Origin: an uncultured bacterium
GTDB taxonomy: Bacteria; Patescibacteriota; Kazan-3B-28
Direction: 5' to 3'
NCBI GenBank assembly: GCA_963695435.1
Contig: OY968788.1
Location: 280,004 to 344,003, forward strand
DNA: 64,000 nt
In this document: positions 1 to 64,000 of the stretch, piece after piece
Position numbering within the stretch: position 1 is the first letter of the stretch
Layout of the letters: the number at the start of each line of letters is the position of its first letter
Notes under the pieces: generated by a model
Databases searched by the model: none
Told to the model about the DNA's origin: nothing
What the model saw: the letters and a program-made list of their open reading frames with translations, nothing else
Position numbers and translations under genes: made by a program

Positions 1-2042
1 AGCCGAGACATTTTTCGTTTAATAGTCCGCATGGCGCTTGTCCAAAATGTACGGGGCTAGGGGTAACAATGGAACTCGATTCAGAACTTTTGATGCCCAA
101 TAAAAAATTGAGTATTACCGAAGGAGCAATTCGTCCATGGGGTGCGCATATGGTAAGCGGAGGAGGATGGAATAATCGAATTCTGGAAGCGGTAGCGCGC
201 AGATTTAAATTTGATATCAATGTTCCGGTTGAAAAATTGAGTAAGGAAGCGATGAAGATTATTTTGTATGGCAGCGGAGACGAAGAAGTAGTGGTGAAGT
301 ACCAGACTCCTCACGGAAAGACAAATGAATATGTGGTGAAGTTTGAGGGAGTAACCCCGAACTTGATGCGCCGATACAAAGAGACTGATTCTGACTTTAT
401 TCGGGCGGAAATTGAACAATATATGACAAGCAAAGTTTGTCCCGAGTGCCACGGTAGTCGGTTGAAACCGGAAGTGCTGGCGGTAACGGTGGGGGATAAA
501 TCGATTGTTGATGTATCGACATTGCCGATTCATGGTGCGGCGGATTTTTTTGAAAATCTCAAATTATCGACACAGGATAAATTGATTGTGAAGCAAGTTT
601 TGAAAGAAGTTTCCGAACGACTCGGGTTTTTGCACAATGTGGGGTTGGATTATCTGACGCTTGATCGTTCGGCAAATACGCTATCTGGCGGAGAAGCGCA
701 AAGAATTCGCTTAGCTACTCAAATCGGTTCAGGGCTCTCGGGTGTGATTTACATATTGGATGAGCCTTCGATTGGTTTGCATCAGCACGACAATCGCCGA
801 CTGATCCAAACTTTGATGGGGCTAAGAGATTTGGGCAATACAGTTTTGGTAGTGGAGCATGATGAGGAAACTATTCGCTCAAGTGATTGGGTGATTGATG
901 TGGGGCCTTATGCTGGCAAACAAGGCGGTGAATTGGTGGCGGAGGGTACGCCTGAACAAATTGCTAAAAACAAGCGTTCTTTGACCGGTCAGTATTTAGC
1001 GGGAACGAAGAGAATTGATGTGCCGAAAAAGCGCAGAATACCAAATGGGAAGTGGTTGGAAATAAAAGGAGCGTCCGAATTTAATCTAAAAAATCTTGAT
1101 GTAAAACTGCCGTTGCAAACATTTGTGTGTGTAACGGGACTTTCTGGTTCGGGGAAATCCACACTGGTAAACGAGATTTTGGCAAAGCGATTGGCGCATG
1201 ATTTTTATGGTGCGCATGAACAGGCGGGAGCGCACAAGTCGATAGAAGGAATTAGTTATTTGGATAAAGTAATCAGCATTGACCAATCGCCAATCGGCAG
1301 AAGTCCGCGAAGCAATCCCGCAACTTACACAGGATTGTTTACTTACATTCGGGATTTGTTTACTCAACTTCCTGAATCGAAGATGCGCGGTTTCAAACAG
1401 GGCAGATTTTCTTTTAATGTAAAAGGTGGTCGTTGTGAAAACTGTCGTGGAGATGGGGTGAATAAAATTGAAATGCATTTCCTGCCTGATGTTTATGTTC
1501 CTTGCGAAGTTTGTGAAGGAAGACGCTACAATCAAGAAACTTTATCAATTCATTACAAAGGAAAAAACATTGCAGATGTTTTGGATTTGACGGTGGATGA
1601 TGCGGCAGAGTTTTTTGCTAATATTCCACCGATAAAAAACAAGTTGGATACTTTACAGGAAGTAGGTCTTGGGTATATCAAACTTGGACAACCCGCTACC
1701 CAACTTTCTGGCGGCGAAGCGCAACGCGTGAAATTAGCTACCGAACTTTCTCGCCGAGCTACAGGTAAAACTTTATATATTCTGGACGAGCCGACAACTG
1801 GTTTACATTTTGAAGACACTAAAAAACTTTTGGAAGTACTCCACAGATTAGTCAATAAAGGAAATTCGGTAGTAGTTATTGAACACAATCTGGATGTAAT
1901 CAAAACAGCAGACTGGATTATCGATTTAGGACCTGAAGGCGGAGATAAGGGCGGTGAGATTGTGGCAGAAGGCACTCCTGAACAAGTGGCGAAGATAAAG
2001 AAGTCTTATACGGGACAATATCTGGTGAAGGTCCTGAAATAA
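1..2042 (+). CDS. uvrA: Excinuclease ABC subunit A, C-terminal about 680 aa; the 5' end lies upstream of the window
   Basis: The zinc-finger CPKCTGLG is encoded at nt 30-60, ahead of the first ATG of the ORF. ABC signatures [12 protein letters not shown] and [12 protein letters not shown], a Walker [10 protein letters not shown] and a UvrA-specific linker are all present. Confidence 0.9.
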
Positions 2043-2334
2043 TTGACTGAAGAGATAGGAACAGGTAATAAGAGAGTGCAGTTCTTGCTCTTTCGTTGTG
2101 ACTCTCGGTTACAAAGTGCAAGACTGAGCACTTGTGGATTTTTCCTTTTTCTTCCCTCGTTGTGGGTTACCACAAGGGAAAAGCGCTTGGATTCCGTTCG
2201 GCGCGTGGCTAGTGCCGTGTGCGTTTCACAAATGCTTCTTTCGAGAGTCACCAAACCCCTCGCCCTTTCCAGTTCTCCCGATGTATAGAGGCTTCTCTAG
2301 GACGGAGAGTCTGGAAAGGGCTGTATTTAAAAAG

Positions 2335-4164
2335 ATGGCAATCAATTCAAAACTAGTTCTAAAAAGCGCTCCGACTCGCCCCGGAGTGTATTTGATGAAG
2401 GATAAAACCAAAAAAGTAATTTATGTAGGCAAAGCAAAAAATATTAAAAAAAGATTGGCGAGTTATTTTTCTAAGCAGGGCAAGTCGCCAAAAACAATTG
2501 CGCTGATGGAGAGAGTCCATAAAATTGAGACTATTGCGGTGACGAGTGAAACAGAGGCATTCTTGCTTGAAAATGAATTGATAAAAAAATATCGTCCGCA
2601 ATTCAATATCATAATGCGGGACGACAAAAACTATTTATATATTCGAATTACTGTAAACGAAGAATTCCCGCGTATTTTATTAGCGAGACAGGTAGCTAGG
2701 GATGGGGCAAAATATTTTGGGCCGTATGCGGTTTCGGGACAGGTCTATGAAGGGTTAAGACTAATCAAGCGGATATTCCCCTTGTGTAGCGCTACCCAAT
2801 CAATCACTACGGCTGGCTTGAAAAAGGGACAAAATCGAGCCTGTTTAAATTATCACCTGAAAATTTGTCCGGGAGTCTGTGTCGGCAAAGTGAAGTCAAA
2901 AGATTATCACAAAACTATAGAGCAAGTGATGCGGTTTTTGCACGGTAACTATGATTCAGTTATCAAACAGCTTAGAGAGCAGATGCGGGAACTATCCGCA
3001 AATAGGGAATATGAACGAGCAGCGCGAATTCGCGATGGTTTGAAAGCGATCGAAGCAATCAATGAAAGACAAAGCGTGGTAAAAACCAATTTATCCGTTA
3101 GTGAGGATGCAATTGGTGTGGCCAGGTCTCTTAATAAAGCTATGGTGATCCTTTTGCAGATTCGGTCGGGCAAATTGCTAAATCAACAGCAATACGCAGT
3201 TGATACAAAATACGAAACAGAGGTTCCTGAAATTTTAGAGGGATTTTTGCGGGATTATTACGAAGGAGCGGCTGATTTGCCAAAAACTATCTTGTTGCCG
3301 GAGGCGGTTGAAAGCACAAAGAGTTTTGAAAAATGGTTGAAAGATAAAACTGGAAAAAGAATTGAACTAATTGCTCCGACAAAAGGGAGACAGAGATCAA
3401 TTGTTCGGTTGGCGGAATCAAATGCGCAAATGAAATTCAATCAAATCTCCGGAAGATGGAAGTTGGAAAAATTAGTTTCCACCGAAGGAGTGGAAGGGCT
3501 AAGGAATATTTTGAAATTGAAAAAACTTGAACGGGTTGAAGCATATGATATCTCTAACCTTCAAGGGACGGATTCGGTGGGCGCGATGGTGGTGTGGGAA
3601 AAAGGACAATTAGATAAAAAACAATATCGCCGTTTCAAAATAAAAACCGTTATTGGCCCCAATGATTTTGCGAGTCTAGCTGAAGTTTTGCAGAGGAGAT
3701 TTGCGCATCAAAAGGGAGATGATAAATTCGCGAGTTTGCCGGATGTAGTGCTGATTGACGGAGGGAAAGGGCAGGTGAGTACAATTACAAAAGCGCTGAA
3801 GAAGTATAAAGTTGCAATCATTGGAATTGCGAAAGGAAGCCACAGTCGGACGAAAGCAAAAGACGATTTGGTTTTGCCAAGCGGGAAAATAGAAATTTTA
3901 CCCGATAATTCACCAACCAAAATTTTATTACAGAATATTCGCGACGAAGTTCACCGTTTTGCGATTGCTTATCACACCAGTCTCCGCAAAAAACGAACAA
4001 CGACTTCGGGGATAGAAAAAGTTTCTGGTGTTGGGGCGGTAACGCGCAAAAAACTAATCAAGGCGTTCGGTTCAATGGCGGCAGTCAAAAGAGCAAACGC
4101 ATCAGAAATTGCCCGAATAATCGGGGCGGAACGGGCATTACGCATTAAGCGAGATTTAGGCTAG
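2335..4164 (+). CDS. uvrC: Excinuclease ABC subunit C
   Basis: N-terminal GIY-YIG motif (GVYLMKD...IYVGKAKNIKKRL), a UvrBC-interaction region and a C-terminal RNaseH-like/HhH region. The ATG at 2335 gives about 609 aa; the ORF-track start at 2134 is probably an artificial N-terminal extension. Confidence 0.88.
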   Translation: MAINSKLVLKSAPTRPGVYLMKDKTKKVIYVGKAKNIKKRLASYFSKQGKSPKTIALMERVHKIETIAVTSETEAFLLENELIKKYRPQFNIIMRDDKNYLYIRITVNEEFPRILLARQVARDGAKYFGPYAVSGQVYEGLRLIKRIFPLCSATQSITTAGLKKGQNRACLNYHLKICPGVCVGKVKSKDYHKTIEQVMRFLHGNYDSVIKQLREQMRELSANREYERAARIRDGLKAIEAINERQSVVKTNLSVSEDAIGVARSLNKAMVILLQIRSGKLLNQQQYAVDTKYETEVPEILEGFLRDYYEGAADLPKTILLPEAVESTKSFEKWLKDKTGKRIELIAPTKGRQRSIVRLAESNAQMKFNQISGRWKLEKLVSTEGVEGLRNILKLKKLERVEAYDISNLQGTDSVGAMVVWEKGQLDKKQYRRFKIKTVIGPNDFASLAEVLQRRFAHQKGDDKFASLPDVVLIDGGKGQVSTITKALKKYKVAIIGIAKGSHSRTKAKDDLVLPSGKIEILPDNSPTKILLQNIRDEVHRFAIAYHTSLRKKRTTTSGIEKVSGVGAVTRKKLIKAFGSMAAVKRANASEIARIIGAERALRIKRDLG

Positions 4165-4550
4165 ATAGCTATGCGGTGGCTGTCGCTGTCGAAATGTTGG
4201 GTAGAAAATTCAAACAAGTGAGCTTCTTTTGTGAGAGCAGTAAAGCGATGAACGCTGTTGGGTTTCAGAATTATCGCCCCATTTTCACCAAGTTCAAAGC
4301 TTTCTTTAATAATCGGCGGATTATGTTTGGCATCTTTTAGAGTGGTCAGTTCTACTCTCAATCGGCCATGTGTTACATAAAAAGTTTCAGTTTTGAGTTT
4401 GTGATAATGTAAACTGCAGTGTTTGCCTTTTTTCACGATTAATAATTTTCCGCAATACAGTTTGTCATTGTGAACCCATCGTTCTTCGCCCCAAACTTTT
4501 GGGACGATTTTGATGGGTTCGTTGCGGCGTAAACCATTTTTCTTTGGCAT
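4161..4550 (-). CDS. Cupin-fold protein
   Basis: Cupin motifs G(X)5HXH and WGEERW are present, with HYH...TETFYV. Its stop overlaps the uvrC stop in a convergent arrangement. Confidence 0.55.
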   Translation of the reverse strand: MPKKNGLRRNEPIKIVPKVWGEERWVHNDKLYCGKLLIVKKGKHCSLHYHKLKTETFYVTHGRLRVELTTLKDAKHNPPIIKESFELGENGAIILKPNSVHRFTALTKEAHLFEFSTQHFDSDSHRIAI

Positions 4551-4606
4551 AACAACATTGTACTACTCGGTTGCGTTAGGGAGGGTTTACGGGATAACAT
4601 AGGAGC

Positions 4607-4885
4607 ATGAACGACCAAGCGATAAAGACAGCAGGGGTAATTGCCGGCATTGTCGTGGTGCTGGGGATTTTAGCGATTGGGGCACAGTACTGGTCAAGTA
4701 TAAGTGGGGGAGCGAGCGCGCAGGTGATTGATCCGGGTCAGCTGCCTAATAGTTTGCAGGTTTCCAAAGAAGATTACATAACGCTACAGTCACTTTTGGA
4801 TCGTTATGCTTCGGTTAGTGATTTGGCCACAAAAAACCAAATTATGCAGGATTTTCGAGTTATTTTCGACGGTTTGTCGCAATAA
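4607..4885 (+). CDS. Small membrane-anchored protein, hypothetical
   Basis: 92 aa with one N-terminal hydrophobic helix (AGVIAGIVVVLGILAIGA). Confidence 0.4.
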   Translation: MNDQAIKTAGVIAGIVVVLGILAIGAQYWSSISGGASAQVIDPGQLPNSLQVSKEDYITLQSLLDRYASVSDLATKNQIMQDFRVIFDGLSQ

Positions 4886-4905
4886 GTCAGTTTCAATTGG
4901 GGGCT

Positions 4906-4931
4906 ATTCCGCCATAGGAGCGGATTTTTTG
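4906..4931 (+). terminator. Weak intrinsic terminator
   Basis: tccgc-loop-gcgga stem followed by TTTTTTG. Confidence 0.3.
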
Positions 4932-4966
4932 AGTTATCCACATTAGTCTAAAAAGTCTATTGACCG

Positions 4967-4995
4967 TTGACAAATAAAGCGTTGTATGATATAAT
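4967..4995 (+). promoter_or_regulatory. Consensus sigma-70 promoter TTGACA-17-TATAAT
   Basis: ttgaca at 4967-4972, a 17-nt spacer, then tataat at 4990-4995. It lies about 30 nt upstream of the 5028 start. Confidence 0.5.
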
Positions 4996-5027
4996 CAAAG
5001 TAAATGAGGGGGTTGAGGAGAAACCCA

Positions 5028-6161
5028 ATGGAGGAAAACAACCACAATCAGGAGGACCCCGGTTCTGTCATCAAGTCAATTATGGTGGAGCAGGAGGAAA
5101 AGACCCGCGAAGCGTTGGATCCTTTGATGGTAGTAATCAGCGCTGTCAACTCGCTTAAGGATCGTGAGCGGGAAGTTTTGCTTGGACGATTTGGGTTAGA
5201 AGACGGTAACAAGATGACTTTGGAAGCGGTCGGTTCTAAATTTGGCGTTACGCGCGAAAGAGCCCGCCAGATTGAAAATTCCGCTATCAAAAAGCTGACC
5301 GAGAAACCGACCAAGGACTTGGCTAAACTTACGAAGATAACAAATAGCTATTTGGTAGAAATGGGTGGGGTAGCATCACTTATTGGATTGGCGGATTACT
5401 TTAAGATTGGGAGCGACCAAAGACGGGAAGCAGAATTGAACGCCTTGAAGCTCACGATGGCGCTGGATAGTAATGTTGTTAGTCTTCCCAAAGAAGATAA
5501 TTTGCGTGTTGGTTGGGCAAAAAAGAATGCGCCAACAGGATTGATAAATAAAGTATTGGTTGAATTAGAAAAAATCTTGGCGGATGCGGGTAAGCCAGCC
5601 AAGGAAGAATTTTTGTGGGAAAAACTAACCCAGACCGCGGTTTATGGTGAGAACAGCACGCGGTTGACCCCGAGTATTGTTCACGGGATTTTATTGGTGG
5701 GCGCAAAATTAGCGCGGACTGATGTCGGCGATTGGGGGTTGATCTCATGGCCAACGGTAGTGCCAAAAAGAATTCGCGACAAAATATTTCTAATATTACA
5801 AAAGGTAGGCAAGCCGATGCACTTCCGCGAGATTGCTGATGCGATTAATCAAACTTTCCCTGGTAAGACGGTTTTGAGCAGAACAGTTCATAATGAATTG
5901 ATTGGTGATAATCGATTTGTGTTGGTGGGCCGAGGAATTTATGGTTTGAAGGAGCAGGGATATCAGCCGGGAGTAGTTGTGGATGTTATTGTAAAGGTTA
6001 TGAAGCAGGCGAATCGGCCGCTGACTACGGAAGAAACAATTGATATGGTTTTGAAGGAACGGCAGGTAAAGCGTAATACGGTAATTGCTAATTTGCAGAA
6101 TAAGAAGTTGTTCAGAAAAGTTGGTAAAGGCAGCTACACTCTGAACGAACAGCCGAAATAA
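5028..6161 (+). CDS. Multi-HTH DNA-binding protein with an N-terminal sigma-70 region-4-like domain and two C-terminal HARE-HTH/winged-helix-like repeats
   Basis: [43 protein letters not shown] resembles sigma region 4.2. [12 protein letters not shown]...[12 protein letters not shown] and [12 protein letters not shown]...[11 protein letters not shown] follow the HARE-HTH pattern. An AGGAG lies 8 nt before the ATG at 5028. Confidence 0.65.
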
Positions 6162-6173
6162 TTTAACAATTTT

Positions 6174-10957
<4,784 letters not shown>

Positions 10958-11034
10958 TTTGGACAAGAGAAAAGCCCCGGCACTGACGCACGAGGCTTAT
11001 TCTTTCTACCGATTCCTCCTAGCGGCGGAGTTCC

Positions 11035-11475
11035 TTATCGTTCACCATGTCCATAAGCATTTTCATAGAAAAATGTTCTGCTTATGGGTGGCGGTTCGAT
11101 AAGCACGATGGGTCTTGTGAGTTGCTCTTTCGGTGGCAGTGGTGGTGTCGCTGATGTTGCATGCGCAGTTGTTCCTGCCCAGACAGCAAGGCCAATCATC
11201 AAGCCTCCGATAAGCAAGCTGGCGACTACTCGCTTGTCCAGTTGCACCATCATTATTCCCCATAGGTTGAATAAGATGCCGACAACTGGTGCTGCCCATA
11301 TGACATGGACAGTTACTTCTGGCGGTCTATTTTGGTAGAGTAGCCAGAAGAAGAAAGCGAGCACGGCCAGTAGTAATCCTTTAATCGTCCAGTGCTCTCG
11401 CCCTGTCCGAACAAAATGGATTACTAGGGTGCATAGAAGACCCCCCGTAACCACAAAAGTTTCGCTAGGAGACAT
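11035..11475 (-). CDS. Multi-pass membrane protein, hypothetical
   Basis: 146 aa with four predicted hydrophobic helices. Confidence 0.45.
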   Translation of the reverse strand: MSPSETFVVTGGLLCTLVIHFVRTGREHWTIKGLLLAVLAFFFWLLYQNRPPEVTVHVIWAAPVVGILFNLWGIMMVQLDKRVVASLLIGGLMIGLAVWAGTTAHATSATPPLPPKEQLTRPIVLIEPPPISRTFFYENAYGHGER

Positions 11476-11580
11476 AATCGTAAGGAACCTCCCGTAAGAT
11501 AGGATATGGGTAGCTTACTCCTAAACGGGAGAAATGTCAAGATTATCAGCTTCCAGAGCGGATTTCTGTATAAAACGCGA

Positions 11581-11605
11581 AAGGGCAGCACTAGTGGCTG
11601 CCCTT
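11581..11605 (-). terminator. Stable hairpin, possibly a terminator or leader structure
   Basis: aagggcagc-actagtg-gctgccctt, a 9-bp perfect stem; on the minus strand it is followed by TTTCGCGTTTTA. Confidence 0.3.
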
Positions 11606-11697
11606 AGGTTGCGAGTTTGTATGGCGTAACCCATGTGGCTGGAGCCCATAGGTTGGCGCGGAAAAAAGAACAAGGATGAGGACGGGTTGAGGAATAG

Positions 11698-12207
11698 TTA
11701 CCGAGCTCTCTGCTGGGCTATTTGTTCCTCGGTCGCTCTCGTAAACAGCATTTGATTCTGTTGCATGACGACTTCGTATCTGGCCCACTTTGTCTCGGCG
11801 GACTCTTCTCCGTCCATGGGTGGTGAGTCGAGTCGTGGCATCAACATTTGTCCAGCTTCGGAAAATAGCTTCTCTAGCTCGGTTTCAGCGAAGCTGACGG
11901 ATTGGTTAACCGCCAAATACTTCATGCGAGGGGCGTGGAATGCGTCGTAGATTATACTGACGCAGCGCGACAATGTCTGTCTGGGGTCGTTCTTGGAATC
12001 CCTATTTTTGATTCCAATTACCAGGCAGTGAAACCGTTCGAGCGCATTGACCAGTTGCTCGCCGCCTTTTTCGTCGACTCCGAGTACGAAGCCGATGGTG
12101 CCAGGCCTGTGGTAGGAATGTTCTTTGGGGCCTTTGGTGTAATGTAGTTCACACCCATCTACGCCGCGTAGATTTCCCAGCAGTTCAGTATCTTTAAGAA
12201 GCGACAT
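11698..12207 (-). CDS. Hypothetical protein
   Basis: 169-aa ORF with protein-like composition; no motif recognised. Confidence 0.5.
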   Translation of the reverse strand: MSLLKDTELLGNLRGVDGCELHYTKGPKEHSYHRPGTIGFVLGVDEKGGEQLVNALERFHCLVIGIKNRDSKNDPRQTLSRCVSIIYDAFHAPRMKYLAVNQSVSFAETELEKLFSEAGQMLMPRLDSPPMDGEESAETKWARYEVVMQQNQMLFTRATEEQIAQQRAR

Positions 12208-12307
12208 CGTTCCTCCCCTAAATTGTGGTTTCGGTGCAAAATAATCACTCTTAGATTAGAGATTTTCAGGCTGGGTGTCAATTTTTTATCAGGTATAATG
12301 GCTTTGT

Positions 12308-12619
12308 ATGGGAAAATTGCCAAAAGAGGATGTGGAGCATATTGCGCTGTTGGCTCGGATTGAGCTAACGGAGGCAGAAAGCCAAAAGTACGCCGAAGAA
12401 CTGTCGGCAGTTTTGGGTTATGTAAGTGAATTGCAAAAAGTGGATACCAACAAAGTAGACGGGGATTCTTCAATTGGTGGGCAGATTACTGGATTGAATA
12501 ATGTGACGGACGGTGATTATGTTCGTAAGTCGGAAATTTCGCGGAAAGAATTTTTGGAACAAGCGCCGGCGAGTGAAAAAGGGTACATCAAAGTAAAAAG
12601 TGTTTTCAATAGAGAATAG
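12308..12619 (+). CDS. gatC: Asp/Glu-tRNA amidotransferase subunit C
   Basis: Typical GatC N-terminus (EDVEHIALLARIELTEAE) and operon position directly before gatA. Confidence 0.85.
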   Translation: MGKLPKEDVEHIALLARIELTEAESQKYAEELSAVLGYVSELQKVDTNKVDGDSSIGGQITGLNNVTDGDYVRKSEISRKEFLEQAPASEKGYIKVKSVFNRE

Positions 12620-12622
12620 AGC

Positions 12623-13984
12623 ATGGATATACAGGAGGCAAAGAAGATAGATTTGAAGAAGTTTCTTGAGAACGCTAAAGAAGCGGATAAGAAATTTCAT
12701 TTTTTGTTATCAATTGCAGACAAAGCGGGCAAATTAGGAAAGGGCGATTTAGCGGTGCCATGTTTGATAAAAGACAACATTGCGACAACGGAATATCCCA
12801 CTACTTGTGCTTCCAAAATGTTAGAGAAGTTTGTTTCGCCGTATGAAGCGACTGTGATTACAAAATTGAAAGAAGCGGGAGCGTGGATTGCGGGAAAGCT
12901 TAATTTGGATGAATTCGCGATGGGTTCAAGCACGGAGAATTCTGCTTTTGGAACGACAAAAAACCCAATTGACCCTACTCGAGTCCCCGGTGGTAGTTCA
13001 GGTGGTTCTGCTGCTGCGGTAGCGGCTGGGATAGTGCCTTTTGCTCTCGGTAGTGACACAGGTGGCTCAATTCGTCAGCCCGCCAGCTTTTGCGGTGTAG
13101 TGGGTTTGATGCCAACTTACGGAAGGGTTAGTCGTTATGGTTTAGTTGCTATGGCAAGTTCGCTGGATAGAATCGGACCGATTACTAATACAGTTGAGGA
13201 TTCGGCAAAAGTTTTGCAAGTAATTGCAGGAAAAGACGAACATGATTCTACAACGGTAGATATTCCTGTTCCTGATTATTTAGCATTTTTGGATGGTAAA
13301 GTTGAAGGAATAAAAATTGGTGTGCCAAAAGAATATTTTGGCGAGGGTGTTGATTCGGAAATTGAAAAGATAGTCAAAAAAGCAATTGAACAATTGGAGC
13401 AATTAGGTGCGAAGATTGTAGAAATCAGTTTGCCTCATTCAAAATATGCATTGGCGACATACTATATTGTTCAGCCGGCGGAAACTTCCGCTAATTTGAG
13501 CAGATATGATGGAGTTCGCTATGGATTTTCAACTGGTGCTGACGAAAAGAAAGAAGATTTGATTAAAATGTATTTTACGACTCGAGCGCAAGGACTGGGC
13601 GCGGAAGTAAAACGGCGAATTATGCTTGGAACTTATACGCTGTCAGCAGGTTTTCGTGATGCGTATTATGACAAAGCTCAAAGAGTGAGGGCGCTTATCA
13701 AACAGGATTTTGATGAGACTTTCAAAAAAGTAGATGTAATAATTTCTCCCACCACTCCGACCGTTGCTTTCAAAATTGGTGAACGCTCTGCTGATCCACT
13801 CAAGATGTATCAGGCGGATTTGTTGACTACTCCTGCGAGCTTAGCGGGGTTACCTGCAATTTCTATCCCTTGCGGAAAAGTTGATGGGCTTCCTGTTGGG
13901 TTACAAATTATGGGAAAACAGTTTGATGAACCAACGATATTAAAAGTGGCGGAGGCATATGAAAGAGTTGCGGGTAATGAGTAA
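12623..13984 (+). CDS. gatA: Asp/Glu-tRNA amidotransferase subunit A
   Basis: Amidase signature [12 protein letters not shown] and [12 protein letters not shown]. Confidence 0.92.
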
Positions 13985-14002
13985 TGAGTTGTGGGTAAAG
14001 AG

Positions 14003-14425
14003 ATGATTATCTATTTAGTAATAGGGCTAGTTGTGGTGGTGGGATTAGGGATTGGTCTTTTGTGGCTGGTCTCTGGTAAACGACAAATAATTTCAGAAAC
14101 TGAACAGGCACGGGTGCGGGAGATGTGGGACAATGTTGATTTGCTGATGGCGGATGAGAGAGAAGCATCTTGGGTGAAAGCAGTTTTTGAGGCGGATAAG
14201 ATTTTGGATTATGTTTTGAATTTGAAAAATGTATCGGGTGCCAATTTGGGAGAGAAATTGAAAAACGGTAAAAGTTTATTTGGGAATGTGCAGGTTGCGT
14301 GGGATGCGCACAAATTGCGTAATCAGTTAGCACATGAGGTAGATGTAAAACTTGCTCGTCATGAAGCAGAGAGAGCGATTAGATTTTTTAAAGAGAGCAT
14401 AAGGCAATTAGGAATATCAGCGTAA
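14003..14425 (+). CDS. Membrane-anchored hypothetical protein inserted between gatA and gatB
   Basis: N-terminal TM helix (IIYLVIGLVVVVGLGIGLLWLV) followed by a charged helical domain. It is flanked by 25-bp direct repeats. The ORF track gives an alternative GTG start at 13991. Confidence 0.5.
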   Translation: MIIYLVIGLVVVVGLGIGLLWLVSGKRQIISETEQARVREMWDNVDLLMADEREASWVKAVFEADKILDYVLNLKNVSGANLGEKLKNGKSLFGNVQVAWDAHKLRNQLAHEVDVKLARHEAERAIRFFKESIRQLGISA

Positions 14426-14445
14426 TGAGTAATGGGTTGTGAGTA

Positions 14446-15891
14446 ATGAGTGATAGTGCGATAGAAAAATACGAAGCAGTGATTGGGTTGGAGATTCATG
14501 TTCAGTTGGACACGAAATCCAAAATGTTTTGCCGTTGCGATAACAATTCGGAAAATGCCGAGCCCAATACTAATGTTTGTCCTGTGTGTATGGGTTACCC
14601 GGGAGTCTTGCCGGTAACAAATGCGCAGGCGATTGATTGGGGAATCAAAACTGCGATTGCACTTGGTTGTTCGATAAATCCAATGCAGAGATTTGATAGA
14701 AAGAATTATTTCTACCCAGATCTTCCGAAGGGTTATCAGATTTCACAGTTTTTTTATCCTGTGGGTGAAAAAGGCAATCTGAAAGTGGATTATTTGGCAG
14801 GGGACAGAAAGACGAAAAAAGAATTTGCAGTTGGTATTACCCGAATTCATCTGGAAGAAGATGCGGGCAAATTGGTACATGCAAAAGATGCTACGCTAGT
14901 TGACCTAAATCGGTGCGGAACACCGTTGATGGAGATTGTGACAGAACCGGATATCAAATCACCCGAAGAAGCAAAGGCATTTTTGCAGGAATTACAACGG
15001 GTAGTCAGACGTCTGGGAGTGTCTCGGGCGGATATGGAGAAAGGACACCTGCGGGTGGATGCGAATGTTTCAGTACGGCCATTAGGGCAGGACGCTTTTG
15101 GCACAAAGGTGGAAGTAAAAAATATGAACTCGTTCCGTTTTATGGAACAAGCACTTCAATATGAAATTGGAAGACAGGTGGAACTATTGGAAAAAGGAGA
15201 ACGAATTGAAATGGAGACTCGCGGGTGGGATGAAAAGTCTACCACAACTATTTCTCAGCGTAGTAAAGAAGGTTCGGTGGACTATCGTTACTTCCCAGAG
15301 CCGGATTTGCCTTCTATTTATATAGGAAAAGAAAAGATTGATGAAATTGGCGATGATTTGCCGTTACTTCCGTCTGCATTGCGGTTGAAAGCGGAAGAGT
15401 TTGGTTTGCCTTATGACCGCATTATTGAATTACAGGATTTGGGAAAGTTGAGAGAGATAGTTTGTCATATCGAAAACATTGAGGGCGTAAAGGGTTCGGA
15501 GGCGCTTGCGAAAGTTGATATTGTGAAATTAGCCAATATGTTAGTCCGTGGAATAGATTTTAAGAACAGCCGTCAGGTGCTGGACTTTTTTGTAGTGGTA
15601 GAAGATAAAGGTTTATCATCTACATCCGCAGATAAATTAAGTTTATTGATGAAAGAACATCCTGAAAAACCACTGGCGGAATTAGTCGGTGAATTGAAGT
15701 CACTTAGCGAAGAAGACTTAGAAAAAATCGTGAAACAGGTAATTGATGACAATCCTGAAATAGTTGCTAAGGTGAAAGCGGGGGATGAACGGGTAAAAGG
15801 CTTCCTGATGGGGCAGATAATGGCTAAAAGTAAGGGTGAGGCAGAACCCGCTCTGGCACAGAATATTTTGAACCGTCTTATTGCCCAGTAG
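14446..15891 (+). CDS. gatB: Asp/Glu-tRNA amidotransferase subunit B
   Basis: GatB N-terminal cradle domain (CRCDNNSENAEPNTNVCPVCMGYPG) and a C-terminal YqeY-like domain. Confidence 0.92.
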   Translation: MSDSAIEKYEAVIGLEIHVQLDTKSKMFCRCDNNSENAEPNTNVCPVCMGYPGVLPVTNAQAIDWGIKTAIALGCSINPMQRFDRKNYFYPDLPKGYQISQFFYPVGEKGNLKVDYLAGDRKTKKEFAVGITRIHLEEDAGKLVHAKDATLVDLNRCGTPLMEIVTEPDIKSPEEAKAFLQELQRVVRRLGVSRADMEKGHLRVDANVSVRPLGQDAFGTKVEVKNMNSFRFMEQALQYEIGRQVELLEKGERIEMETRGWDEKSTTTISQRSKEGSVDYRYFPEPDLPSIYIGKEKIDEIGDDLPLLPSALRLKAEEFGLPYDRIIELQDLGKLREIVCHIENIEGVKGSEALAKVDIVKLANMLVRGIDFKNSRQVLDFFVVVEDKGLSSTSADKLSLLMKEHPEKPLAELVGELKSLSEEDLEKIVKQVIDDNPEIVAKVKAGDERVKGFLMGQIMAKSKGEAEPALAQNILNRLIAQ

Positions 15892-16030
15892 AGAAATTTG
15901 GAATATCTGGTCTCTGTATATGCTGTATGCTGATGAGTGTTACCGAATGTTAGTCTAATTTGATGCCAAAAATGCTAAATTAGCTACGCCCAGATAAGAA
16001 AAAAGCATATTTCCAAATTCTTCTACCGGG

Positions 16031-16059
16031 TTGACACTGTAATAAAAGTATGGCATAAT
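16031..16059 (+). promoter_or_regulatory. Near-consensus sigma-70 promoter TTGACA-17-CATAAT
   Basis: ttgaca at 16031-16036, a 17-nt spacer, cataat at 16054-16059. It lies about 35 nt upstream of the 16093 ATG. Confidence 0.5.
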
Positions 16060-16092
16060 GCGACCTAGCAGGGGATACTAAAATTGTTTTTT

Positions 16093-16470
16093 ATGGGTAA
16101 GAATAATTCCAATAAGCACGAGAAGATTCGGGTGGAAACACCTAGAGGGCTTGAGGCGCTTGAAAAGATAGATGGTGATTTGGGCAGGGCGGCTGAATCT
16201 AGGATAACAAGACGCACGGAAGGGATGTTAGATACAGAGCTTGTTGGTAGTGACGGTATTGATGACTCTAGTTTGCGGAGAGCATTTCATGCGGGGATGA
16301 GCGCGGAGGGGCAAGTAAAACCAGCTAGGCGAGAGAGACCGACAGAAGTAACCTCTGGCTCCGTCGTCCGTGATGCGGTCAAGTTAGGAGAAGAAGCGAT
16401 TGAATTTGGAGGATCCGCAATCGGTCTGACGATTGAAATGATGACTGATCTTAGTGATAACGCTAAATAG
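16093..16470 (+). CDS. Small acidic cytoplasmic hypothetical protein
   Basis: About 125 aa, no TM. Start chosen at the first ATG (16093); the TTG at 16084 is also in frame. Confidence 0.5.
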   Translation: MGKNNSNKHEKIRVETPRGLEALEKIDGDLGRAAESRITRRTEGMLDTELVGSDGIDDSSLRRAFHAGMSAEGQVKPARRERPTEVTSGSVVRDAVKLGEEAIEFGGSAIGLTIEMMTDLSDNAK

Positions 16471-16477
16471 GTAATAA

Positions 16478-18901
16478 ATGACAGGTTTGTATTTAGGATT
16501 GGGGGTGGTTATCGTATTGGCCGGTATCGGCTGGTTTTGGTTATCACAAAGAAAGTCAAAAAAAGGATCGGATGATGTAAGAAGTCGGGTGAATTTGATG
16601 ATTGCGGTTCCGCGACCGAAAGAGGAACAACAAGCGCCGGATATCAAGGCGATTATTGCGCCGATGGAAACTATTTTTAGTAATCTGGCGGGGATTGCTG
16701 ATGCGGTAGGAAATCGGCATCTAACTTTTGAAATTGCTACCGAACAGGAACTAATTAGTTTTTACGCGACTGTCCCTGTAGGTTTGGTAGATTTTTTAGA
16801 AAAACAAATTACTTCACAATATCCTGACGCAATCGTGGAGCGGGCGCCATACCCAAACTTTTTCCCGTCAGACGCGAAGATTGCCAGTGCTCAACTAGTG
16901 CTTAAAAAGGCAAATTATTTTCCAATTCGTACTTACGCCAATCTGCAGATTGATGGGCTTTCGGCGCTCACTAACGCAATGAGCAAGTTGGCTGATCAAG
17001 GGGCAGGAGCGGGGATTCAGATAATGTTTCGACCGATTGAAAGTAAGCAATGGACGAAACAAGCTCACACGGCGGCAAAAAATTTGCAGCAGGGGAAGTC
17101 CAGTTCATCAATTGGTGAAGGGGTTATGAAGGGGTTGGGTGATTTGGTGACACCGACAAATAAAGACGGAAAACAGCCAGAAAATAAAGCAATTACTGCC
17201 GGGCAGGAGGATGTTGTACGGGCAATCGAAAGTAAGGCCTCAAAATCAGGATTTGAGACGGTGATTCGGTTAGTTACAACCGCGCCTGATGAAAATCAAG
17301 CAAGAAGCCATCTAAGAACATTGATTGATAGTTTTTTGCAGTTCAATGCGCCTGAACTGAATGGTTTGACGGTGGCGAAATATCCCGAGATAGAAGTTTT
17401 GAAAGATTACATTTTGCGTCAGTTTGGTGACCCGCGAAATTCATTTATTTTTAATACAGAAGAATTAGCGACAGTTTTTCATTTGCCGGGGCTAAAAACA
17501 GAGACGCCAAATATTCGTTGGCTGAAAGCGAAGCGTTTGCCCGCTCCTGATAATTTGCCGAAGCAGGGGATTCTCTTAGGGAAAAATGTTTATCGGGGCA
17601 TGGAAAAGCCAATCAGAATGGAGACCGATGACAGGCGCAGACACATTTATGTAATTGGTAAGACTGGTACAGGTAAAACAACTTGGATGCAAAACATGGC
17701 GTTGCAGGATATCAATACAGGCGAAGGTGTTTGTGTAATCGACCCACACGGTGACATGATTGAGTGGCTTTTGCAGAGAATTCCGAAAGAACGGGTTGAT
17801 GATGTGATTCACTTTTATCCGCCTGATACAGAGAGGCCTTTAGGGCTGAATTTGCTGGAAGCAACAACTCCTGCCGAAAAAGATATGGTAGTTTCGGAAA
17901 TGATTGCTATCTTTTACAAATTGTTTGATCCGAACAGTGCGGGGATTGTCGGACCGATTTTTGAACACTATATGCGCAATGCGATGCTTCTGTTGTTGGC
18001 GGATGAAACAGGAGCCACACTAATTGATATCCCCAGAGTATTTACGGACAAGGCTTTTCGGGAGGCGAAACTCGTCAATGTGACCGATCCGACTGTTTTA
18101 CGATTCTGGAAAGAAGAATTCGCCCAAGCAGAAAAAAGTAATCAGGTAGGGGAGTTGTTCTCCTATATCATCAGTAAAATTGGACGATTTATCAGTAACG
18201 AAATGATGCGCAATATTGTTGGACAAGCGAAAAGTTCGTTCGACATTCGCAACATAATGGATAGCAAAAAGATTTTGCTGGTGAATTTGGCAAAAGGTTT
18301 GACTGGCGAAATAAATAGCAACTTGCTTGGGTTTATTATGGTATCCAAGATGCAGATGGCAGCTCTTTCCCGCGCTGATATGGCGGAGAACTCCCGTAAT
18401 GACTTCTATTTGTATATTGATGAGTTCCAAAATGTGACAACGGAATCGATTGCCACTATTTTGTCGGAAGCAAGAAAATATCGGTTGAATTTGATTATTG
18501 CGCACCAATTTGTGGCACAGTTGGATGAAAAGATTCGTGATGCTGTGTTTGGCAATGTCGGCTCGCTGGTTGCTTTTACAATCGGTGCGCCTGACGCTGA
18601 AACAATCGGAAAACAATTTGAGCCCGATGTCAGCCAAAACGATTTGATAAATATCGAAAACAGAAATGCTTATGTGAAGCTGATGATTGACGGGATGGTG
18701 AGTCGGCCGTTTACTATGCAGGCGCCGCCGCCGATGGGTCAGCCGAATATTAAAATTGGCGAGGCTATCAAACAACTGTCGCGGTTGAAGTTTGGCAAAG
18801 ACAAACGAATTGTTGAACGGCAGGTGGGTGAACGCATCAAATATACCCGCAATACAAACTTACCCGGAACGGGTTTACAGGGGCCCAATAATCAGGTATA
18901 A
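16478..18901 (+). CDS. Membrane-anchored VirD4/TraD/TraG-like (T4CP family) ATPase, paralog of 6174..8966
   Basis: N-terminal TM; Walker A GKTGTGKTT; DPHGDM; Walker B FYLYIDEFQNV; EARKYRLNLIIAHQFVAQL...VFGNVGSLVAF. The N-terminal domain is also conserved with the 6174 protein (GFETVIRLV / GFQTMIRII; ELATVFHLPG / ELASIYHLPN). Confidence 0.8.
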   Translation: MTGLYLGLGVVIVLAGIGWFWLSQRKSKKGSDDVRSRVNLMIAVPRPKEEQQAPDIKAIIAPMETIFSNLAGIADAVGNRHLTFEIATEQELISFYATVPVGLVDFLEKQITSQYPDAIVERAPYPNFFPSDAKIASAQLVLKKANYFPIRTYANLQIDGLSALTNAMSKLADQGAGAGIQIMFRPIESKQWTKQAHTAAKNLQQGKSSSSIGEGVMKGLGDLVTPTNKDGKQPENKAITAGQEDVVRAIESKASKSGFETVIRLVTTAPDENQARSHLRTLIDSFLQFNAPELNGLTVAKYPEIEVLKDYILRQFGDPRNSFIFNTEELATVFHLPGLKTETPNIRWLKAKRLPAPDNLPKQGILLGKNVYRGMEKPIRMETDDRRRHIYVIGKTGTGKTTWMQNMALQDINTGEGVCVIDPHGDMIEWLLQRIPKERVDDVIHFYPPDTERPLGLNLLEATTPAEKDMVVSEMIAIFYKLFDPNSAGIVGPIFEHYMRNAMLLLLADETGATLIDIPRVFTDKAFREAKLVNVTDPTVLRFWKEEFAQAEKSNQVGELFSYIISKIGRFISNEMMRNIVGQAKSSFDIRNIMDSKKILLVNLAKGLTGEINSNLLGFIMVSKMQMAALSRADMAENSRNDFYLYIDEFQNVTTESIATILSEARKYRLNLIIAHQFVAQLDEKIRDAVFGNVGSLVAFTIGAPDAETIGKQFEPDVSQNDLINIENRNAYVKLMIDGMVSRPFTMQAPPPMGQPNIKIGEAIKQLSRLKFGKDKRIVERQVGERIKYTRNTNLPGTGLQGPNNQV

Positions 18902-18948
18902 TGCCTCGGTCAGCTAAAAATACAAGTAAAAACGAAAGGAAATAAAAA

Positions 18949-19470
18949 ATGGCAGACAAATCAAAAATCGAGATGGTAAAGCAGCTGCTGGAAACGGCAA
19001 CCGCTAATTTGGCGTCAGCTAAACAAGTGTTGGCTGATCTGTTGGGTGTGTCTTTTGATGATGTATCGGGCAAGGCAATGAATCTGAAGTCAGAAGGCAA
19101 TGTTGTTGAGGGTGTGTTTGATGGTCAGTATATGTTGGATCACGATGGTAAGAAATATCCAGTTCCTGCCAACTACGCCAGCAAATCTAAATTGGTGGTA
19201 GGGGATGTGCTGAAATTGACTATCCAAGATGACGGTTCATTTATCTTCAAACAAATCGGACCGGTTGATCGCAAGAAACTTTTGGGAACGCTGGTATATG
19301 AAAATGATGAATACAAAGTAGTGGCGGGCGGAAAGTCGTTTGCCGTACTACTGGCTTCTGTGACTTACTTCAAACTAACTCCGGGTGACCAAGTGACTAT
19401 TCTGATACCTGAAGGTAAAGAAGATTCACATTGGGCTGCGATTGAAAATGCAGTGATACAGAGTGATTAG
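18949..19470 (+). CDS. Hypothetical protein, possibly a small beta-barrel/OB-like C-terminal half
   Basis: 173 aa, with an AAAGGA RBS 7 nt before the ATG. Confidence 0.5.
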   Translation: MADKSKIEMVKQLLETATANLASAKQVLADLLGVSFDDVSGKAMNLKSEGNVVEGVFDGQYMLDHDGKKYPVPANYASKSKLVVGDVLKLTIQDDGSFIFKQIGPVDRKKLLGTLVYENDEYKVVAGGKSFAVLLASVTYFKLTPGDQVTILIPEGKEDSHWAAIENAVIQSD

Positions 19471-19494
19471 CTCTTGAGGGAAACAAACCCAATT

Positions 19495-20310
19495 ATGAAG
19501 ATATCGGTATTGATTATTGCCCACAATGAAGCGGGTAATATTCGTGAATGTTTGGAATCAATTCAACGGCAGACACAAAAACCGGATGAAACTATTTTAG
19601 TGGCGCATAACTGTACTGATAATACAGTTGAGATTGCGAAAGAGATCCTGAACAAATTTCAGGATGACGGAATAGTATGGCGGATAGTTGAGGAGCATGG
19701 TCCCGAAGGGCCTCTGTATGCCCGAATTAGGGGTTTTAGGGAGGCAACGGGTGAAATCATCGCTTGTATTGATGGAGACTCAATTGCGGCTAAAAACTGG
19801 CTTCAGAGGCTAATTTCCAGATCTGATAGGAGGAAAAATGTGGCTGTTGGTGGGGGAGTCTGGCTCCGAGGAGGCCTGAGGGCTTTTTTGATGAGTTTGG
19901 ATTTCTTTTGGTTAAAACCAATTTATGCACCAAATAGATTGAAATATTTTTGGGGAGCAAACTTTTGTATTAGGAAAGATGTTTATGAAAAAGTTGGAGG
20001 ATTAGTACCGCTAATCAAAATTCGTGAAGAAATATACCAACAGGATTTGAGAAAACAGGAACTAGATCCTTCGGCTACGCTCAGGACGGCGTTCTCTAAG
20101 ACTAACGAGTGCCGACTAGGCCTTTCATTTGACGCAGAAGACCTGTATTTGAGTCTAATGGTATCAGCAGTCGGCAAAGTGGAGATAGACCCATGGGCGG
20201 TAGTGGTGAGTAAAGCTACGGAAACAAATTGGAAAATTCGTACGCGGATTCAGGGAGAAGATAAACAAAAACTAATTACATACATAAAAGAAGGTTCAAA
20301 TAAGGTCTAG
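19495..20310 (+). CDS. Glycosyltransferase family 2
   Basis: ISVLIIAHNEAGNIRECLESIQRQT is a GT2 N-terminal signature, with a DGD acceptor motif. The TTG at 19474 is an in-frame alternative start. Confidence 0.75.
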   Translation: MKISVLIIAHNEAGNIRECLESIQRQTQKPDETILVAHNCTDNTVEIAKEILNKFQDDGIVWRIVEEHGPEGPLYARIRGFREATGEIIACIDGDSIAAKNWLQRLISRSDRRKNVAVGGGVWLRGGLRAFLMSLDFFWLKPIYAPNRLKYFWGANFCIRKDVYEKVGGLVPLIKIREEIYQQDLRKQELDPSATLRTAFSKTNECRLGLSFDAEDLYLSLMVSAVGKVEIDPWAVVVSKATETNWKIRTRIQGEDKQKLITYIKEGSNKV

Positions 20311-20408
20311 GGGGTACTTCTCTTTACTCCTTATATGATGTCGTACAAGATACAATGTGCGACACTGTCTATTCTGTTGGGGTGGTACTATTTTTGTGTT
20401 TGTTTATG

Positions 20409-20484
20409 TTGTCATTCTGAATGTAATGAAGAATCTATAGTAATAATTTATTTATAGACCCTTCGACTACGCCCAGGATGACGA
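20409..20484. repeat. Imperfect-palindromic intergenic repeat (MITE/REP-like), copy A
   Basis: TTGTCATTCTGAATGTAATGAAGAATCTATAG...CCCAGGATGACG; shares its ends with five other copies. Confidence 0.7.
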
Positions 20485-20568
20485 TTATTGATGCGACTCC
20501 CCTACTTGGTGTGTTTAGGCGGTTTGACAATTACCGTATTTTTATTTGAAATAATTTTTATACGAAAA

Positions 20569-20612
20569 GAGCTAGGCGTTGTGTGATATTGCTACCACAC
20601 GCTGCCTAGCTC
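20569..20612 (-). terminator. Hairpin terminator for the minus-strand ORF 20659..21354
   Basis: gagctaggcg...gcctagctc stem, followed on the minus strand by an A/T-rich run TTTTCGTATAAAAATTATTT. Confidence 0.35.
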
Positions 20613-20658
20613 GTTGTGATTGTTGTTTCCCCTGCTTACTGAATAACAGGGATAAGGT

Positions 20659-21354
20659 TCATTTCCAGTGGGACGGTGTGTGTGGGCGCGAGCCTGCGAA
20701 TCTCCCACTTTCGTAATTGGGGGCTCGTCCCCCTTGGCCGGTTAAAACTGTAAGGGGGACCTTGGCGTTCGGATCTCGCATCATAACCTTTGCGACGGTG
20801 CAAAGGAAGGTCGATGCCGAGAAAACTTCGAACCTCATGCTATCCCCCTGCAAGTTTCCTCCCTCGGGGTCGGTCGCTCTAAAGAACAACCAATCCTTCG
20901 AGACTTCTTCATTGAGTTCGTTGTATTCTTTCTTCTTCTCACTCCATATGCGAGAAGTCCCAAGCCGAATTGGGATTTCTATCCCTGCAAGGTTGCCATT
21001 GAGAATTGCTTTGGCAGCCTTAAAGATTCTCACGGTCTGGAGGATTGTTTCCAAGTGTTCCCCACATCCGCCGAGGACACCAGATGTTTCTGAGAGGTCG
21101 AGACCAATCTTCTTGGAGAAGAATGGTATCTCCTCCATCGAGGCCTCGACTTTAAGGAGAGAATTGTCGCTCTTCTTCATCTTGCTGTGTCGTACAAGTG
21201 ACATAGCAATAACAAGTCCCTCGTAAGCAACGGTCTTAGTCTCATACAGTTTCGGTTCACCTTCCGGTTGGAAGATAACCTCAGCTGTTAGAAACTCAAC
21301 TATCTTTTCTATCTCCCTCTCCTGCCTAGTCTTCTTGATTGCGTCTGCGTACAT
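20659..21354 (-). CDS. Hypothetical protein
   Basis: 231-aa ORF with protein-like composition and a low-complexity GC-rich C-terminus. The overlapping plus-strand ORF 20717..21226 is judged spurious. Confidence 0.5.
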   Translation of the reverse strand: MYADAIKKTRQEREIEKIVEFLTAEVIFQPEGEPKLYETKTVAYEGLVIAMSLVRHSKMKKSDNSLLKVEASMEEIPFFSKKIGLDLSETSGVLGGCGEHLETILQTVRIFKAAKAILNGNLAGIEIPIRLGTSRIWSEKKKEYNELNEEVSKDWLFFRATDPEGGNLQGDSMRFEVFSASTFLCTVAKVMMRDPNAKVPLTVLTGQGGRAPNYESGRFAGSRPHTPSHWK

Positions 21355-21465
21355 TCGGAGTCCCCTTTGAAAATAAGATGTTCAGGTACAGCACATAGGC
21401 ATCCTTAGGCGGGAGTGCCTTATCACATTCGATACTACTAGATTTTTGGCTCCCAGTCAAGGAAA

Positions 21466-24400
21466 TCAGGCTGTTTGGCTGGAGCCGTTGCCGTTGTGGA
21501 TCTTGGAGACGATTTTAGTCAGTTCTTCCAGCCAATCACCCGCTAGGTCGGTGTGGTTGAATTTGATATCTTTCTCCCCTATTTGAAGAGTTGGGAGAAG
21601 TTTGATGACGGGTTCTAGTACTTTTGGTTTGAGTGGTTGGGTAAATTGAATAGTAATGGAATAAAGCGGCGGCAAATTACTTGGATTGAGGTTGCGGGCA
21701 GTGATGGAAGTAATTAGCTGGGTCGCTAACCCTGCAAGTTTCAATATTAATAGTTTCTTGAGATTGACTACTTCGGTCGGCAGTTTGCCATAATTTTCCT
21801 CAATTCGTTTAAATTCTTCCGTGAGCGCTGTTTCATTTTCAATAACGCCAAGCGTTTGGTAAATCTTCAGGCGCTGACTTTCCGCATCTACATATTTTAC
21901 TGGCAGGAATGCGCTGACAGGCAAATCGATTGTCACATCCGATACATCAATCTTTCGCCCGCTTCGCATTTCGTCAACTGCTTTATTGATGAGTTTGGTA
22001 TAAAGACTTAAACCGATAGCAGTAATGTGTCCATGCTGCTGTTTGGACAGAACTCCACCGGCACCGCGAATCTGCATATCACGCATTGCGATGTTATATC
22101 CGCTTCCAAGTTCTGTATTTTCCTGAATAGTTTTCAGGCGTTCCAGAGCACGTTCCGACATTTTGCCCTTGTTGTACATAAAAGTGGCATAAGCTTGGAT
22201 TTTCCCTCGTCCAATGCGTCCGCGAAGCTGGTGAAGTTGGGATAATCCAAATCTGCCTGCATCATCAACAATCAAAGTATTTACATTGGGGTTGTCGATA
22301 CCGTTTTCGATAATTGTAGAGGCAATCAAAACATCATATTTATGTGCGTCAAAATCTTGCATTATCTTTGCCAGCATTCGTTCGCCCATTTGACCATGAG
22401 CGTGAACGAACTTCACTTCGGGCATCAACTGTTCCAAGCGGTGTTGAACCGTATCAATAGTTTGAACGCGGTTGTGAACGAAATAAACTTGTCCGCTTCG
22501 GCGAACTTCCCGCTCAATTACCTCTTTGATGGTATTACTGCCGTATGGAACGACAGTTGTAATAATAGGAAGGCGGTTGGTGGGTGGAGTTTCAATTACG
22601 CTAATATCACGGATGCCTGAAAGCGCCAGATTTAGAGTTCTTGGGATTGGGGTGGCGGTAAGCGACAATACATCTACTTCGCTACGCAGAAGCTTCAGTT
22701 TTTCTTTGTGTGCCACACCAAAGCGTTGTTCTTCGTCTATAATAATGAGTCCAAGATTTTTGAAACGGATATCTTTAGAAAGTAATCGGTGGGTTCCGAT
22801 AACGATATTTACTTCACCCAGACGAAGCTGAACGACAACTTTGTCTTGTTCACTTTTTGATTTGAATCGACTTAGAGCGGCTATTTTTACATCAAAAGAC
22901 TGCAGGCGTTCAACAAAAGTTTTGTAGTGTTGTTCTACCAGAATAGTAGTGGGGGCAAGGATTGCCACCTGATATCCGGATGTAACGGCTTTGAAAGCGG
23001 CGCGGATTGCCACTTCTGTTTTTCCGAATCCCACATCAGCAACCAGTAATCTGTCCATCGGTTTATCCTTTTCCATATCGGCAAGGATTTCGTTGATGAC
23101 AGTTTCTTGGTCGGGAGTTTCTTGATAAATAAAAGAATCGGCAAGAGCTTTTTCCCACAACTCGTCAGAATCAAAACTAATTCCGCTATTCAGTTGGCGT
23201 TTCGCATACAAGTCCAGTAATTCTTTGGCAAATTTGTGAGATTCTTTTTTGATGCGGGTCATTACTCGCTTCCAAGATTGACTGGAGAGTCGAGTGAGTT
23301 GCGGTTCATGACCATCAACCGAAACATATTTGCTAATCTTGTCTATTTGATCTACGGGAACATAGAGCTTATCCCCTTTTGCGTATTCCAAAATAAGGTA
23401 TTCGCGTTCAATACCACTAAGATCAATTCGTTGAACATCTAAGAGGCGTCCGATACCGTGATCGTTGTGGACGATATAATCACCGCGTTGAATATCTGCC
23501 ATAAACATTCGTTGCTGTTTGTGGCTGGTTTTTGTATCAACTTGAGTGACGATAGAAAAAATCTCTTCGTCGGTTAGAATAATTAGTTTCAGAATCGGAC
23601 TAATTGTGCCAAGTCCTCCAACGGATGTCAGGAGAATTGGATTGTCGCCAACAGCTATATCAGCTTCTTTTAAGATTTGGGTGATTGATTTGGTCTTGTC
23701 TGTGGCAATCCCAATTTGCCAACCCTCTTTCAGATATTTTGAGATGTCTCGGGTAAGTCTGTCAATCTGAGAAGCGTAAATTGAAGGCGTCATAAATTCG
23801 AAATTCAGCTGTTTGATTTCGTCAGACGCGATGGTTTCTATTTTGACTAATGGAAGACGATCGAGTGCTTGGTTGAGTCCGACTAGTCCGACATTTTCAC
23901 TTGCCATAAACACTTCATAGAGCGACTGCAGGATATCCTCTGTGTGATCCATTATCACCAAATAATCCTGCTTGTGGTCATCAAGGAATTCAGCAAGGGT
24001 GGGAGCAAAGTTCTTAATCTTTAGTGCGGGAATCTCAATCCCCTCCTCAGTTCTTATTTTTTGTCCGCTAACAGGATTGAAATTGTAAATTTGTTCAATT
24101 TTGTTTCCATTGAAAGTTATTCGCCATGGATTATCTTGTCCGAGAGCAAAAATATCCACCACCTCTCCCCTACTGGCGACTTCACCAATTTGAAAAACCT
24201 TTACTTGTCTTTCAAACCCGAGTGCAACCAAATCTCCGACGAATTGTGTCAAAGATAATTCGTCACCAACAGATATTTTTAAACTGGTGGCAGGAGCGCT
24301 TAATGGTTCAATCAAATTACGGCTGGAAAATATTGTGAGAGCTTTGGGATGTGCCATATTTTCCCCAATTTTGATTCGTTGTTGAAAATTGGTGATGAAT

Positions 24401-24687
24401 TCCTGTCGATTGAACGCGTCAGAACGAATCGGCGGATAAATATTGGAATCTATTTTGAGCATGTCTTGCAGGAGTTTTTGGATTTTGAATTCTTCTTGCT
24501 CGTTTTTGGTAATAAAGATAATTGGCTTGTTCTGTTCTTTTTGCAAAGCTCCGAGCATCAAAACTCGCCCAAACTGGTTGAGTCCGGTAAGTGTGATGGA
24601 TTTGATGCCGGCTGTCTTCAGGAGGTTACGGAAAGGCTCTGTGTGAGCGAATTTTTCCAGCAGCAGTCGGTAGAAGGTTTCGTCCAC
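21466..24687 (-). CDS. mfd: Transcription-repair coupling factor
   Basis: UvrB-homology N-terminus, a CarD-like domain, superfamily-2 helicase motifs (GFGKTEVA, DEEQRFG) and a TRG motif. GTG start. Confidence 0.92.
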   Translation of the reverse strand: MDETFYRLLLEKFAHTEPFRNLLKTAGIKSITLTGLNQFGRVLMLGALQKEQNKPIIFITKNEQEEFKIQKLLQDMLKIDSNIYPPIRSDAFNRQEFITNFQQRIKIGENMAHPKALTIFSSRNLIEPLSAPATSLKISVGDELSLTQFVGDLVALGFERQVKVFQIGEVASRGEVVDIFALGQDNPWRITFNGNKIEQIYNFNPVSGQKIRTEEGIEIPALKIKNFAPTLAEFLDDHKQDYLVIMDHTEDILQSLYEVFMASENVGLVGLNQALDRLPLVKIETIASDEIKQLNFEFMTPSIYASQIDRLTRDISKYLKEGWQIGIATDKTKSITQILKEADIAVGDNPILLTSVGGLGTISPILKLIILTDEEIFSIVTQVDTKTSHKQQRMFMADIQRGDYIVHNDHGIGRLLDVQRIDLSGIEREYLILEYAKGDKLYVPVDQIDKISKYVSVDGHEPQLTRLSSQSWKRVMTRIKKESHKFAKELLDLYAKRQLNSGISFDSDELWEKALADSFIYQETPDQETVINEILADMEKDKPMDRLLVADVGFGKTEVAIRAAFKAVTSGYQVAILAPTTILVEQHYKTFVERLQSFDVKIAALSRFKSKSEQDKVVVQLRLGEVNIVIGTHRLLSKDIRFKNLGLIIIDEEQRFGVAHKEKLKLLRSEVDVLSLTATPIPRTLNLALSGIRDISVIETPPTNRLPIITTVVPYGSNTIKEVIEREVRRSGQVYFVHNRVQTIDTVQHRLEQLMPEVKFVHAHGQMGERMLAKIMQDFDAHKYDVLIASTIIENGIDNPNVNTLIVDDAGRFGLSQLHQLRGRIGRGKIQAYATFMYNKGKMSERALERLKTIQENTELGSGYNIAMRDMQIRGAGGVLSKQQHGHITAIGLSLYTKLINKAVDEMRSGRKIDVSDVTIDLPVSAFLPVKYVDAESQRLKIYQTLGVIENETALTEEFKRIEENYGKLPTEVVNLKKLLILKLAGLATQLITSITARNLNPSNLPPLYSITIQFTQPLKPKVLEPVIKLLPTLQIGEKDIKFNHTDLAGDWLEELTKIVSKIHNGNGSSQTA

Positions 24688-24691
24688 TGTC

Positions 24692-24720
24692 TTGACGAAA
24701 ATGAATTATTCTGGTATAAT
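24692..24720 (+). promoter_or_regulatory. Strong sigma-70-like promoter TTGACG-17-TATAAT facing an ORF-less region
   Basis: ttgacg at 24692-24697, a 17-nt spacer, tataat at 24715-24720. Confidence 0.45.
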
Positions 24721-24938
24721 AGGGAGAAAAGTAAATGAAAAATCTGGGCGCATAGGCAGCAGAATCTTGGTCACAATAAGATTTGCGAACAGGATTCTCC
24801 CTGCTTATTCCGATCGGTATCCCACCCTTTGAATTTACTTTTAAGGGTCTTGGTAAAAAGCCTCACGGCTGATACCGAAAACTGTGGGGAGAACTACGGC
24901 AAAGGGAAGGGTCACTTCTTCCTTTTGCTTATATAAAC

Positions 24939-25448
24939 CTACAGGTCTTCAAGCAACAAATCAACAACTTCGTTGAAAGCGGGTTTCAGCTCGGTCATTT
25001 GGGTTTTTGTGAAAGGTTCCAGAACATAATCGGTGACAGAATCGGAAGTAGGTCGGCCGATGCCGATTCTTATTCTGGCGATTGAATCAGTTTTCAAATT
25101 CTCAATAACGGATTGCATGCCGTTGTGTCCCCCACTACTGCCGGATTTACGGGAACGAATTGCGCCAAGCGGAAGATCCAAGTCGTCATATACCACTACA
25201 ATGTTTTCGGTTGGGACACCGAAATACTTGGCTACCTGCGCCACAGCTCTACCTGAATTATTCATAAAACTAGTCGGTTTGGCAATGATTATTCCTTGTC
25301 CTTCCGCCAGCTCTGTTTCAGTACGAGTATGTTTTTTAAATTTCAGCTTTAGTTTTTTGACTAGTAAATCAGCAACCATTCGCCCGATATTGTGGCGAGT
25401 TGATTCATATTTTTTACTGGGATTACCGAGTCCGATGATTAGTTTCAT
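24939..25448 (-). CDS. pth: Peptidyl-tRNA hydrolase
   Basis: MKLIIGLGNP...H...D catalytic residues typical of Pth. Confidence 0.9.
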   Translation of the reverse strand: MKLIIGLGNPSKKYESTRHNIGRMVADLLVKKLKLKFKKHTRTETELAEGQGIIIAKPTSFMNNSGRAVAQVAKYFGVPTENIVVVYDDLDLPLGAIRSRKSGSSGGHNGMQSVIENLKTDSIARIRIGIGRPTSDSVTDYVLEPFTKTQMTELKPAFNEVVDLLLEDL

Positions 25449-25450
25449 TT

Positions 25451-25675
25451 TTAGGATTCTTCTTCGCGGAGATTCTCATTTCTTAGTTCTTCTTCTATGC
25501 GCTGGGCTTCTTCAAGTTTTATTCGAGCTTCTTCGGAAATTTCAACAGTGTCTTCAATATTTTCTGTTTTTGAAAACGGCTGCCGATTGTGAAGGTCATT
25601 GGCAGTTTTCTCAATTTTCGAAACGGCTCGAACCGGTCGCCGTTCGCGACTAGTTCCAGAAATTCTTTCTATCAT
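25451..25675 (-). CDS. Small charged hypothetical protein
   Basis: 74 aa, E/R/K-rich, 2 nt downstream of the next gene; likely co-transcribed with pth. Confidence 0.4.
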   Translation of the reverse strand: MIERISGTSRERRPVRAVSKIEKTANDLHNRQPFSKTENIEDTVEISEEARIKLEEAQRIEEELRNENLREEES

Positions 25676-25677
25676 AT

Positions 25678-25923
25678 TTACGCGTAGACTTCAGTACCTT
25701 CTTTGAGTGATTGATTGACCTTTATGCCAACCACATCACCCTTCTTGGCGGAATCGACTGAAGCGTGCTCGATTTGAATCGATTCGATGGTTTCGGTCTT
25801 CTCGTCCTCACCTTTTTTGAAGGTGACTGTGTCTCCGACTTTTAGACCACCGTCCAAATCGATTATGGCAACGCCAATCTTGTCGTAGAAGTGTACGACT
25901 TTACCGATTTTTTTACCTGCCAT
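25678..25923 (-). CDS. Small beta-barrel-like hypothetical protein
   Basis: 81 aa, with VGDTV...GDVVGIKV motifs reminiscent of translation-factor beta-barrel domains. Confidence 0.45.
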   Translation of the reverse strand: MAGKKIGKVVHFYDKIGVAIIDLDGGLKVGDTVTFKKGEDEKTETIESIQIEHASVDSAKKGDVVGIKVNQSLKEGTEVYA

Positions 25924-25968
25924 TTTGCCCTCCTAAATGGTTAGGATATGACGGATATATTATACACC

Positions 25969-25986
25969 AAGGGGAGAATTCCCCTT
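25969..25986. promoter_or_regulatory. Perfect 7-4-7 palindrome AAGGGGA-GAAT-TCCCCTT, an operator-like site
   Basis: It begins 5 nt upstream of a minus-strand TATAAT (25959-25964) that precedes the 25923 start. Confidence 0.35.
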
Positions 25987-26198
25987 CAACCCCATTTTTA
26001 TGTTTGTTTTTTGTTTTCGAACGCAAGCTGGCGTTCAATCCAGCGGTACTTTCTTCTTGGAGAAAGTACCCAAAGCCGTGGCCTGTGTTCGCTCGGTCTG
26101 TTTATTGGATAAATCACCTTACCGCTTAAAGGGCAAACTCGTCGCTTGCCAGCTCCTCAAACATGCCCCCGCGACGGTAATTTATCTCAATTCAATAC

Positions 26199-26215
26199 GA
26201 CCTCGCTCCAATGGC
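26199..26215. repeat. 17-bp direct repeat GACCTCGCTCCAATGGC, copy 1
   Basis: Identical 17-mer recurs at 26829-26845; together they flank a small gene cassette. Confidence 0.6.
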
Positions 26216-26297
26216 CGGAGGGGAAAGCGACAATGGCGGATGGAAGAAGCTGACGTAATTTGCTCGATGGGATTAAAGACAAAAGGGAATAAAAAAG

Positions 26298-26315
26298 CCC
26301 CCATGACCCTGGGGG
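26298..26315 (-). terminator. Intrinsic terminator for the minus-strand ORF 26365..26751
   Basis: ccccca-tgaccc-tggggg stem, with A6 on the plus strand, which is T6 after the stem on the minus strand. Confidence 0.5.
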
Positions 26316-26364
26316 TTGAGCCTATTTGCCCCGGCTCGGTTCCAGCTGATGCTGGTAAGGGGTG

Positions 26365-26751
26365 CTACGAAAGTAGCGGGTCATAGTCCTGTTTCTGGGG
26401 ATCATACCGGCAAAGGACACCAGTTACGAAACCTTGATAGGTATCGTAGGTACATCGGCCATACCAGAGACCGTTAGCACCGCGGTGCAAGTCGAAATGA
26501 ATACTACGGCAGTTTTCGTCTTTGTCAAAAACTAAGCTTTCACCGCTAATGTAATGACCTTCGATCGTGCCGCCAGATGGTCCACCTTCCCAGGTTCCAC
26601 GTAAGAATGTACCAGAATCGTAAAGCTTATGAACTTCGAAGACACACTGGAAGGGCGTTAACGGACTGGGATCCCAGCCAACATAACTGCTGTGTATTCC
26701 AAAGAACAGAAAAGTTTCCGTATAGAGATCCAATTTCCACCTCCTTTGCAT
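26365..26751 (-). CDS. Hypothetical W/G/Y-rich small protein
   Basis: 128 aa. It has its own TTGACA-18-CATAAT promoter and a downstream terminator. There is no SD and no signal peptide. Confidence 0.45.
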   Translation of the reverse strand: MQRRWKLDLYTETFLFFGIHSSYVGWDPSPLTPFQCVFEVHKLYDSGTFLRGTWEGGPSGGTIEGHYISGESLVFDKDENCRSIHFDLHRGANGLWYGRCTYDTYQGFVTGVLCRYDPQKQDYDPLLS

Positions 26752-26788
26752 AGTGCTTGGGGTTCTCTAGAATTTTCAAGGTGGGTAC

Positions 26789-26818
26789 ATTATGTTCTGG
26801 GCAGGGCTGGAATGTCAA
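26789..26818 (-). promoter_or_regulatory. Near-consensus promoter TTGACA-18-CATAAT on the minus strand
   Basis: On the plus strand, tgtcaa at 26813-26818 and attatg at 26789-26794. Confidence 0.45.
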
Positions 26819-26828
26819 ATTGATTACA

Positions 26829-26845
26829 GACCTCGCTCCAATGGC
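26829..26845. repeat. 17-bp direct repeat GACCTCGCTCCAATGGC, copy 2
   Basis: See copy 1. Confidence 0.6.
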
Positions 26846-27002
26846 GGATTGAGAGAGAAAAGGTTGATTGGGATAAGGGTTTTGGGGTATGGTGAGGCGT
26901 TAGGTGGATCCTGTAATTTTTAGGAAATACCCCACCAGCACCTTGAGACTTAAGAGATCTAATTTCTAAAGCCCGCGAGGTGTGACATAAAGGAGAGACT
27001 GG

Positions 27003-27698
27003 ATGAAAACTCTAGCCGCTCTGAAGGCCCTGATGGCTTACTGTACCAACATGGTGTCTTTGAATGCCGACCAGGAAGGTGGCTTCGCCAAGGCAGGAGA
27101 GATATGCAAACAACTCCTCTCTTTAGGCGAAGACGGCTTGGGACGATTACTTCAGCTGATGAACTATGTTAAAGAGCTGACGAAGAGGGAAGATCTTCCT
27201 CCCGAAAATGAGTTCAGGAGGTTCCTGGACAACAACTCCACCACAGGTGAGACTATTGATTGCGATGCCGATCCGTTTATCCCGAATGACTGGAATGACT
27301 GGAAGGCGGGGAAGCATATCAAGGGCGGAATGCTTAAATCGGATTCGCCAATGATCTTTCTGTATATTTCCCCACACCAGAAGGCTAGTGGACACAGCCA
27401 TGGCTATACTCTTCTCAAAGGGTTTATGGATGAGCCTGCTTTCCTAACCCTGAATGCCAATGTGTTGGACCATTGGTTTAAGCACCCAGGGCAGATACCG
27501 AAGGGCATATATAAAGCTCTCCAGTTGGGTAATAAGATAGTTTTTTGGGGAACGATCTATGTTATGGGCGATGGATCATCTGTTGTCCGCTACCTCTATC
27601 TAAGTAGAGTTACCGGTTACCTGGCTTGCAATCACATATATGTCAACTCTTATGTGGTGTCAGATTTCCTGGCTGCTGCCAAGCCAGTAGAGCCATGA
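27003..27698 (+). CDS. Hypothetical protein
   Basis: 231 aa, with an AAGGAG RBS 7 nt before the ATG; no motif recognised. Confidence 0.5.
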   Translation: MKTLAALKALMAYCTNMVSLNADQEGGFAKAGEICKQLLSLGEDGLGRLLQLMNYVKELTKREDLPPENEFRRFLDNNSTTGETIDCDADPFIPNDWNDWKAGKHIKGGMLKSDSPMIFLYISPHQKASGHSHGYTLLKGFMDEPAFLTLNANVLDHWFKHPGQIPKGIYKALQLGNKIVFWGTIYVMGDGSSVVRYLYLSRVTGYLACNHIYVNSYVVSDFLAAAKPVEP

Positions 27699-27720
27699 TA
27701 TCGTGATCTTTGAGTTAATT

Positions 27721-27754
27721 GGGCGGGCACTTCGGTGCTCGCCCTTTTCGTTTT
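27721..27754 (+). terminator. Rho-independent terminator with a UUCG tetraloop
   Basis: gggcgggcac-ttcg-gtgctcgccc, a 10-bp stem with one G-U, followed by TTTTCGTTTTG. Confidence 0.6.
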
Positions 27755-27781
27755 GTATTGTTACTCTCTATTTTCTAATCT

Positions 27782-29125
27782 CTACGCTTTGCCTTTTCTG
27801 GCCCGGTGGGATTTGGGGCGGGGGCGGAATTGGATAGGAACGCCCGCGAGAGGCCAGATTTCGCGAAGTTTGTTTTCGAGATAACGAAGATAGGTATAGT
27901 GCAGACCTTCAGGGCGGTCGGCTACAAGTTCGATTACTGGAGGATTAGTTGAGATTTGACGGGCAGAATGAATAACGGGAGTGGTGTATTTTCCAAATGG
28001 ACGACGAGCTGTTGCCGCTTGGAGAACAAGTGAATTTATTTTTTGATCAGAAAGACGAGAGGAACGAAGAACGGCAGTATCAATTATTAATTGTTTTACT
28101 TTATCTACTCTCTGACCTGTGAGGGCAGAGATGTAAATTCTTGGCATCCACGAAGCGAAGCGATATTTGCTTTCGAGATATTTGTCGTATTCTGCCGTCA
28201 CTTTTCCTGTTTTTTCAATCAAATCCCATTTGTTGATAACTAAAATCGGACTTTTGCCGAGTTCTAAAATAATTTCCATAATATGCTGGTCTTGGGCGAT
28301 AACACCCTCGTCAGCTTCCATTAGAAGTAAGCAAATGTCAGAAGACTGCACGGCGCGAAGCATTCTCAATGCGGCAAATTTTTCGATGCCAACTTCTACT
28401 TTTCCTCTTCTGCGAAGTCCTGCGGTATCGATAAACTCGACAATATATTTTTCGAAAGTAGTATTCTCGTTGATAGTGTCGCGGGTAGTTCCCGCTTCTT
28501 TACTTACTACGCTTCGTTCTTTGCCAATAAGTTTATTAAATAAAGTTGATTTGCCAACATTGGGACGGCCGAGAATAGCGACTTTGACAATTGGATACTT
28601 ACTTTTTGGTGGTCGTGCAGGCTTCTTTATTTTATTTAGTTGTTCAACTACTTCATCTAAAACTTCGCCCACACCTTTTCCTGTGGTACCTGCTGTTTCG
28701 AAAGTTTGTTTGAAACCGAGACGATAAAAATCCGCCAGAACATCTGCATCAACTTTTTTGTCAGTTTTGTTGATGAGCAGAATAATCGGCTTGTTTTGTT
28801 TGCGCGCTAAACGGGCAACTTCTCTGTCGTCTGGATGTATCCCCTCTTTTGCGCTTACTAAAAATAAAATCAAATCGGCAGAACTAAGTGCGACTTTAGT
28901 TTGGAGCATTACATTGCGAGTGAGCTCGGATTTGTTGTCTGGCTCGATACCGGCGGTGTCGGCAACCATAAAGGTAGTTTTATTCCAACCGACATCCCCA
29001 AAAAGCACATCCCGAGTAGTTCCCGGCTCTTCAGCCAAAATCGCCTGTTTTTCGCCGATTAAGCGATTGAACAGGGTTGATTTGCCGACATTTGGGCGGC
29101 CGATGATAGCGACTAAGTGACTCAT
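27782..29125 (-). CDS. der: Ribosome-associated GTPase Der/EngA
   Basis: Two tandem GTPase domains (GRPNVGKSTLFN twice, each with DTAG) and a C-terminal KH-like domain. Confidence 0.9.
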   Translation of the reverse strand: MSHLVAIIGRPNVGKSTLFNRLIGEKQAILAEEPGTTRDVLFGDVGWNKTTFMVADTAGIEPDNKSELTRNVMLQTKVALSSADLILFLVSAKEGIHPDDREVARLARKQNKPIILLINKTDKKVDADVLADFYRLGFKQTFETAGTTGKGVGEVLDEVVEQLNKIKKPARPPKSKYPIVKVAILGRPNVGKSTLFNKLIGKERSVVSKEAGTTRDTINENTTFEKYIVEFIDTAGLRRRGKVEVGIEKFAALRMLRAVQSSDICLLLMEADEGVIAQDQHIMEIILELGKSPILVINKWDLIEKTGKVTAEYDKYLESKYRFASWMPRIYISALTGQRVDKVKQLIIDTAVLRSSRLSDQKINSLVLQAATARRPFGKYTTPVIHSARQISTNPPVIELVADRPEGLHYTYLRYLENKLREIWPLAGVPIQFRPRPKSHRARKGKA

Positions 29126-29134
29126 ATCTATATC

Positions 29135-30064
29135 TTATAACGGTTCTATCCAAGAGTATGCCTTGAGCGCCCAGTCTAACGCCTTTTTGCCCTCTTGGAA
29201 ACGGTTGGGACTATCAAGTAGTACTACGATGACCTTTTGCCCGCTATCACCTCTTACTGCGGCTACCAGCGACTCACCTGCCTCATCAGTTGTCCCTGTC
29301 TTCACGCCGATGACATTCTCAAACTGCCCTAGGAGTTTATTGGTGGTATTGAGTTGATGGACAAATTTTCCACTTACATCCCTCACGGTGGTTTTGGAAG
29401 TTTTGACAATATCGGCGAAAGTTTGGTTTTCCATAGCAACACGGGAGAGTTCCGCTAAATCTTTGGCTGTGGAATAGTGTTGAGGGTTGTCGAAACCAAC
29501 TGAATTGGTGAAATGAGTTTGGGTTAGCCCGAGTTCTGATGCTTTCTGATTCATTAGAGCAACAAATTGGTCAGGAGTGTCTGCGGTGGCGTATGCCAGT
29601 GCAGTTGCAGCATCATTTGCTGATTCAATTAGCGCACCCTTCAATAAATTATGAATAGTAATGCGTTCGTTGGAGTATAACGACATTTTGGAGCCTGTGA
29701 CTTCGACTGCTTCAACTGGAACAGTCGCGATAGTATTCAATTGACTCCCAAATTTATCTAGTGCTACTAAAGCGGTCATGATTTTTGTAAGCGAAGCGAT
29801 TGGAAGAGATGTATTGGGATTGTTGCTGTATAACACTCGATTACTTTGAGTATCAATAATAATTGATGCTTTGGAATTGAGCTCAATATCTTTGAAACTT
29901 AGATTTCTGATTGGCCCGATAAGGGAATTTAGATTTTGGGCGAAATCGGTGGCGGAGTAACTGGTAGAGAAAATATTAAATACGCTCAACAATTGCTGTT
30001 GGGCGCCATCCAGTGCGCCAGTGAAAAAGCGCAATACGACTAGGAGTAAAGCGAGATTAGTCAT
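29135..30064 (-). CDS. D-alanyl-D-alanine carboxypeptidase (serine-type, PBP5/6-like)
   Basis: SxxK (ASLTK), SxN and KTG (KTGTT) motifs, with an N-terminal signal/anchor. Confidence 0.8.
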   Translation of the reverse strand: MTNLALLLVVLRFFTGALDGAQQQLLSVFNIFSTSYSATDFAQNLNSLIGPIRNLSFKDIELNSKASIIIDTQSNRVLYSNNPNTSLPIASLTKIMTALVALDKFGSQLNTIATVPVEAVEVTGSKMSLYSNERITIHNLLKGALIESANDAATALAYATADTPDQFVALMNQKASELGLTQTHFTNSVGFDNPQHYSTAKDLAELSRVAMENQTFADIVKTSKTTVRDVSGKFVHQLNTTNKLLGQFENVIGVKTGTTDEAGESLVAAVRGDSGQKVIVVLLDSPNRFQEGKKALDWALKAYSWIEPL

Positions 30065-30185
30065 GATGGAGTAATGAGTTATGAGTTACGAGTAATGAGT
30101 GAAAGACAGTTTGCAGTAAGTAGTTTGTAGTGAGTAGAAAATGTCGCCGCAGACGACCACCGATATTTGCTGATTTGCAGATTTT

Positions 30186-31580
30186 TTATTTACTTTTGGC
30201 TTTCTTTATAGATAAGCCGAGTTCGTCTAATGTGGCGGAATCAATTTCACGGGGCGAACCCATCATTGGGTCACGGCCTTTGTCGGTCTTTGGGAAAGCG
30301 ATTACTTCACGAATGTTGGGCTCGTTTTGCAGTAACATCACAAATCTATCAATACCGGGGGCGATTCCACCATGAGGAGGAGCGCCATAACGGAAAGCTT
30401 CTAGCATATGACCAAATTTTTCATTTGCCTCTTCTTTGGATAAACCGATAATTTCAAAAATCTTTTGCTGAAGTTCAGGTTGGTGAATACGAATAGACCC
30501 GCTGGCAATTTCATAACCGTTCAAAACCATATCGTAAGCTGTGCTGATAACATCTTCTGGATTGCTCCCAAGCATTTCGATTTGATCTTCTTTGGGAGCG
30601 GTAAAAGGATGATGTTCGGAAGTGAGCCCATTTCCTGCTTTTGCAAACAACGGGAAATCTACTACAAAACAAAATGCCAACTCATCGGGATCTTGAGGAT
30701 TTTGACGCAGGTCGGGTTTGTCTGAGCCGTATTTTTCAAGAGCTTCTCTGTGAGTCATTCGGGGCCACGGAGTTTGCAGAATTTTTTTATTCGGATAAAG
30801 AGTTTGGATAAGTTCTGTAAAAAGCTGTTCGGTGAGGCCTAAAATTTCTTTTTCTGATGCGAAAGACATCTCCAAATCAAGCTGGGTGAATTCTGGTTGA
30901 CGATCGCCTCTTGAATCTTCATCCCGCATACATTTAGCTATTTGGTAGTAGCGTTCAAATCCTGCCACCATTAGCAACTGTTTGTATTGCTGGGGACTTT
31001 GGGGAAGAGCGTAAAAACTTCCCTGATACTTTCTGCTTGGAACTAAATAGTCGCGAGCACCTTCTGGAGTAGCGGCAGTAATAATCGGGGTTTCTATTTC
31101 AACAAATTTGCGTTCATTTAAGAATTCGCGGATAAAACGAATTATTTGGTGACGCATTAATAAATTGTGGTGGATTTTTTCGTGGCGCAAATCTAGATAG
31201 CGGTATTTCAAGCGGATTTCTTCATCTACAGCTGATTCACGGTCAATTTCAAATGGCGGAGTAAGCGACTCGTTAATAATTTCTAAATTAGTTGCTTTTA
31301 TTTCGACAGTACCGGTGACAATCTTGGGGTTGATGTTTCGCTCCCCCCGCTTCACAACTTCACCTGTAACTTTTATTACCGATTCAGGTTTGAGACCGTT
31401 GGCTTGTTCTTGGAGCTTAGGATTGTCACCAAAAACGACTTGGACTAATCCAAATCCGTCTCGCAGGTCGATAAAAATAATTTGTCCCATATTCCGCTTA
31501 CTGTGTACCCATCCAAAGAGGGTGACGGTTTGCCCCACAAGGGTCGGGGTGTCAGCGGTGAGAGTGCGGTTTTGTGACAT
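30186..31580 (-). CDS. aspS: Aspartyl-tRNA synthetase, short form lacking the GAD insertion
   Basis: LPQSPQQYKQLLMVAGFERYYQIAKCMRDEDSRGDRQPEFTQLD matches the AspRS class II motifs; N-terminal OB anticodon-binding domain; 464 aa. Confidence 0.9.
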   Translation of the reverse strand: MSQNRTLTADTPTLVGQTVTLFGWVHSKRNMGQIIFIDLRDGFGLVQVVFGDNPKLQEQANGLKPESVIKVTGEVVKRGERNINPKIVTGTVEIKATNLEIINESLTPPFEIDRESAVDEEIRLKYRYLDLRHEKIHHNLLMRHQIIRFIREFLNERKFVEIETPIITAATPEGARDYLVPSRKYQGSFYALPQSPQQYKQLLMVAGFERYYQIAKCMRDEDSRGDRQPEFTQLDLEMSFASEKEILGLTEQLFTELIQTLYPNKKILQTPWPRMTHREALEKYGSDKPDLRQNPQDPDELAFCFVVDFPLFAKAGNGLTSEHHPFTAPKEDQIEMLGSNPEDVISTAYDMVLNGYEIASGSIRIHQPELQQKIFEIIGLSKEEANEKFGHMLEAFRYGAPPHGGIAPGIDRFVMLLQNEPNIREVIAFPKTDKGRDPMMGSPREIDSATLDELGLSIKKAKSK

Positions 31581-31620
31581 AGATAGACTAATAGACGATA
31601 GACAATGGACTTATAGACGG
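31581..31620. repeat. Tandem GTCTAT/GTCCAT heptamer array abutting the aspS start codon
   Basis: On the aspS strand, CCGTCTATAAGTCCATTGTCTATCGTCTATTAGTCTATCT is immediately followed by ATG. Confidence 0.6.
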
Positions 31621-31708
31621 CAAAAAAGCCTGCGGAAATCTCCCCCAGCATAGCAGAAATCAGGGGGTAGAGAATAGAGAGTAGAGATTAGAGAATAGGG
31701 TTATCCTC

Positions 31709-31782
31709 TGTCATTCTGAGTGAAACGAAGAATCTAGACCGAAGGTCGCTACGCTAGATCCTTCACTGCGTTCAGGATGACA
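31709..31782. repeat. Imperfect-palindromic intergenic repeat, copy B
   Basis: TGTCATTCTGAGTGAAACGAAGAATCTAGACCGAAGGTCGCTACGCTAGATCCTTCACTGCGTTCAGGATGACA. Confidence 0.75.
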
Positions 31783-31788
31783 AAAAGG

Positions 31789-32109
31789 CTACTGGCCGAG
31801 CGGTTTGCCGATAATCAGGGCTACCAGAGAGTTGAAGAGGTTTTGGAGTACTAATAGAAGCCCTGGGAACAAAACAACCGCCAGAATAAGCCACAGCCAG
31901 TTTCTTTTGATTAGCTTAAACAGGAAAGAAGCGACTGCCAGAATCAATATCAAGGAAATTATCCATTGATACTGTTCGGGGAAAATACCGACAAATCCGT
32001 GATAAGCGTCAAACAGCCGTTCAAATATTCCTTTGCCAGCAGCGGCTGCTGCCTCTTTTGCTTGATTGGCGACTATGCCGGTGACGGAGTTTACAATTTG
32101 GTTGTCCAT
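31789..32109 (-). CDS. Small membrane protein, hypothetical
   Basis: 106 aa with two hydrophobic helices. Confidence 0.45.
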   Translation of the reverse strand: MDNQIVNSVTGIVANQAKEAAAAAGKGIFERLFDAYHGFVGIFPEQYQWIISLILILAVASFLFKLIKRNWLWLILAVVLFPGLLLVLQNLFNSLVALIIGKPLGQ

Positions 32110-32124
32110 TGTAAATTTATTGTA

Positions 32125-32973
32125 CTATTTTTTGGCGAGTTTTTTGAGAGCGAGGATATCTTTCAAATCTTCCTTGAGGTTGCCTGTGCGGGGAGTTTCA
32201 AGAATAAAGGCAACATCTTTTAGTTTTGGTGAAGTAATCCAGTATTTGAAAGCATTTAGACCAATAAATCCTTCGCCAATGTTGGCGTGGCGGTCTTTGC
32301 GGGAGCCAAGTTCAAATTTGGCGTCGTTTAGGTGAATAAATTGCAGATATTTTAGTCCGATTAGTTTATCGAACTTTGCTAGCAGGTCATCAACATCTTT
32401 TTTTGTGCGGACATCAATTCCTGAAGCAAATAGATGGCAGGTGTCTAAAGTGAAGCCGAAACGCTTTTTATTTTTTATTTCTTCCCAAATAAGTCCCAAT
32501 TCTTCGATTGTGTCGCCGATTCGGTTCCCTGCACCTGCGTCGTTTTCAATAATCAGCGGAATAGCATATTTCTCATCACTTAGTTCGGCTAACCGATTTA
32601 GGGTTTGAGTGGCTAGTCTTATTCCTTCTATAGTGCTGTCTTGGTTGCTTCCGCAATGAAAGTTGTAACCAGTAGCTCCGATGGCACAGGCGAGCCGAAT
32701 CTCTTCTTTCATTTTTTTGAGGCTTACTCGACGCAGAGTATCTTTGTGGCTGGCGGGATTGGGCAGATATGCGGAATGAACCAAAACCTTTTTAACTTTG
32801 GATTTCTTCCATGCTTGTTTGAATTTTTCCGCTTCTTTGGTGGTAACAACTGGAGTAGCCCAACTTTGAGGACTTCCTGCAAAAATCTGAATAGCGGTAC
32901 ATTCTAGCGCCTCGGCTTCTTGAAAGGCTTTGTATAGTCCCCCGCTGGTTGATACATGATATCCGAGTAGCAT
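32125..32973 (-). CDS. nfo: Endonuclease IV (AP endonuclease, TIM barrel)
   Basis: MLLGYHVSTSGGL...HSAYLPN...HLND, the Nfo family His/Asp/Glu metal ligands. Confidence 0.88.
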   Translation of the reverse strand: MLLGYHVSTSGGLYKAFQEAEALECTAIQIFAGSPQSWATPVVTTKEAEKFKQAWKKSKVKKVLVHSAYLPNPASHKDTLRRVSLKKMKEEIRLACAIGATGYNFHCGSNQDSTIEGIRLATQTLNRLAELSDEKYAIPLIIENDAGAGNRIGDTIEELGLIWEEIKNKKRFGFTLDTCHLFASGIDVRTKKDVDDLLAKFDKLIGLKYLQFIHLNDAKFELGSRKDRHANIGEGFIGLNAFKYWITSPKLKDVAFILETPRTGNLKEDLKDILALKKLAKK

Positions 32974-32986
32974 TAGTTGTTGAGGC

Positions 32987-33244
32987 TTAGTGTCCTATTC
33001 CGCGCCACTGTCCCTGTTGTATTAACATTTTTGAATCTGTTGTGCCGTACCACCTTCCATCAGACCCAATAAAAATAATAGCGTCTTCAGGATTAATTCC
33101 TTTTGGATATAGAGGTCTGCCATCATGAAATGTAACCTCCCATATTTCGGAGGGTGGTTCAGTATCTATTTCTTGAGTTGTTGCTAATGATTCCGGTGCC
33201 CCCCCGTCAGATTCATCACGCAGTAAAAATGGAATTTCAAACAT
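32987..33244 (-). CDS. Small hypothetical protein
   Basis: 85-aa ORF 13 nt upstream of nfo. Confidence 0.35.
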   Translation of the reverse strand: MFEIPFLLRDESDGGAPESLATTQEIDTEPPSEIWEVTFHDGRPLYPKGINPEDAIIFIGSDGRWYGTTDSKMLIQQGQWRGIGH

Positions 33245-33312
33245 TATAGCTGGACTTTAGTATGCTTCTAGTGTATCAAATAGAGCAGTAATCGCTTGTA
33301 TAATAAACAAGA

Positions 33313-33387
33313 GGCGCCATCGTCTAACGGTTAGGACGCAAGATTCTCATTCTTGTAACCGGGGTTCGATTCCCCGTGGCGCTACCA
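33313..33387 (+). tRNA. tRNA-Glu (anticodon CUC), 3' CCA encoded
   Basis: Cloverleaf built by hand: acceptor ggcgcca/tggcgct, D stem gtct/ggac, anticodon stem caaga/tcttg with loop ttCTCat, T arm cgggg-ttcgatt-ccccg. Confidence 0.85.
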
Positions 33388-33595
33388 CGTCGAAATAAAC
33401 TCGACTTTACGCTAACACCCTCGACAGGCTCGGGGTTGCTTTTAGGTCTCGTTATTTCTCCTTTCAAAATCACAAACACTTCGTTGGTTTGCGATTTTGG
33501 TTGAAAAGAAGCACGGGGGTTCGTGCGTGAGACCGCTCTATAAATTTGTTGGGTTTACCCTAATGCGGCGAACGGCGGGGCCCCATAGCAATGGG

Positions 33596-33609
33596 GAAAC
33601 AATTCCCCG
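33596..33609. repeat. Partial direct duplication of the tRNA-Glu 3' end (ATTCCCCGTGGCGC)
   Basis: The 14-nt match to 33369-33382 lies about 210 bp downstream of the tRNA, an att-like signature. Confidence 0.5.
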
Positions 33610-33640
33610 TGGCGCCTATTTGCGATTTAGATTTGTATTA

Positions 33641-33675
33641 CAAAAACATCCGCCCTTTTGAGCGGATGTTTTGTT
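33641..33675. terminator. Bidirectional rho-independent terminator
   Basis: aacatccgc-ccttttga-gcggatgtt, a 9-bp stem flanked by AAAA on one side and TTTTG on the other. Confidence 0.6.
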
Positions 33676-33694
33676 ATTAAATCGAGTAAAGGGA

Positions 33695-33892
33695 TTATCC
33701 TTTGTAAAGAATTGGCAAACCAGTGCGAGCACTCTCTTTAATCTTGTAACCTGCTGGAACGGCATCAATGGCGTCCGCTTTGGCTTCTTTGCCAAAGTAG
33801 TAAATCCACTGTTTGCGTCCACCCTTCAATGTGACGTTCTTAGAGTGCAAGAAATATGTTGAACCCTTCTTGTTCTTGTAGCTGAATGCCAT
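33695..33892 (-). CDS. Small conserved-looking hypothetical protein
   Basis: 65 aa: MAFSYKNKKGSTYFLHSKNVTLKGGRKQWIYYFGKE...; followed by the terminator at 33641. Confidence 0.5.
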   Translation of the reverse strand: MAFSYKNKKGSTYFLHSKNVTLKGGRKQWIYYFGKEAKADAIDAVPAGYKIKESARTGLPILYKG

Positions 33893-34027
33893 AGAACTCC
33901 TTTTAGTTAGCGTTTATAACTACAGAGGTATTGTACAGATATGCTTATCTGGTGTCTAGGAGAAAATCAGATTACAACAGATATGGGGCAAAAAGTAGGC
34001 TTTAGGAGCGAAAAATTTTTAGGATAA

Positions 34028-34048
34028 GGGGCGGCTGGAAGCCGCCCC
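34028..34048 (-). terminator. Hairpin terminator
   Basis: ggggcggc-tggaa-gccgcccc, an 8-bp G/C stem; on the minus strand it is followed by TTATCCTAAAAATTTTT. Confidence 0.45.
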
Positions 34049-34076
34049 AGATGTGTTCAAGCAAGAGCCCGCTGTT

Positions 34077-34308
34077 TTACCGACGAGGTGGTGGACAGCC
34101 TTGTAGTCGCCTTTTTTGATATCCCTCCTGGCTCGGAGAGCGTATGACGGCTGTTGGCTTTTGGTCGTTCACGAAGCGGATCTCGTGACCAACTTTTTTG
34201 GGATCACCCCCTTCATCCACCAGAATGCTTGCTTTTGTCGCTACGGGCTTCTTAGGGATGATCGCCGATAAATCGGCGAGCTACATAGGATTGCTTTCCC
34301 ATGCACAT
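34077..34308 (-). pseudogene. Candidate unannotated small ORF with an apparent internal frameshift
   Basis: On the minus strand, AGGAGG-N6-ATG gives MGKQSYVARRFIGDHP*. A second frame then runs 63 codons (LADLSAIIPKKPVATKASILVDEGGDPKKVGHEIRFVNDQKPTAVIRSPSQEGYQKRRLQGCPPPRR*) and ends at the 34028 hairpin. It is absent from the ORF track. Confidence 0.3.
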
Positions 34309-34384
34309 CCTCCTTGAACAATAAATTAGACCGAGAGTTTCCCCCCGACCCATTTTTATTCTAATTGGTCTATTCTGATTTTGT

Positions 34385-34741
34385 CTAGAATAGATTGCGA
34401 ATGTAAGGATAAAAAATAATCACGCCGATGACTACCGCACCAATGGCGGCGATCAGGGTAATCCCGGCGAGCATATCCTTTGCCATCCGAAATCGCGGTG
34501 AGTAATGTTTGCTAACGCCGTCGAGAATGTTTTCTAACACGCTATTGGCGGCTTCGACGGTTAGTACAAAAAGTATCATTATTACTACCGCTACACGCTC
34601 CAGCGCTCTCAAATGAAACGCGTAGGCCGCCCACAAAGCGAGGGCGGCAATTACTAATTCGATACAAAAGTTAGGTTGAGTGCGAATCAGATCCCTGATC
34701 CCCCGCAGGGCGTTGACTACGCTATGAGCAAATCTTCGCAT
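34385..34741 (-). CDS. dgkA: Diacylglycerol kinase family (prokaryotic DgkA/UDPK-like)
   Basis: 3-TM protein containing EAANSVLENILDGVSKHYSPRFRMAKDMLAGITLIAAIGAVV, the DgkA signature. Confidence 0.7.
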   Translation of the reverse strand: MRRFAHSVVNALRGIRDLIRTQPNFCIELVIAALALWAAYAFHLRALERVAVVIMILFVLTVEAANSVLENILDGVSKHYSPRFRMAKDMLAGITLIAAIGAVVIGVIIFYPYIRNLF

Positions 34742-34751
34742 AACACTTTTA

Positions 34752-35174
34752 CTAACCTCGGCTAATCCGTTCCAGAATTTTATCGTGCTTTTCGAGATAC
34801 TCTAAAATATCCCTGATTTCCTCTTCTGCCCTAAGGTTGGTTTTGTAATCTGAATCAGCTCGCAGTTCGGCGTGGCGGTTCTGTAAGTTTTGCCCGACCA
34901 TAATAAGAGGCATCAACATAATCTGAATCATATTGGAAATAAATAACCACAGCACAAAGGCTGGGTAGGGATCAAATCTGTGGTCAACTGGCCCTAGTGT
35001 ATTCCAGCCGAACCAACCGATAGTCCACGCTACGATCAAAAAGAAAAATCCCATACTCCCAACATGATTTGTAGTCCAAATTGCAATTCTGTCGAGTGTA
35101 CTAAAGCTTTTGCGGTGCAATTGGTTTGGGTTACGGACTGTGACTTCGGGTGATTTGGATTTTGCCATATTCAA
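34752..35174 (-). CDS. Membrane protein, DUF1003-like
   Basis: Two TM helices and an LMPLIMVGQNLQNRH motif. Confidence 0.45.
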   Translation of the reverse strand: MNMAKSKSPEVTVRNPNQLHRKSFSTLDRIAIWTTNHVGSMGFFFLIVAWTIGWFGWNTLGPVDHRFDPYPAFVLWLFISNMIQIMLMPLIMVGQNLQNRHAELRADSDYKTNLRAEEEIRDILEYLEKHDKILERISRG

Positions 35175-35227
35175 AAATTAACTTGTCTTTATTATACAGC
35201 TAGTTGATTGGCTCGAAAGCTTACAGT

Positions 35228-35626
35228 TTATTCGGTTGTTTTACCGTCGAATTCTTCAGGTTGAGCGATAGCGTCCGCCTTGGTGTGACGAATTGTTCCG
35301 TCAATGTGTTCAGCCGGAGAATAAAGCGTGTAGAGTTTTAGCGGTTTGTCGGCGGAAGTATTTATTACATTATGTTCGGCACCTGCGGGAACAATTGCGC
35401 CAAAACCGTCTCTTACTTCATGTTCTACGCCATCAATTACAACCTTTCCTTCCCCTTCGTCAAAACGGAAGAACTGATCGATAACAGGATGAACTTCGGA
35501 ACCGATTTCTTCACCCGGCTGAAGTGTCATCAACACCAGTTGCGTGTGATGCCCTGTGTATAACACTCGGCGGAAGTCGCCGTTGGCGATTGTTTCTTGT
35601 TCGAGATTAGTTACAAATCCTTTCAT
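35228..35626 (-). CDS. Cupin-fold protein
   Basis: HPVIDQFFRFDEGEGKVVIDGVEHEV...GAEHNV, a cupin 2 His cluster. Confidence 0.6.
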   Translation of the reverse strand: MKGFVTNLEQETIANGDFRRVLYTGHHTQLVLMTLQPGEEIGSEVHPVIDQFFRFDEGEGKVVIDGVEHEVRDGFGAIVPAGAEHNVINTSADKPLKLYTLYSPAEHIDGTIRHTKADAIAQPEEFDGKTTE

Positions 35627-35660
35627 AAGTTCTCCTTGTTTATCGCTGATTATAATTTTT

Positions 35661-35734
35661 TGTCATTCTGAGTGAAACGAAGAATCTAGACCGAAGGTCG
35701 CTACGCTAGATCCTTCACTTCGTTCAGGATGACA
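35661..35734. repeat. Imperfect-palindromic intergenic repeat, copy C
   Basis: Nearly identical to copy B, with one substitution in the right arm. Confidence 0.75.
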
Positions 35735-35743
35735 AGGGGGGGA

Positions 35744-36088
35744 TTACTCCTTTGTTTTTAAAAATTCGTCTGCTTCTTGTAATGCTCTGACATGGGCGTC
35801 CATCAGATCTATATCGTAATGATCGGCAATTCGGATGGTCATAAAAAGAATGTCTGACAGTTCATCTCCAATTTTTTCTTTAGTAGCGAGGTATTCGCTG
35901 TCTAATTGGCCGCGATCTGCAAAATAGTATTGCTCATAGCTCATTACTAATCTGGAGAGTTCTCCGACTTGTTTCATTAGTTCCATCATGCCGCCTTCCA
36001 CACCCCAAGGCTTGCCTTCAATTTTTTCGAAGCGTTTGATAATTTTTCGAGTCAAATCCAGCATTTCTTCCCAAGTCATTTTTCCCAT
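35744..36088 (-). CDS. MazG-like nucleotide pyrophosphohydrolase
   Basis: All-alpha EExxE/D motif region (ELMKQVGELSRL...DELSDILFMTIRIADHYDIDL). Confidence 0.65.
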   Translation of the reverse strand: MGKMTWEEMLDLTRKIIKRFEKIEGKPWGVEGGMMELMKQVGELSRLVMSYEQYYFADRGQLDSEYLATKEKIGDELSDILFMTIRIADHYDIDLMDAHVRALQEADEFLKTKE

Positions 36089-36687
36089 TACTTTTTCTTT
36101 TTAAGAATATGAATTACGGCTGGGGTGATGGATGCAATAATAATTCCAATAATAATCCAAGAAATGTAGCTTTCGGCGTTGGGAATTACTCTGGTTAGAT
36201 AATAGCCGGAAAGAGTAAGCCCAAATGTCCAGAGCGCTCCACCGACAATATTGTAGAGAACAAATGTTTTGTAATTCATTTCGCCAACTCCTGCAACAAT
36301 TGGAGCGAAAGTGCGAACAACTGGTATGAATCGGGCTAACACGATCGTCATTGGGCCGTATTTGTCATAGAAATCTTTGGCGCGAACCAAATTCTTCTTA
36401 TGAAACAAAAATGAATCTTCTCGTTTGAATAATTTTGGTCCGACTGTTCTACCGAAAGCATAACCAACATGCACCCCGATTATTGCGGCGACAAAGATAG
36501 TAAAAATCAGCCAAGCGATATCAAAATACCCTTGTGAGGCAAGAAGCCCCGCAGTGAATAACAAACTATCGCCGGGGAGAAAGAAGCCGACAAACAATCC
36601 TGATTCGGCAAAAATAACTGCGAATATCCCAAGATACCCGATAGTTTTGATTAGTTGAATCAGATTGTCACCGGTCAGCCAATCCAT
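36088..36687 (-). CDS. DedA/SNARE-associated family membrane protein
   Basis: FLPGDSLLFTAGLLA and GY...R motifs across 4-5 TM helices; ATGA overlap with the downstream gene. Confidence 0.8.
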   Translation of the reverse strand: MDWLTGDNLIQLIKTIGYLGIFAVIFAESGLFVGFFLPGDSLLFTAGLLASQGYFDIAWLIFTIFVAAIIGVHVGYAFGRTVGPKLFKREDSFLFHKKNLVRAKDFYDKYGPMTIVLARFIPVVRTFAPIVAGVGEMNYKTFVLYNIVGGALWTFGLTLSGYYLTRVIPNAESYISWIIIGIIIASITPAVIHILKKKK

Positions 36688-36705
36688 CGGTATTATTATA
36701 CCTTG

Positions 36706-38280
36706 TTACCAGTCGAGGAGCTTTTTGAATTCCTCTCCAAAAGATTCGGGAGCTTCTGATGCTGATTTTTCTACTACCGGTTTTTCTGCCGTTACAGGCT
36801 TCTCCACTGTTCGCGCTTCTTCTACTACCTCCGTCGGGGCAGAATTTTCTATTGGTCGACGAGAAAATTTTCTCGCTATTGTTTCTTGGGGTCGAGTACC
36901 AATAGTTTTTCCTCGTTCTTGAGAATAAGCTTCTGTCAGGTCTTGTTTCTTAGACTGTTCCAAAATTTGCAAGTAATACTCTAGTGTCCCTGCCAGTTTT
37001 TTGCGTTCGATGTACTTGCTTAGTTTTTTGATGCCCCAGAACTCGATCTGACGAATGCGCTCTCTGGTTATATTGAATCTTTTACCGATTTCCTCTAATG
37101 TTTCAATTCTCCCGTCTCGGTCTCCTAGCCCAAATCGTGACTTCAGTACCTCTACTGATCGGTCGTCTAGCCCACTGTTTTCCAGTATCCCCACAATCTC
37201 CCGCTGAATTTTTGAGACAACGGCGGACTGCTCTGGGTTAGCGGTTCTGCGGTCTGCCTGAAAGTCTCCCAACGTGGAATCATCCCCTTTAGTGATTTTC
37301 TTTTCAAGCGATACAGTTTTTTGTGCGTGTATTAGTGTCTTGTCAATTTCTTCAACGGGTCTGTTTATTTTTTGGGATAATTCTCTCCTGCTCAATTCTC
37401 TACCTGCTTCGTTGGTTGCGTCCTTGATCTCCTTACTCAATTTACTAATTTTTTCCCCCATGTGGACAGGGAGGCGTATGTCTCTTGCCCTGTCGGCAAG
37501 ACCTCGGGATATAGCTTGTCTAATCCACCAAGTTGCATAAGTAGAAAGTTTGAACCCTCGTCGAAAATCAAATTTTTCAACTGCTCTGATTAACCCCATA
37601 TTACCTTCCTGGATTAGATCAAGAAAAGGTAGTCCACGATAAAGATACTTTTTGGCAATGGATACCACCAGTCGAAGATTGCAGTTGATCAATGTCTCTT
37701 TTGCTGATTCATCGCCCTCTTCATATTTTTTAGCAAAATAGACCTCTTCCTCTTTTTCAAGAAGAGGAAATTTGCTCATCTCAATTAGATACGCTTTGAC
37801 ATCGTCTGATTCCACCACTGCCCAGTGGTCTTCTGCGAGTTGCTTATCTTCTGGATCCGTCTCTTCTTCCCATTGGTCTTTCAGGGGTTTTTCGTTACCT
37901 GATTCTATTTTCCCCTGAGGATTCTTGGTGTGCTGCTGGAGGATTTTTCTTTCTACCTTCAAGATCTTCTGCTCTATTGCGGCAGCGAGTCTGTCATCGG
38001 CTAGCCGAGAGGCGTCATCTTCCACACTCGGTTTTTTTGACGCTCCTTCTTGTTTATCTTTTCCATCTTTCCCTAAGCGGTCTAGCCAGCCAAAAACATC
38101 ATCAAGTTCTTCTTGGATGTTTATTGCTTCTCGGGTTTGGGGTTTTTCGATGTTGGCTGCAAAGTTGTTTGAGTCATCGAAGTTTGATTTTGGAAAGAAT
38201 GATGACTCGGTAGTCTCACCCAAATGTGCTTGGGTGCTTGTTGATGCGTCTTTCTTTTCGATTCGAAACAGCTCGTTCAT
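36706..38280 (-). CDS. rpoD: RNA polymerase sigma factor RpoD (sigma-70)
   Basis: Region 2 ([26 protein letters not shown]), region 3, and region 4.2 ([20 protein letters not shown]). Start taken at MNELF; the ORF-track extension to 38337 translates a hairpin. Confidence 0.9.
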
Positions 38281-38307
38281 ATTTTTGTTGGGTTTGGGAA
38301 GAATTTT

Positions 38308-38335
38308 GGGCTGTCGGCGGTGTAACCGACAGCCC
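38308..38335 (-). promoter_or_regulatory. Perfect 10-bp stem hairpin in the rpoD leader
   Basis: gggctgtcgg-cggtgtaa-ccgacagccc; no U-tract on either strand. Confidence 0.35.
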
Positions 38336-38362
38336 AAATGCGTTTCGTGGGCTGGTGGAGAG

Positions 38363-38848
38363 TTAGCAGTCTGGAAGCAACTCCTCGATTTCCTGCCTCG
38401 CAGAGTCTACCACCGCTTGGATGTCGTCTAAACGAGCAAGGCATGTTTCTTTGACGCCAGAGAGTTGCTTCTTTCGCTCGGCATCCCTTTCGTCGGAAGC
38501 CTTTGCCATGTCGGCGAATGCGCTCCCGGCTTCTTTGGCTTTTTCCTTGGCGTCAGAGAGGTCTCTTTCGGCCTTTTGGATGCCGCTGACGGGGCTTTGT
38601 TTGGGGTTCTGCGCCTTCTTGGGTCGCCCCCTCTTCTTCGGTTGCTCGGGTTGGCGTTTGGGTCGTTCAGAAATCACACCAGCATCTCTCTTGGCTTGGT
38701 AGTAAGCCTGCGCTACCGAACCTTGGGTCGTTTGGATGCCGGCTTCTTTGGCCTTTGCGGTCAACCATTTCGCAGCGCCACGCTCTTTGGAAATTGCCTC
38801 TGACAGGTTAGCGTTGACGAAATCCTTAAGCGTTGTGTTCTTTGGCAT
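38363..38848 (-). CDS. Lys/Ala/Glu-rich protein with an AT-hook (KKRGRPKK), putative nucleoid-associated protein
   Basis: 161 aa; [14 protein letters not shown] matches the AT-hook RGRP core. Confidence 0.5.
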
Positions 38849-38945
38849 GTTGTCACCCCCTTATCGTGAGATCAGAATAGTTCAAAGGACATGTTCGCTT
38901 ACACCAACGAACTAGACAGCATATCACAGATTTGAATAGGGCTCA

Positions 38946-40688
38946 TTACCAGCTGCCACCACCGCCGCCGCCGGCTCCTCCACCAGAAAATCCACCTCCA
39001 CCACTAAATCCTCCACTGGAGCTTCTGGGGCTGCTTGATAGTGTAGACGCCATATTGGAAGACAGGGAACTTAGGTGAGTCGCAAAACTATCGATTGAAA
39101 AATTACTTCCGGCTGTTGCGATGTACCAAATGGGAATGTAGTTGGTGTGATATTTTTCTTCGTAAATCTTGGCAAATGCTTTCGCCCAAATATGGGTCAA
39201 GCCAAATACGATTGCGTAAGGCAGATATTTTTCGAATATATTTTCCTTTTCATAAAAACGCATTCGGTAAGTTTCCGCTTGTTTCATATATAGTTGGAAA
39301 CCCTTCAGCTGATACAGTGTTTCTGCACCAAGCGGAGAGCGTTTGGACATTAGAATACCAAAGATAATCAAAATCATTCCCGATGACATTAGCGCGGCAA
39401 GTATTTCCCAATTTGTTAGTGTTATCCCAATTGGCACACTAGCAAACATCAGCGCAGAACCAAGTCCGATGAAAGTAATTTGCCAACCAGCACCATCGCT
39501 ATCGAAAAATGATTTTATCTTTTCATATGCGCTCGTACGGATTCCTGTCATTTCGGTATAGAAAGTATCTTTTTGGTCGGAAAGCTTGATGGAAGTACCA
39601 ACTACAGGATTATTCCCCAACAAGGCTTCTAATAATCTAGTTTCAAATGGTTTTAGTCCTGCAAAATCATCTTTCAGTAAAGTAACCTGCCAATCTTGTC
39701 CCATCAAGAATCCTGTTGATTTTATTTCTTCGATTTTCACAAACCCGCGAACTGCTAAATCGATAATAGTCGCACTTACAAATATCGGTTTGAGATTCCC
39801 GTAGTTCATCAACAATCCCCCTTCCAGTGGGAGCAGATCTTTGGGTGGGTCATATTCAACCACAATAGGGCCTCTGAAGCGCGGATCTTGCCCATGCCGT
39901 CTCCACTCCCGCAAACCGAGCCACAGAGCGTACAGAGGCAATAGAAGCCATAAATAATTACCATACCGTTCCCACCAGCTTGGCTGATAAAGTTTCACTA
40001 ATCCGTTTGGAAATTCCGCCCAAGTGGTGATGCCAATACTTGGCGGTAAATCATTTGCTGTTACCTGAAAACTTTTGCCATCCTCGCTCCATTTGAATTT
40101 GGCAAACTCGTTTGCGGTAATTCCAAATTCTCCCGCATATAACTGAATTTGAGTGTTAGCTTGATTGATCCCATCGGGCAGATGGACTGTCCCCGTAAAA
40201 TTATTAGTCGGGAGCTCCCAAAAGTTTCCGTTGAGATTTAGGTACAGTGCATCCCCGTTGTCTGACGGAACAACAACATTTTTGATGATATAGGAAATCT
40301 GATAAATATTTATTCCTGTAATAGTGGTGTTGGCATCGCCGATTTTCCAAGTGATGTTGTGATTGAATCGGTCGGTAATTGTTTCGAAGTTGTATGGTTT
40401 GCCTGTTCCGTTGGTAATAGAAATTAGTTTTATTGGGGTATAGGGCCAAACTTGAGTGGGACGATATAGTTTGGTCGGTAGTATGCGAAAGATGCCGTAC
40501 TTGTCTGGCAAAGTTCCGCAATCTACTCGCAGAGTTTCGTTTATTTTGGCGGATGAATCGGCGTTGAGTTGGATTTGTGTATCGTAATTGGCTATTACAC
40601 AATCCGTATCAGGAGTGAACGCAAAAGCAGGGGTTGAGAAACCCAGTGAAACAAACAACGCAAGAAAAGAAAGAATTAGATTACGCAA
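38946..40688 (-). CDS. DUF2207-family membrane protein
   Basis: Signal peptide, a large extracytoplasmic N-domain, TM helices and a C-terminal Gly-rich tail (SSGGFSGGGGFSGGGAGGGGGGSW). Confidence 0.7.
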   Translation of the reverse strand: MRNLILSFLALFVSLGFSTPAFAFTPDTDCVIANYDTQIQLNADSSAKINETLRVDCGTLPDKYGIFRILPTKLYRPTQVWPYTPIKLISITNGTGKPYNFETITDRFNHNITWKIGDANTTITGINIYQISYIIKNVVVPSDNGDALYLNLNGNFWELPTNNFTGTVHLPDGINQANTQIQLYAGEFGITANEFAKFKWSEDGKSFQVTANDLPPSIGITTWAEFPNGLVKLYQPSWWERYGNYLWLLLPLYALWLGLREWRRHGQDPRFRGPIVVEYDPPKDLLPLEGGLLMNYGNLKPIFVSATIIDLAVRGFVKIEEIKSTGFLMGQDWQVTLLKDDFAGLKPFETRLLEALLGNNPVVGTSIKLSDQKDTFYTEMTGIRTSAYEKIKSFFDSDGAGWQITFIGLGSALMFASVPIGITLTNWEILAALMSSGMILIIFGILMSKRSPLGAETLYQLKGFQLYMKQAETYRMRFYEKENIFEKYLPYAIVFGLTHIWAKAFAKIYEEKYHTNYIPIWYIATAGSNFSIDSFATHLSSLSSNMASTLSSSPRSSSGGFSGGGGFSGGGAGGGGGGSW

Positions 40689-40689
40689 T

Positions 40690-41196
40690 CTAGTTTAGAA
40701 TAATGTTTACCGTTGAAGGAAGTTTGCTCCGAATACCATTTAGATCCTGAACGGAATATTGGTTGCCGGAAAGATTAAGAGTTTTTAGATTTTGAAGATT
40801 ACCTAATTCGTTAGGCAATCCTGTAAGTTTGTTGTTCGATAAGTCGAGAACTTCAAGATTTGTCAGCTGACCAATCTCCGCTGGTACTCCTGTCATCAAA
40901 TTGTTGCTGGCGTTTAGAACTTTCAGTTTCGTCAGTTGTCTTATTTCCGCCTGAATAGCTCCCGTCAGTTGATTGTTGGAAACATTGAGCTCTTGTAAGT
41001 TTGTTTCGCTAAAAACATAAGAAGGAACGCTTTTTAGTCCCTGATTACTCAAATCAAGAGTCGTGGTGCCAGATACCACTGAATTGTTTTGATTCGTGTT
41101 GTTGCTTGTCAAATTGATGACCCCCGTCATCTGCATTACAAGCACCCCTGCCAAAATAACCAAAATTACGCCTAAAATCCAAGATATGTTTTTCAT
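40690..41196 (-). CDS. Leucine-rich-repeat surface protein, N-terminally membrane anchored
   Basis: Five or more LxxLxLxxNxL repeats (LDLSNNKLTGLPNELGNLQNLKTLNLSGN); sits 2 nt upstream of the DUF2207 gene. Confidence 0.75.
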   Translation of the reverse strand: MKNISWILGVILVILAGVLVMQMTGVINLTSNNTNQNNSVVSGTTTLDLSNQGLKSVPSYVFSETNLQELNVSNNQLTGAIQAEIRQLTKLKVLNASNNLMTGVPAEIGQLTNLEVLDLSNNKLTGLPNELGNLQNLKTLNLSGNQYSVQDLNGIRSKLPSTVNIILN

Positions 41197-41249
41197 ACGC
41201 TTATAAGAGGTTAATAATCTATCCCTTCTATGGTATCAGTTCTCATTGC

Positions 41250-42437
41250 CTATTTTGGCTTCTTCTCGAGGATTTGTCTTGCAAGATACTGCTTATTTTT
41301 TAGCTTCTCCGGGAGGAAGCTTTCTTGTGTGTATTTCTCGTATCCTTCGCCGTATTTCAGCTCTTTCATCAGCTTTGTCGGTGCGTTTCTGACTTTCAAG
41401 GGAATCGGCAGATTACCGTATGTTTTCACATCTTCCATCGCCCCCAAATACGCGTTATAAGAATCTCTGTTCTTTGTACACTTGCATAGATACACCACCC
41501 CGTGTGCTAAATTGATTGCGCATTCGGGATAACCGATTGTTTCTACCGCTCGAAAAACTTCGTTGGCAACTACTAGAGCAGTTGGTTGGGCTATTCCGAT
41601 ATCTTCCGAAGCAAAAATTACCATTCGGCGGGCAATAAACTTTGGATCTTCTCCCGCATCCACCATTCGCGCCAAATAATATAACGCCGCGTCTGGTTGG
41701 GACGCTCGCATACTTTTTATGAAGGCGCTAATTGTGTTGTAATGTTCATCTCCTTGTTTATCAAAACGCAGAAACTTACTCTGCAAAGTGTTTTTCAAAT
41801 TATCGATTGTAATTTCGCCGTACAGACTTTGAGCATTTTCCAACATTGTAATCGCCTGTCTGGCGTCACCATTTGCCATACTAATTAGCCAATCTCTTGC
41901 TTCTTTATCTAGTTTTATCCCTGTTTGCTCAATAATTTTTGCCATTTCTGTTTCTGACAACTCATTCAAGATAAACACCCGACAGCGTGAAAGAAGCGCT
42001 GGAATTACTTCGAAGCTTGGATTCTCTGTTGTTGCACCGATTAGTGTTAGTTCACCTCGTTCGACATACGGCAAAAGAAAATCTTGTTGTGCTTTGTTGA
42101 ACCGATGAATTTCATCCAAAAACAAAACCTTTGGTTTTTGTTCCGTGGCTTCTCCTACCATTTGCTGATTTGCAGATTTTTTATTTGCTATTATCTTCCT
42201 AATATCATCCTTCCCTGCCGATACTGCCGAAAGTTCAGTCAAATCCGCATTCAAGGCGTTGGCGTAAATCTTTGCCAGAGTCGTTTTGCCGACCCCCGGA
42301 GGGCCCCACAAAATAAACGAGAACAGGTGCTTCTGCTCGATTGCAATCCGGAGGGGCTTACCTTCCCCAACCAAATGCTCCTGCCCGACAAAATCAGACA
42401 AGGAAAGAGGCCTAATTCGAGAGGCAAGAGGTTCCAT
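41250..42437 (-). CDS. rarA: Replication-associated recombination protein A (AAA+)
   Basis: [13 protein letters not shown] Walker [13 protein letters not shown] Walker B/sensor, and a MgsA C-terminal domain. Confidence 0.9.
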
Positions 42438-42474
42438 ACCCCTTTATTATATTCTAGTTGGCTTTTGAGAGGGG

Positions 42475-42870
42475 TTAGGCAATCAGACCGTCAGATACGA
42501 GTTTGGATTCAACACCCTCGTCGTTCATAAAATAAACCACCTTCGGCAATTCGCTGGCATCAAAAAACTTATAACCGCTTATCTCTTGACTTGGAGTTGG
42601 TTCGCCGATCATGGTAGCTAAATAATAATGACTCGTTTGTAATTTATTATTGGCTGGGTTCACATATTCTATCTGCGTATAGAATTTCAAATCGGCAAGT
42701 TCGACTCCCAGCTCTTCCCTCACCTCGCGTCTAAGTGTTTGTTCGTGATCTTCGCCTTCATCAACTTTGCCACCCGGACTCCAATAATACTTAGCTTCAT
42801 AGCCAGTTACTAAAAGTAATTTCTTGTCTCGGATTATTAGAGCTGCCACTCTATCACGATTCCTGTCCAT
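42475..42870 (-). CDS. NUDIX hydrolase
   Basis: Nudix box GGKVDEGEDHEQTLRREVREELGV. Start taken at MDRNRDR; the ORF-track N-terminal extension is out of register with the upstream small ORF. Confidence 0.7.
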   Translation of the reverse strand: MDRNRDRVAALIIRDKKLLLVTGYEAKYYWSPGGKVDEGEDHEQTLRREVREELGVELADLKFYTQIEYVNPANNKLQTSHYYLATMIGEPTPSQEISGYKFFDASELPKVVYFMNDEGVESKLVSDGLIA

Positions 42871-42872
42871 TT

Positions 42873-43016
42873 TTACGCTCTCTTTCGTGGGATAAAGTAG
42901 ATAAACCAAATAAACCAGAGGAGCCAGAGTAAATCTCTCCAGTCTTGAGTAAAAATTCCAGGGATGCCCAGCAGTCCAAGAAATCCTAAAAATCCTAGTG
43001 CCCAATTTTTATTCAT
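42873..43016 (-). CDS. Small 2-TM membrane peptide, 47 aa
   Basis: MNKNWALGFLGFLGLLGIPGIFTQDWRDLLWLLWFIWFIYFIPRKRA, read from the minus strand. Its stop lies 2 nt before the NUDIX ATG. It is not in the ORF track. Confidence 0.3.
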   Translation of the reverse strand: MNKNWALGFLGFLGLLGIPGIFTQDWRDLLWLLWFIWFIYFIPRKRA

Positions 43017-43024
43017 ATTCTAGT

Positions 43025-43098
43025 TGGCTGGGGCGCATGGATTCGAACCATGGATCATAGGACCAGAACCTATTGCCTTACCACTTGGCTACGCCCCA
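43025..43098 (-). tRNA. tRNA-Gln (anticodon CUG), CCA encoded
   Basis: Cloverleaf: acceptor tggggcg/cgcccca, anticodon stem atagg/cctat with loop ttCTGgt, T arm catgg-ttcgaat-ccatg. Confidence 0.85.
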
Positions 43099-43126
43099 CT
43101 AACGCCGAGAGTATAGCGAAATCAGG

Positions 43127-44260
43127 TTACTTCAACAAGCTGGAGTAGACGGATTCGGTTTGTTTGACCATTTTGTCGGCGGTGAATTTTTGGAGAGCTT
43201 GCGGATAGTTGCCGACTAGTTTTCTTTGCAGACGCTTGTCGTTGATTAGATTCAAAATGGCAGCCGAAAGTTTTTTGGGTTGGCGAGGTTCCACCAGAAT
43301 GCCGTTGAGATTATTGGTAATAATTTCAGGAATACCACCAACTCGACTGGCAACAATCGGAACTTCCGCGCGCATAGCTTCAAGTAATGTAATTCCGAAC
43401 GCTTCGGAGAGCGAGGGTAAAACAAATAAATTGAAAGTTTTCATTGCCGGCAAAATATTGTCGATTGTTCCCGCAAACACAACTCTATCTTCCACTTTCA
43501 ATTTCTTTACGAGATTAGTCAGGTCGCGTTTTAGAGGACCCGCGCCAATCAAAACTAATTTTGACTTTGGCCATTTGGCAACAATTCTGGAAAATGCGTG
43601 AATTAGTGTCGTTGTATCTTTTGCAGGATTGAACGAACCGACTGTGCCAATTACAATATCCGTTTTTTCTAATCCAAATTTCTGGCGGAATTTTTCAATA
43701 TCCGCTTCAGCGATTTTCGCTCCTTTGGGATTGATGCCATTGTAAATCATCACGATTTTGTCTGGCTTGGCAATTCTTGCCTCAATCATAAATTTCTTGA
43801 CCGCGTTGCTCACAGCAATAACTTTATCCGTCCAGCGATCGAGTGCCCGCATTGCTCGAAGATGCCCCCAGTAAAGAAGCGGGTTTCCTAATCTAAATTC
43901 CTGTGTGTAGGTGTGTTCGGTGTGAACTTTTTTGATGGGAAGATTTTTCGCTGCCATTCTGCCGACAAGTCCCGCTCGTTGTCCGTGGGTGTGAATAATA
44001 TCTGGGTCGTATTTCTTCAATATTTTCGTAACGGCATTGATGGCATTCATATCCGCTCTTCCGCTCATTGGAATTTGGAAGACAGGGAATTTGAGTTTCT
44101 TAATTTCTGCCACCAATGGCCCCGGCGGACAAATTACGCTGACAACAAATTTGTGGCGGTCGATTCCTTCCAGAAGTGTAAGTAAATGGCGAGGCGCACC
44201 AGTCAAAGAACTATCGGCAATAATCTCGAAAATACTTAGTGTCGTCTTGTTCCGCTTCAT
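43127..44260 (-). CDS. Glycosyltransferase family 4
   Basis: EAFGITLLEAMRAEVPIVASRVGGIPEI, a GT4 EX7E region. Confidence 0.8.
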   Translation of the reverse strand: MKRNKTTLSIFEIIADSSLTGAPRHLLTLLEGIDRHKFVVSVICPPGPLVAEIKKLKFPVFQIPMSGRADMNAINAVTKILKKYDPDIIHTHGQRAGLVGRMAAKNLPIKKVHTEHTYTQEFRLGNPLLYWGHLRAMRALDRWTDKVIAVSNAVKKFMIEARIAKPDKIVMIYNGINPKGAKIAEADIEKFRQKFGLEKTDIVIGTVGSFNPAKDTTTLIHAFSRIVAKWPKSKLVLIGAGPLKRDLTNLVKKLKVEDRVVFAGTIDNILPAMKTFNLFVLPSLSEAFGITLLEAMRAEVPIVASRVGGIPEIITNNLNGILVEPRQPKKLSAAILNLINDKRLQRKLVGNYPQALQKFTADKMVKQTESVYSSLLK

Positions 44261-45595
44261 TTAGACCCCCATTTTATTTATTGCTATTTTGATTCTTGAG
44301 ATAGATTCGTCTTTGCCGAGTGCGGATAATAATTCCACGGGGCTAGGACTGGCATCACGGCCAGATAACGCAACACGAACTGGCCAGAACAAATCCCCCG
44401 GTTGTAATTCATCACCAGCAGTCCCCTCATCCAAAACTTGTTGAAGTTTGGTTTCTGTCCAACTTTTTTCGTCTATCGCCTCCAAAACCTTGAGCGCCGT
44501 TTCCAAACCTTTCATTGTTTGTTCTGGGCTGGATTTTTTAAAAATCAGCAGGGGAGTGTCGTACTCTGGTTGGGCGAAAAAGAAGCTGATGAGGTCGGGG
44601 ATTTCACTTAGGGTTTGAGCGCGGTCCTGGACCAAAGCTAATGCTTTGGTTAGCAGGTCAGCCCTACTTCGCCGAGGCTTCGAAGGGTCTTCGACGGGTT
44701 TTTGGCGGGTTAGCGAAGAAACAAAGGGGGTAGCAAGGGCGATGTATTCGTCCAAACTTTTTTGCATCAGATAGTGGTGGTTTAGGTGGTTCAAGTGTTT
44801 GACATCAAATACTGCAGCTCCTTTTTGAACACGGGACAAATCGAAAGATTTAATAATTTCATCTAGTGTTAGAAATTCGCGATTTTCAGGGTCAGACCAG
44901 CCGAGCTGTACCAAAAAGTTTATTAGCGCTTCGGGCAAATATCCTGCTTGGCGATAGTCGTCAAAATCGACATCACTAAAACGCTTGCTCATTTTGGTGC
45001 GGTCAGGATTTAGAATCAGCGGAATATGCGCAAACTTTGGCGGAGTCGCATCCAGCGCTTCATACAACAAAATATGTTTGGGAGTGTTGCTAAGATGATC
45101 CTCTCCGCGAATAACATGAGTGATTTTCATTTCGATATCGTCCACTACATTCGCAAAATGGAAAGTAGGCGAACCATCTTTCTTGAATAAGACTAAATCA
45201 TCAAAATCTTTACTTTCGAATTCGACTTGGCCACGAACAATATCATCAACAACAATTTTTTTATTCTCAACTGGAATTTTGAAATAGACTCCCCCATCAG
45301 ATTCGTAAATTAGTCCCCTATCGGTCAATTTTTTCAAAGCGGATTGATATGAATTTTCGCGTTTGCTTTGATAGTAAATTTCATCAGCCTCAAGGCCGAG
45401 CCATTTTATCCCCGCTAAAATGTTCTCTTCGAAAACTTTTTGGCTTCTTTCTTTGTCTGTATCTTCAAATCGTAAAACGAATACTCCCCCGCTTTTCTTT
45501 GCGTATAGATAATTGAAGAGTGCTGTTCTGGCACTCCCGATGTGTAGTGGTCCCGTAGGACTCGGCGCAAATCTGACCCGTACTTTTTCTCCCAT
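44261..45595 (-). CDS. gltX: Glutamyl-tRNA synthetase
   Basis: HIGS (PLHIGSART) and KMSKR motifs. Confidence 0.92.
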   Translation of the reverse strand: MGEKVRVRFAPSPTGPLHIGSARTALFNYLYAKKSGGVFVLRFEDTDKERSQKVFEENILAGIKWLGLEADEIYYQSKRENSYQSALKKLTDRGLIYESDGGVYFKIPVENKKIVVDDIVRGQVEFESKDFDDLVLFKKDGSPTFHFANVVDDIEMKITHVIRGEDHLSNTPKHILLYEALDATPPKFAHIPLILNPDRTKMSKRFSDVDFDDYRQAGYLPEALINFLVQLGWSDPENREFLTLDEIIKSFDLSRVQKGAAVFDVKHLNHLNHHYLMQKSLDEYIALATPFVSSLTRQKPVEDPSKPRRSRADLLTKALALVQDRAQTLSEIPDLISFFFAQPEYDTPLLIFKKSSPEQTMKGLETALKVLEAIDEKSWTETKLQQVLDEGTAGDELQPGDLFWPVRVALSGRDASPSPVELLSALGKDESISRIKIAINKMGV

Positions 45596-45652
45596 ACTTA
45601 TATTTTAGCACGGGAGGTTTATAGTGTCGGATAGGAAAATAGATGCGAAAAA

Positions 45653-45671
45653 GGGGCGCTTGTGGCGCCCC
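45653..45671 (-). terminator. Hairpin terminator for the 45713..46654 gene
   Basis: ggggcgc-ttgtg-gcgcccc, with A5 upstream on the plus strand, i.e. T5 after the stem on the minus strand. Confidence 0.5.
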
Positions 45672-45712
45672 CTGCAGGAAATTTAACCCTCCTGCGGGTA
45701 TTAAGTTACAAA

Positions 45713-46654
45713 CTACGCAACGGTCGGACCTTTTCTCCTGGATGAAAAGGCTACAACGAGACCAAGTATGGGATGTGGCGTGTCATCTCCATTTAAGGCA
45801 GAGAATTGAATATACCCCTTGGCGGAGCAATAGCAGTGCAAAGCGTACCTCTTGCCAAAAAGGGGGTCAAAAAGCTCATCGCCATAACACCCAACAAAGA
45901 GGCTTCGGGATGTTTCTAATCGCTCTGGCATCGTAATCAAAAGACAGAGCATTTGAATAGAAACCAGAGGAAGATTGCCACCTTTCAATATGTCCCACTT
46001 AGCAGCTCTGGCACTCCATCCAGCATAAAGATTACCAAAGTTGAATGGTAAAACTAGGACATCTCCAGAGTTACTATCCTCGAGTTGTGTAAGAATATCC
46101 CGCACATCTCGATCAATGCGGTAATATTCCCTGTTGTCTTCAGGTGAGGAAGACTTGGGATCAAATCTTACTCTCAACGATTTGAGGCTTGGCGATTTTT
46201 CAAGAAACAAATCAACCAAATGGTCGTACCCTTCATATCCATCTTCATAGGGGTTTTCCACGCCGAAAAATTTTCCCAGAAAGGAAATCTTGGGTATAAC
46301 CGCAATGCCGTCATCAAATCTGTGATCACAGCCGATGTATCGAACTAGATAGTCGACACGTGAGAGATTGATACCCGGAAATTCCTTGGCTAACTTAGCT
46401 ACTTGTTCATTGACACTTTTTGCTCGCCACCCTTTCGGGTAGTACAGGGTTTGCCTAATCCATTCTGCGGCAAAAGGATTAAGGTCGAGCAATTCATTAA
46501 GAAGCTTGGCAACCCCTTCCTTGAAGGCCTTAACCTTACTGGAACTGTCGATGAACTGCTGGGCTTTGAAATCAGGGATACAAAGAGTCCTGATAACTTG
46601 AACCACAAAACCAGTGATCTGGGTCAGTTTGCTGGCTTTAATCAGAGATCTCAT
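45713..46654 (-). CDS. Hypothetical protein with a Cys-rich C-terminus, in a glycosyltransferase neighbourhood
   Basis: AAGGAGG-N7-ATG RBS, start at MRSLIKAS; 313 aa; no motif recognised. Confidence 0.6.
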   Translation of the reverse strand: MRSLIKASKLTQITGFVVQVIRTLCIPDFKAQQFIDSSSKVKAFKEGVAKLLNELLDLNPFAAEWIRQTLYYPKGWRAKSVNEQVAKLAKEFPGINLSRVDYLVRYIGCDHRFDDGIAVIPKISFLGKFFGVENPYEDGYEGYDHLVDLFLEKSPSLKSLRVRFDPKSSSPEDNREYYRIDRDVRDILTQLEDSNSGDVLVLPFNFGNLYAGWSARAAKWDILKGGNLPLVSIQMLCLLITMPERLETSRSLFVGCYGDELFDPLFGKRYALHCYCSAKGYIQFSALNGDDTPHPILGLVVAFSSRRKGPTVA

Positions 46655-46822
46655 CTGAGATCCTCCTTTTGTCAATACGACTTCCCACGAGGTGCCGGTT
46701 ATCCGGACTTGTGTTATACCTCCTTGAGCGTCGTGTTAGGACATTCCTAACGACGTGAACGTACTACTAAAACATCTTCTTTGTCAAAGAATTATATTTT
46801 TCTAAAGCAGCTTTTTACTCGG

Positions 46823-47686
46823 TTAACTCGAGGAGAGTTTGTGGTGGCGGATGGCACGGACGAAGCCGATGGTGGCGGTTTTTATTCTGTCCTTACGCCA
46901 TGGCTGAGTGAGATAGCGCCAAAGCCACTCTAACCCCCTGTTGCGTACCCATTCGGGCGCTCTTTTGGCGGGAGACGCTTCCACGCCAGAGTTGATGGCA
47001 GTGGCACCAGCGATGAAATCTAGTGCGCCTCCGATGCCAATAGCAATAACATCTTGAAGTTTAGGAAGTTCATCACGCATCCAGCGCATTTGTTCTTCGG
47101 CTGGAAATGCCAGAAAAATAAATTGAGGTTTGGTTTGTTGGATTGCCCGAATCACATCTTCCTGTGGTTCATAAGGAGGTCCTACCATTACTTCAACAAC
47201 ATTGAGTCGTGGATAAAGTGTTTGCATTACTCGCGCGGCTTTGAGAGCGACACCGGGACCGGCACCGAGTAAAAATATTCTGTAATCGCGTTCGCTGGCG
47301 AGTTTGGCAATTTCCCAAACCATATCCGCGCCTGTGAGGCGTTCGGGAATAACATTTAAAGTTTTTGGTGCCAGAACAACTGCCGATAATGTAAAAAATG
47401 CTTGGAGAGGTTCTTGAATTTGGCGAAGAATTGGGATTTTTGTCAGTGGAAGTGAAAGATATTTCCCCGCCCACTGCAAACCAACGCCGTCAGCTAGACT
47501 TAGACTGGCGTTGTTCAAAATTTCTTTAAATTGCGGATGGGACTGCGCGTGCATTATCATTTCGGGATTGGGAGTGACAATGTAATAATTCTGACGACCA
47601 CGAACTAAATCAACGATTCGGTGAAGTGCCTGCGGTAATGTCAGGCAGTCGATTTTTACTCCTAGGATTTCGGTGGTTTTTTCCAT
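46823..47686 (-). CDS. WecB/TagA/CpsF family (GT26) glycosyltransferase
   Basis: MEKTTEILGVKIDCLTLPQA...YYIVTPNPEMIM is typical of the TagA/WecG family. Confidence 0.8.
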   Translation of the reverse strand: MEKTTEILGVKIDCLTLPQALHRIVDLVRGRQNYYIVTPNPEMIMHAQSHPQFKEILNNASLSLADGVGLQWAGKYLSLPLTKIPILRQIQEPLQAFFTLSAVVLAPKTLNVIPERLTGADMVWEIAKLASERDYRIFLLGAGPGVALKAARVMQTLYPRLNVVEVMVGPPYEPQEDVIRAIQQTKPQFIFLAFPAEEQMRWMRDELPKLQDVIAIGIGGALDFIAGATAINSGVEASPAKRAPEWVRNRGLEWLWRYLTQPWRKDRIKTATIGFVRAIRHHKLSSS

Positions 47687-47694
47687 AAGTGTTT

Positions 47695-47833
47695 TGTCAT
47701 TCTGAATGTAATGAAGAATCTATGAAATATTATGTTGTAGACCCTTCGGCCGCCACGGCGACCTCGAGGATGACAGAGAGAGGTAGATCCTGAATCAAGT
47801 TCAGGATGGCAGGGGGGAGGTTCAGGATGACGG
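47695..47833. repeat. Intergenic palindromic repeat, copy D, a composite with a duplicated right end
   Basis: TGTCATTCTGAATGTAATGAAGAATCTATG...CCTCGAGGATGACAGAGAGAGGTAGATCCTGAATCAAGTTCAGGATGG...TTCAGGATGACGG. Confidence 0.7.
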
Positions 47834-47870
47834 AGAAAATGGATGCACAATTAGGAGAACGGCCGTTTAG

Positions 47871-48980
47871 CTAATTGTGTGGGTGTTTTGAGGACCAAAG
47901 TTTATCAACAAGGTTTTTGATTTCAGATTGGAAGCGAGGACGGCTAAAGTTTTGCGCATGAGCAGAAATAGCTTCAGGGCTAAACTCCCCTTCCCTACTG
48001 ATAAAATTCTGAATGGCTTGTTTTAAACTTTCGACAGTTGGCTCGTTGAAAAATAATCCTGTCTTCCCCTCAACTACAGTTTCAAGCAAACCTCCTTTGC
48101 CATACGCGATAACTGGCTTTCCCGCTGACATCGCCTCTACTGGTACGATTCCAAAATCTTCTTCACCGGGAAAAATGAGCGCACGAGAGTTGCGGATATA
48201 TTCAAACTTCCGACTATCATCCATCCAGCCTAAAAATGTAATGTTTTCGTTGCCAAGTTTTTTTAAATCGGCTTCTGCTTCTCCGCTTCCGATAACTACT
48301 AACTGCAAATTCAATTCCTTGCACGCCTGAACTGCCAAATCTATCCGCTTGTATTGGCTAAGACGGGAAAGTGCCAGAAAGTAATTTTTGTGTTCGTGAC
48401 TGACAGTAATTTTGTCCGTATCAACTGGCGGATAGATTACCTGCGAATCTCGACGGTAATATTTTTGGATTCTTTTTTGAACATGCTTGGAGTTAGCGAC
48501 AAAATAATCCACTCGGGAAACGCCCAAGCGATCCCAGATGCGTAATTTGTGCAGAATATTGATAACGATTCCCTTGGCTGGCCAGAAAAGTTTTTGACCC
48601 GCTAAATAGCTGTGCCAAGCATCCCAAACATAGCGCATTGGCGAATTGTTATAACACATGTGAATCGTTTCTGGTTTTGTAAGAATATTTTTGGAAAAAG
48701 AGTGACTATTGGAGATAACAATATCAAAATTGTCGAAATTGAAGCTTTCAATCGCGAGAGGATAAAAAGGCAATAAAAATTTAGTAGGGAGCCAGCTCCA
48801 CTTTTGCAAATATGAAGTAATAATTTTTTTGTTGTAAAAATGAGGGTCGAGTTTTTTGTCGTAAGTTAGGGTGTAGATTGGTGCTTCAGGATAAATCTCG
48901 CTGATTGCCAACAATACCCGCTCGGCACCACCAAGAGTTTGTAGGAAATCATGCACAATGGCTATTTTGGGATTTGTCAT
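47871..48980 (-). CDS. Glycosyltransferase family 4
   Basis: GGAERVLL N-domain and FPGEEDFGIVPVEAMSAGKPVIAY C-domain. Start at MTNPKIAIVHDF, overlapping the upstream stop as ATGA. Confidence 0.8.
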   Translation of the reverse strand: MTNPKIAIVHDFLQTLGGAERVLLAISEIYPEAPIYTLTYDKKLDPHFYNKKIITSYLQKWSWLPTKFLLPFYPLAIESFNFDNFDIVISNSHSFSKNILTKPETIHMCYNNSPMRYVWDAWHSYLAGQKLFWPAKGIVINILHKLRIWDRLGVSRVDYFVANSKHVQKRIQKYYRRDSQVIYPPVDTDKITVSHEHKNYFLALSRLSQYKRIDLAVQACKELNLQLVVIGSGEAEADLKKLGNENITFLGWMDDSRKFEYIRNSRALIFPGEEDFGIVPVEAMSAGKPVIAYGKGGLLETVVEGKTGLFFNEPTVESLKQAIQNFISREGEFSPEAISAHAQNFSRPRFQSEIKNLVDKLWSSKHPHN

Positions 48981-50044
48981 AGAGATTTGATAACTTCGAT
49001 TAGTTTTTCGGCAGAAGCTTCCCAAGAATATTGTTTCAATCTTTCAGCGCCTTTCTCTATAAGTTTGGCGCGAAGATCAGGATCTTCTAAAAGTTGAACT
49101 AACGCATGACTCATGGCGACTGTGTCAGTTGGCTCGACCAACAAAGCGGAGTCACCTGCCACTTCGGCAACGGCGGGAGTATTGGAGGCAACTAACGGAA
49201 CGCCATAGTGAAATGCTTCTAGCACTGGAAGACCGAATCCTTCGTAAAGCGAAGGGAATAAAGCAACGCGAGCATGAGCGTATAAATTTGCCAAAACTTT
49301 TTCTTCTGCAAATCCGACAAATTGAATTCGATTCGCTAACCCTAACTGACTGGCGAGAGCTTTGGCTTCTCCAGCCTGGTAACCATCGCTTCCGACAAAA
49401 ATAAGTTGAAGTTTTGGATATTGATTTGCGATAAGCGCAAATGCTTTGACTGCGGTGGTAGGATTTTTGCGTGCTTCAACTCTTCCGACTACTAAAATAT
49501 AGTCGCCTAAAATATATGGAATTGGAGTGGCGATTGGTAAATTGGGCAATGCATTTGGGATAACGGCAACTTTACTTTCTGACAAACTAAACTTTTTTAT
49601 TAAATCTTGCTTGGTTTGTTCGCTAACGGTAATGATTTTGCTGGCTGTTTGAACAGCGCGACCAACTGTCAGGAATGAACGCAGGCGGGAAGCCCATGAA
49701 TAACTTTTTGGAAAATGCAGGAAGGCTAAGTCATGCACCGTAGCCAGACTTTTGGCGGGCAAATTGGCGGGGAGAGTGTTGCTGGGCGACCAGAATAAGT
49801 CCAAGTTGTCTTTACCGATGGCGGGGGCGAGACTTCGCCAAGTCCACCAGCGACGAGCCGGCAGTACTCGGTTCTCCACATTAGCAAATCGAGCCCAGCT
49901 GGGGGCAAGGGGTTCGGGAGTATACAAAAGGTACTGATTGCCCCTATCCTGCCCAAAAAGCGCCTCGAGGAGCTCTCTGGTGACCCTTTCCACTCCCGTG
50001 GGCTGTTTATGAATTAGCGCCGTGGCGTCTATACCTATTCTCAT
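48977..50044 (-). CDS. Glycosyltransferase family 4
   Basis: FPSLYEGFGLPVLEAFHYGVPLVASNT. Confidence 0.8.
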   Translation of the reverse strand: MRIGIDATALIHKQPTGVERVTRELLEALFGQDRGNQYLLYTPEPLAPSWARFANVENRVLPARRWWTWRSLAPAIGKDNLDLFWSPSNTLPANLPAKSLATVHDLAFLHFPKSYSWASRLRSFLTVGRAVQTASKIITVSEQTKQDLIKKFSLSESKVAVIPNALPNLPIATPIPYILGDYILVVGRVEARKNPTTAVKAFALIANQYPKLQLIFVGSDGYQAGEAKALASQLGLANRIQFVGFAEEKVLANLYAHARVALFPSLYEGFGLPVLEAFHYGVPLVASNTPAVAEVAGDSALLVEPTDTVAMSHALVQLLEDPDLRAKLIEKGAERLKQYSWEASAEKLIEVIKSL

Positions 50045-50227
50045 CCCGCTAGAAATCTTAGCTTGATATAACTCATATCTGGTTCATCTTGGTTCAGACT
50101 GCCCGTTTTCTAGATTTCTTACGGGACAGGTATCTTATATTTGGCAGTTATCCCCTTCTTCAATTATGATGGTGAAGACTCACTGTAACAACTGGACCCT
50201 CCAGATGTACAGTATTCTTCATTGTAG

Positions 50228-50734
50228 ATGATTATGTCCCGCAACAAGAACCTGCCCACCATTATTGCCTACATTATCGCTGACACCATCTTTGTGCTGG
50301 TGGCGGCTTGGGCTGTGATGTATGCCACCGGCTATCGAGTGGACTTCCAAGACTGGAGCATCCATAAGACCGGTGTGCTAGCAATTACAACCAAACCCAA
50401 CGGGGCGGATGTTTACATAAACGATAAAAAGTATGCTCGCAAAACTCCTATCACTTTGCGCAATATGCTACCGGGAGATTACGCGATTAAAATATCGCTG
50501 GAGGGATACCGGCCTTTCAATAAAACAATCAAGATAGTTTCTCGCGAAGTGACAGAAGAACACAATTTGGACTTGGTGTTAGAGAATATTGTACCTAAAA
50601 CTTTGGTGCAGGATGTCGGGAAAATGATTTTGGCGGGTAACGAACCAATTTATTTCAGCAAGCAACGACAGTTTGTGAAATTGGTGAATGAAAAAGTGTG
50701 CCACTCAATTTCGACAGGTTGCCGACCAATGTGA
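50228..50734 (+). CDS. PEGA-domain membrane protein; N-terminal part of a probably frameshifted gene
   Basis: N-terminal TM plus a PEGA domain (GADVYINDKKY...PGDYAIKISLEGYRPF). The reading frame is lost at the A5 run at 50691-50695. Confidence 0.6.
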   Translation: MIMSRNKNLPTIIAYIIADTIFVLVAAWAVMYATGYRVDFQDWSIHKTGVLAITTKPNGADVYINDKKYARKTPITLRNMLPGDYAIKISLEGYRPFNKTIKIVSREVTEEHNLDLVLENIVPKTLVQDVGKMILAGNEPIYFSKQRQFVKLVNEKVCHSISTGCRPM

Positions 50735-51675
50735 AAAGCGTGCTTCAGGCAGCTACGGATATTTATCTTGCAAAGAAATTCGATAGCGGAAACGCCTTGG
50801 CGTTGGGAGTAATCGCGAACGGTAGAAAGTGGCTGGTAATTATTGACTTGCAAGAAGGATACCGCGGACAATTATTTGCCTCGCCCCTAAACCAACTGAC
50901 AGCGGAAAAATTGACTTGGATGGACAATAACAAATTCATCGGGCTAGTGGGATCTTCTATTTATGCAGTCGATTTGGTGCAGAACAAGATAAATCTTTAC
51001 ATAAAAAATGCGCTGGGGGCGGATTACCAAAACAGCAAACTGTATTACGCCGTACGGGGGGCTAACGGCAGTATAAGCCTGATGTGGGATAGTAATCTGT
51101 TTGACGAAAAACCAGCCGAACAACTGCTGGCGGGACTTTCTGTTGGAAAAAGTTTTGATGTTGTGTTTATCAACGAAGAACGAATTGTTTTGACTACTGA
51201 TAATGCGGGAGTAAAAGGATTGTGGCTGGGGGAACTGAAACAACAGGACGGCAAACTTGTTGCTACCTGGACAAAGGTTGCCAGTAATGTGAGTGGTGTT
51301 GCATATGAACACCACAATCTGAAGCCGAAATTATTATTTACGAGCGGTAAGGTACTGGGCGATTATGATTTTGTCACTAAACAAACCGAGGTCTTGCATA
51401 CCTTCGCTCAAAATGTTCAGTTGCTCGCAAAAGTGGAAGAAAGTTTATTCCTAAACACCGATTCAAAACTAACAGTCAGTGACATCGCGGGAGTGAACAA
51501 CTATGAAATCGGCAACATCGCTGGCGCTAGCGTTCTATTTGGCGATGATTCGCGCAAAGTGTGGATTCTGCGTGGTGGTGAACTAATCGAATGGAAATTG
51601 CGTGATACCGGTTCGGGTATCTTTGGTAGTCTCACAAATTGGCCGATGAGTCTCGTTAGTACAATGGCAGGATAG
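50698..51675 (+). CDS. Beta-propeller-like domain; C-terminal part of the PEGA protein in a different frame
   Basis: Overlaps the PEGA ORF by 37 nt. A single indel of one base at the A5 run would fuse the two. Confidence 0.5.
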   Translation: MPLNFDRLPTNVKSVLQAATDIYLAKKFDSGNALALGVIANGRKWLVIIDLQEGYRGQLFASPLNQLTAEKLTWMDNNKFIGLVGSSIYAVDLVQNKINLYIKNALGADYQNSKLYYAVRGANGSISLMWDSNLFDEKPAEQLLAGLSVGKSFDVVFINEERIVLTTDNAGVKGLWLGELKQQDGKLVATWTKVASNVSGVAYEHHNLKPKLLFTSGKVLGDYDFVTKQTEVLHTFAQNVQLLAKVEESLFLNTDSKLTVSDIAGVNNYEIGNIAGASVLFGDDSRKVWILRGGELIEWKLRDTGSGIFGSLTNWPMSLVSTMAG

Positions 51676-52444
51676 TAGGAGGTTTGGGCAATTCGCTCGC
51701 TCCACCAAAATCATCTCCTTTCACCTCGGGCTGACTAATCAGCTCTCCTTGTATTACCAAACGACGAAGATTGGTACCGACTGGTGTGCATGTCATTAGA
51801 GTGATGGTTGGCTCGGCAGTCTGCGCCAAAATCTCCACCTGACTGGGCTGGACGACAAAATTTTTATTTACCCGATAGACAAATTTTTTACTTTGATAAT
51901 AAATATAAACCAAATCGCCTTCGGTTAGTTTGTTGAGGTTGGCAAAAACTTGATTATATTTTCCACCGCTCCACCAGTAATATGAGCTGTGACCGGTTAG
52001 AAAAGTATTGCCGTTTTGCCCCGGCATTGCGGTGTCGAAATAATGTCCGACACCATTTTGGATTTCTTCAATAATTGTGGTGTTGTCAGTAGTATTCAAA
52101 TAAATAATCGGCGCGTCAACATTGATTTTGGGGATTACGATGCTGTCTTGGGCAAATAATGATGTTCGCTGATCAAAAAGAGTGGTGACATTGTTGATGT
52201 TGGCGGTGTTGTTATCGACCGCAACTGGCAAATCGTATTTATCCGAATAATTATTGGTCGGTTTGCTCCACAAATAAGACAGCTGGGAATAATAGGTCGG
52301 TCCCATTACAATCAGCACGAGAACGGCGAAGAAGAAAACAAATAACCCCAGGAATTTCAAAACTTCCACCCACCACCTGCGCGGTTGATGTTGCGGGTTG
52401 GCGACAAACCAGTTAGATTGGGGCTGACTAGGGAGAGTGTACAT
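51656..52444 (-). CDS. Sortase family transpeptidase
   Basis: N-terminal TM; catalytic His (TGHSSYYW) and a TLxTC motif (TLMTCTP). Confidence 0.8.
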   Translation of the reverse strand: MYTLPSQPQSNWFVANPQHQPRRWWVEVLKFLGLFVFFFAVLVLIVMGPTYYSQLSYLWSKPTNNYSDKYDLPVAVDNNTANINNVTTLFDQRTSLFAQDSIVIPKINVDAPIIYLNTTDNTTIIEEIQNGVGHYFDTAMPGQNGNTFLTGHSSYYWWSGGKYNQVFANLNKLTEGDLVYIYYQSKKFVYRVNKNFVVQPSQVEILAQTAEPTITLMTCTPVGTNLRRLVIQGELISQPEVKGDDFGGASELPKPPTILPLY

Positions 52445-52490
52445 CTAGATAGACAAATGGACGATAGACTAATGGACAAATAGACAAAAC
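52445..52490. repeat. Tandem GTCTAT/GTCCAT heptamer array abutting the sortase start codon
   Basis: On the sortase strand, TTGTCTATTTGTCCATTAGTCTATCGTCCATTTGTCTATCTAG is immediately followed by ATG. Confidence 0.6.
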
Positions 52491-52496
52491 AAGAAA

Positions 52497-52895
52497 CTAG
52501 GAGATTTTTTGGGAGAGTTGTTCGTAAGTGAGGGCTCCTGACTCATGGCTGCCATCGGCAAATACCCAAGTTGGGTAGCCTCCGATTTTGGCATCGATGC
52601 AGGCTTGGATTTGTTTGTTGGGGTCTTTGGCGTCAGCACATTCAATATAAGTGACATACTGAAAAGCCGTGCCGAACATTGTTTTTTGTTCCTGACAATG
52701 AGTGCACCAAGAAGCACCATACATTTTGGCGCCTTTGGCAGTAAGAGCTTTTGCCAAAGCAGTCCATTTGTCTTCGACTTGAACTTGATTTTGATCGTTA
52801 GTTGAATTGTTTGAGGGAGTTTTGTGATTAGTTACTGCCAACACAGTAAGAGTTGCGATAATGACTAGCAGAATTAGCCAAGAGATTTTTTTCAT
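52497..52895 (-). CDS. Membrane-anchored thioredoxin-fold thiol-disulfide oxidoreductase
   Basis: N-terminal TM and a WCTHC CxxC motif. Start at MKKISW; the ORF-track extension overlaps tRNA-Leu. Confidence 0.7.
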   Translation of the reverse strand: MKKISWLILLVIIATLTVLAVTNHKTPSNNSTNDQNQVQVEDKWTALAKALTAKGAKMYGASWCTHCQEQKTMFGTAFQYVTYIECADAKDPNKQIQACIDAKIGGYPTWVFADGSHESGALTYEQLSQKIS

Positions 52896-52910
52896 ACTGT
52901 GATTGTAGCA

Positions 52911-52994
52911 TGGTGGCCGAGGAGAGACTCGAACTCTCAAGGGTTGCCCCACACGATTTTGAGTCGTGCGTGTATACCATTCCACCACTCGGCC
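52911..52994 (-). tRNA. tRNA-Leu (anticodon CAA), long variable arm, CCA encoded
   Basis: Acceptor ggccgag/ctcggcc, anticodon stem cacga/tcgtg with loop ctCAAaa, variable stem ggg/ccc, T arm gagag-ttcgagt-ctctc. Confidence 0.85.
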
Positions 52995-53007
52995 TTGTCA
53001 GAATAAA

Positions 53008-54222
53008 TTATAAAAGAATCGGGAATTTTTTTGTTAAATCTGTCACGCGTTTTTTCGCTTGTGATAGTACTGCTTTATTGGTCGGTTTGTCCAGCACATC
53101 ATTGATGATAGATGCCACTTCCGCCATCTCCGCTTCTTTCATTCCCCGAGTGGTGATTGATGCCACTCCTAGTCTAATCCCTGACGGATCAAACGGACTA
53201 CGCAAATCACCTGGCACCATATTTTTGTTGACGATAATCCCCGCCTTCTCCAACGCTTGCTCTGCTTCCAAGCCAGTAATCTTTTTATTGGAAAGATTTA
53301 TTAGAACCAAGTGGGTATCAGTACCGCCTGTCACCAATTTGAAACCAAACTGAATAAGGTTGGTCGCCAACATCTTTGCGTTAGTGACGATTTGTTTGGC
53401 GTATTTTTTGAATTCCGGCTTACTCGCCTCTTCCAGACAAATTGCTTTGGCGGCGGTGATGTTATCGTGAGGGCCGCCTTGAATGCCAGGGAACACCGCT
53501 TTATCAATTGGTGAAGCGAGAGTTTTTTTACACATAATTATTGCACCCCTCGGCCCGCGCAGAGTTTTGTGAGTGGTTGTCATTACAATATCGGCGTGCG
53601 GGAAAGGTTGCGGGTGAACTCCGCCAGCAATTAGTCCCGCGATATGCGAAATGTCCGCCACTAAATATGCGCCGACTTGTTTGGCGATTTTTGCGAAACG
53701 AGCAAAATCAATTGCCCGCGGATAGGCGGTGGCACCACAGACGATAATCTTCGGTTTGAAGATTTTTGCCATTGTTTCAATTTCGTCGTAATTCAAAAGA
53801 CCAGTGGATGAATCAACACCGTATTGAATGAACTTATACGCTTGTCCCGAAAAATTGACCCGATGCCCGTGGGTTAGGTGCCCGCCATGAGCCAAACTCA
53901 TTCCCATCACCGAGTCGCCAAAATCCAGCAAAGCGGTATAAATGGCGATATTGGCAGGACTGCCTGAATAGGGCTGGACATTGGCATGTTCCGCCTTGAA
54001 GAGCTTCTTGGCGGCCTCAATTGCCTTATTTTCTACCTCATCAATAATGTCATTCCCGCCATAGTAGCGCTTCCCAGGGTAGCCCTCGGAGTATTTGTTC
54101 ATCAAAACCGAGCCCGCTGCCTCTCTGACAGCTGAACTGGCTATATTTTCAGAGGCAATCAGGGACAGGGTATCCTGCTGACGCTTTGCCTCCGCCTCGA
54201 TAAGCTGGGGAATCGTTTTCAT
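53008..54222 (-). CDS. glyA: Serine hydroxymethyltransferase
   Basis: PLP-lysine region TTTHKTLRGPRG and a conserved SHMT N-terminus. Confidence 0.92.
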   Translation of the reverse strand: MKTIPQLIEAEAKRQQDTLSLIASENIASSAVREAAGSVLMNKYSEGYPGKRYYGGNDIIDEVENKAIEAAKKLFKAEHANVQPYSGSPANIAIYTALLDFGDSVMGMSLAHGGHLTHGHRVNFSGQAYKFIQYGVDSSTGLLNYDEIETMAKIFKPKIIVCGATAYPRAIDFARFAKIAKQVGAYLVADISHIAGLIAGGVHPQPFPHADIVMTTTHKTLRGPRGAIIMCKKTLASPIDKAVFPGIQGGPHDNITAAKAICLEEASKPEFKKYAKQIVTNAKMLATNLIQFGFKLVTGGTDTHLVLINLSNKKITGLEAEQALEKAGIIVNKNMVPGDLRSPFDPSGIRLGVASITTRGMKEAEMAEVASIINDVLDKPTNKAVLSQAKKRVTDLTKKFPILL

Positions 54223-54246
54223 AGTACTATTGTACCTTATCCAATC

Positions 54247-54377
54247 TTGTCATTCTCGACCCTCCTTTGTTGTCATTCTGAGTGGAGCGAAGAATCTAAA
54301 ATATTATAGATCCTTCGGTCGCCTAGGCGACCTCGAGGATGACAGAGGGTAGATCCTGAAATGAATTCAGGATGACG
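54247..54377. repeat. Intergenic palindromic repeat, copy E, same subtype as D
   Basis: Partial TTGTCATTCTCGACC followed by TGTCATTCTGAGTGGAGCGAAGAATCTA...CCTCGAGGATGACAGAGGGTAGATCCTGAAATGAATTCAGGATGACGG. Confidence 0.7.
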
Positions 54378-54440
54378 GTAAAAAGGGGCGATTGCGGGGA
54401 GGGGCAAAAAAAGCTATACTACGACTGATTTTTCTCTCTT

Positions 54441-55730
54441 ATGGAAATGACTAAATACGCATTTTTGCTGGGGTCCCATCCATTGATGAGCTTCTTGGAA
54501 ATTTTGAACGTGCTGGATGTGGAGAAAATTCCCAAAGGGCCTTACACCCGCACTGGTGAGGATATTTTGATTATTCCGTTGAAACTGACTGACGCGAAGC
54601 TGAATAAACTTCAACAGCTGCTTGGCGGGACGATAAAGATCATTGAAATCGTAGATGAGTTTGACGGAACGATTTTCCAAGTCAGCCGAGTGCTGACACC
54701 GGAGACTTTGATTGCCAAGTACTTTGCCCAATCGGAAAGTAAGATTAACTTTGGATTTTCCGTTTATTCCATCAATCATCTGGTGTATTCGGAGATAAAC
54801 TGGCTTCGCAATTTTGCCTACCAAATAAAACGCCGATTCAAATCGAATTACAGCATTCGGTATGTTGACGAAAAGAACTTTGAACTCTCTTCTGTAATGG
54901 TGGTGAACAACAAATTGGTTGAAACTGGTGCGGAAATTGTCATTATCAAGCAGGATAAGAATTTCAAGATTGGACGAACTCGGACGGTGCAGGATTTTCG
55001 TAGTTACGCTCATCGAGATATGGAAAAGCCCAGCCCGAACCCGAAGTCAGGGATGCTCCCGCCAAAATTAGCGCAGATTATGCTAAACCTGACACGGGAC
55101 AATCGGCATAAGCAAATCTTTGACCCGTTTTGTGGAAGCGGGATTATTTTGCAAGAAGCGATTTTGCTGGATTTGGATATTTTAGCTTCGGACATTGATG
55201 AAGATGCGGTGAAATCGACTGAAGATAATTTGGCGTGGCTAATCAAAACACATAACGCCGCCGCACCGAAATTGGGGTATGAAAAAATCAAGACATCAAA
55301 ATTGACCAGCCGAATTAGGTTGGCTGACGCTACTCGGTCGCGTTGGATAAAGGCAAATCAGTCGGATGTTTGTGTGGTGACTGAACCATACTTGGGGCCT
55401 CCGCAAAGAGGACCGATACTACTTCACCACGCAAAGAATATCGCTCAAGAGCTGGAGCAACTTTATGTCGGGTTTTTTGAGAATCTAAATAAGAACTACG
55501 GAAAGATTGATAAAGTTGGTTTTGTTTTGCCTGTACTGAAAACCAACGAAGGACTTTTGTATATGAATGTGCTGGAGCGCATCAAGGAACTTGGATTCAC
55601 ACCAAAACAATTCCTGCCGGCAGAAGCGGCAAAGAAAGAGGCATTAGCGACCCACCGCGGAGGATTGCTCTACGCCCGTCCAGACGCCTTCGTCCTACGG
55701 GAAATCTTCGTGTTCGAGAAAAAATCTTGA
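54441..55730 (+). CDS. THUMP-type SAM-dependent RNA methyltransferase (Trm11/RlmL-like)
   Basis: Motif I DPFCGSGIILQEA and a motif IV-like VTEPYLGPP. Confidence 0.7.
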   Translation: MEMTKYAFLLGSHPLMSFLEILNVLDVEKIPKGPYTRTGEDILIIPLKLTDAKLNKLQQLLGGTIKIIEIVDEFDGTIFQVSRVLTPETLIAKYFAQSESKINFGFSVYSINHLVYSEINWLRNFAYQIKRRFKSNYSIRYVDEKNFELSSVMVVNNKLVETGAEIVIIKQDKNFKIGRTRTVQDFRSYAHRDMEKPSPNPKSGMLPPKLAQIMLNLTRDNRHKQIFDPFCGSGIILQEAILLDLDILASDIDEDAVKSTEDNLAWLIKTHNAAAPKLGYEKIKTSKLTSRIRLADATRSRWIKANQSDVCVVTEPYLGPPQRGPILLHHAKNIAQELEQLYVGFFENLNKNYGKIDKVGFVLPVLKTNEGLLYMNVLERIKELGFTPKQFLPAEAAKKEALATHRGGLLYARPDAFVLREIFVFEKKS

Positions 55731-55897
55731 CGCTCTCCACCAGATACGGTAATCTGTCGTAGTTAGTGTTTAATGTTTTATCGGGGTCCCCGAGGCAAAC
55801 CAACGAAGTGTTTGGCTTGGGGAGAGGAGAAATCCTTGAACCCCAAAAGGCGAGAAGAGAATACGCCTCGCCGTTAAAGTGAAAGGATTTAGACGAG

Positions 55898-56176
55898 ATG
55901 GCCCATGTAAAAGCCGCCGGTACATCTAAAAACCTCAAAGACTCCAAGCCAAAGATGCTCGGGGTCAAGGTGTATGGAAATCAATACGCGAAAGCGGGTG
56001 ATATTATCGTTCGCCAGCGGGGTCAGAAATATCGCGCGGGTGAAAACACATTGATGGGCAGGGACCATACCGTGTTTGCTAAGGTTGCCGGTAAGGTAGA
56101 TTTCCAAGTGAAGCGGGTACGCAAAAATGGTGTAGGACACGCAACTGCGACCTACATTAGTGTGGTGACGAAGTAG
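55898..56176 (+). CDS. rpmA: 50S ribosomal protein L27
   Basis: [12 protein letters not shown]...[13 protein letters not shown]...GRDHTVFA. Confidence 0.92.
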
Positions 56177-56203
56177 TATCTAGTATCTAGCATCTAGCGA
56201 AGA

Positions 56204-56226
56204 GAGGCGCCGAAGGGCGTTTTTTG
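56204..56226 (+). terminator. Intrinsic terminator after rpmA
   Basis: cgcc-gaag-ggcg stem followed by TTTTTTGTTTG. Confidence 0.45.
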
Positions 56227-56251
56227 TTTGCTAATTTTTAGACAAGAAAAA

Positions 56252-56287
56252 ACCGCCGTGAGAAAGGGATCGAACCTTTCTCCGGCG
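56252..56287 (-). terminator. Long hairpin followed by T6 on the minus strand
   Basis: ccgccg-t-gagaaagg-gatcgaa-cctttctc-cggcgg. The loop resembles a tRNA T-loop, but no tRNA can be built. Confidence 0.5.
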
Positions 56288-56461
56288 GCTGAATGTGCAC
56301 TTAATCATCTTGTCACCCCTAAATAGCGGCAAGCCAAGACCAGCCCCAAGATGATAATTGTCAGTAGCGATGATGAACAGCCTGGCAAGCCGGTCCAAAT
56401 TGGCTCCGGTATTGTTGGCTTTACAGTGCCGGGTGGCAGTGGATCGTTTGGCAATTCCTGT

Positions 56462-57187
56462 TCATTTTTGCCTTTCACTTCGCACCTCGCTCCAACGCTT
56501 GCCCTTGATGAGAGCCTCTTCGTATTTCCTAGCCAGTATGTCGGGATTCTCTATAGCCGTAAGAGTAGCGTCAAGCTTCCCTAGCCAAACTGAAATCCAC
56601 GCAAAGAGTAGGCTGTACAAAACTCTATCGATTGTTTGCGCGGTCGAGTATGTCGGCTGCAACAGCAGCAAGAACCATACTCCGTAAATGGCTAACCCCA
56701 TCGTCCACACCAATAAATCCTTGGTGATTTGGGATTCCAAAATGTCCCTCATTTCAACCCACCCGCAGAATTCGTCTCGGTTGAAGAGGTATTCCAGCGA
56801 CAGATAACAGCGTGCCAATAGAAAGCCGATGAACGCCAAAATTGCCGCCGCTAACAACCAAAGCAGATACCAAGACAAATGGCCGTTCCACCATTGGTTC
56901 ACGGATACCCCGATCATCGCCCAGGCTCGAGTAATGATACCGCCGACAACCCAAGCGACTACGAGGTAGATGGGACCGGAGGCTTCAGCCCACCAGTTAG
57001 GAACCAGTAGACCAAAGAGAATGATCACTGCTACAAGAGCGATTAGCCACACCCACGACGGAATTTGTACTGGCAGCCATAAAATGGCTGCCCAGATTAA
57101 TCCACCTATGGCAAGCCACCCGGTGGATATCCAGAAACGTTTAGCCGACATCGCAACCCCCAAATAATAAATTCGCCCCAATGTCAA
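56462..57187 (-). CDS. Polytopic membrane protein, hypothetical
   Basis: 241 aa with at least six hydrophobic helices, W-rich. Confidence 0.5.
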   Translation of the reverse strand: MTLGRIYYLGVAMSAKRFWISTGWLAIGGLIWAAILWLPVQIPSWVWLIALVAVIILFGLLVPNWWAEASGPIYLVVAWVVGGIITRAWAMIGVSVNQWWNGHLSWYLLWLLAAAILAFIGFLLARCYLSLEYLFNRDEFCGWVEMRDILESQITKDLLVWTMGLAIYGVWFLLLLQPTYSTAQTIDRVLYSLLFAWISVWLGKLDATLTAIENPDILARKYEEALIKGKRWSEVRSERQK

Positions 57188-57248
57188 AGAGCAGGAGCGT
57201 AGAGTCTAGTATCCCTGATTTTCAGCTACCAGTCAACGAAAGGAGAAA

Positions 57249-58919
57249 TTAGAAAATTGGCTGATTCTCATGGATGGGTTCAGGGACGCTATCAATCAAT
57301 GAAGTAGAGCGGATGACGGCGCCGATGAAGTCGCGGAATAGCGGATGGGGACGATTGGGACGAGACTTGAATTCGGGATGGAATTGCGATGCCACAAACC
57401 ACGGGTGGTCTCTTAGTTCAATTATTTCTACCAGTTCGTTGCTGGGGGAAACACCCGACAAAGTCATCCCGGCAGATTCAAAATTTTGACGGTAAAGATT
57501 GTTGAATTCATAGCGATGGCGATGGCGCTCGGAAATTTCCGAAAGCTGATAGGCAAGTTGAGCGCGAGAATTTGGCCGCAGTATGGCAGGATAAGCGCCC
57601 AACCGCATCGTGCCGCCTTTATCCAAAATAGTTTTTTGATATTCCATAATGTGAATAACCGGGTAAGTGGTGTTTTCGTCAAACTCCGTACTATGGGCAT
57701 CCTGCCAGCCCAAAACATTACGAGCGAACTCAATCACCGCGATTTGCATCCCTAAACACAGACCCAAATACGGAATTTTATTTTCGCGGGTGTACTGGGC
57801 GGCTTTGATTTTCCCTTCTATCCCCCGAACTCCAAATCCGCCCGGCACTACATAGCCATCACAACCGCTCATAATTTCGGCAACATTGGCAATAGGGTTG
57901 CCCAATTCTTCCGCGTCAATCCATTTTAGATTTACATCTACATTGTGATACCAACCGGCGGCGCGTAATGCTTCAAAAATACAAATGTAAGTGTCTTCCA
58001 TCGTGGTATATTTTGCGACAATGCCGATGTTGAGTTTGCGTTTGTCTGATTTGATTTTCCCGACTAACTCACGCCATTCCGCCAATTTTGGTTCAGTCGG
58101 CGTCAGACCCAACCGTTCTTCAATCACTTTCCCGATGCCGAAGTTTTCCAATGTCAGAGGCACCTCGTAAACGGTGTCAGCGGTTTGGAGAGGGACAACA
58201 TTAGTTACTGGCAAGTTTGCCGCGCGGGCGATTTTTTCCAATCCCACTTGCGGAATCGGGTGATCAGCGCGACAAAAAATGGCATCTGGAGAGATGCCAA
58301 TCCCCTGCAATTCGCGGATGCTAAATTGCGCCGGACGGGTTTTTAGCTCTTTAGTGACGCCCAGATAAGGCAGGAAAACTGTGTGACAATACATTACGCT
58401 GTTCGGGCCCAAATCATGTCTCATCTCACGAATTGCTTCCAAAAAATGAAATCCTTCATGGTCACCGACCGTCCCTCCAACTTCCACCACCGCAATATCC
58501 GCTCCGATTTTTTGGGCACCGTTAATGATGATCTCTTTCACCACATTGGTCAGATGTGGGATTACCTGCACAGTTTTGCCCAAGAAGTCTCCCCTGCGTT
58601 CACGGGCAATTACATCACTGTAAATACGACCGGTCATAATAGAAGAATCTTTGGTCAGATTTTCATCAACAAATCTTTCATAGTGTCCTAAATCCAAATC
58701 AGTTTCCGCACCATCATCTGTCACAAAAACTTCGCCATGCTCCCCTGGGTTCAGAGTTCCCGCGTCATAGTTGATGTATTGGTCGAGTTTCTGCATAAAA
58801 ATCTTATATCCGCGCGCTTTTAGGATGTTACCAATAGATGCGGCTGTAATTCCTTTGCCAAGACCCGACAACACGCCCCCTGTTACGAAAATGAATTTTA
58901 TTGGTTTCAAATCATTCAT
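57249..58919 (-). CDS. pyrG: CTP synthase
   Basis: N-terminal synthetase domain (FVTGGVLSGLGKG) and a C-terminal glutamine amidotransferase domain (GLCLGMQ). Confidence 0.92.
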   Translation of the reverse strand: MNDLKPIKFIFVTGGVLSGLGKGITAASIGNILKARGYKIFMQKLDQYINYDAGTLNPGEHGEVFVTDDGAETDLDLGHYERFVDENLTKDSSIMTGRIYSDVIARERRGDFLGKTVQVIPHLTNVVKEIIINGAQKIGADIAVVEVGGTVGDHEGFHFLEAIREMRHDLGPNSVMYCHTVFLPYLGVTKELKTRPAQFSIRELQGIGISPDAIFCRADHPIPQVGLEKIARAANLPVTNVVPLQTADTVYEVPLTLENFGIGKVIEERLGLTPTEPKLAEWRELVGKIKSDKRKLNIGIVAKYTTMEDTYICIFEALRAAGWYHNVDVNLKWIDAEELGNPIANVAEIMSGCDGYVVPGGFGVRGIEGKIKAAQYTRENKIPYLGLCLGMQIAVIEFARNVLGWQDAHSTEFDENTTYPVIHIMEYQKTILDKGGTMRLGAYPAILRPNSRAQLAYQLSEISERHRHRYEFNNLYRQNFESAGMTLSGVSPSNELVEIIELRDHPWFVASQFHPEFKSRPNRPHPLFRDFIGAVIRSTSLIDSVPEPIHENQPIF

Positions 58920-58928
58920 TTGTTTTCT

Positions 58929-59036
58929 TTTGTCATTCTGAATGTAATGAAGAATCTATAAGAAAATTATTATTTTAGATCCTTCGATTCGCTCTGCTCG
59001 CTCAGGATGACACTGCGTGTCATTTATAGATTCTGG
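58929..59036. repeat. Intergenic palindromic repeat, copy F
   Basis: TGTCATTCTGAATGTAATGAAGAATCTATAAG...CTCAGGATGACA plus a rearranged fragment GTGTCATTTATAGATTCT that overlaps the last five codons of alr. Confidence 0.7.
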
Positions 59037-60168
59037 TTAGGTGCGCGGGTATACGGGAAAGGATTTCATAATTGATGGTGCCCGCCCAATCGGCAATGTC
59101 GGTGGCGGTGATTTCTTTATTTTGACTGCGACCAATAATAACTACTTCATCACCAACTTTGGCGCGCGGTCTTTTGCTGATGTCCAAAATTATCATATTC
59201 ATACACACCCGACCGACAAACGGAACAACTGCGCCTTTGAGAAGCGCAAACCCCATATTACTCAAATGTCTTGGAATACCTTCGAAATAACCAACTGGGA
59301 TAACACCGATAGTCATCGCTGACTTTGCCTGATAATTGCAACCGTATCCAACATAACTTCCTGCGCGAATGCGTTTGACTTGAACCAACTTTGTTTTGTA
59401 AGTAAGAGCTGGTTTCAGACGGAAATTGCGAGTTTTTTTACTGCGCTTACACCACAGCTCCACACTCCGCGATGGCCAGATGCCGTAAAGTGAAATACCG
59501 ATGCGAACACAATTGAATCTGGAATTGGGTACCATAATTGCGGCGGCAGAAGAGGCGATGGAAATAATTGGAATTTTGATATCCAATTTTTCGAGCTTGG
59601 CTAGCAATCTTTCAAATGCCAGAACCTGGTCGTTGGTATAGCTCTGGTTTAGTTCTTCCACACTCGCAAGATGCGAATACAATCCCTCTAATTCAAATTG
59701 ACGAGTTTTGGAAGAAATCAATTTTATAATTCGAATAATTTCGTCAATATTGTTGAAGCCTAGCCGATTGATACCGCTATCCAATTTCACATGAACAATC
59801 GCTTTGCGATTAGTGATGTCCGCAATGCGAGCAATCGTGCGATAACTTTCTTCGTTGTAAACACTCAAACCGATTTTGTTGCGAATCAGCGAACCAATAC
59901 TATCTTTCGGAACGGCACCCAACACTACAATCGGCTGAATAATTCCCTTTTTGCGTAATTCTAACGCTTCATCAGCGGTAATTACTCCTAAATAATCAGC
60001 ACCTGACCTAATTGATTGTTTCGCAACTTCAAAAAGCCCGTGCCCGTAAGCATTGGCTTTTACAACTGCCATAATTTTTGTTTCCGGTTTTAGGAGGCGC
60101 CTAAATTGCTTGATGTTGAAATCAATCGCTTTTAGATCAACCGTAATCCAAGCAAGTGGATTGCTCAT
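59020..60168 (-). CDS. alr: Alanine racemase
   Basis: PLP site VVKANAYGHG. Start at MSNPLAW with a GGAGG RBS; the ORF-track start is 19 codons further upstream. Confidence 0.88.
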   Translation of the reverse strand: MSNPLAWITVDLKAIDFNIKQFRRLLKPETKIMAVVKANAYGHGLFEVAKQSIRSGADYLGVITADEALELRKKGIIQPIVVLGAVPKDSIGSLIRNKIGLSVYNEESYRTIARIADITNRKAIVHVKLDSGINRLGFNNIDEIIRIIKLISSKTRQFELEGLYSHLASVEELNQSYTNDQVLAFERLLAKLEKLDIKIPIISIASSAAAIMVPNSRFNCVRIGISLYGIWPSRSVELWCKRSKKTRNFRLKPALTYKTKLVQVKRIRAGSYVGYGCNYQAKSAMTIGVIPVGYFEGIPRHLSNMGFALLKGAVVPFVGRVCMNMIILDISKRPRAKVGDEVVIIGRSQNKEITATDIADWAGTINYEILSRIPAHLTRIYK

Positions 60169-60287
60169 GAACCTCCAAAAAATATTTACATAAATAACCT
60201 CAACCCCCACATACCCGACCCCCATCAGGCATACCTCCCATATGATACTACAAGAGGGAAGCTTCGCCAGGCGATAGATACGGGAAG

Positions 60288-60307
60288 CCCCCGGCCGAAG
60301 CCGGGGG
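60288..60307 (-). terminator. Hairpin with a UUCG loop downstream of 60338..60979
   Basis: cccccggc-cgaa-gccggggg, an 8-bp perfect stem. Confidence 0.4.
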
Positions 60308-60337
60308 CGAGAGATTACTTATGGCGTGGTGCAAGCC

Positions 60338-60979
60338 CTAAGCCGCAGAGCGAGATATAATCTTGCCGATTATACCCAACTCCAGAGCTTTGTGGCTGGA
60401 GATTTCCAAGTTCATGGCGAGGTACTCGGAAATCGTGATTCCAAGGCGATCTGCCTCGGATGCGAAAACGGGCGACCACAGCTCATTACGCTTGATCGAA
60501 ACCGTTATCGCGTCATCGAACCATGCTTCGATCTTGGCTCGCCAAACTTCTTTCGGCAAACCGTCGATAAGCTGGCGAGCAGTGTTGACCTGCCCGGCAT
60601 ATCGCAGGTCGGCGAAAGATGAGGCAACTGTGAAGGTCGCTTCCGGTTGGGCAAACCTGCGTTCGCGTGGGAATGCGGTTACCATCAACTCAAGGGCTGC
60701 TCCATGAGCGCGGGAAACCACCCATATTGCCTTTGGCACATTTAGGAGGTTGATCGCAGTCCGGAGTCGCTCCATGTTGCATGTATCGCCGCCGTGGCTG
60801 TCAATCACCAAGAGCAGACCGTGCTCTTTGGTAAGTTGAGTAAACTGCCCAATCAAGTGATTGACAACATCTTGCTCGATGCCACCCAAGAGCTGGACCA
60901 ACATGCCTTCGCTCTTCAAACACTGACTGATTTCTGTGGGGATATTCTTCCAAACATCCCCGTCCACAAATTTGAACAT
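60338..60979 (-). CDS. Hypothetical protein, tentatively ClpP/crotonase-fold (S49/SDH-like)
   Basis: LLLVIDSHGGDTCNMERLRTAINLL resembles the xSPGG-type region of Clp/SppA-like proteases; weak. Confidence 0.4.
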   Translation of the reverse strand: MFKFVDGDVWKNIPTEISQCLKSEGMLVQLLGGIEQDVVNHLIGQFTQLTKEHGLLLVIDSHGGDTCNMERLRTAINLLNVPKAIWVVSRAHGAALELMVTAFPRERRFAQPEATFTVASSFADLRYAGQVNTARQLIDGLPKEVWRAKIEAWFDDAITVSIKRNELWSPVFASEADRLGITISEYLAMNLEISSHKALELGIIGKIISRSAA

Positions 60980-61011
60980 TGATACACCTCGAATAGTGAT
61001 TACCGGACGGA

Positions 61012-61617
61012 TCAGTCGACTGACGGAGGCTCGAAGCGCAAGTCCCGCCAGATAAGTATGGGGCCGAAGATCCAGTAGAGGATCTCTTGCCGCTTTTGGA
61101 AAGCCGGCTCGCTGTGAGGATGAATATCCTCACGATCGAAGGCCTCGACTTCCAGTCGCGCTCCCCTCAACAAGTTTAGCCAGAAGCAGATAGCTTTGAC
61201 TTTTCCCCGGCGCGCGGTATCGCAGCAGACTATCCGCTTCTTTATGTCCCCATATCTACCGAAGATCTTTACGGCGTGGACGATGTTCTGCGTAGTATTC
61301 CATCCCCAATAGGCGTGGTCTGTAATCATATTGGGGGGCAATCGATCGGCCGCATTGCCAGAAGCTTGATCCTCATGGAAGCGAGCTAACAAATACTTGT
61401 ACATAGTGTCTCCCTCGCTTACGAGGGGGCGTGCGGGGTTAGTGTACCCGCCAGCCAGAATCACTGTCGCAAGATCTCCTTGCCTCTGGTGATCTTTGAT
61501 TAGCTCCCAGCAGGAATCCAAGTACCGCTTATATCCGCGCATTTCTTTCGGACTACGCAAATCCGGATCATAGAGGCCATAACCCATAACAACAATGCCT
61601 GTCGTACGACCAGACAT
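61012..61617 (-). CDS. DUF218/YdcF-like (ElyC/SanA family) protein
   Basis: VILAGGYTNPARPLVSEGDTMYKYLLA matches the DUF218 GG...SEA..M..YL signature. Confidence 0.6.
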   Translation of the reverse strand: MSGRTTGIVVMGYGLYDPDLRSPKEMRGYKRYLDSCWELIKDHQRQGDLATVILAGGYTNPARPLVSEGDTMYKYLLARFHEDQASGNAADRLPPNMITDHAYWGWNTTQNIVHAVKIFGRYGDIKKRIVCCDTARRGKVKAICFWLNLLRGARLEVEAFDREDIHPHSEPAFQKRQEILYWIFGPILIWRDLRFEPPSVD

Positions 61618-61854
61618 GGACTTTCACCCCCTTAGAGATTTGGATTATTTTGAGTCAAGGTGCCGTACCTAACTGATGGGAGGATAGTCTTTCTCGAGGT
61701 TATTGTCAATAAAAATCAGCTCTGGGAGCTGTTGTTTCGGTAGTCCTGTTTTTAGGTGGAAGGGTAAGCAGGTCGCTTGGTTCGTTATGGCGAACCGAGC
61801 TTTGCTCGCGACCGTCGAGAGGGAAACACACCCCATTGCCCTCTCGAGAACCTC

Positions 61855-63924
<2,070 letters not shown>

Positions 63925-64000
63925 CTAGAGGACTAGCTGGGGTAGTTGTTCAGCACTTAAATTGTAGCTGATTTTCAGGGGTAAAACAAGGGAAAATCTA

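Follow-up and report, generated by a model that had tools for sequence, protein, structure and literature searches.

Architecture and location of six intergenic repeats

Six imperfect palindromes, copies A to F, lie on the + strand of the 64-kb window, by which we mean the whole stretch of DNA analysed. Each arm is a self-contained module of approximately 29 nt and each copy is a head-to-head pair of modules. Copy A (20410..20483, +) is a head-to-head dimer with a left module at 20410-20438 (TGTCATTCTGAATGTAATGAAGAATCTAT) and a right module at 20455-20483 (reverse complement CGTCATCCTGGGCGTAGTCGAAGGGTCTA), placed between convergent genes for a GT2 glycosyltransferase (19474-20310, +) and an ORF (20659-21354, -). 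In copy B (31709..31782, +), a dimer of the same type, the modules at 31709-31737 and 31754-31782 are separated by the spacer ACCGAAGGTCGCTACG. Copy B begins 7 nt past the stop of an ORF (31789-32109, -) and is upstream of a class II aaRS gene (30186-31580, -). Directly next to this copy, at 31662-31705, is an array of TAGAGAA heptamers. Copy C (35661..35734, +; modules at 35661-35689 and 35706-35734) is found between an ORF (35744-36088, -) and a cupin gene (35228-35626, -). The near-identity of B and C reported in an earlier note on this DNA is borne out, at 99% over 75 nt, and stops exactly at TGTCA...TGACAA.

Copies D and E are composite. Copy D (47695..47832, +) comprises a left module (47695-47723), a right module bearing a long apical hairpin (47738-47775), an additional module in reverse orientation whose stem is entirely Watson-Crick (47784-47811) and a terminal half-module TTCAGGATGACG (47821-47832), and it separates genes for a GT4 glycosyltransferase (47871-49025, -) and WecG/TagA (46823-47686, -). 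Copy E (54248..54377, +) starts with an outer half-module TGTCATTCTCGA (54248-54259) and the linker CCCTCCTTTGT, followed by a left module (54271-54299), a right module that again has a long apical hairpin (54307-54344) and an extra reverse Watson-Crick module (54350-54377). The extended right arm common to D and E, also recorded previously, is 87% identical. Copy F (58931..59012, +), between alr (59020-60225, -) and pyrG (57249-58919, -), is again a head-to-head dimer, with a left module at 58931-58959 and a right module at 58976-59012 in which the apex is enlarged. The stretch 59016-59036, previously taken for a rearranged fragment of copy F, consists of the final alr codons (..RIYK*) and is kept in relatives that lack the element.

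The left end TGTCATTCTGARTG has six exact matches in the window, every one on the + strand. With up to two mismatches there are nine matches against 1.15 expected, a number reached in 0 of 100 shuffles, the three additional matches being the right arms of B, C and F on the - strand. The six-copy family is confirmed, with every copy found where the earlier note had placed it and far above chance. All six are intergenic, as claimed; a position at gene 3′ ends does not hold for copy E, which separates the divergently transcribed glyA (53008-54222, -) and a methyltransferase gene (54441-55730, +).

Module structure and covariation

From 5′ to 3′ the module consists of an unpaired YGTC tag, a 5-bp lower stem, two tandem G·A mismatches, an apex, an invariant C and a short tail (CTA). 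The lower stem is ATTCT/AGAAT on left arms and of the ATCCT/AGGAT type on right arms. The apex is either a 2-bp stem closed by a GNA triloop, giving a GCGNAGC-type mini-hairpin, or a longer apical hairpin. A covariance model trained on foreign sequences only, with zero window sequences, recovers the window arms with E values down to 1e-9. Eight arms have E<=2e-8; for the right arms of F and E the values are 1e-4 and 0.013, respectively. Scores are 43.3 bits for the left arm of A (E 1.7e-8; its right arm is under threshold), 47.7 and 46.8 bits for the arms of B, 47.6 and 46.9 bits for those of C, and 44.9 and 28 bits (E 1e-4 for the latter) for the left and right arms of F. The search of the window gave no other strong copies, hence the original list of six is complete. 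A weak module-like hairpin inside the GT2 coding region (19640..19671, -, GTCATCCTGAAATTTGTTCAGGATCT; 14.3 bits, E 0.26) is probably a chance resemblance.

Self-pairing of the arms is demonstrated by an alignment of 115 distinct foreign modules, which is 97% paired and has compensatory double changes at all seven base pairs (86 cells compared to 19 in shuffles, with 0/500 shuffles reaching the observed value). In slid controls of the alignment the signal collapses. Pairing is preserved in the apex variants GCGNAGC, ACGNAGT, GTGNAAC and ATGNAAT and in the stem variants ATTCT/AGAAT, ATCCT/AGGAT, ACCCT/AGGGT and ATTCC/GGAAT. GCGNAGC accounts for 250 of 378 seven-nucleotide apices. This canonical apex is exactly that of the mini-hairpin DNA d(GCGNAGC) described by Hirao et al., which is extraordinarily stable, nuclease-resistant and found at single-stranded DNA priming origins (reviewed in PMC13037366). 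That work concerns a biophysical motif and no repeat family, and the window copies mostly carry the A/T variants ATGTAAT and GTGAAAC.

The closest known counterparts are the Ssn-related motifs (SRMs) described by Chenal et al. (2025, Nat Commun 16:2388, PMC11893778), which include the Neisseria Transformation Sequence (NTS, CGTCATTCCCGCGMAVGCGGGAATCYRG). The NTS is bound and cut as single-stranded DNA, not RNA, by SsnA, a 94-residue GIY-YIG protein; cutting requires the GTC that precedes the palindrome, binding requires the C that follows it, and ssnA is arranged as NTS-ssnA-NTS (PMC11893778). The module shares with this system an approximately 28-nt directional hairpin, the GTC just upstream and the C just after the palindrome, a stem that starts ATTC and ends GAAT, and an intergenic location in many copies. 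Where the NTS has a perfect, GC-rich stem of 8 bp, the stem here is A/T-rich, broken by the tandem G·A, and capped with a GNA triloop or variable apical hairpin. The published degenerate SRM pattern matches neither the canonical module nor any site in the window.

There is also a resemblance to the CGTC-tagged REP superfamily, which includes Neisseria dRS3 and Rickettsia RPE-4/RPE-6 (Di Nocera, De Gregorio and Rocco 2013, BMC Genomics 14:522, PMC3733652). In many of these the tag is changed to TGTC, stems start with AT, the tail is short, most are head-to-head dimers and there is no dedicated transposase (PMC3733652). The repeats described here match in the unpaired CGTC/TGTC tag, the A-T, T-A start of the stem, the short unpaired tail, the predominance of intergenic head-to-head dimers and the lack of a dedicated transposase. 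The published members have 8-9 uninterrupted base pairs and loops of 4-5 nt, in contrast to 5 bp, G·A/A·G, 2 bp and a 3-nt loop here, and the tail is CCA rather than CTA/CTC.

Nearest-neighbour DNA energies of single arms are -0.8 to -1.6 kcal/mol, not better than shuffles, although the parameters may under-credit sheared G·A pairs and GNA loops; an alternative fold of the dimer as one long DNA hairpin gives -8 to -16 kcal/mol. The dimers also fold well as RNA (z of -4 to -7 for A-E). The earlier note argued from G-T appositions that one RNA strand would form the more stable hairpin, and suggested a terminator or processing site. Repeats retained for such functions, or as stabilisers of transcripts, would suit the five of six copies that are inside probable co-directional or convergent transcription units, and location and G-T pairs led Di Nocera et al. 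(2013) to favour RNA roles for the tagged REPs. However, both strands fold about equally well, with RNA energies within 2.4 kcal/mol for five copies and a difference only for D (-52 vs -38.3), and the proposed strand asymmetry is not upheld. On the transcribed strand none of the copies is followed by a U-run, none is called terminator-like, copy E is in a divergent promoter region, and in 120 genomes the modules show no preferred orientation with respect to the neighbouring genes. No Rfam family matches and SsnA does not bind the RNA form of its target (PMC11893778). A function in RNA is therefore unlikely to explain the repeats; side effects on mRNA are possible.

Association with ssn genes and occupancy in relatives

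The module is present in at least 120 genome stretches from about 18 phyla, counted by record title, compared with 5 phyla, mainly Alphaproteobacteria, for the CGTC-tagged REPs of Di Nocera et al. (2013). It also occurs in 114 viral stretches and on cyanobacterial plasmids. Of 250 modules 89% are intergenic, and the flanking-gene contexts in the 120 genomes number 49/42/40/33. Head-to-head pairs (58) outnumber tail-to-tail (17) and tandem (22) pairs, and in many phyla modules also stand alone, in tandem or in arrays.

At nine loci the module flanks a gene for a GIY-YIG protein of approximately 95 residues, and the gene is flanked on both sides, as is ssnA. Three of the nine are syntenic loci in close relatives of this organism (L238, L236 and L266); the others are from Saccharibacteria (L117), Gracilibacteria (L132), Lutibacter (L176), Ignavibacteriales (L181), a virus (L097) and Planktothrix (L285). 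The proteins carry the GIY-YIG domain PF01541 (E 4e-19 to 6e-15) and share 38-53% identity with the gonococcal SsnA region, which was likewise found to be flanked by NTS. Copies B and C match the two ends of the L238 ssn unit with the ORF removed. Their inner spacers align as GAAGAATCTAGACCG[A/T]AGGT ... CGCT[A/T]CGCTAGATCCTTC, and ACCGAAGGTCGCTACG, the spacer of B, shows homology with the unit's inner ends. The 64-kb window itself contains no ssn gene, and tblastn matches only the GIY-YIG domain of UvrC. The window thus differs from the published SRM systems in this absence, and the hosts differ in being a small-genome lineage, many other phyla and phages.

The earlier reading of the repeats as a REP/MITE-like, non-autonomous, intergenic palindromic family stands in part. 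There is no mobilising gene in the window, sites D, E and F are empty in relatives, and B and C are nearly identical at two loci. The parent to be sought is not a transposase-bearing IS but the motif-flanked gene for a Ssn-type nuclease of about 95 residues. A transposon with plain terminal inverted repeats was considered and rejected, given arms that are structured hairpin modules, their occurrence alone, in tandem and in arrays, and the lack of target-site duplication.

A classical MITE would be an internally deleted IS of the DDE-transposase type that its parent moves in trans and whose arms, simple terminal inverted repeats, are recognised in double-stranded form. The two inverted ends, short non-coding interior, intergenic position and polymorphic presence among relatives are what such an element would display. 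Like the Correia/NEMIS, Nezha and RUP MITEs, the repeats are short, non-coding, inverted-repeat-bounded derivatives of a gene-carrying parent and can supply outward promoter-like hexamers. MITEs, however, leave target-site duplications, and none was detected at any copy or in filled versus empty sites of relatives. Their arms are not independently structured; here the arms self-pair with compensatory variation. All-against-all clustering of ORFs around 234 module-bearing loci revealed families of phage structural and housekeeping proteins but no transposase in common, and the gene between the arms encodes a GIY-YIG nuclease. The MITE explanation is largely refuted and its probability is minimal.

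Insertion free of target duplication is typical of single-stranded DNA transposition, as in REPIN-RAYT systems (Bertels & Rainey 2011, PMC3116915; Nunvar 2010, PMC2817692), in which REP doublets are moved by an IS200-like Y1 tyrosine transposase that has become domesticated. The repeats described here have the REPIN architecture, two inverted REPs that form a larger hairpin and act as the replicative unit, alongside singlets and clusters, with hairpin recognition in single-stranded DNA, and some enterobacterial REPs carry the GCGNAGC apex. The tag and the enzyme are not the same: GTAG with a Y1 (HUH) transposase in those systems, YGTC with a GIY-YIG nuclease here. No Y1 transposase was found beside modules in the 234 loci, Di Nocera et al. 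(2013) found no RAYT flanked by CGTC repeats (PMC3733652), and RAYT systems show largely vertical inheritance within Proteobacteria. Mobilisation by a RAYT is highly improbable.

Comparison of close relatives informs on the history of the sites. The pheS|pheT junction is empty in L237, L242 and L245, holds a full ssn unit in L236 and L238, an internally deleted ssn in L266, a gene-less dimer in L247 and a minimal palindrome in L239. This deletion series shows decay in place. The D slot is empty in L239 and L246 and has a different dimer in L237; at the E slot L235, L266, L237, L236 and L239 have a spacer of 78-86 nt with no element; at the F slot, alr and pyrG are 3-31 nt apart in each of 14 relatives.

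Could the repeats instead be immobile sites selected by the host, for a nucleoid, topoisomerase or recombination protein, or palindromes formed locally, into which ssn inserted later? The one pheS|pheT junction houses two ssn lineages that share just 40% identity, as might be expected if ssn can invade pre-existing hairpins. In other relatives unrelated palindromic heptamer arrays fill the same slots, suggesting that such junctions may attract palindromes in general. However, a near-identical sequence of 27-29 nt in unrelated phyla and phages is hard to account for without transfer, the inner sequence that B and C have in common with an ssn unit is lineage-specific, and the partly deleted L266 ssn indicates a direction from full to gene-less. 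We regard host-selected or locally formed sites as very unlikely.

Probable gene-less derivatives of an Ssn element

The six repeats are probably gene-less, head-to-head SRM dimers of the CGTC/TGTC-tagged REP superfamily, derived by internal deletion from a module-ssn-module arrangement. In the mechanism we propose, the module would fold when DNA becomes single-stranded during replication, repair or uptake. The single-domain GIY-YIG nuclease of the Ssn family, of approximately 95 residues, would then bind the folded module and nick just 5′ of the tag. A head-to-head dimer would present a forward module on the 5′ side of each strand, making both ends of the unit addressable. The autonomous form would be module-ssn-module and the window copies its internal-deletion derivatives, analogous to MITEs.

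Ssn biochemistry comes from the Neisseria and Wolbachia homologues only, and mobility of SRMs was put forward by Chenal et al. (2025) only as a hypothesis (PMC11893778). We infer that the arms in the window would be bound and cut by an Ssn of this organism. Spread of the elements by Ssn, and hence mobility in this lineage, may have followed. That gene-less dimers are themselves copied is suggested only by the 99% identity between B and C, which sit at different loci.

The motif occurs in most bacterial phyla, normally flanking an ssn gene, and the repeats are therefore not a new kind of repeat; they are copies of an already described element without its gene. In this small genome such dimers would have been copied into, or retained in, intergenic slots.

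Six repeats built from one hairpin module

The window holds six copies of the repeat, A (20410-20483), B (31709-31782), C (35661-35734), D (47695-47832), E (54248-54377) and F (58931-59012), all present where an earlier note had placed a family of REP- or MITE-like palindromes. That character was rightly sensed and the finding is real. All six copies are intergenic, B and C match at 99% over 75 nt, up to a sharp limit at TGTCA...TGACAA, and D and E have in common an extended right arm (87% identical). Some details of the description need correction. The segment at 59016-59036, taken for a rearranged fragment of F, is the C-terminal coding sequence of alr (..RIYK*) and is also present in element-free relatives, and E is flanked by divergent genes rather than lying at a gene 3′ end or between tandem genes. 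The 14-nt left end, TGTCATTCTGARTG, has six exact matches in the window, every time on the + strand. Allowing up to two mismatches gives nine matches against 1.15 expected, a number reached by no shuffle, the extra three being right arms in reverse orientation.

All six copies are head-to-head dimers, and each of the 12 arms of A-F carries a YGTC tag and a C after the stem. Every left arm has the tag TGTC, and so do the right arms of B, C and F and the inner right arms of D and E. The A right arm has CGTC, as do the outer mini- or half-modules of D and E, and the stem opens with AT throughout. The repeats share a single polarity within the block 20001-64000, and GC skew is too ambiguous to tie that polarity to replication direction. 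The skew is about +0.2 with + strand genes at 1-20000 and about 0 with - strand genes at 20001-64000, a pattern that suggests a replication-strand component beyond coding-strand bias, with 44 kb of housekeeping genes possibly head-on.

The unit is the arm and not the whole palindrome, since in IMG/VR stretches a 25-mer is found alone, in tandem arrays or head-to-head over variable spacers. Position statistics limit the module to about 29 nt, T-GTC-ATTCT-GA-NNGNANN-GA-AGAAT-C-T-C, with 5′ flanks that are G-poor and without conservation. It folds as a 5-bp stem, tandem G·A/A·G, two pairs and a GNA triloop on top. The commonest apex, GCGNAGC, is Hirao's DNA mini-hairpin, described as 'extraordinarily stable' (PMC13037366); a longer hairpin may replace the apex, as seen in the right arms of D, E and F. 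Among 494 modules, with the tail left unconstrained, the base preceding GTC is T in 420 and C in 37, and the ten commonest tails, which account for 476 modules, start with C in every case.

An alignment of 115 distinct non-window modules has 97% of cells paired and double compensatory changes at all seven of its seven pairs; no shuffle equals the observed covariation, and slid controls collapse. The covariance model built from these modules was then run on the window. Eight arms score E<=2e-8, namely all six left ones and the right ones of B and C; the right arms of F (1e-4) and E (0.013) follow, and there is no further strong match. Nearest-neighbour energies of single arms are weak and uninformative, and it is covariation that carries the structural case. 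The complete dimers do fold significantly, on either strand and whether as DNA or as RNA.

The earlier suggestion of an RNA-level role such as termination fared less well, as none of 50 terminator-like sites at 20000-36500 and 47000-59500 coincides with a copy. On the - strand, A-rich sequence follows the elements. Rfam at gathering thresholds returned three tRNAs only from the window, the module belonging to no family, and permissive searches, with E<=10 around D and E<=1 in four loci rich in modules, yielded no meaningful hit. Readings of CUGA...GAAGA as a hammerhead-like core or as a k-turn of the box C/D kind were rejected, the first for want of the hammerhead NGA, the second for want of the k-turn bulge and with insignificant snoRNA hits. 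Literature searches for the literal motif sequence gave unrelated primers only. The small dispersed repeats of cyanobacteria (Elhai 2008) were also considered; a paper that cites that work reports them as limited to Nostocaceae.

Known relatives and the linked nuclease gene

Two described systems bear on the arms, which are structured, directional modules of the kind found in both. The CGTC-tagged REPs have a tag 'changed to TGTC ... in many repeats', stems that begin A-T/T-A, short tails, mostly head-to-head dimers and 'no dedicated transposase'; members include dRS3 of Neisseria and RPE-4/-6 of Rickettsia (Di Nocera et al. 2013, PMC3733652). Our module shares with this superfamily the unpaired tag beside a stem-loop (CGTC, or TGTC or CCTC, in the superfamily), a stem opening A-T, T-A, the predominance of head-to-head dimers over the rarer tail-to-tail ones and the intergenic location. 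It differs in that a stem of 8-9 bp with a loop of 4-5 nt and at most one mismatch is replaced by 5 bp, two G·A and 2 bp with a 3-nt loop or a long apical hairpin. The overall span of 9+3+9 equals that of the CGTC-REPs, yet the module falls outside their four described families.

The second system is that of SsnA, a 94-aa single-domain GIY-YIG protein that binds the 28-nt Neisseria Transformation Sequence (NTS, CGTCATTCCCGCGMAVGCGGGAATCYRG, which includes dRS3) as ssDNA only and cuts a few nt upstream of it (Chenal et al. 2025, PMC11893778). Cutting depends on the three bases before the palindrome and binding on the C after it, and dsDNA, RNA and the reverse strand are not acted on; this biochemistry comes only from the homologues of Neisseria and Wolbachia (PMC11893778). 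In Neisseria the system restricts transforming DNA that bears the NTS. Across phyla, ssnA genes are typically flanked by Ssn-related motifs (SRMs), and a mobile origin has been suggested, unproven, from the IS-like layout NTS-ssnA-NTS; for more than 200 SRMs, the paper gives ssn presence as 81% (PMC11893778). Like SRMs, which measure 20-50 nt, our modules are directional hairpins with GTC directly 5′ of the palindrome and C directly 3′; like the NTS, the window arms have the same tag, ATTC...GAAT stem ends and the post-stem C. Unlike published SRMs they are A/T-rich with G·A-interrupted stems. No part of the window matches the published pattern HGTCWYN(0-2)YYVSBRHN(0-5)WNVSBRGN(0-2)RNCYNB; neither the canonical module nor window arms A and B fit it, whereas the NTS and a dRS3-like arm of L237, a window relative, pass. 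As the pattern came from GC-rich stems of 29 genomes, this failure weakens the fit to the operational definition and not homology. Features of REPIN-RAYT systems are missing, the tag being YGTC and not GTAG, with no Y1 gene near modules at 234 loci.

Loci chosen solely for carrying the module were then checked for GIY-YIG ORFs. Such ORFs, 93-102 aa long and with a module on either side, occur in MAGs of Saccharibacteria (L117), Gracilibacteria (L132) and Ignavibacteriales (L181), in Lutibacter (L176) and in a viral contig (L097). The same module-ssn-module order occurs on a Planktothrix plasmid (L285), where the left arm is the 27-mer of window copies B and C. Pfam confirmed GIY-YIG in the module-flanked proteins. 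The window itself contains no ssn gene, the sole match being the GIY-YIG domain of UvrC. Relatives of the window were obtained as 49 metagenomic stretches fetched via pyrG, in which the gene order gyrB-alr-pyrG-...-methyltransferase-glyA-...-GT4-WecG is conserved, and three of the closest (L238, L236 and L266; pyrG identity 82-86%) have a module-flanked ssn-type gene. The module-flanked Ssn-like proteins are 38-53% identical to SsnA of the NTS-flanked gonococcal region (pairwise E 5e-21), and Y6, Y19 and E66 of the L238 protein correspond to the SsnA mutated residues Y6, Y17 and E64. The gonococcal ssnA locus could be read here because two 2.17-Mb Neisseria gonorrhoeae records, evidently chromosomes, are filed as plasmids in PLSDB (NZ_CP119142.1 and NZ_CP119140.1). 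In every ATTCTGA-type unit inspected (L238, L117, L176, L181) the ATTCT arm is on the ssn start side, and in L238 and L117 the far arm is of ATCCT type, which is the left/right polarity of all six window copies. The arms are thus physically tied to Ssn-family genes in this lineage and in many others.

The L285 unit lies on Planktothrix agardhii plasmid NZ_LR882964.1 (18450-19498), which carries the ssn unit and multiple dimers; the unit has a type IIL MmeI restriction-modification gene on one side and DISARM drmA on the other, a position inside a defence island. No PADLOC model fits the Ssn-like proteins, that of L285 included, and NCBIfam gave only sub-threshold hits to group-I-intron endonucleases.

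The repeats might instead be regarded as MITEs of a DDE-type IS. We hold this reading very unlikely, since there is no target-site duplication, no transposase parent with the same ends was found at the loci compared, and the gene between the ends is GIY-YIG. Direct repeats are absent at A-F and also when filled and empty orthologous sites are compared. All-against-all clustering of 6,865 ORFs from 234 module-bearing loci, in search of a shared transposase, gave only phage structural and housekeeping families.

Gain and loss of elements, and features beside them

The pheS|pheT junction of the relatives is found in five states. It is empty in L237, L242 and L245, with stop and start codons 1-4 nt apart, and holds a full ssn unit in L236 (3503-3900) and L238 (3676-4100). 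L266 has there an ssn gene missing its middle, with an intact copy elsewhere, L247 a gene-less dimer and L239 a minimal palindrome with two tags. The nucleases of L236 and L238 are only 40% identical and the arms of their units are of unlike types, dRS3/NTS-like ATTCCCGCGAAGGCGGGAAT in the former and ATTCTGA...GAAGAAT in the latter, so this slot was colonised twice. Arm type seems to follow nuclease clade, with L236, L266 and Neisseria in one group and L238, L117, L285, L132 and L176 in the other.

Removing the ORF from the L238 unit leaves ...GAAGAATCTAGACCGTAGGTCGC / CGCTTCGCTAGATCCTTC..., which can be aligned position by position with the B and C spacers; a dimer is the residue of a unit that has lost its ssn gene. 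Other sites also gain and lose elements. The alr|pyrG gap is 3-31 nt in 14 relatives and holds dimers in the window (F), L236, L237 and L238. The slot of E is 78-86 nt and element-free in five relatives, and that of D is empty in L239 and L246, whereas L237 has a dRS3-like dimer there. That B and C are 99% identical suggests that a gene-less dimer was recently copied.

In Logan short-read contigs with identical alr and glyA, apparently from the same organism, contigs break within about 50-90 nt of genes that are followed by repeats in the window, which indicates that the repeats fragment assemblies. One contig, carrying the identical alr, runs from 48 nt upstream of pheT to 89 nt past alr. Such ends are a hint only; they would fit repeats at both positions, and also a unit just past the window end.

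Reiterated half-modules (tag, stem 5′ half and a pyrimidine-rich linker of about 9-12 nt) occur one to three times just outside a full module and are mirrored at the other end of the unit, with a 23-nt period in Planktothrix. They are seen at window 54248-54270 and 47812-47832, L238 3676-3719, L236 3503-3534, L266 16564-16586 and 2364-2427, L184 3510-4060 and L285 95-140, 735-790 and 870-935. This looks like stuttering at element ends and has no explanation in the SRM and REP papers.

Short tandem heptamer arrays lie in many intergenic spacers of the window: GTAATGA at 13974-13989, 14422-14451 and 30069-30100, ATAGACA at 31583-31610 and 52449-52488, TAGAGAA at 31668-31698 and 63876-63906 (inverted at 27762-27788) and TAGTATC at 56174-56197. 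One array adjoins copy B directly. In L266 and L279 the alr|pyrG slot, the position of F, has two inverted heptamer arrays in place of a dimer, and heptamer runs stand beside the module in the unrelated viral contigs L020, L063, L073 and L051. The arrays may be a second palindrome-forming intergenic filler, or may be linked to the modules.

At the outward end of the ATTCT arm, TTCACT or ATGACA resembles a -35 hexamer and is suitably spaced from a -10 in the flank, TATAAT upstream of the cupin gene (10/12) and AATAGT upstream of glyA (9/12). On these consensus matches, the arm ends at 35649-35676, 20387-20415 and 54226-54253 (- strand) could be hybrid outward promoters, as for some MITEs. Two further hairpins were noted. 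One, at 19640-19671 in the coding region of a GT2 glycosyltransferase domain, is a module-like perfect hairpin, GTCATCCTGAA-ATTTG-TTCAGGATCT, whose similarity to the additional reverse modules in D and E is 82-86% but whose model E-value is only 0.26; it may be chance or an old intragenic insertion. The other, CACAATTAG-CTAAACGGCCGTTCTC-CTAATTGTG at 47846-47879 (- strand), runs across a GT4 glycosyltransferase stop codon. Its loop AACGGCCGTTCTC is kept in L239, where the stem differs and is self-complementary still (CTACAG...CTGTAG); it is a separate conserved structure beside copy D.

Distribution, proposed mechanism and significance

Scanning with GTCATTCTGARYGNANYGAAGAATC gave 114 stretches in IMG/VR and at least 120 in one-genome-per-species GTDB contigs. 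By record titles, the GTDB matches listed include Patescibacteria (Paceibacterota, Saccharibacteria, Gracilibacteria), Chloroflexota, Acidobacteriota, Bacteroidota, Ignavibacteria/Chlorobi, Nitrospirota, Nitrospinota, Planctomycetota, Verrucomicrobiota, Omnitrophota, Armatimonadota, Fibrobacterota, Spirochaetota, Bacillota, Actinomycetota, Caldisericota, Desulfobacterota and Pseudomonadota. Cyanobacterial, Hymenobacter and Granulicella plasmids carry the module too. In the 120 GTDB loci listed, 89% of 250 modules are intergenic, flanking genes show no preferred orientation (convergent 49, co-directional 42 + 40, divergent 33), and module pairs are head-to-head in 58 cases, tail-to-tail in 17 and tandem in 22.

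The module recurs in intergenic spacers of related phage contigs with an SPP1-like portal and HK97-type capsid (L004, L011, L018, L019, L042, L046, L049 and about 20 more viral loci), often a few nt ahead of a structural gene's ribosome-binding site. In the cultured Bacteroidota isolate Pedobacter nototheniae (L184, 3500-4130), five tandem composite units of about 135 nt, each in the order half-module, full module, spacer and reverse module, form a BIME/NIME-like cluster of the same module between convergent genes.

What is the most probable mode of action? An arm would fold once its DNA is single-stranded, and an Ssn encoded elsewhere in the genome would then bind the folded arm and nick 5′ of the tag. 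With a head-to-head dimer the forward arm comes first on each strand, which would make both boundaries cuttable, and cutting with host repair or replication would copy or remove the unit. A bolder reading is that module-ssn-module may be a distinct class of very small mobile element whose sole protein is a ssDNA nickase of about 95 aa of the GIY-YIG family, inserting without target duplication into tight T-rich stop/start junctions, crossing phylum and phage boundaries and decaying to gene-less head-to-head dimers still capable of being copied in trans. We advance this tentatively, and put its chances at somewhat below even.

Both the superfamily to which the repeats belong and its partner enzyme had been described before. 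The new points are the G·A/GNA subtype, unseen by the published pattern, its very wide distribution including phages, and comparative evidence for insertion, decay and copying in trans. For annotation, 'Ssn-related hairpin dimer' can replace 'unknown MITE' as the label for the repeats and for the many small spurious ORFs that arise from them, and the repeats account for contig breaks in short-read assemblies of this lineage. The SRM/Ssn pairing is extended to an A/T-rich, G·A-interrupted subtype in about 18 phyla and phages, and with it come new candidate pairs of enzyme and site for the ssDNA-cutting tools put forward in 2025 (PMC11893778). The junction states, the twice-filled slot and the equivalence of B and C to a unit minus its gene are comparative evidence that ssn units insert, decay and leave gene-less dimers, and these turnover data bear on how CGTC/dRS3-type REPs multiply. 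Were the mobile-element reading true, it would explain the spread of these long-puzzling repeats without a 'dedicated transposase', no other SRM class would be as widespread as the G·A/GNA subtype, although the published pattern misses it, and the half-modules reiterated at element ends would be traces left by the cut-and-repair step. Recent activity would then be on record in the window, since two of its loci carry copies (B and C) that are 99% identical.

Follow-up and report, generated by a model that had tools for sequence, protein, structure and literature searches.

An apparently self-expressed orphan gene between two copies of a conserved hairpin arm in an accessory islet of a Kazan-group Patescibacterium

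A gene that lies between two perfect direct repeats raises the question of whether gene and repeats entered the genome together as a mobile unit, or whether the repeats belong to something else. The case considered here comes from a Kazan-group Patescibacterium, in a stretch of 64,000 nucleotides that we refer to as the window. The 17-mer GACCTCGCTCCAATGGC has exactly two copies in it, both on the plus strand (26199-26215 and 26829-26845), and a minus-strand open reading frame (ORF) at 26365..26751 is present between them. The original prediction for this locus was a small autonomous gene cassette, flanked by perfect 17-bp direct repeats of its own. The repeats are indeed exact and far above chance expectation: given the base composition of the window, approximately 0.005 exact 17-mer direct pairs are expected within 1 kb, and approximately 0.15 anywhere in the window. 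Their similarity extends past 17 nt, to approximately 32 aligned columns for the window pair and 42 columns for the equivalent pair in L001, one of the related sequences (designated by L numbers) with which the window was compared, and each of the two extended alignments scores above all 300 shuffles. No further copy occurs in the 64-kb window, even when up to three mismatches are allowed.

The reading frame between the repeats is real, but its product is not the 128-aa protein that had been proposed. Translation appears to start at a TTG codon at 26733, giving a protein of 122 aa, which is also the product with this start in the public databases (P0001). A Shine-Dalgarno (SD) site, of which the prediction had seen none, sits ahead of this start. 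The near-consensus promoter and the terminator that had been assigned to the gene (the latter at 26298-26315) were both recovered by scans, and no signal peptide is obvious in the 122-aa protein, as had been said. The parts of the gene, in the direction of transcription, are:

26789..26818, minus strand: sigma-70-type promoter TTGACA-18-CATAAT (26818..26789), with 11 of 12 matches in a consensus scan
26731..26746, minus strand: SD site AAGGAGGTG (26746-26738), a 4-nt gap and the TTG start (26733-26731), conserved in L001
26365..26733, minus strand: coding sequence of a 122-aa orphan protein, predicted to be all-beta
26288..26315, minus strand: intrinsic terminator, a GC-rich stem (26315..26298) followed by a T run

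The leader is approximately 45 nt long, and the spacing from SD to start is 6 nt when counted from the GGAGG core (26744-26740). Promoter, leader, SD site and TTG start are approximately 94% identical between the window and L001, compared with approximately 80% for the adjoining coding sequence. With its promoter, leader, SD site, TTG start, 122 codons and terminator, the gene is a complete and self-contained transcription unit, which upholds the prediction on this point.

Exhaustive HMMER searching of 1.84 billion cluster representatives returned three proteins, namely P0001 itself, P0002 (102 aa) and P0003 (516 aa). The last of these matches in nine stretches; it is a translated tandem repeat, and we rejected it as a homolog because the match was judged to be inflated by the repeats. 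The only real homolog among about 15 billion proteins is P0002, which is encoded on the syntenic contigs L001-L004 and can be aligned over approximately 60 N-terminal residues only. Over the 62 shared N-terminal codons of P0001 and P0002, dN/dS is 0.16 (dS 1.17), indicating that the ORF is a real coding sequence under purifying selection. Whether the tail of P0002 is a true C-terminal domain was also considered, and this was rejected. DNA of the tail is found on the JGI contig L066 as well, where it lies in an unrelated context and carries an in-frame stop, which indicates that it is conserved non-coding DNA; in the window it is broken. Relative to L001, the window has 309 extra nt, in which the C-terminal half of the gene and also the terminator are located; the window DNA that follows the terminator has its homolog in the 3' end of the P0002 gene. 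Given the stop in L066 and the break in the window, the tail of P0002 is hairpin DNA (see below) that is read through after a 309-nt deletion in L001. By this comparison, P0002 is the product of a truncated gene reading into conserved non-coding DNA.

The 122-aa protein has no match in Pfam, NCBIfam, PHROG or PADLOC, nor among PDB sequences (best E at least 0.19); no relative was found in IMG/VR, and blastn against a phage collection gave no DNA match. AlphaFold, run on the single sequence, models the protein as all-beta with nine strands (pLDDT 62, pTM 0.55). Foldseek found nothing significant for this low-confidence model (best PDB E 0.045, TM at most 0.5), and its non-significant matches prominently include lipocalins and small designed barrels. 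There is some likeness to calycin-type and other up-and-down beta-barrels (lipocalins, FABPs and designed proteins): the model has nine consecutive antiparallel strands in approximately 120 residues, most of the best Foldseek matches of non-negligible probability are lipocalins or small barrels, and the sequence has a G-T-W-x-G motif. However, with Foldseek E values of at least 0.045, the low TM and pLDDT values and no sequence-family match, the likeness is a lead only. The product is an orphan, probably all-beta, cytoplasmic protein; a role as a small beta-barrel binder or as an accessory protein of the immunity type is a guess, made with low confidence. For this protein, the database and structure searches suggested along with the prediction have yielded one truncated homolog, no family and no significant fold.

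The gene lies in a conserved neighbourhood, in which der, a gene for an 81-aa protein (EF-Tu domain-2-like) and pth follow each other in the same order in relatives; the neighbours in the window are mfd, pth, the 81-aa gene, der, an S11 peptidase gene and aspS. The gap between der and the 81-aa gene has the following sizes and contents:

L007, L008, L009 and L014: 72 bp
L010: 83 bp
L006: 178 bp
L011: 1.3 kb, with a different 235-aa gene
L001-L004: 1.7 kb, with a 104-aa gene, a DUF433/DUF5615 pair and P0002
Window: 1.86 kb, with the 231-aa and 122-aa genes
L013: 3.2 kb, with three other genes

This variation in size and content, from 72 bp to 3.2 kb with differing genes, supports the proposal that the locus is an accessory islet, and by comparison with relatives the 1.86 kb that separate der from the 81-aa gene form a lineage-specific accessory islet in this Kazan-group Patescibacterium. 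Besides the 122-aa gene, its features include:

27003..27698, plus strand: second islet gene, encoding a 231-aa protein, with its own terminator at 27721-27744
25924..26018, minus strand: A-rich tract and promoter of the 81-aa gene (TTGAAG, embedded palindrome, TG-TATAAT), at the edge of the islet

Searches with the 231-aa protein place it in a large family that is confined to Patescibacteria and carries no annotation, and no PADLOC or PHROG family, i.e. none of anti-phage defence or of phages, was matched by either islet protein. The structural model of the 231-aa protein is confident, and no close fold is present in the PDB. The composition of the islet agrees with what had been noted from spot counts: GC is 0.47 in the islet and 0.49 in the cassette, compared with 0.443 in the window, and both islet genes are atypical in codon usage and GC3 relative to mfd, pth, der, the S11 peptidase gene and aspS. 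The surrounding stretch is also rich in hairpins, as claimed, with eight terminator-like sites compared with 2.9 expected, and in addition one hairpin of approximately 140 nt.

It is this long hairpin that accounts for the repeats. In the direction of the gene, the elements concerned are:

26822..26852, minus strand: upstream repeat unit U (17-mer core 26829-26845), a solo copy of the hairpin 5' arm and a partial nhmmer match to hairpin model positions 3-43
26231..26244, minus strand: D1, a partial short-form arm copy (..ATCCGCCATTG, then TCG, then a 12-nt CU-rich spacer)
26193..26224, minus strand: downstream repeat unit D (17-mer core 26199-26215), the 5' strand of helices 1 and 2 of the long hairpin
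26078..26220, minus strand: extended hairpin element of approximately 140 nt, a candidate structured RNA or single-stranded DNA, recognised by its fold, a covariance model and compensatory changes
26019..26070, minus strand: two short hairpins after the long one, a perfect hairpin GGTACTTTCT/AGAAAGTACC at 26045-26070 and a second at 26019-26044

Alignment and the hairpin model identify both 17-mers as copies of one arm of a conserved hairpin, the 5' basal arm; D is intact within the hairpin and U stands alone. Together with the short-form D1, the arm-derived pieces in the window number three.

The minimum free energy of the window hairpin is -82.7 kcal/mol on the minus strand (z -5.2). In relatives it is -101.6 for L001 (z -5.7) and -111.2 for L011 (z -7.5), while the stretch folded from L066 reaches only z -2.5. 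A covariance model seeded with the window, L001, L003 and L066 matches sequences in six lineages, i.e. the window, L001-L003, L066, L020 (E 5e-8), L022 (E 2.5e-6) and, weakly, L011. Searching with nhmmer for more hairpins gave no new loci, adding only L004, which overlaps L001 on the same contig. Of the cells in the six-sequence alignment, which is fitted to the model, 88% are paired; compensatory changes affect 25 of 44 pairs compared with 2-9 in slid controls, and none of 500 shuffles reaches the observed value. The seed alignment, which is independent of the model, has seven compensatory pairs compared with 0-2 in slid controls. Helix 2 of the arm, for example, reads GGTC/GACC in the window, GGGAT/ATCCC in L001 and GGAAT/ATTCC in L066, and differences between genomes in the D arm, within the 17-mer, are balanced by changes in the 3' arm of the hairpin. 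The arm sequences diverge widely between hairpin copies, the apical 28 nt are strongly conserved, and the L001 hairpin has an additional internal hairpin of 20 nt. As for the strand, the excess of G.U over A.C in hairpin pairs (27 versus 8) and the better folding of the minus strand (z -5.2 versus -2.7 for the plus strand) favour the gene-sense strand.

Three settings of the hairpin are seen: it lies upstream of the 81-aa gene in the window, L001 and L011, directly after pth and before mfd in L020 and L022, and upstream of a 315-aa ORF in L066. A short hairpin trails the long one wherever the downstream sequence was read (window, L001, L020, L022 and L066), and an A-rich tract does so too where the sequence reaches far enough, L020 stopping at a contig edge. 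No clear promoter was found upstream of the hairpin arm, and in the window a strong terminator separates the candidate hairpin RNA from the cassette promoter. Scanning of the whole window with Rfam 15 gives only three tRNAs, and permissive Rfam scans of 25850-27100, L020, L066 and L002 give nothing relevant; SRP RNA, 6S RNA and a single-strand origin (sso) were considered as identities of the hairpin, and none has support from Rfam. An ORF over the hairpin on the opposite, plus strand (26000..26386), which is a predicted gene of a Logan contig, was rejected because its frames are not conserved among the window, L001 and L066. A search for the pattern ATTCCCGC-N6-GCGGGAAT at exact spacing came back empty, since the real copies carry 5-nt loops. 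The conserved 24-mer of the loop has no match in a viral and phage collection. The arm 17-mer has five matches in that collection, which by a rough estimate rather than a calculation were judged to be at chance level. No description of the element was found in the literature, and we regard it as a conserved structured element outside Rfam, i.e. a new candidate RNA or single-stranded DNA element for the phylum.

Relatives show that arm copies occur both with and without the gene. L001 has a direct repeat at the matching two places, upstream of the promoter and approximately 316 nt downstream, with a different sequence, GCCAT[A/T]GGAGGAGG[A/G]ATGTA. Since the layout of repeat, gene and repeat is also present in the diverged L001, the arrangement is old and predates the split between the window and L001. 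In the gene-free L066 the arms are in tandem, with a window-type copy (GCCGTTGGAGCGAGGTCGT) followed 36 nt on by an L001-type copy that opens the hairpin, and in L011, also gene-free, a solo arm lies directly upstream of the hairpin's own degenerate arm. In these two sequences 31-36 nt separate the solo arm from the hairpin arm downstream of it, without a gene in between, and L020 and L022 have no second copy within six edits of the hairpin arm. The part of the window that is additional to the L066 arrangement can be delimited exactly:

26232..26828, minus strand: 597-nt segment with promoter, gene, terminator and a terminal partial arm copy

Removal of this segment makes the window colinear with L066 (score 95, compared with a shuffle maximum of 29), and the junction is GGAGCGAGGTC/GTC in both (the slash marks the point of joining). 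By this alignment the cassette lies exactly between the arm copies, and L066 retains two arm copies despite having no gene.

Within a genome the copies resemble each other. Copies within six edits of a genome's own D are found only in the two cassette-bearing lineages, and alignment scores of U against D of the same genome are 40 and 37, compared with 33 and 20 between genomes. U and D of the window share an extra C and a TC dinucleotide that are absent from both L001 copies. U of L001 and the solo arm of L066 have matching left flanks, and the core of this U is that of its own D; with this combination of L066-type flank and own-D core, the L001 U looks like a conversion tract. The prediction of a small autonomous cassette flanked by repeats therefore stands for the transcription unit and fails for the repeats as private ends of a recent insertion: they are not specific to the cassette, because D belongs to a hairpin that is present with or without the gene and tandem arms are found in gene-free L066 and L011. 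A look for the 17-mer elsewhere gave no other exact copy in the window, and relatives of the arm copies at L066, L011 and L001. It had been allowed that the 17-mer might be part of a widespread promoter or terminator motif, which would count against a cassette; it does belong to a recurring motif, but a structural one that is neither promoter nor terminator.

The explanation that we prefer, with a probability of about 0.5, is that the genome acquired the cassette through recombination at copies of the hairpin arm, and that these copies became homogenised afterwards. The recombination, site-specific and att-like or else based on short homology, would have let the cassette enter, and exit would be possible in the same way. 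The likeness of U and D within a genome would be due to the entry event or to gene conversion. One end of the inserted piece is derived from the arm, so that closing the cassette into a circle would restore one complete arm unit. Deletion between U and D is predicted to leave the junction flank-ATCCGCCATTGGAGCGAGGTCGTATTGAATTG, loss of 26232-26828 the junction ..GGAGCGAGGTC/GTCGCTTTCC.., and the circular cassette would have the junction ..CTTCTTCCATCCGCCATT/GGAGCGAGGTCTGTAATCAATTTGACA... No recombinase, transposase or integrase was found in the islet or among the Pfam-labelled neighbours on the syntenic contigs. Only two cassette-bearing lineages were found, in one of which the gene is truncated, and D1 is short of 8 nt that a simple attR site would contain.

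Because L066 keeps two arms, the tandem arms may predate the cassette, in which case insertion would not be the source of the repeat. Tandem arms would then be an ancestral part of the hairpin element, the cassette would have come in by illegitimate insertion, and gene conversion would later have equalised U and D. The gene-free tandem arms of L066 and L011, the exact colinearity with L066 once the cassette is removed and the resemblance of the L001 U to a conversion tract all fit such a history, and we regard it as the main rival, possible if on the doubtful side. It requires independent conversions in two lineages, however, and at the gene-free loci the solo arm and the hairpin arm differ by more than six edits in 26, so homogenisation is seen only together with the cassette. 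The arm-derived sequence in which the inserted segment terminates (CTTCTTCCATCCGCCATT) is also not expected from random insertion.

It is unlikely that the repeat units are instead binding sites, such as operators or iteron-like boxes, of a DNA-binding protein acting at the cassette promoter and at the hairpin, kept identical by selection. Their position would suit this role, as U ends 10 nt ahead of the -35 hexamer (26818-26813) and a -35-like TTGAGA or TTGAGC stands at the matching offset after D, and so would the co-variation of U and D within each genome and the enrichment of the core motif GCCRTYGGAG, with four occurrences in the window versus 0.4 expected. On the other hand, the two occurrences outside U and D are dissimilar outside the 10-mer itself (the context was read for one of the two), arm sequences vary widely among hairpin copies, and the islet has no regulator gene. 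The compensation of changes in D by changes in the hairpin 3' arm points to base-pairing over protein recognition.

Much less probable still is an origin of the repeats as target-site duplications of a transposon or a MITE-like element, or as boundaries of an integron-type cassette. A small gene between direct repeats in an accessory region, with a long imperfect palindrome adjoining it, does call such elements to mind. Insertion of transposons and MITEs involves terminal inverted repeats and a short target-site duplication of 2-14 bp. Here the duplication of 17-45 nt is far longer, no terminal inverted repeats of 10 nt or more are present at the cassette ends, and there is no transposase. The attC sites of integrons consist of R''/R' core boxes bracketing an imperfect palindrome of 55-140 nt, and integron cassettes are promoterless and arranged in arrays. 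The cassette shares with them that a small single-gene unit adjoins an imperfect hairpin whose structure is conserved above its sequence, and the strand bias of G.U over A.C suggests a single-stranded form, as in attC. It differs in having its own promoter and terminator, in being single, with no array, attI or nearby IntI, and in its repeats of 17-45 nt rather than 7-nt core sites, and a regular-expression search of 25924-27781 on both strands found no R''/R' boxes (RYYYAAC ... GTTRRRY). With neither inverted repeats nor attC boxes, these origins are largely refuted. That the 17-mers are a chance pair and the ORF is not a gene, for which only the dearth of homologs and of family or PDB matches could speak, is refuted by the expected number of such pairs, the layout kept in L001, the dN/dS value and the conserved promoter, SD site and terminator.

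Recombination at arm copies, the reading that we prefer, has its closest parallel in genomic islands at the ends of tRNA, tmRNA or small-RNA genes, which carry att direct repeats and where the structured gene is regenerated. An example treatment of islands at tRNA and tmRNA gene ends is reportedly that of Williams in Nucleic Acids Research in 2002. As in such islands, accessory DNA lies between direct repeats of 15-50 nt, one repeat is inside an intact structured element (here D) and the other is a partial copy at the far end (here U), and tandem scars can build up. Unlike in those islands, the repeat is the 5' arm of an unannotated hairpin rather than a tRNA 3' end, the insert is only approximately 600 nt and has no integrase, and arm copies are also found in tandem without any insert. 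In its furthest form, the preferred reading would make the hairpin with its arm copies a previously undescribed, hairpin-anchored site of gene capture in Patescibacteria, where small self-expressed cassettes are swapped at the 5' arm of a structured RNA of a new non-coding class, as an analogue of attC or tRNA att sites that lacks an integrase or is served in trans. We consider this whole scenario speculative and rather improbable.

The hairpin itself invites comparison with transcribed intergenic palindromic repeats, such as ERIC/IRU, REP/BIME and Correia/NEMIS elements and the Rickettsia palindromic elements. Like these, it is an imperfect palindrome of 120-165 nt that is intergenic and present in several gene contexts; like ERIC-type palindromes, it can carry internal insertions (the extra 20-nt hairpin of L001), have coding sequence running into it (the tail of P0002 in L001) and form mosaics with short hairpins. 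In contrast to those elements, there is only one copy in the 64-kb window, the apical 28 nt are strongly conserved, and there is no TA duplication and no clear terminal inverted repeat. Compensatory changes are also extensive at orthologous sites, suggesting that the element is a functional structured RNA and not a selfish repeat.

To judge from its signals and its evolution, the self-expressed orphan gene in an accessory hot spot is real, and the parts of the locus that most deserve follow-up are the hairpin family and its possible role as an anchor of recombination. Patescibacteria have tiny genomes, in which recognised mobile elements are few and hardly any non-coding RNAs are annotated. 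If the arm copies are not recombination sites, then what appeared as a cassette with perfect direct repeats would be a long-standing arrangement, passed on vertically and made up around a repeated structural motif, and not a fresh mobile element. If they truly are recombination sites, they would explain how accessory genes are swapped at fixed hot spots without integrases in the inserts.

Synonymous divergence between the window and L001, its diverged syntenic relative, is spread widely over the adjacent genes der, pth, the 81-aa gene and the 122-aa orphan gene of the islet, with dS values of 0.12, 0.36, 0.59 (der) and 1.17 (the 122-aa gene, over 62 shared N-terminal codons). Because dS varies so widely between neighbouring genes, the comparison suggests that recombination between the window and L001 lineages has produced a mosaic. 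The features considered here are as follows.

Window 25678-25923, minus strand: gene for the 81-aa protein, whose product resembles EF-Tu domain 2
Window 25959-25989, minus strand: promoter whose -35 and -10 hexamers enclose a palindrome (TTGAAGGGGAATTCTCCCCTTGG-TG-TATAAT)
Window 26132-26162, minus strand: apical stretch (about 28 nt) of the long hairpin, TGTTTGAGGAGCTGGCAAGCGACGAGTT, with equivalents in L001 and L066
L001 8318-8337: perfect 20-nt mini-hairpin, CCTGCCTACCGGTAGGCAGG
L001 7265-7860: DUF433/DUF5615 gene pair of the islet, toxin-antitoxin-like
L001 6830-6869, L066 1550-1589 and L018 2824-2850: hairpin, GTCATTCCCGCG-N-GGCGGGAATCC

The window and L001 copies of the 81-aa protein share 100% identity, yet the dS of der is 0.59. 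Adjacency of the 81-aa gene to pth is kept across Patescibacteria (loci L009-L065), and relatives of the protein with 44-48% identity are encoded on contigs labelled as DPANN archaea (Woesearchaeota and Nanoarchaeota). The promoter upstream of this gene, together with two short hairpins and an A-rich tract, recurs before a different gene in the related locus L006 (80-112 and 4410-4450), which gives it the appearance of a repeated promoter module.

In the L001 islet, the DUF5615 ORF ends at 71 aa and its frame, judged by eye only, seems to run on past the stop; on the same visual reading the DUF433/DUF5615 pair appears damaged. P0003, a 516-aa protein of about ten near-identical 50-aa repeats, matches residues 41-91 of the 122-aa protein at 44% identity (GTFL..W.......YIS....C...HF.LHRG..G). 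It was discarded as a relative, the match being probably spurious, although the likeness is unusually regular.

The GTCATTCCCGCG-N-GGCGGGAATCC hairpin lies at unrelated positions and orientations in its three loci and has no copy in the window; it resembles the dRS3 repeats of Neisseria (ATTCCC..GGGAAT). The mini-hairpin is inserted within the 3' arm of the long L001 hairpin, and is missing from the L066 (gene-free locus) and window hairpins. The apical stretch shows no differences among the window, L001 and L066 lineages, with flanks that have diverged by 20-25%, and is closed by a covarying stem (GGCA/TGCC or GGCG/CGCC). This stretch appears to be a specific binding site.

Follow-up and report, generated by a model that had tools for sequence, protein, structure and literature searches.

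We found that, in the 64-kb stretch of DNA analysed here (the window), the start codons of aspS and of a sortase gene are each directly preceded by an array of GTCYAT units. With a probability of roughly 55%, we read these arrays as labile tandem heptanucleotide repeats kept 5′ of starts without a Shine-Dalgarno (SD) sequence, where they would form G-poor, unstructured leaders and not a gene-specific regulator site. The anatomy of the arrays, the multiplicity of heptamer classes, their intergenic and start-proximal placement, their absence at orthologous loci and their low predicted structure were all shown by the analysis.

Table 1. Genes, heptamer arrays and other elements of the window (positions are those of the window; x, number of repeat copies)
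Feature	Coordinates	Strand	Remarks
GTAATGA array	13974..13996	+	between gatA and 140-aa ORF; carries upstream stop codon, ends 6 nt before next ATG
GTAATGA array, x4.3	14422..14451	+	between 140-aa ORF and gatB; contains stop codon and next ATG
ACTCATT array, x4.6	30069..30100	-	ends 4 nt before ATG of S11 peptidase (dac)
aspS, aspartate--tRNA ligase, bacterial-type, 464 aa	30186..31580	-	NCBIfam, 663 bits against cut-off of 443
GTCYAT array 1	31583..31618	-	5 units, spacing 8,7,7,8; ends 2 nt before aspS ATG
Putative extended -10 of aspS (TGCTATGCT)	31647..31655	-	conserved in L121 and L123
TCTCTAN array, x4.4	31668..31698	-	just upstream of putative aspS -10
MITE-like element, ends TGTCATTCTGA...TCAGGATGACA	31709..31783		99% identical copy at 35661-35735
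Sortase-family gene, 262 aa	51656..52444	-	protein-family match; start MYTLP conserved in orthologues
GTCYAT array 2	52449..52485	-	5 units, spacing 8,8,7,8; ends 4 nt before sortase ATG
Thioredoxin-like ORF (C-terminal part)	52497..52720	-	stop TAG 11 nt upstream of array 2
TAGTATC array, x3.4	56174..56197	+	starts at rpmA (L27) stop codon; spacer between convergent genes
TCTCTAN array, x4.4	63876..63906	-	last unit runs into in-frame ATG of gyrB (61855..63876)

The first-pass annotation had reported tandem GTCTAT/GTCCAT arrays in front of aspS and the sortase gene, and both sequences are present: the window holds two minus-strand arrays, each of five GTCYAT units at 7- or 8-nt spacing (Table 1). 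On the sense strand, array 1 reads GTCTAT-AA-GTCCAT-T-GTCTAT-C-GTCTAT-TA-GTCTAT-CT-ATG, with the A of the aspS ATG at 31580, and array 2 reads GTCTAT-TT-GTCCAT-TA-GTCTAT-C-GTCCAT-TT-GTCTAT-CTAG-ATG, with the A of the sortase ATG at 52444. These runs are far beyond chance. Two cores with a 2-nt spacer (GTCYATNNGTCYAT) matched five times in the window against 0.03 expected, two cores with a 1-nt spacer (GTCYATNGTCYAT) matched three times against 0.01 expected, and every one of these matches fell within the two arrays. The single hexamer GTCYAT was not enriched in the window (45 observed, 45.6 expected), indicating that the signal lies in the tandem arrangement. TRF called the two arrays with period 7 (x3.9) and period 8 (x5.1). 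Aligned over about 60 columns, their leaders are 84% identical, and the arrays have in common the internal pattern T-C-T-Y-T and a central GTCTATCGTC; for a judgement on common descent, the similarity outside the fixed cores is too small a sample. Both arrays are in sense orientation and make up the last 35-40 nt of the leader. The leaders had also been described as lacking an SD, and indeed no 4-nt SD word was found upstream of the aspS or the sortase start.

The identity of both genes was borne out, that of aspS by its NCBIfam match and that of the sortase gene by a protein-family match (Table 1). AspRS matched the 590-position bacterial profile in two stretches, with residues 12-294 aligned to profile positions 14-296, and we read the protein as an AspRS without the insertion (GAD) domain. 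All of its close homologues (456-490 aa) come from Patescibacteria or candidate division Kazan, in agreement with the sortase homologues (Patescibacteria/Kazan), and the source contig measures 560 kb. A heterocystous cyanobacterium, to which the heptamer arrays, the MITEs and a G+C of 44% might point, was rejected as the source on the strength of these AspRS and sortase homologues. Both starts are backed by orthologues, in which the AspRS N-terminus M..(N/P)RTL.. and the sortase N-terminus MYTLP(N)Q align at the same position; the source-genome annotation (P0125, 234 aa) places the sortase start 28 codons downstream of this ATG. The sortase gene is co-directional with a thioredoxin-like ORF, and array 2 occupies most of the 52-nt spacer between them. 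The full ORF upstream of the sortase gene, 52497..52988, is partly spurious, since its 5′ part overlaps a tRNA gene at 52914-52994 (-), and only its C-terminal thioredoxin-like part is credible.

Upstream of aspS, array 1 would sit inside a 5′ UTR of about 60 nt, downstream of the putative extended -10, with transcription predicted to begin about 7 nt past TATGCT (31652-31647). A consensus scan found no full sigma-70 site, and a promoter scan found no sigma-70-like site overlapping either array. Words resembling a -10 inside the arrays (TATTAG, TAGTCT, TATCTA) were rejected by eye as promoters, as they lack the key positions or the spacing of a leaderless start. The TCTCT-rich tract and the MITE that had been remarked on next to array 1 are both real, the tract being itself a heptamer array and the MITE recurring as a nearly identical copy (Table 1). 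The MITE is an element separate from array 1. The GTCYAT arrays have no terminal inverted repeats; they are purely direct repeats with a predicted self-pairing of nil. The MITE-like family with ends TGTCATTCTGA...TCAGGATGACA was seen at 20403-20484, 31709-31783, 35661-35735, 47688-47812, 54264-54378 and 58924-58987, and ends resembling these also occur upstream of aspS in two relatives (L249 and L123).

As RNA, the arrays had almost no predicted structure (0 to -0.9 kcal/mol). Dinucleotide shuffles of the arrays folded no better, indicating that the low predicted structure is a matter of base composition. Start regions preceded by an array were less structured than a crude background of the other gene starts in the window (median -5.0 versus -9.8 kcal/mol, one-sided P=0.0017). 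An SD-like word was identified at 17 of 59 starts in the window, where the starts are again crude. At several window starts, among them 5004, 36687(-), 45595(-) and 54222(-), a TATAAT-like box ends 6-9 nt ahead of the ATG, a hint that mRNAs with no leader or a very short one are common in this genome. Rfam gave no match at gathering threshold in the window except three tRNAs, and no match at E<=1 in either leader. A structured RNA (T-box and others) was rejected on this result and on the lack of a stable fold.

The two GTCYAT arrays belong to a larger set. We identified at least four heptamer classes in the window (GTCYATN, TCTCTAN, GTAATGA/ACTCATT and TAGTATC) at eight spacer sites, and all seven TRF arrays with at least three copies have period 7 or 8. 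The genes beside them are housekeeping genes with no relation to one another (aspS, the sortase gene, dac, gatB, an unknown ORF, gyrB and rpmA). The window is 89.5% coding (10.5% non-coding), yet the eight arrays keep to the spacers, any overlap with genes being limited to stop or start codons. Their placement next to start codons is non-random: for six of the eight arrays the end is no more than 6 nt away from a start codon, and in spacers longer than 100 nt three of four lie within 4 nt of an ATG (P ~2e-4 under uniform placement, calculated post hoc). Copies within a class have idiosyncratic variant units in common, as the three GTAATGA-class arrays carry the same deviant third unit and the TAGAGA (TCTCTAN) arrays are 87% identical over 30 nt. 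ACTCATT is the complement of GTAATGA, so that this class stands upstream of starts in both orientations. In the gatA-orf-gatB operon, the GTAATGA arrays supply the upstream stop (TAA/TGA) together with the downstream ATG; because the unit is 7 nt long, three units give stop and start codons in all three frames. A different repeat of 41 nt is dispersed at 30165-30205 and 42160-42200; its copies are 88% identical and contain ATTTGCWG x2.5. At the second copy, a RarA/MgsA-like ORF seems to be without the beginning of its AAA domain, and this gene may be interrupted or mis-started.

We then compared the orthologous loci of relatives. The GTCYAT array was missing at all five orthologous aspS loci examined besides the window and at all four sortase loci, which instead had nothing (for instance a spacer of 1 nt), a leader of unrelated sequence or heptamers of another class. 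For aspS, the relatives L121 and L122 (94% protein identity) have the same TGnTATGCT box followed by a 30-nt, AU-rich, SD-less leader with no array, and their aspS-dac spacer measures 1 nt against 121 nt in the window, where it holds the ACTCATT array (1-12 nt in close relatives). L123 (87% identity) keeps CTGCTATGCTGGGGGAGATTT and has other heptamers (GTAACCC/ATAACTC) and an inserted segment, and L248 and L249 (74% and 73% identity) have unrelated leaders. For the sortase gene, the stop of the thioredoxin-like ORF lies 1 nt before ATG-TAC-ACT in L124 (80% identity), a CTAGATA array is found in L125 (86% identity), and TTGCTYAA x4 plus TTCACCA x3 abut the ATG in L126 (67% identity). No GTCYAT pairs were found in about 86 kb of relatives. 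Period 7 predominates among the arrays of relatives too, and the CTAGATA class is common to relatives at different loci. With orthologous loci carrying no array or other classes, the position of the array is, on sequence comparison, a hotspot, at which the array sequence itself is not conserved. Two further observations concern the relatives. In L249 (Kazan bacterium GCA_001771185.1), the same element of about 125 nt occupies two consecutive spacers, aspS-dac (11385-11509) and dac-der (12452-12583); it has two arms, AAACTCT x4.6 and, inverted, TTTAGAA x4.6, the 3′ arm ending 7 nt before each ATG. In L126, CTCGCAA x4.3 at 18026-18055 lies inside a called glutamyl-tRNA synthetase gene and is the sole array in coding sequence in the Kazan-like set.

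A metagenome search with a 22-base pattern drawn from both arrays retrieved GTCYAT heptamer arrays in at least 120 contigs, with a G+C of 0.32-0.68 and in every kind of intergenic context. Among the matches listed (L128-L247; for example L130, L134, L181, L201 and L226), the arrays take the form (C/G/T)GTC(C/T)AT with up to 15 units and a strict period of 7, the C and T variants are mixed, and the single-nt spacer is C in 82%. In the same matches, 40% have an inverted partner within 45 nt (GATGGACGATAGACGAT - loop - ATCGTCTATCGTCCATC), and at least 148 other heptamer classes occur in the contigs. A preference for sites upstream of starts was absent, with 70 starts and 148 gene ends on the 3′ side among the matches listed. 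The window arrays, with A/T-rich spacers of 1-2 nt, are atypical of this set. We know of no described family to which the strict period-7 (C/G/T)GTC(C/T)AT arrays of the contigs correspond. A scan of genome contigs with a three-unit pattern gave matches from many phyla among those listed, and neither the source genome nor its close relatives were among them.

Start-proximal tandem heptamers are an already known kind of feature, found here in a phylum new to them. Nearest to the window arrays come the TAACTGA direct repeats of marine Beggiatoaceae (MacGregor 2015, PMC4679880), which occur as 2-6 units, mostly forward, one to a few nt upstream of starts, the largest class ending 1 nt upstream. 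In that genome SD words are rare in the repeat-bearing spacers, and no more than about 25% of genes possess an SD. The genes downstream of the repeats have no function in common, and some of them are essential; certain arrays reach back into the end of the preceding ORF, and a role in translation was put forward as a hypothesis (PMC4679880). The window arrays are likewise direct heptamers in forward orientation, 2 and 4 nt from the ATG, without an SD and beside unrelated genes. They differ in phylum and in their units (GTCYATN, TCTCTAN, GTAATGA and TAGTATC, none of them TAACTGA); several classes coexist here, whereas BOGUAY has a single dominant heptamer, and the units are imperfect, with mixed 7/8 spacing and turnover at orthologous loci. 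Contiguous heptamers (TTTTGAA) also lie near or overlap the start of recF and recO in Nostoc PCC 7120, with a non-canonical SD, and their deletion changed reporter output (preprint 10.1101/2022.06.06.494920). These resemble the window arrays in being contiguous and near the start, and differ in their TTTTGAA unit and cyanobacterial host.

More generally, many bacteria have an excess of heptameric SSRs, which differ from one close relative to the next (PMC4692102). The GGGAATC/GGGGAYT heptamers of Xanthomonas and Nostoc are intergenic and vary in length and sequence though they lie between the same genes, and polymerase slippage was discussed as their origin (Rehm et al. 2015, PMC4692102). In contrast to those G-rich, quadruplex-forming repeats, the GTCYAT arrays are poor in G and have almost no predicted structure. 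PMC4692102 cites Mrazek 2007 for the generic class of tandem heptanucleotide intergenic SSRs of prokaryotes, and mentions the STRR heptamers of heterocystous cyanobacteria (Calothrix, Nostoc). With five head-to-tail units each, the GTCYAT arrays exceed the three 7-nt units that define the generic class, in an imperfect form with mixed 7/8 spacing. Periods 7 and 8 prevail over other periods, the arrays lie in the non-coding fraction, and the same spacer varies between related genomes (L121, L123, L124, L125, L126, L248 and L249), all as described for intergenic SSRs. The likeness to STRRs extends to several classes per genome and to a tandem, intergenic and often gene-adjacent arrangement; the window arrays are not STRRs sensu stricto, as the host is a Patescibacterium with different heptamers in shorter, less perfect arrays. 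Mazel and colleagues reportedly described STRRs in 1990 as tandem intergenic heptamers, of several classes in one genome, that often lie beside genes; STRRs are not known to have an established function. Our literature search found nothing on heptamer repeats in Patescibacteria, and an exact-sequence search of the literature for the heptamer pair likewise found nothing.

The earlier suggestion that the shared leader reflects a common cis-element holds in part. The arrays are real, non-random, SD-less and start-adjacent; a shared specific regulator is unsupported, given at least four classes at eight sites beside unrelated genes and the absence of the array at orthologous loci. The form of that suggestion in which the leader is a regulator binding array fails, in that array 2 lies in a 52-nt intercistronic spacer, an unlikely place for a DNA operator, and the heptamer occurs in at least 120 contigs without a start preference. 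A DNA operator, on which a ribbon-helix-helix repressor (omega-like) or an activator (ToxT/H-NS-like) would polymerise to control transcription of both genes, is very improbable. Contiguous 7-8 bp direct repeats upstream of genes are a known operator format: the omega repressor of pSM19035 (inc18 plasmids) binds contiguous 7-bp heptads. A preprint on Vibrio cholerae links TTTTGAT heptads of the ctxAB promoter to ToxT/H-NS (10.1101/2021.05.14.444153). The window arrays share this contiguous 7-bp arrangement. However, the omega and ctxAB heptads overlap promoters and have known binding proteins, whereas ours are leader or intercistronic sequences with irregular spacing and are not conserved in relatives. 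No promoter-like site overlaps array 1 or 2: the former lies downstream of a conserved putative -10 and the latter inside an operon, and with spacings of 7 and 8 nt mixed, the units fall out of the register on which such proteins depend. Moreover, no DNA-binding family was found among the array-adjacent genes scanned against protein-family libraries.

Foremost among the rivals is a sequence-specific post-transcriptional element, which we nevertheless consider unlikely. An RNA-binding protein (ribosomal protein S1, or a cold-shock or CsrA-like protein) would bind the GUCYAU units and recruit or block ribosomes, and aspS, the sortase gene and other array-bearing genes would form a translational network, as proposed for the Beggiatoaceae TAACTGA repeats. 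Both GTCYAT copies are sense-oriented and stand 2-4 nt from the ATG in place of an SD, the start-proximal bias is significant, unit number and order are common to both arrays, the TAACTGA repeats offer a precedent with the same anatomy (PMC4679880), and deletion of the Nostoc heptamers changes reporter expression (10.1101/2022.06.06.494920). Against this, the array is missing at all orthologous loci, even at 94% protein identity, and at least four unrelated classes occupy the same kind of position, which would require several factors or none; the GTAATGA class precedes starts in both orientations, and in other phyla the heptamer shows no preference for sense leaders (70 starts versus 148 gene ends among the matches listed). 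Also quite unlikely, in our view, is that the arrays are small dispersed repeats, mobile or copied, each about 35-40 nt long with an internal 7-nt periodicity and preferentially inserted or gene-converted at gene boundaries, any function being incidental. The idiosyncratic variant units argue for such copying, as the copies of a class are not homogeneous, and so do the lengthening, in the lineage of the window, of spacers of 1-12 nt to 52-121 nt, the element of inverted heptamer arms in two consecutive spacers of L249, and the MITEs and 41-nt dispersed repeat of this genome. Small dispersed repeats were reportedly found in association with heptamer tracts in Nostoc by Elhai and co-workers in 2008. 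However, the direct arrays showed neither terminal inverted repeats nor target-site duplications, no transposase was seen in association with them, and with only two copies common descent is inseparable from convergence on a 6-nt core. There is, finally, a slim chance that in this Patescibacteria lineage flush heptamer arrays constitute a genome-wide layer of SD-independent initiation or control, read by an RNA-binding protein or the ribosome, along the lines proposed for Beggiatoaceae, and rapidly gained and exchanged between genes; in that case, GTCYATN would represent a single module within a family of repeats found again in metagenome contigs whose G+C differs widely.

Labile heptanucleotide repeats as unstructured leaders thus remain our preferred explanation. 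The two GTCYAT runs would be copies of one imperfect tandem-heptamer class with a 7-8 nt period, and at least four such classes would populate the short non-coding spacers of this Kazan-like genome of the Patescibacteria. The arrays would be evolutionarily labile additions to presumably transcribed spacer DNA, and probably arise via slipped-strand replication, the copying of whole arrays between spacers, or both. They would persist directly 5′ of the starts of genes that have no SD in any relative, where a G-poor, non-self-complementary repeat may give an unstructured leader that is harmless or mildly favourable to SD-independent initiation. The effect on the leader would depend on its physical properties, not on the particular heptamer, and a generic leader role of this kind is plausible. 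Some findings fit this explanation less well: the imperfect units with mixed 7/8 spacing are unlike the products of recent slippage, the internal pattern common to both arrays fits copying or selection as well as neutrality, and pure neutrality does not predict so strong a bias towards the ATG, which fits a sequence-specific factor just as well.

Should the arrays be no more than labile repeats, they would explain large spacer differences between close Patescibacteria genomes, they would mislead gene callers, as for the sortase gene annotated 28 codons too late, and they would offer markers for strain typing. If their placement is functional, these small-genome uncultured bacteria would be a simple natural system for initiation on SD-less, unstructured leaders, a question that concerns many bacterial lineages with low SD usage. 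With these results, the candidate phyla radiation joins Beggiatoaceae, Cyanobacteria and Bacteroidetes among the groups with start-proximal heptamer repeats.

Follow-up and report, generated by a model that had tools for sequence, protein, structure and literature searches.

A displaced tRNA-Glu 3' end split by a conserved 78-nt module: a probable small mobile-DNA footprint in a Kazan-3B-28 bacterium

What lies between an intact tRNA gene and a displaced copy of its own 3' end when the interval is too short to hold a gene? This question is raised by the tRNA-Glu(CTC) gene of an uncultured bacterium of the Kazan-3B-28 lineage (Patescibacteriota), within the 64-kb stretch of contig OY968788.1 that was analysed here (64,000 nt; the window). 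A first-pass annotation of the locus had reported a 14-nt duplicate of the tRNA 3' end with an ORF-less, structured spacer, and had proposed an att-like scar or remnant, or a small non-coding RNA (ncRNA). Comparison with related loci (given L numbers) makes a small footprint of mobile DNA a more probable explanation than a plain scar. The reading preferred here, at a probability of about 0.5, is a two-layer footprint at a tRNA-Glu hot spot, in which a displaced tRNA 3' end is combined with a small non-autonomous portable element.

The features of the locus are collected in Table 1. The tRNA gene was called by ARAGORN at 33313-33387 and by the Rfam tRNA model at 33313-33384 (62.7 bits). The box TGTATAAT upstream, which is also kept in L002, L003 and L065, is probably the promoter of the tRNA-Glu transcription unit, and was missed by a consensus promoter scan because it has no -35 match. 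The reported duplication is real: the 14-mer ATTCCCCGTGGCGC occurs in two exact copies, with 233 nt from start to start and 219 nt between them, although the second lies 6 nt further downstream than the 33596-33609 given originally. The 14-mer does not recur at many non-tRNA sites, a finding that would have counted against the att-like reading; these two are its only sites in the window. When two mismatches are allowed there are still two sites, against a mean of 0.23 in shuffled sequences, of which 3 in 100 reach two; an exact 14-mer repeat adjoining its own tRNA is far rarer than this figure, which applies to sites with up to two mismatches. The distal copy is identical at 14/14 nt, and the ACCA that should follow has decayed to CTATT. 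In relatives the direct repeat is 18 nt long (tRNA nt 59-76), with 18/18 nt identical in L007, and 15/15 nt are repeated after tRNA-Leu(CAG) in L056. An intact tRNA whose displaced 3' fragment forms a direct repeat, one of the Islander criteria, is thus found in the window, L007 and L056.

Table 1. Features of the tRNA-Glu(CTC) locus, in window coordinates
Feature	Position	Strand	Basis and remarks
Extended -10-like box TGTATAAT	33297-33304	+	8 nt 5' of tRNA start; read from sequence
Intact tRNA-Glu(CTC), encoded CCA, G1-U72 first pair	33313-33387	+	ARAGORN, Rfam
Direct repeat, proximal copy: T-loop A58 through acceptor 3' strand	33369-33382	+	Exact repeat search
Kazan-type tRNA 3' trailer, beginning CGTCGAAAT	33388-33464	+	Homologous trailers in L076, L080
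Hairpin CAAAATCACAAAC-N9-GTTTGCGATTTTG	33465-33499	+	Inverted repeat I3
Split T-arm copy, 5' half: T-stem 5' strand GGGGG + T-loop TTCG, ending at nt 57	33513-33523	+	Direct repeat D3 with ACCGGGGTTCG of the tRNA
Conserved 78-nt non-coding module	33524-33601	+	nhmmer and CM matches in relatives
Stem P1, CCGC/GCGG	33533-33536 with 33565-33568	+	Predicted; pair counts
TATAAA box	33539-33544	+	Read in module
Invariant GTTGGGTTTACC	33548-33559	+	All copies
Hairpin P2, CCCCAT-AGCA-ATGGGG	33581-33596	+	Followed by tail AAACA
Direct repeat, distal copy: split T-arm 3' half (ATT-CCCC) + acceptor 3' strand	33602-33615	+	Exact repeat search
TTTGCGATTTAGATT, imperfect direct repeat of 33488-33502	33619-33633	+	Repeat D2, 87% identity
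Native bidirectional terminator	33636-33679	.	Inverted repeat I1; common to the convergent 65-aa gene
Convergent 65-aa gene	33695-33892	-	Uses the 33636-33679 terminator

The spacer between the tRNA and the native terminator is ORF-less, as first described: its 252 nt (33388-33639) hold only spurious ORFs of 42-54 aa. Its 5' part is a trailer with homologues 3' of tRNA-Glu in L076 and 3' of tRNA-Gly and tRNA-Cys in L080, and includes a weak terminator-like hairpin (33419-33435 plus a T-run). The adjoining hairpin belongs to a small repeated family in Kazan tRNA spacers, with related hairpins in the L080 spacers and a 20-nt exact copy elsewhere in the window, at 55795-55814 on the minus strand, upstream of rpmA. 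L076 and L080 likewise have both types of sequence, trailer and repeated-family hairpin, between tRNAs. The second T-loop-like GGGGGTTCG noticed at first pass exists as ACGGGGGTTCG at 33513-33523, and proves to be the 5' half of a split T-arm. The D2 repeat pair flanks the split T-arm together with the module inside it. The native terminator, a strong one, is found directly 3' of the tRNA in the empty site of L002 and 3' of the distal repeat in L065. In the window, the stretch from the tRNA to 33636 has no strong terminator.

The module, which is single-copy in the window, splits the T-arm copy between T-loop nt 57 and 58 (GGGGG-TTCG / insert / ATT-CCCC-acceptor strand). In all six copies known, the left neighbour is the T-stem 5' strand with (T)TCG, and the right neighbour of the module is (A)TT with the T-stem 3' strand and the acceptor 3' strand. 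The module itself is not tRNA-derived; its flanks alone are. It has no terminal inverted repeats, the ends being TGCGTGAG... and ...GGGGAAACA, and no target duplication at TTCG / ATT, and was rejected as a MITE on both grounds. Complete copies are 77, 78, 79 and 83 nt long and so keep no frame, which rules out a coding module; gene callers called no gene over it. A covariance search of the spacer (33388-33639) returned no Rfam family, even at E<=10, and searches of the window and four homologous loci at gathering and permissive (E<=10) thresholds returned nothing over the module, the tRNA alone reaching threshold.

The module is predicted to form two stems. The loop of P1 holds a TATAA(A/T/G) box and the invariant GTTGGGTTTACC, which the box precedes by 4-7 nt in every copy. 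Compensatory changes at three pairs, two of them in P2 and one in the flanking T-stem, emerge from RNAalifold and from explicit counting of pairs. P2 occurs as CCCCAU/AUGGGG, CCCCAC/GUGGGG and CCCUGC/GCAGGG, and 94.9% of cells are paired vs 43-53% in controls with slid partners. The support that these changes lend to the P2 hairpin is suggestive, coming from four to six sequences. All four aligned copies have P1 fully paired as CCGC/GCGG, without variation; inspection by eye shows CUGC/GCAG in L077 and a stem of 9 perfect bp in L063. Complementarity is also kept between the two halves of the flanking T-stem (GGGG/CCCC vs GGAG/CUCC). The folding energy of the four complete modules is unexceptional (z = 0.06 to -3.2).

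The six copies, counted over the window and five other Kazan genomes, were identified by nhmmer and CM searches, and a CM search of 35 loci gave no copy beyond them. Like the copy in the window, four lie in tRNA-Glu remnants: L065 (nfo 90% identical to that of the window, as for the values that follow; AGGAG-TTCG / module / ATT-CTCC), with a module identical to that of the window at 77/78 nt; L062-64 (nfo 80%), which are divergent, with TGGG-TTCG / module / TT-CCCC in L063; L077 (nfo 80%; TTGGG-TTCG / module, then the contig end); and L007, equivalent to L060 (nfo 72%; GGAAG-GTTCG / module / (AC)AC-TTCC), in Kazan GW2011_GWA1_50_15, where all 18 nt of the distal repeat match perfectly, ACCA among them. 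The sixth, L056, is in the same genome as L007 and lies in a tRNA-Leu(CAG) remnant (GGGG-TCG / module / TT-CCTCT). Here the repeat after the module is the 3' end of that tRNA-Leu(CAG) itself, TTCCTCTCTCGCCCA, which indicates that the flanking repeat is derived from the target and that the module is the portable part. In L001 (nfo 97%) the start of the insertion's 5' flank is visible before the contig ends. A relative compared as an empty site for the Leu copy, L080, has its two Leu genes in a different order and is uninformative in this respect. Against mobility, only six copies are known, and those linked to tRNA-Glu could partly share one ancestral insertion.

Conservation breaks off sharply at the edges of the module. 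In the comparison of the window with L065, the module (77/78 nt, 99%) is better conserved than the adjoining tRNA (72/75), while nfo stands at 83% at the nucleotide level, the 5' flank at 44% (unrelated, cassette-derived) and the 3' flank at 63%. The origin of the L065 3' flank is ambiguous, from the cassette or from a window-type site, and this weakens the case for independent insertions. Identity of the window module to its counterparts in L063 and L007 falls to 71-77%, though the tRNAs there match that of the window at 74-75/75 nt. Module similarity does not follow nfo similarity, and the distribution of the module is patchy among the approximately 27 syntenic tRNA-Glu loci, where its presence is likewise independent of nfo identity. 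High conservation of the module could reflect RNA function instead of mobility. All copies are on the same strand as the tRNA, and the context downstream differs by genome (terminator, rpoD, purA or tRNA).

The canonical copies (L001, L007, L063, L077 and L056) also share the DNA to the left of the module. This common part has the insertion's own terminator hairpin immediately after ACCA, together with a hairpin that resembles a decayed reverse T-arm and with a GAAG motif, and the terminators of L007 (Glu) and L056 (Leu) are near-identical by eye. A unit of about 150-175 nt may therefore be what inserted between the 18-nt repeats. The homology of a unit of about 150 nt, from terminator to module, at the Glu and Leu sites would fit a single Campbell-type cassette equally. 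In the window, the Kazan-type trailer and the repeated-family hairpin after it stand in place of this left part. L014 has an L065-type pseudo-tRNA 3' half with an uninterrupted T-arm, AGGAGTTCGATTCTCCT, and represents an empty site. In L004 a displaced tRNA-Glu fragment has a different hairpin insert, of about 32 nt, at this T-loop position.

About 27 Kazan loci from genomes and metagenomes retain nfo together with tRNA-Glu(CTC), and the relatives of nfo place the organism in candidate division Kazan / Patescibacteria. The genes around the locus in the window have housekeeping roles (der, dacA, a class II aaRS gene, nfo, dgkA and rpoD). The site itself is variable. In the close relative L002 (nfo 91%), 9 nt follow the tRNA before the native terminator, which is an empty site. 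The first-pass annotation had suggested aligning related genomes in search of an occupied site, and several were found: in L003 some 480 nt of unrelated DNA are inserted, including an ORF with a weak match to HicA, and integrated DNA is present in L070, L005 and L067. In L070, L069 and L005 a convergent large serine recombinase gene abuts the tRNA 3' end; the L070 element is 3.4 kb long, and its far junction is a degenerate T-loop-to-CCA copy followed by the native terminator. Foreign GC-rich DNA is present at the tRNA end in L067/L068, and not in the sibling L066. In L065 and L066 a replacement tRNA is surrounded by nested pieces, 5' and 3', of older tRNA-Glu genes. Presence/absence polymorphism with an empty attB, a further Islander criterion, is thus seen, L002 being empty and L003, L067 and L070 holding other inserts. 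An identical spacer lacking indels in relatives would have spoken against an insertion, and indel polymorphism is in fact strong. The tRNA-Glu 3' end is thus a real integration site in relatives and a hot spot, which upholds the att-like part of the original reading. The repeat, which runs from the T-loop toward the tRNA 3' end, and the polymorphic site accord with an att-like scar; the enclosed DNA does not, being a conserved 78-nt module and more than a decaying remnant.

An enzyme or parent element was sought in several ways. In a Pfam search of 44 of the approximately 48 large ORFs of the window, there was no match to an integrase, which it had been proposed to look for elsewhere on the contig, nor to a transposase, a reverse transcriptase or cas genes; the two small flanking proteins match no Pfam family. 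The 219 nt bounded by the repeats contain no real ORF and thus no integrase, such as Islander expects within the segment, and no integrase, transposase or reverse transcriptase was found beside the L007 copy. No cognate HUH transposase, tnpA, RAYT or tnpB was seen in the 64-kb window. A megablast of 8 kb against a phage collection gave no match, two pattern scans of viral contigs gave chance matches only, and in a metagenome pattern scan 2/23 matches were real, both in Kazan GW2011_GWA1_50_15; neither kind of pattern scan added to the known copies. No excised form or autonomous parent of the module was found. The L070 serine-recombinase element was rejected as the parent, its far junction lacking the module.

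The repeat, the split T-arm, the boundaries of the module, the two tRNA types, the patchy distribution, the empty site and the compensatory changes in P2 are observations, from which we infer mobility itself and a mechanism. The combination of two tRNA targets with empty sites and sharp boundaries is what a small mobile insertion would be expected to leave. In the two-layer reading, a small insertion would separate the intact tRNA from a displaced copy of its 3' end, originally of 18 nt from nt 59 to CCA, leaving the native terminator 3' of the displaced copy. The second layer would be the 78-nt module within the T-loop of the displaced T-arm, between nt 57 and 58. The module may be portable but non-autonomous, either as a whole element or as the cis-acting end of one, in which case an enzyme encoded elsewhere must move it. 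All copies found occupy T-loops of non-functional tRNA remnants, probably since a working tRNA could not be interrupted in this way without killing the cell. A first guess at the mechanism is hairpin-targeted single-strand insertion 3' of TTCG (HUH, IS200-IS605- or REP-like); a second is site-specific recombination in the T-loop, in which the module would act as an att arm.

The module could instead be a structured ncRNA encoded by the host or by an element, a live rival though an unlikely one. Such an RNA would be carried in the tRNA-Glu 3' trailer or transcribed from the internal TATAA(A/T/G) box, and its 3' end would mimic the T-arm and acceptor strand, allowing tRNA-like processing, stability or CCA addition. 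The compensated P2 hairpin fits this proposal, as does the predicted P1, whose arms are 27-45 nt apart and so too distant for a dyad protein site; yet no Rfam family was matched even at permissive E-values. The invariant loop and the box upstream of it in every copy could reflect internal initiation, but a promoter there would drop the 5' strand of P1, and it was rejected as a sigma-70 promoter as the -10-like box is kept with no convincing or credible -35. Read-through from the tRNA is in keeping with the tRNA strand of all copies and with the want of a strong terminator upstream of 33636 in the window, whereas in the canonical copies a terminator stands between tRNA and module. In every copy the 3' GGGG of the module is complementary to the T-stem 3' strand, with which it can form a T-arm mimic, followed by ACCA in L007; on the other hand, the tRNA-like 3' flank is free to decay (L065, L063), and the GGCGGGG of the module does not covary with the acceptor strand in the Leu copy. 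The 99% identity of the window and L065 modules would suit a functional RNA, while a downstream context that differs in every genome would not. The absence of the module from close relatives shows that it is dispensable, which also counts against an ncRNA.

Two further explanations concern the insertion as a whole. A miniature integrative cassette of about 150-215 nt, integrase-less and carrying attP only, like a cis-mobilisable element, might have entered in one step by Campbell-style recombination with tRNA nt 59-76, the 78-nt module being its P-arm. This seems doubtful. Its size is that of a typical attP, the 18-nt repeat begins at the same tRNA position in the Glu and Leu targets, and the unit, homologous at two tRNA types within one genome, has its own terminator with the native one beyond the distal repeat. 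Displaced tRNA fragments are moreover an accepted mark of tyrosine-integrase islands (PMC4383910; bioRxiv 10.1101/2020.12.28.424599). Yet no integrase was seen among the window ORFs scanned or beside the L007 copy, and viral and metagenome scans yielded no full-length parent with the module. A circle of about 170 bp is also a poor recombination substrate. A cassette leaves unexplained the T-stem 5' strand and TTCG directly left of the module, the empty and filled T-loops of L014 and L065, and a 99%-identical module beside an unrelated left flank. A neutral relic, whether a tandem tRNA-Glu duplicate or an old decaying attR scar alike in relatives by common descent, would account for the tRNA fragments that abound at the locus in L004, L014, L065 and L066 and for the decayed ACCA of the distal copy in the window. 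It is very improbable, given a module that is 99% identical where the flanks are 44-63%, compensatory changes in the stems, the same module at a tRNA-Leu remnant and module similarity independent of that of nfo; a purely neutral relic is largely excluded.

Several other candidates were rejected. A tmRNA or permuted tRNA was not called by ARAGORN, and the sole Rfam tmRNA_permuted match is the T-arm of the tRNA itself (14 bits); known ncRNAs, including tmRNA, YrlA and group I/II introns, have no match over the module in Rfam 15. The module is too small for a group I intron and has no Rfam match to one, and the published Patescibacteria introns are at position 35/36. For an archaeal-type intron, no 3-4-3 bulge-helix-bulge (BHB) motif could be drawn by eye around TTCG/UGCG and AACA/AUU, and a BHB intron in a functional tRNA is opposed by a host tRNA copy that lacks everything 5' of the T-stem. 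A CRISPR repeat-spacer or guide RNA is not indicated, as P2 and the tail motif occur once in the window, with no second repeat after the 14-mer and no cas genes. Likenesses to an IHF site and to an integron attC (GTTRRRY) are not conserved across copies, as judged by eye.

A conserved 78-nt module that always splits a T-arm would add to the phylum a small element, non-autonomous and new, or a new RNA, and could mark tRNA-linked genome plasticity in uncultured bacteria. Genomes of CPR/Patescibacteria are very small and are regarded as having few classical mobile elements, yet recombination is busy at this tRNA-Glu locus. If it is true that the module recognises T-loops, it would offer a bacterial handle on the spread of short inserts among tRNA genes. 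More speculatively, and with little likelihood attached, the module may be a bacterial mini-element of a new kind that recognises the T-arm and inserts at T-loop nt 57/58, which would parallel in bacteria the transposition of archaeal tRNA introns, or its RNA (hairpin, 5-nt tail and 18 nt identical to the tRNA 3' end) may be a tRNA-mimicking or guide-like RNA that steers its own targeting to tRNA genes. The segment concerned, tRNA nt 59-76, is that which retroviruses copy into the primer-binding site; this is a lead only, no reverse transcriptase having been seen here. Annotators are warned that a 'tRNA + partial tRNA' in such genomes conceals DNA that is conserved and structured.

Among known systems, tyrosine-integrase islands leave displaced tRNA 3' fragments (attR), which are catalogued by Islander (PMC4383910). 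Tycheposon remnants in Prochlorococcus likewise include displaced tRNA fragments (bioRxiv 10.1101/2020.12.28.424599). The present locus resembles island attR remnants in its intact tRNA followed by a 3' repeat that starts in the T-loop, in its position at a hot spot with occupied and empty alleles, and in the piling up of partial tRNAs. It differs in that the segment is about 150-220 nt long without integrase or cargo, and in that a conserved structured module splits the T-arm at 57/58. The group I introns of Patescibacteria tRNA genes are spliced, full ribozymes located at 35/36 in the anticodon loop (PMC13011429). They come from the same phylum as the module, in which tRNA loops are commonly a place of insertion, but the module has no Rfam intron match and is unrelated to them. 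As with archaeal tRNA introns, similar short inserts are found at the same position of different tRNAs, including in the T-loop; work on intron transposition in Thermoproteales reportedly describes short tRNA introns transposed to non-canonical positions, among them the T-loop. Unlike those introns, the module is in non-functional fragments beside an intact gene and no BHB could be drawn, and bacteria are not known to have the splicing endonuclease. The remaining comparison is with the PATEs, which are non-autonomous and derive from IS200/IS605, and with REPs, mobilised by HUH (Y1) transposases. The module differs from these in occurring only in T-loops, a specificity beyond a 4-nt target, and in that no tnpA, RAYT or tnpB was seen. 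The PATEs described are longer than 78 nt. A left-end hairpin is present in L056 only, which thus has hairpins at both ends. Like PATEs and REPs, the module is small, non-coding and hairpin-bearing, and lies 3' of (T)TCG with no duplication of its own; the right-end hairpin P2 is found in all copies, 5 nt from the right end, and (T)TCG is 5' of all six.

In L070, a locus from a related Kazan genome, a 3.4-kb element (3750-7310) is integrated at the 3' end of tRNA-Glu, carrying a 511-aa large serine recombinase (Resolvase and Recombinase domains) and six small ORFs. At two further loci, L005 and L069, the ends of recombinases homologous to this one abut the tRNA. In L003, an 86-aa ORF (3264-3524, + strand) lies between tRNA-Glu and the native terminator, the place occupied in the window by the module, a conserved 78-nt non-coding insert. 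The resemblance of this ORF to the HicA toxin is below threshold (13 bits, E 0.097).

An imperfect 15-nt direct repeat (33488-33502 and 33619-33633) is present in the window on both sides of the split T-arm and module; its copies share TTTGCGATTT and then three of the five following nucleotides. In L063 the flanks carry a comparable repeat, CCGAAGGATGGG / CCGAAGGAGGATGGGG. The first acceptor pair is a G1-U72 wobble, and CCA is encoded, in the window tRNA-Glu (33313-33387) and in every tRNA-Glu(CTC) gene of loci L001-L017. The decayed distal copy of the tRNA 3' end in the window would yield G1-C72 rather than G1-U72. The two small proteins beside tRNA-Glu are conserved across Kazan loci, and neither matched a Pfam family. 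Elsewhere in the window, an otherwise housekeeping stretch contains two large ATPases (6174-8966 and 16478-18901) whose HerA domains and coupling-protein domains of the VirD4/TraG/TrwB type are weak.

Positions of features in the window and in loci of related Kazan genomes
Feature	Locus	Position	Strand
Small protein flanking tRNA-Glu, 85 aa	window	32987-33244	-
Small protein flanking tRNA-Glu, 65 aa	window	33695-33892	-
CGTCGAAAT motif after CCA	window	33388-33396	
CGTCGAAAT motif after CCA	L076	440-451	-
CGTCGAAAT motif after CCA	L080	about 5873-5885 and 6125-6136	
Post-CCA motif, form TGTCGAAAT	L003	immediately 3' of tRNA	
Hairpin-family member, tRNA-Glu spacer	window	33465-33499	
Hairpin-family member, upstream of rpmA (~55.9 kb)	window	55795-55814	-
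Hairpin-family members	L080	about 4620-4670, 6200-6250, 6385-6415	
tRNA-Glu gene inside split anticodon stem-loop	L065	3320-3690	-
tRNA-Glu gene inside split anticodon stem-loop	L066	about 1030-1340	-
tRNA-Glu gene inside split anticodon stem-loop	L014, L004	tRNA-Glu regions	

Directly 3' of the encoded CCA, the CGTCGAAAT motif recurs in several Kazan tRNAs of differing identity (Glu, Gly and Cys). This points to a conserved signal of the 3' trailer or of processing. Also recurrent in tRNA spacers, with one copy 5' of the L27 gene, is a family of small hairpins that contain the pattern AAAATCACAAAC-loop-GTTTGYGATTTT, frequently with ATTTCTCC before it. Compensatory changes are seen in the lower stem (AAAATC/GATTTT vs CCCCAAG/CTCGGGG). 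The hairpin may serve in processing or regulation, or it may be a tiny repeat element.

Partial tRNA ends seem to be common 3' of tRNAs in Kazan genomes. About 65 nt downstream of tRNA-Gln in L070 (1563-1640) there is an 11-nt copy of that tRNA's own 3' end, CACCCCAGCCA, and a minihelix-like TATCGGG…GGGTTCGAACCCCGATACCA lies downstream of tRNA-Gln in Kazan GW2011_GWA1_50_15 (L060 7438-7490). At four loci (L065, L066, L014 and L004), GATTCT(T/C)CCGCC and GGCGGACTAACGCATTCTTG, which together make up a split anticodon stem-loop, flank a complete tRNA-Glu gene, and pieces of older tRNA-Glu genes lie outside. It looks as if a tRNA-bearing cassette inserted into the anticodon loop of an earlier tRNA-Glu.
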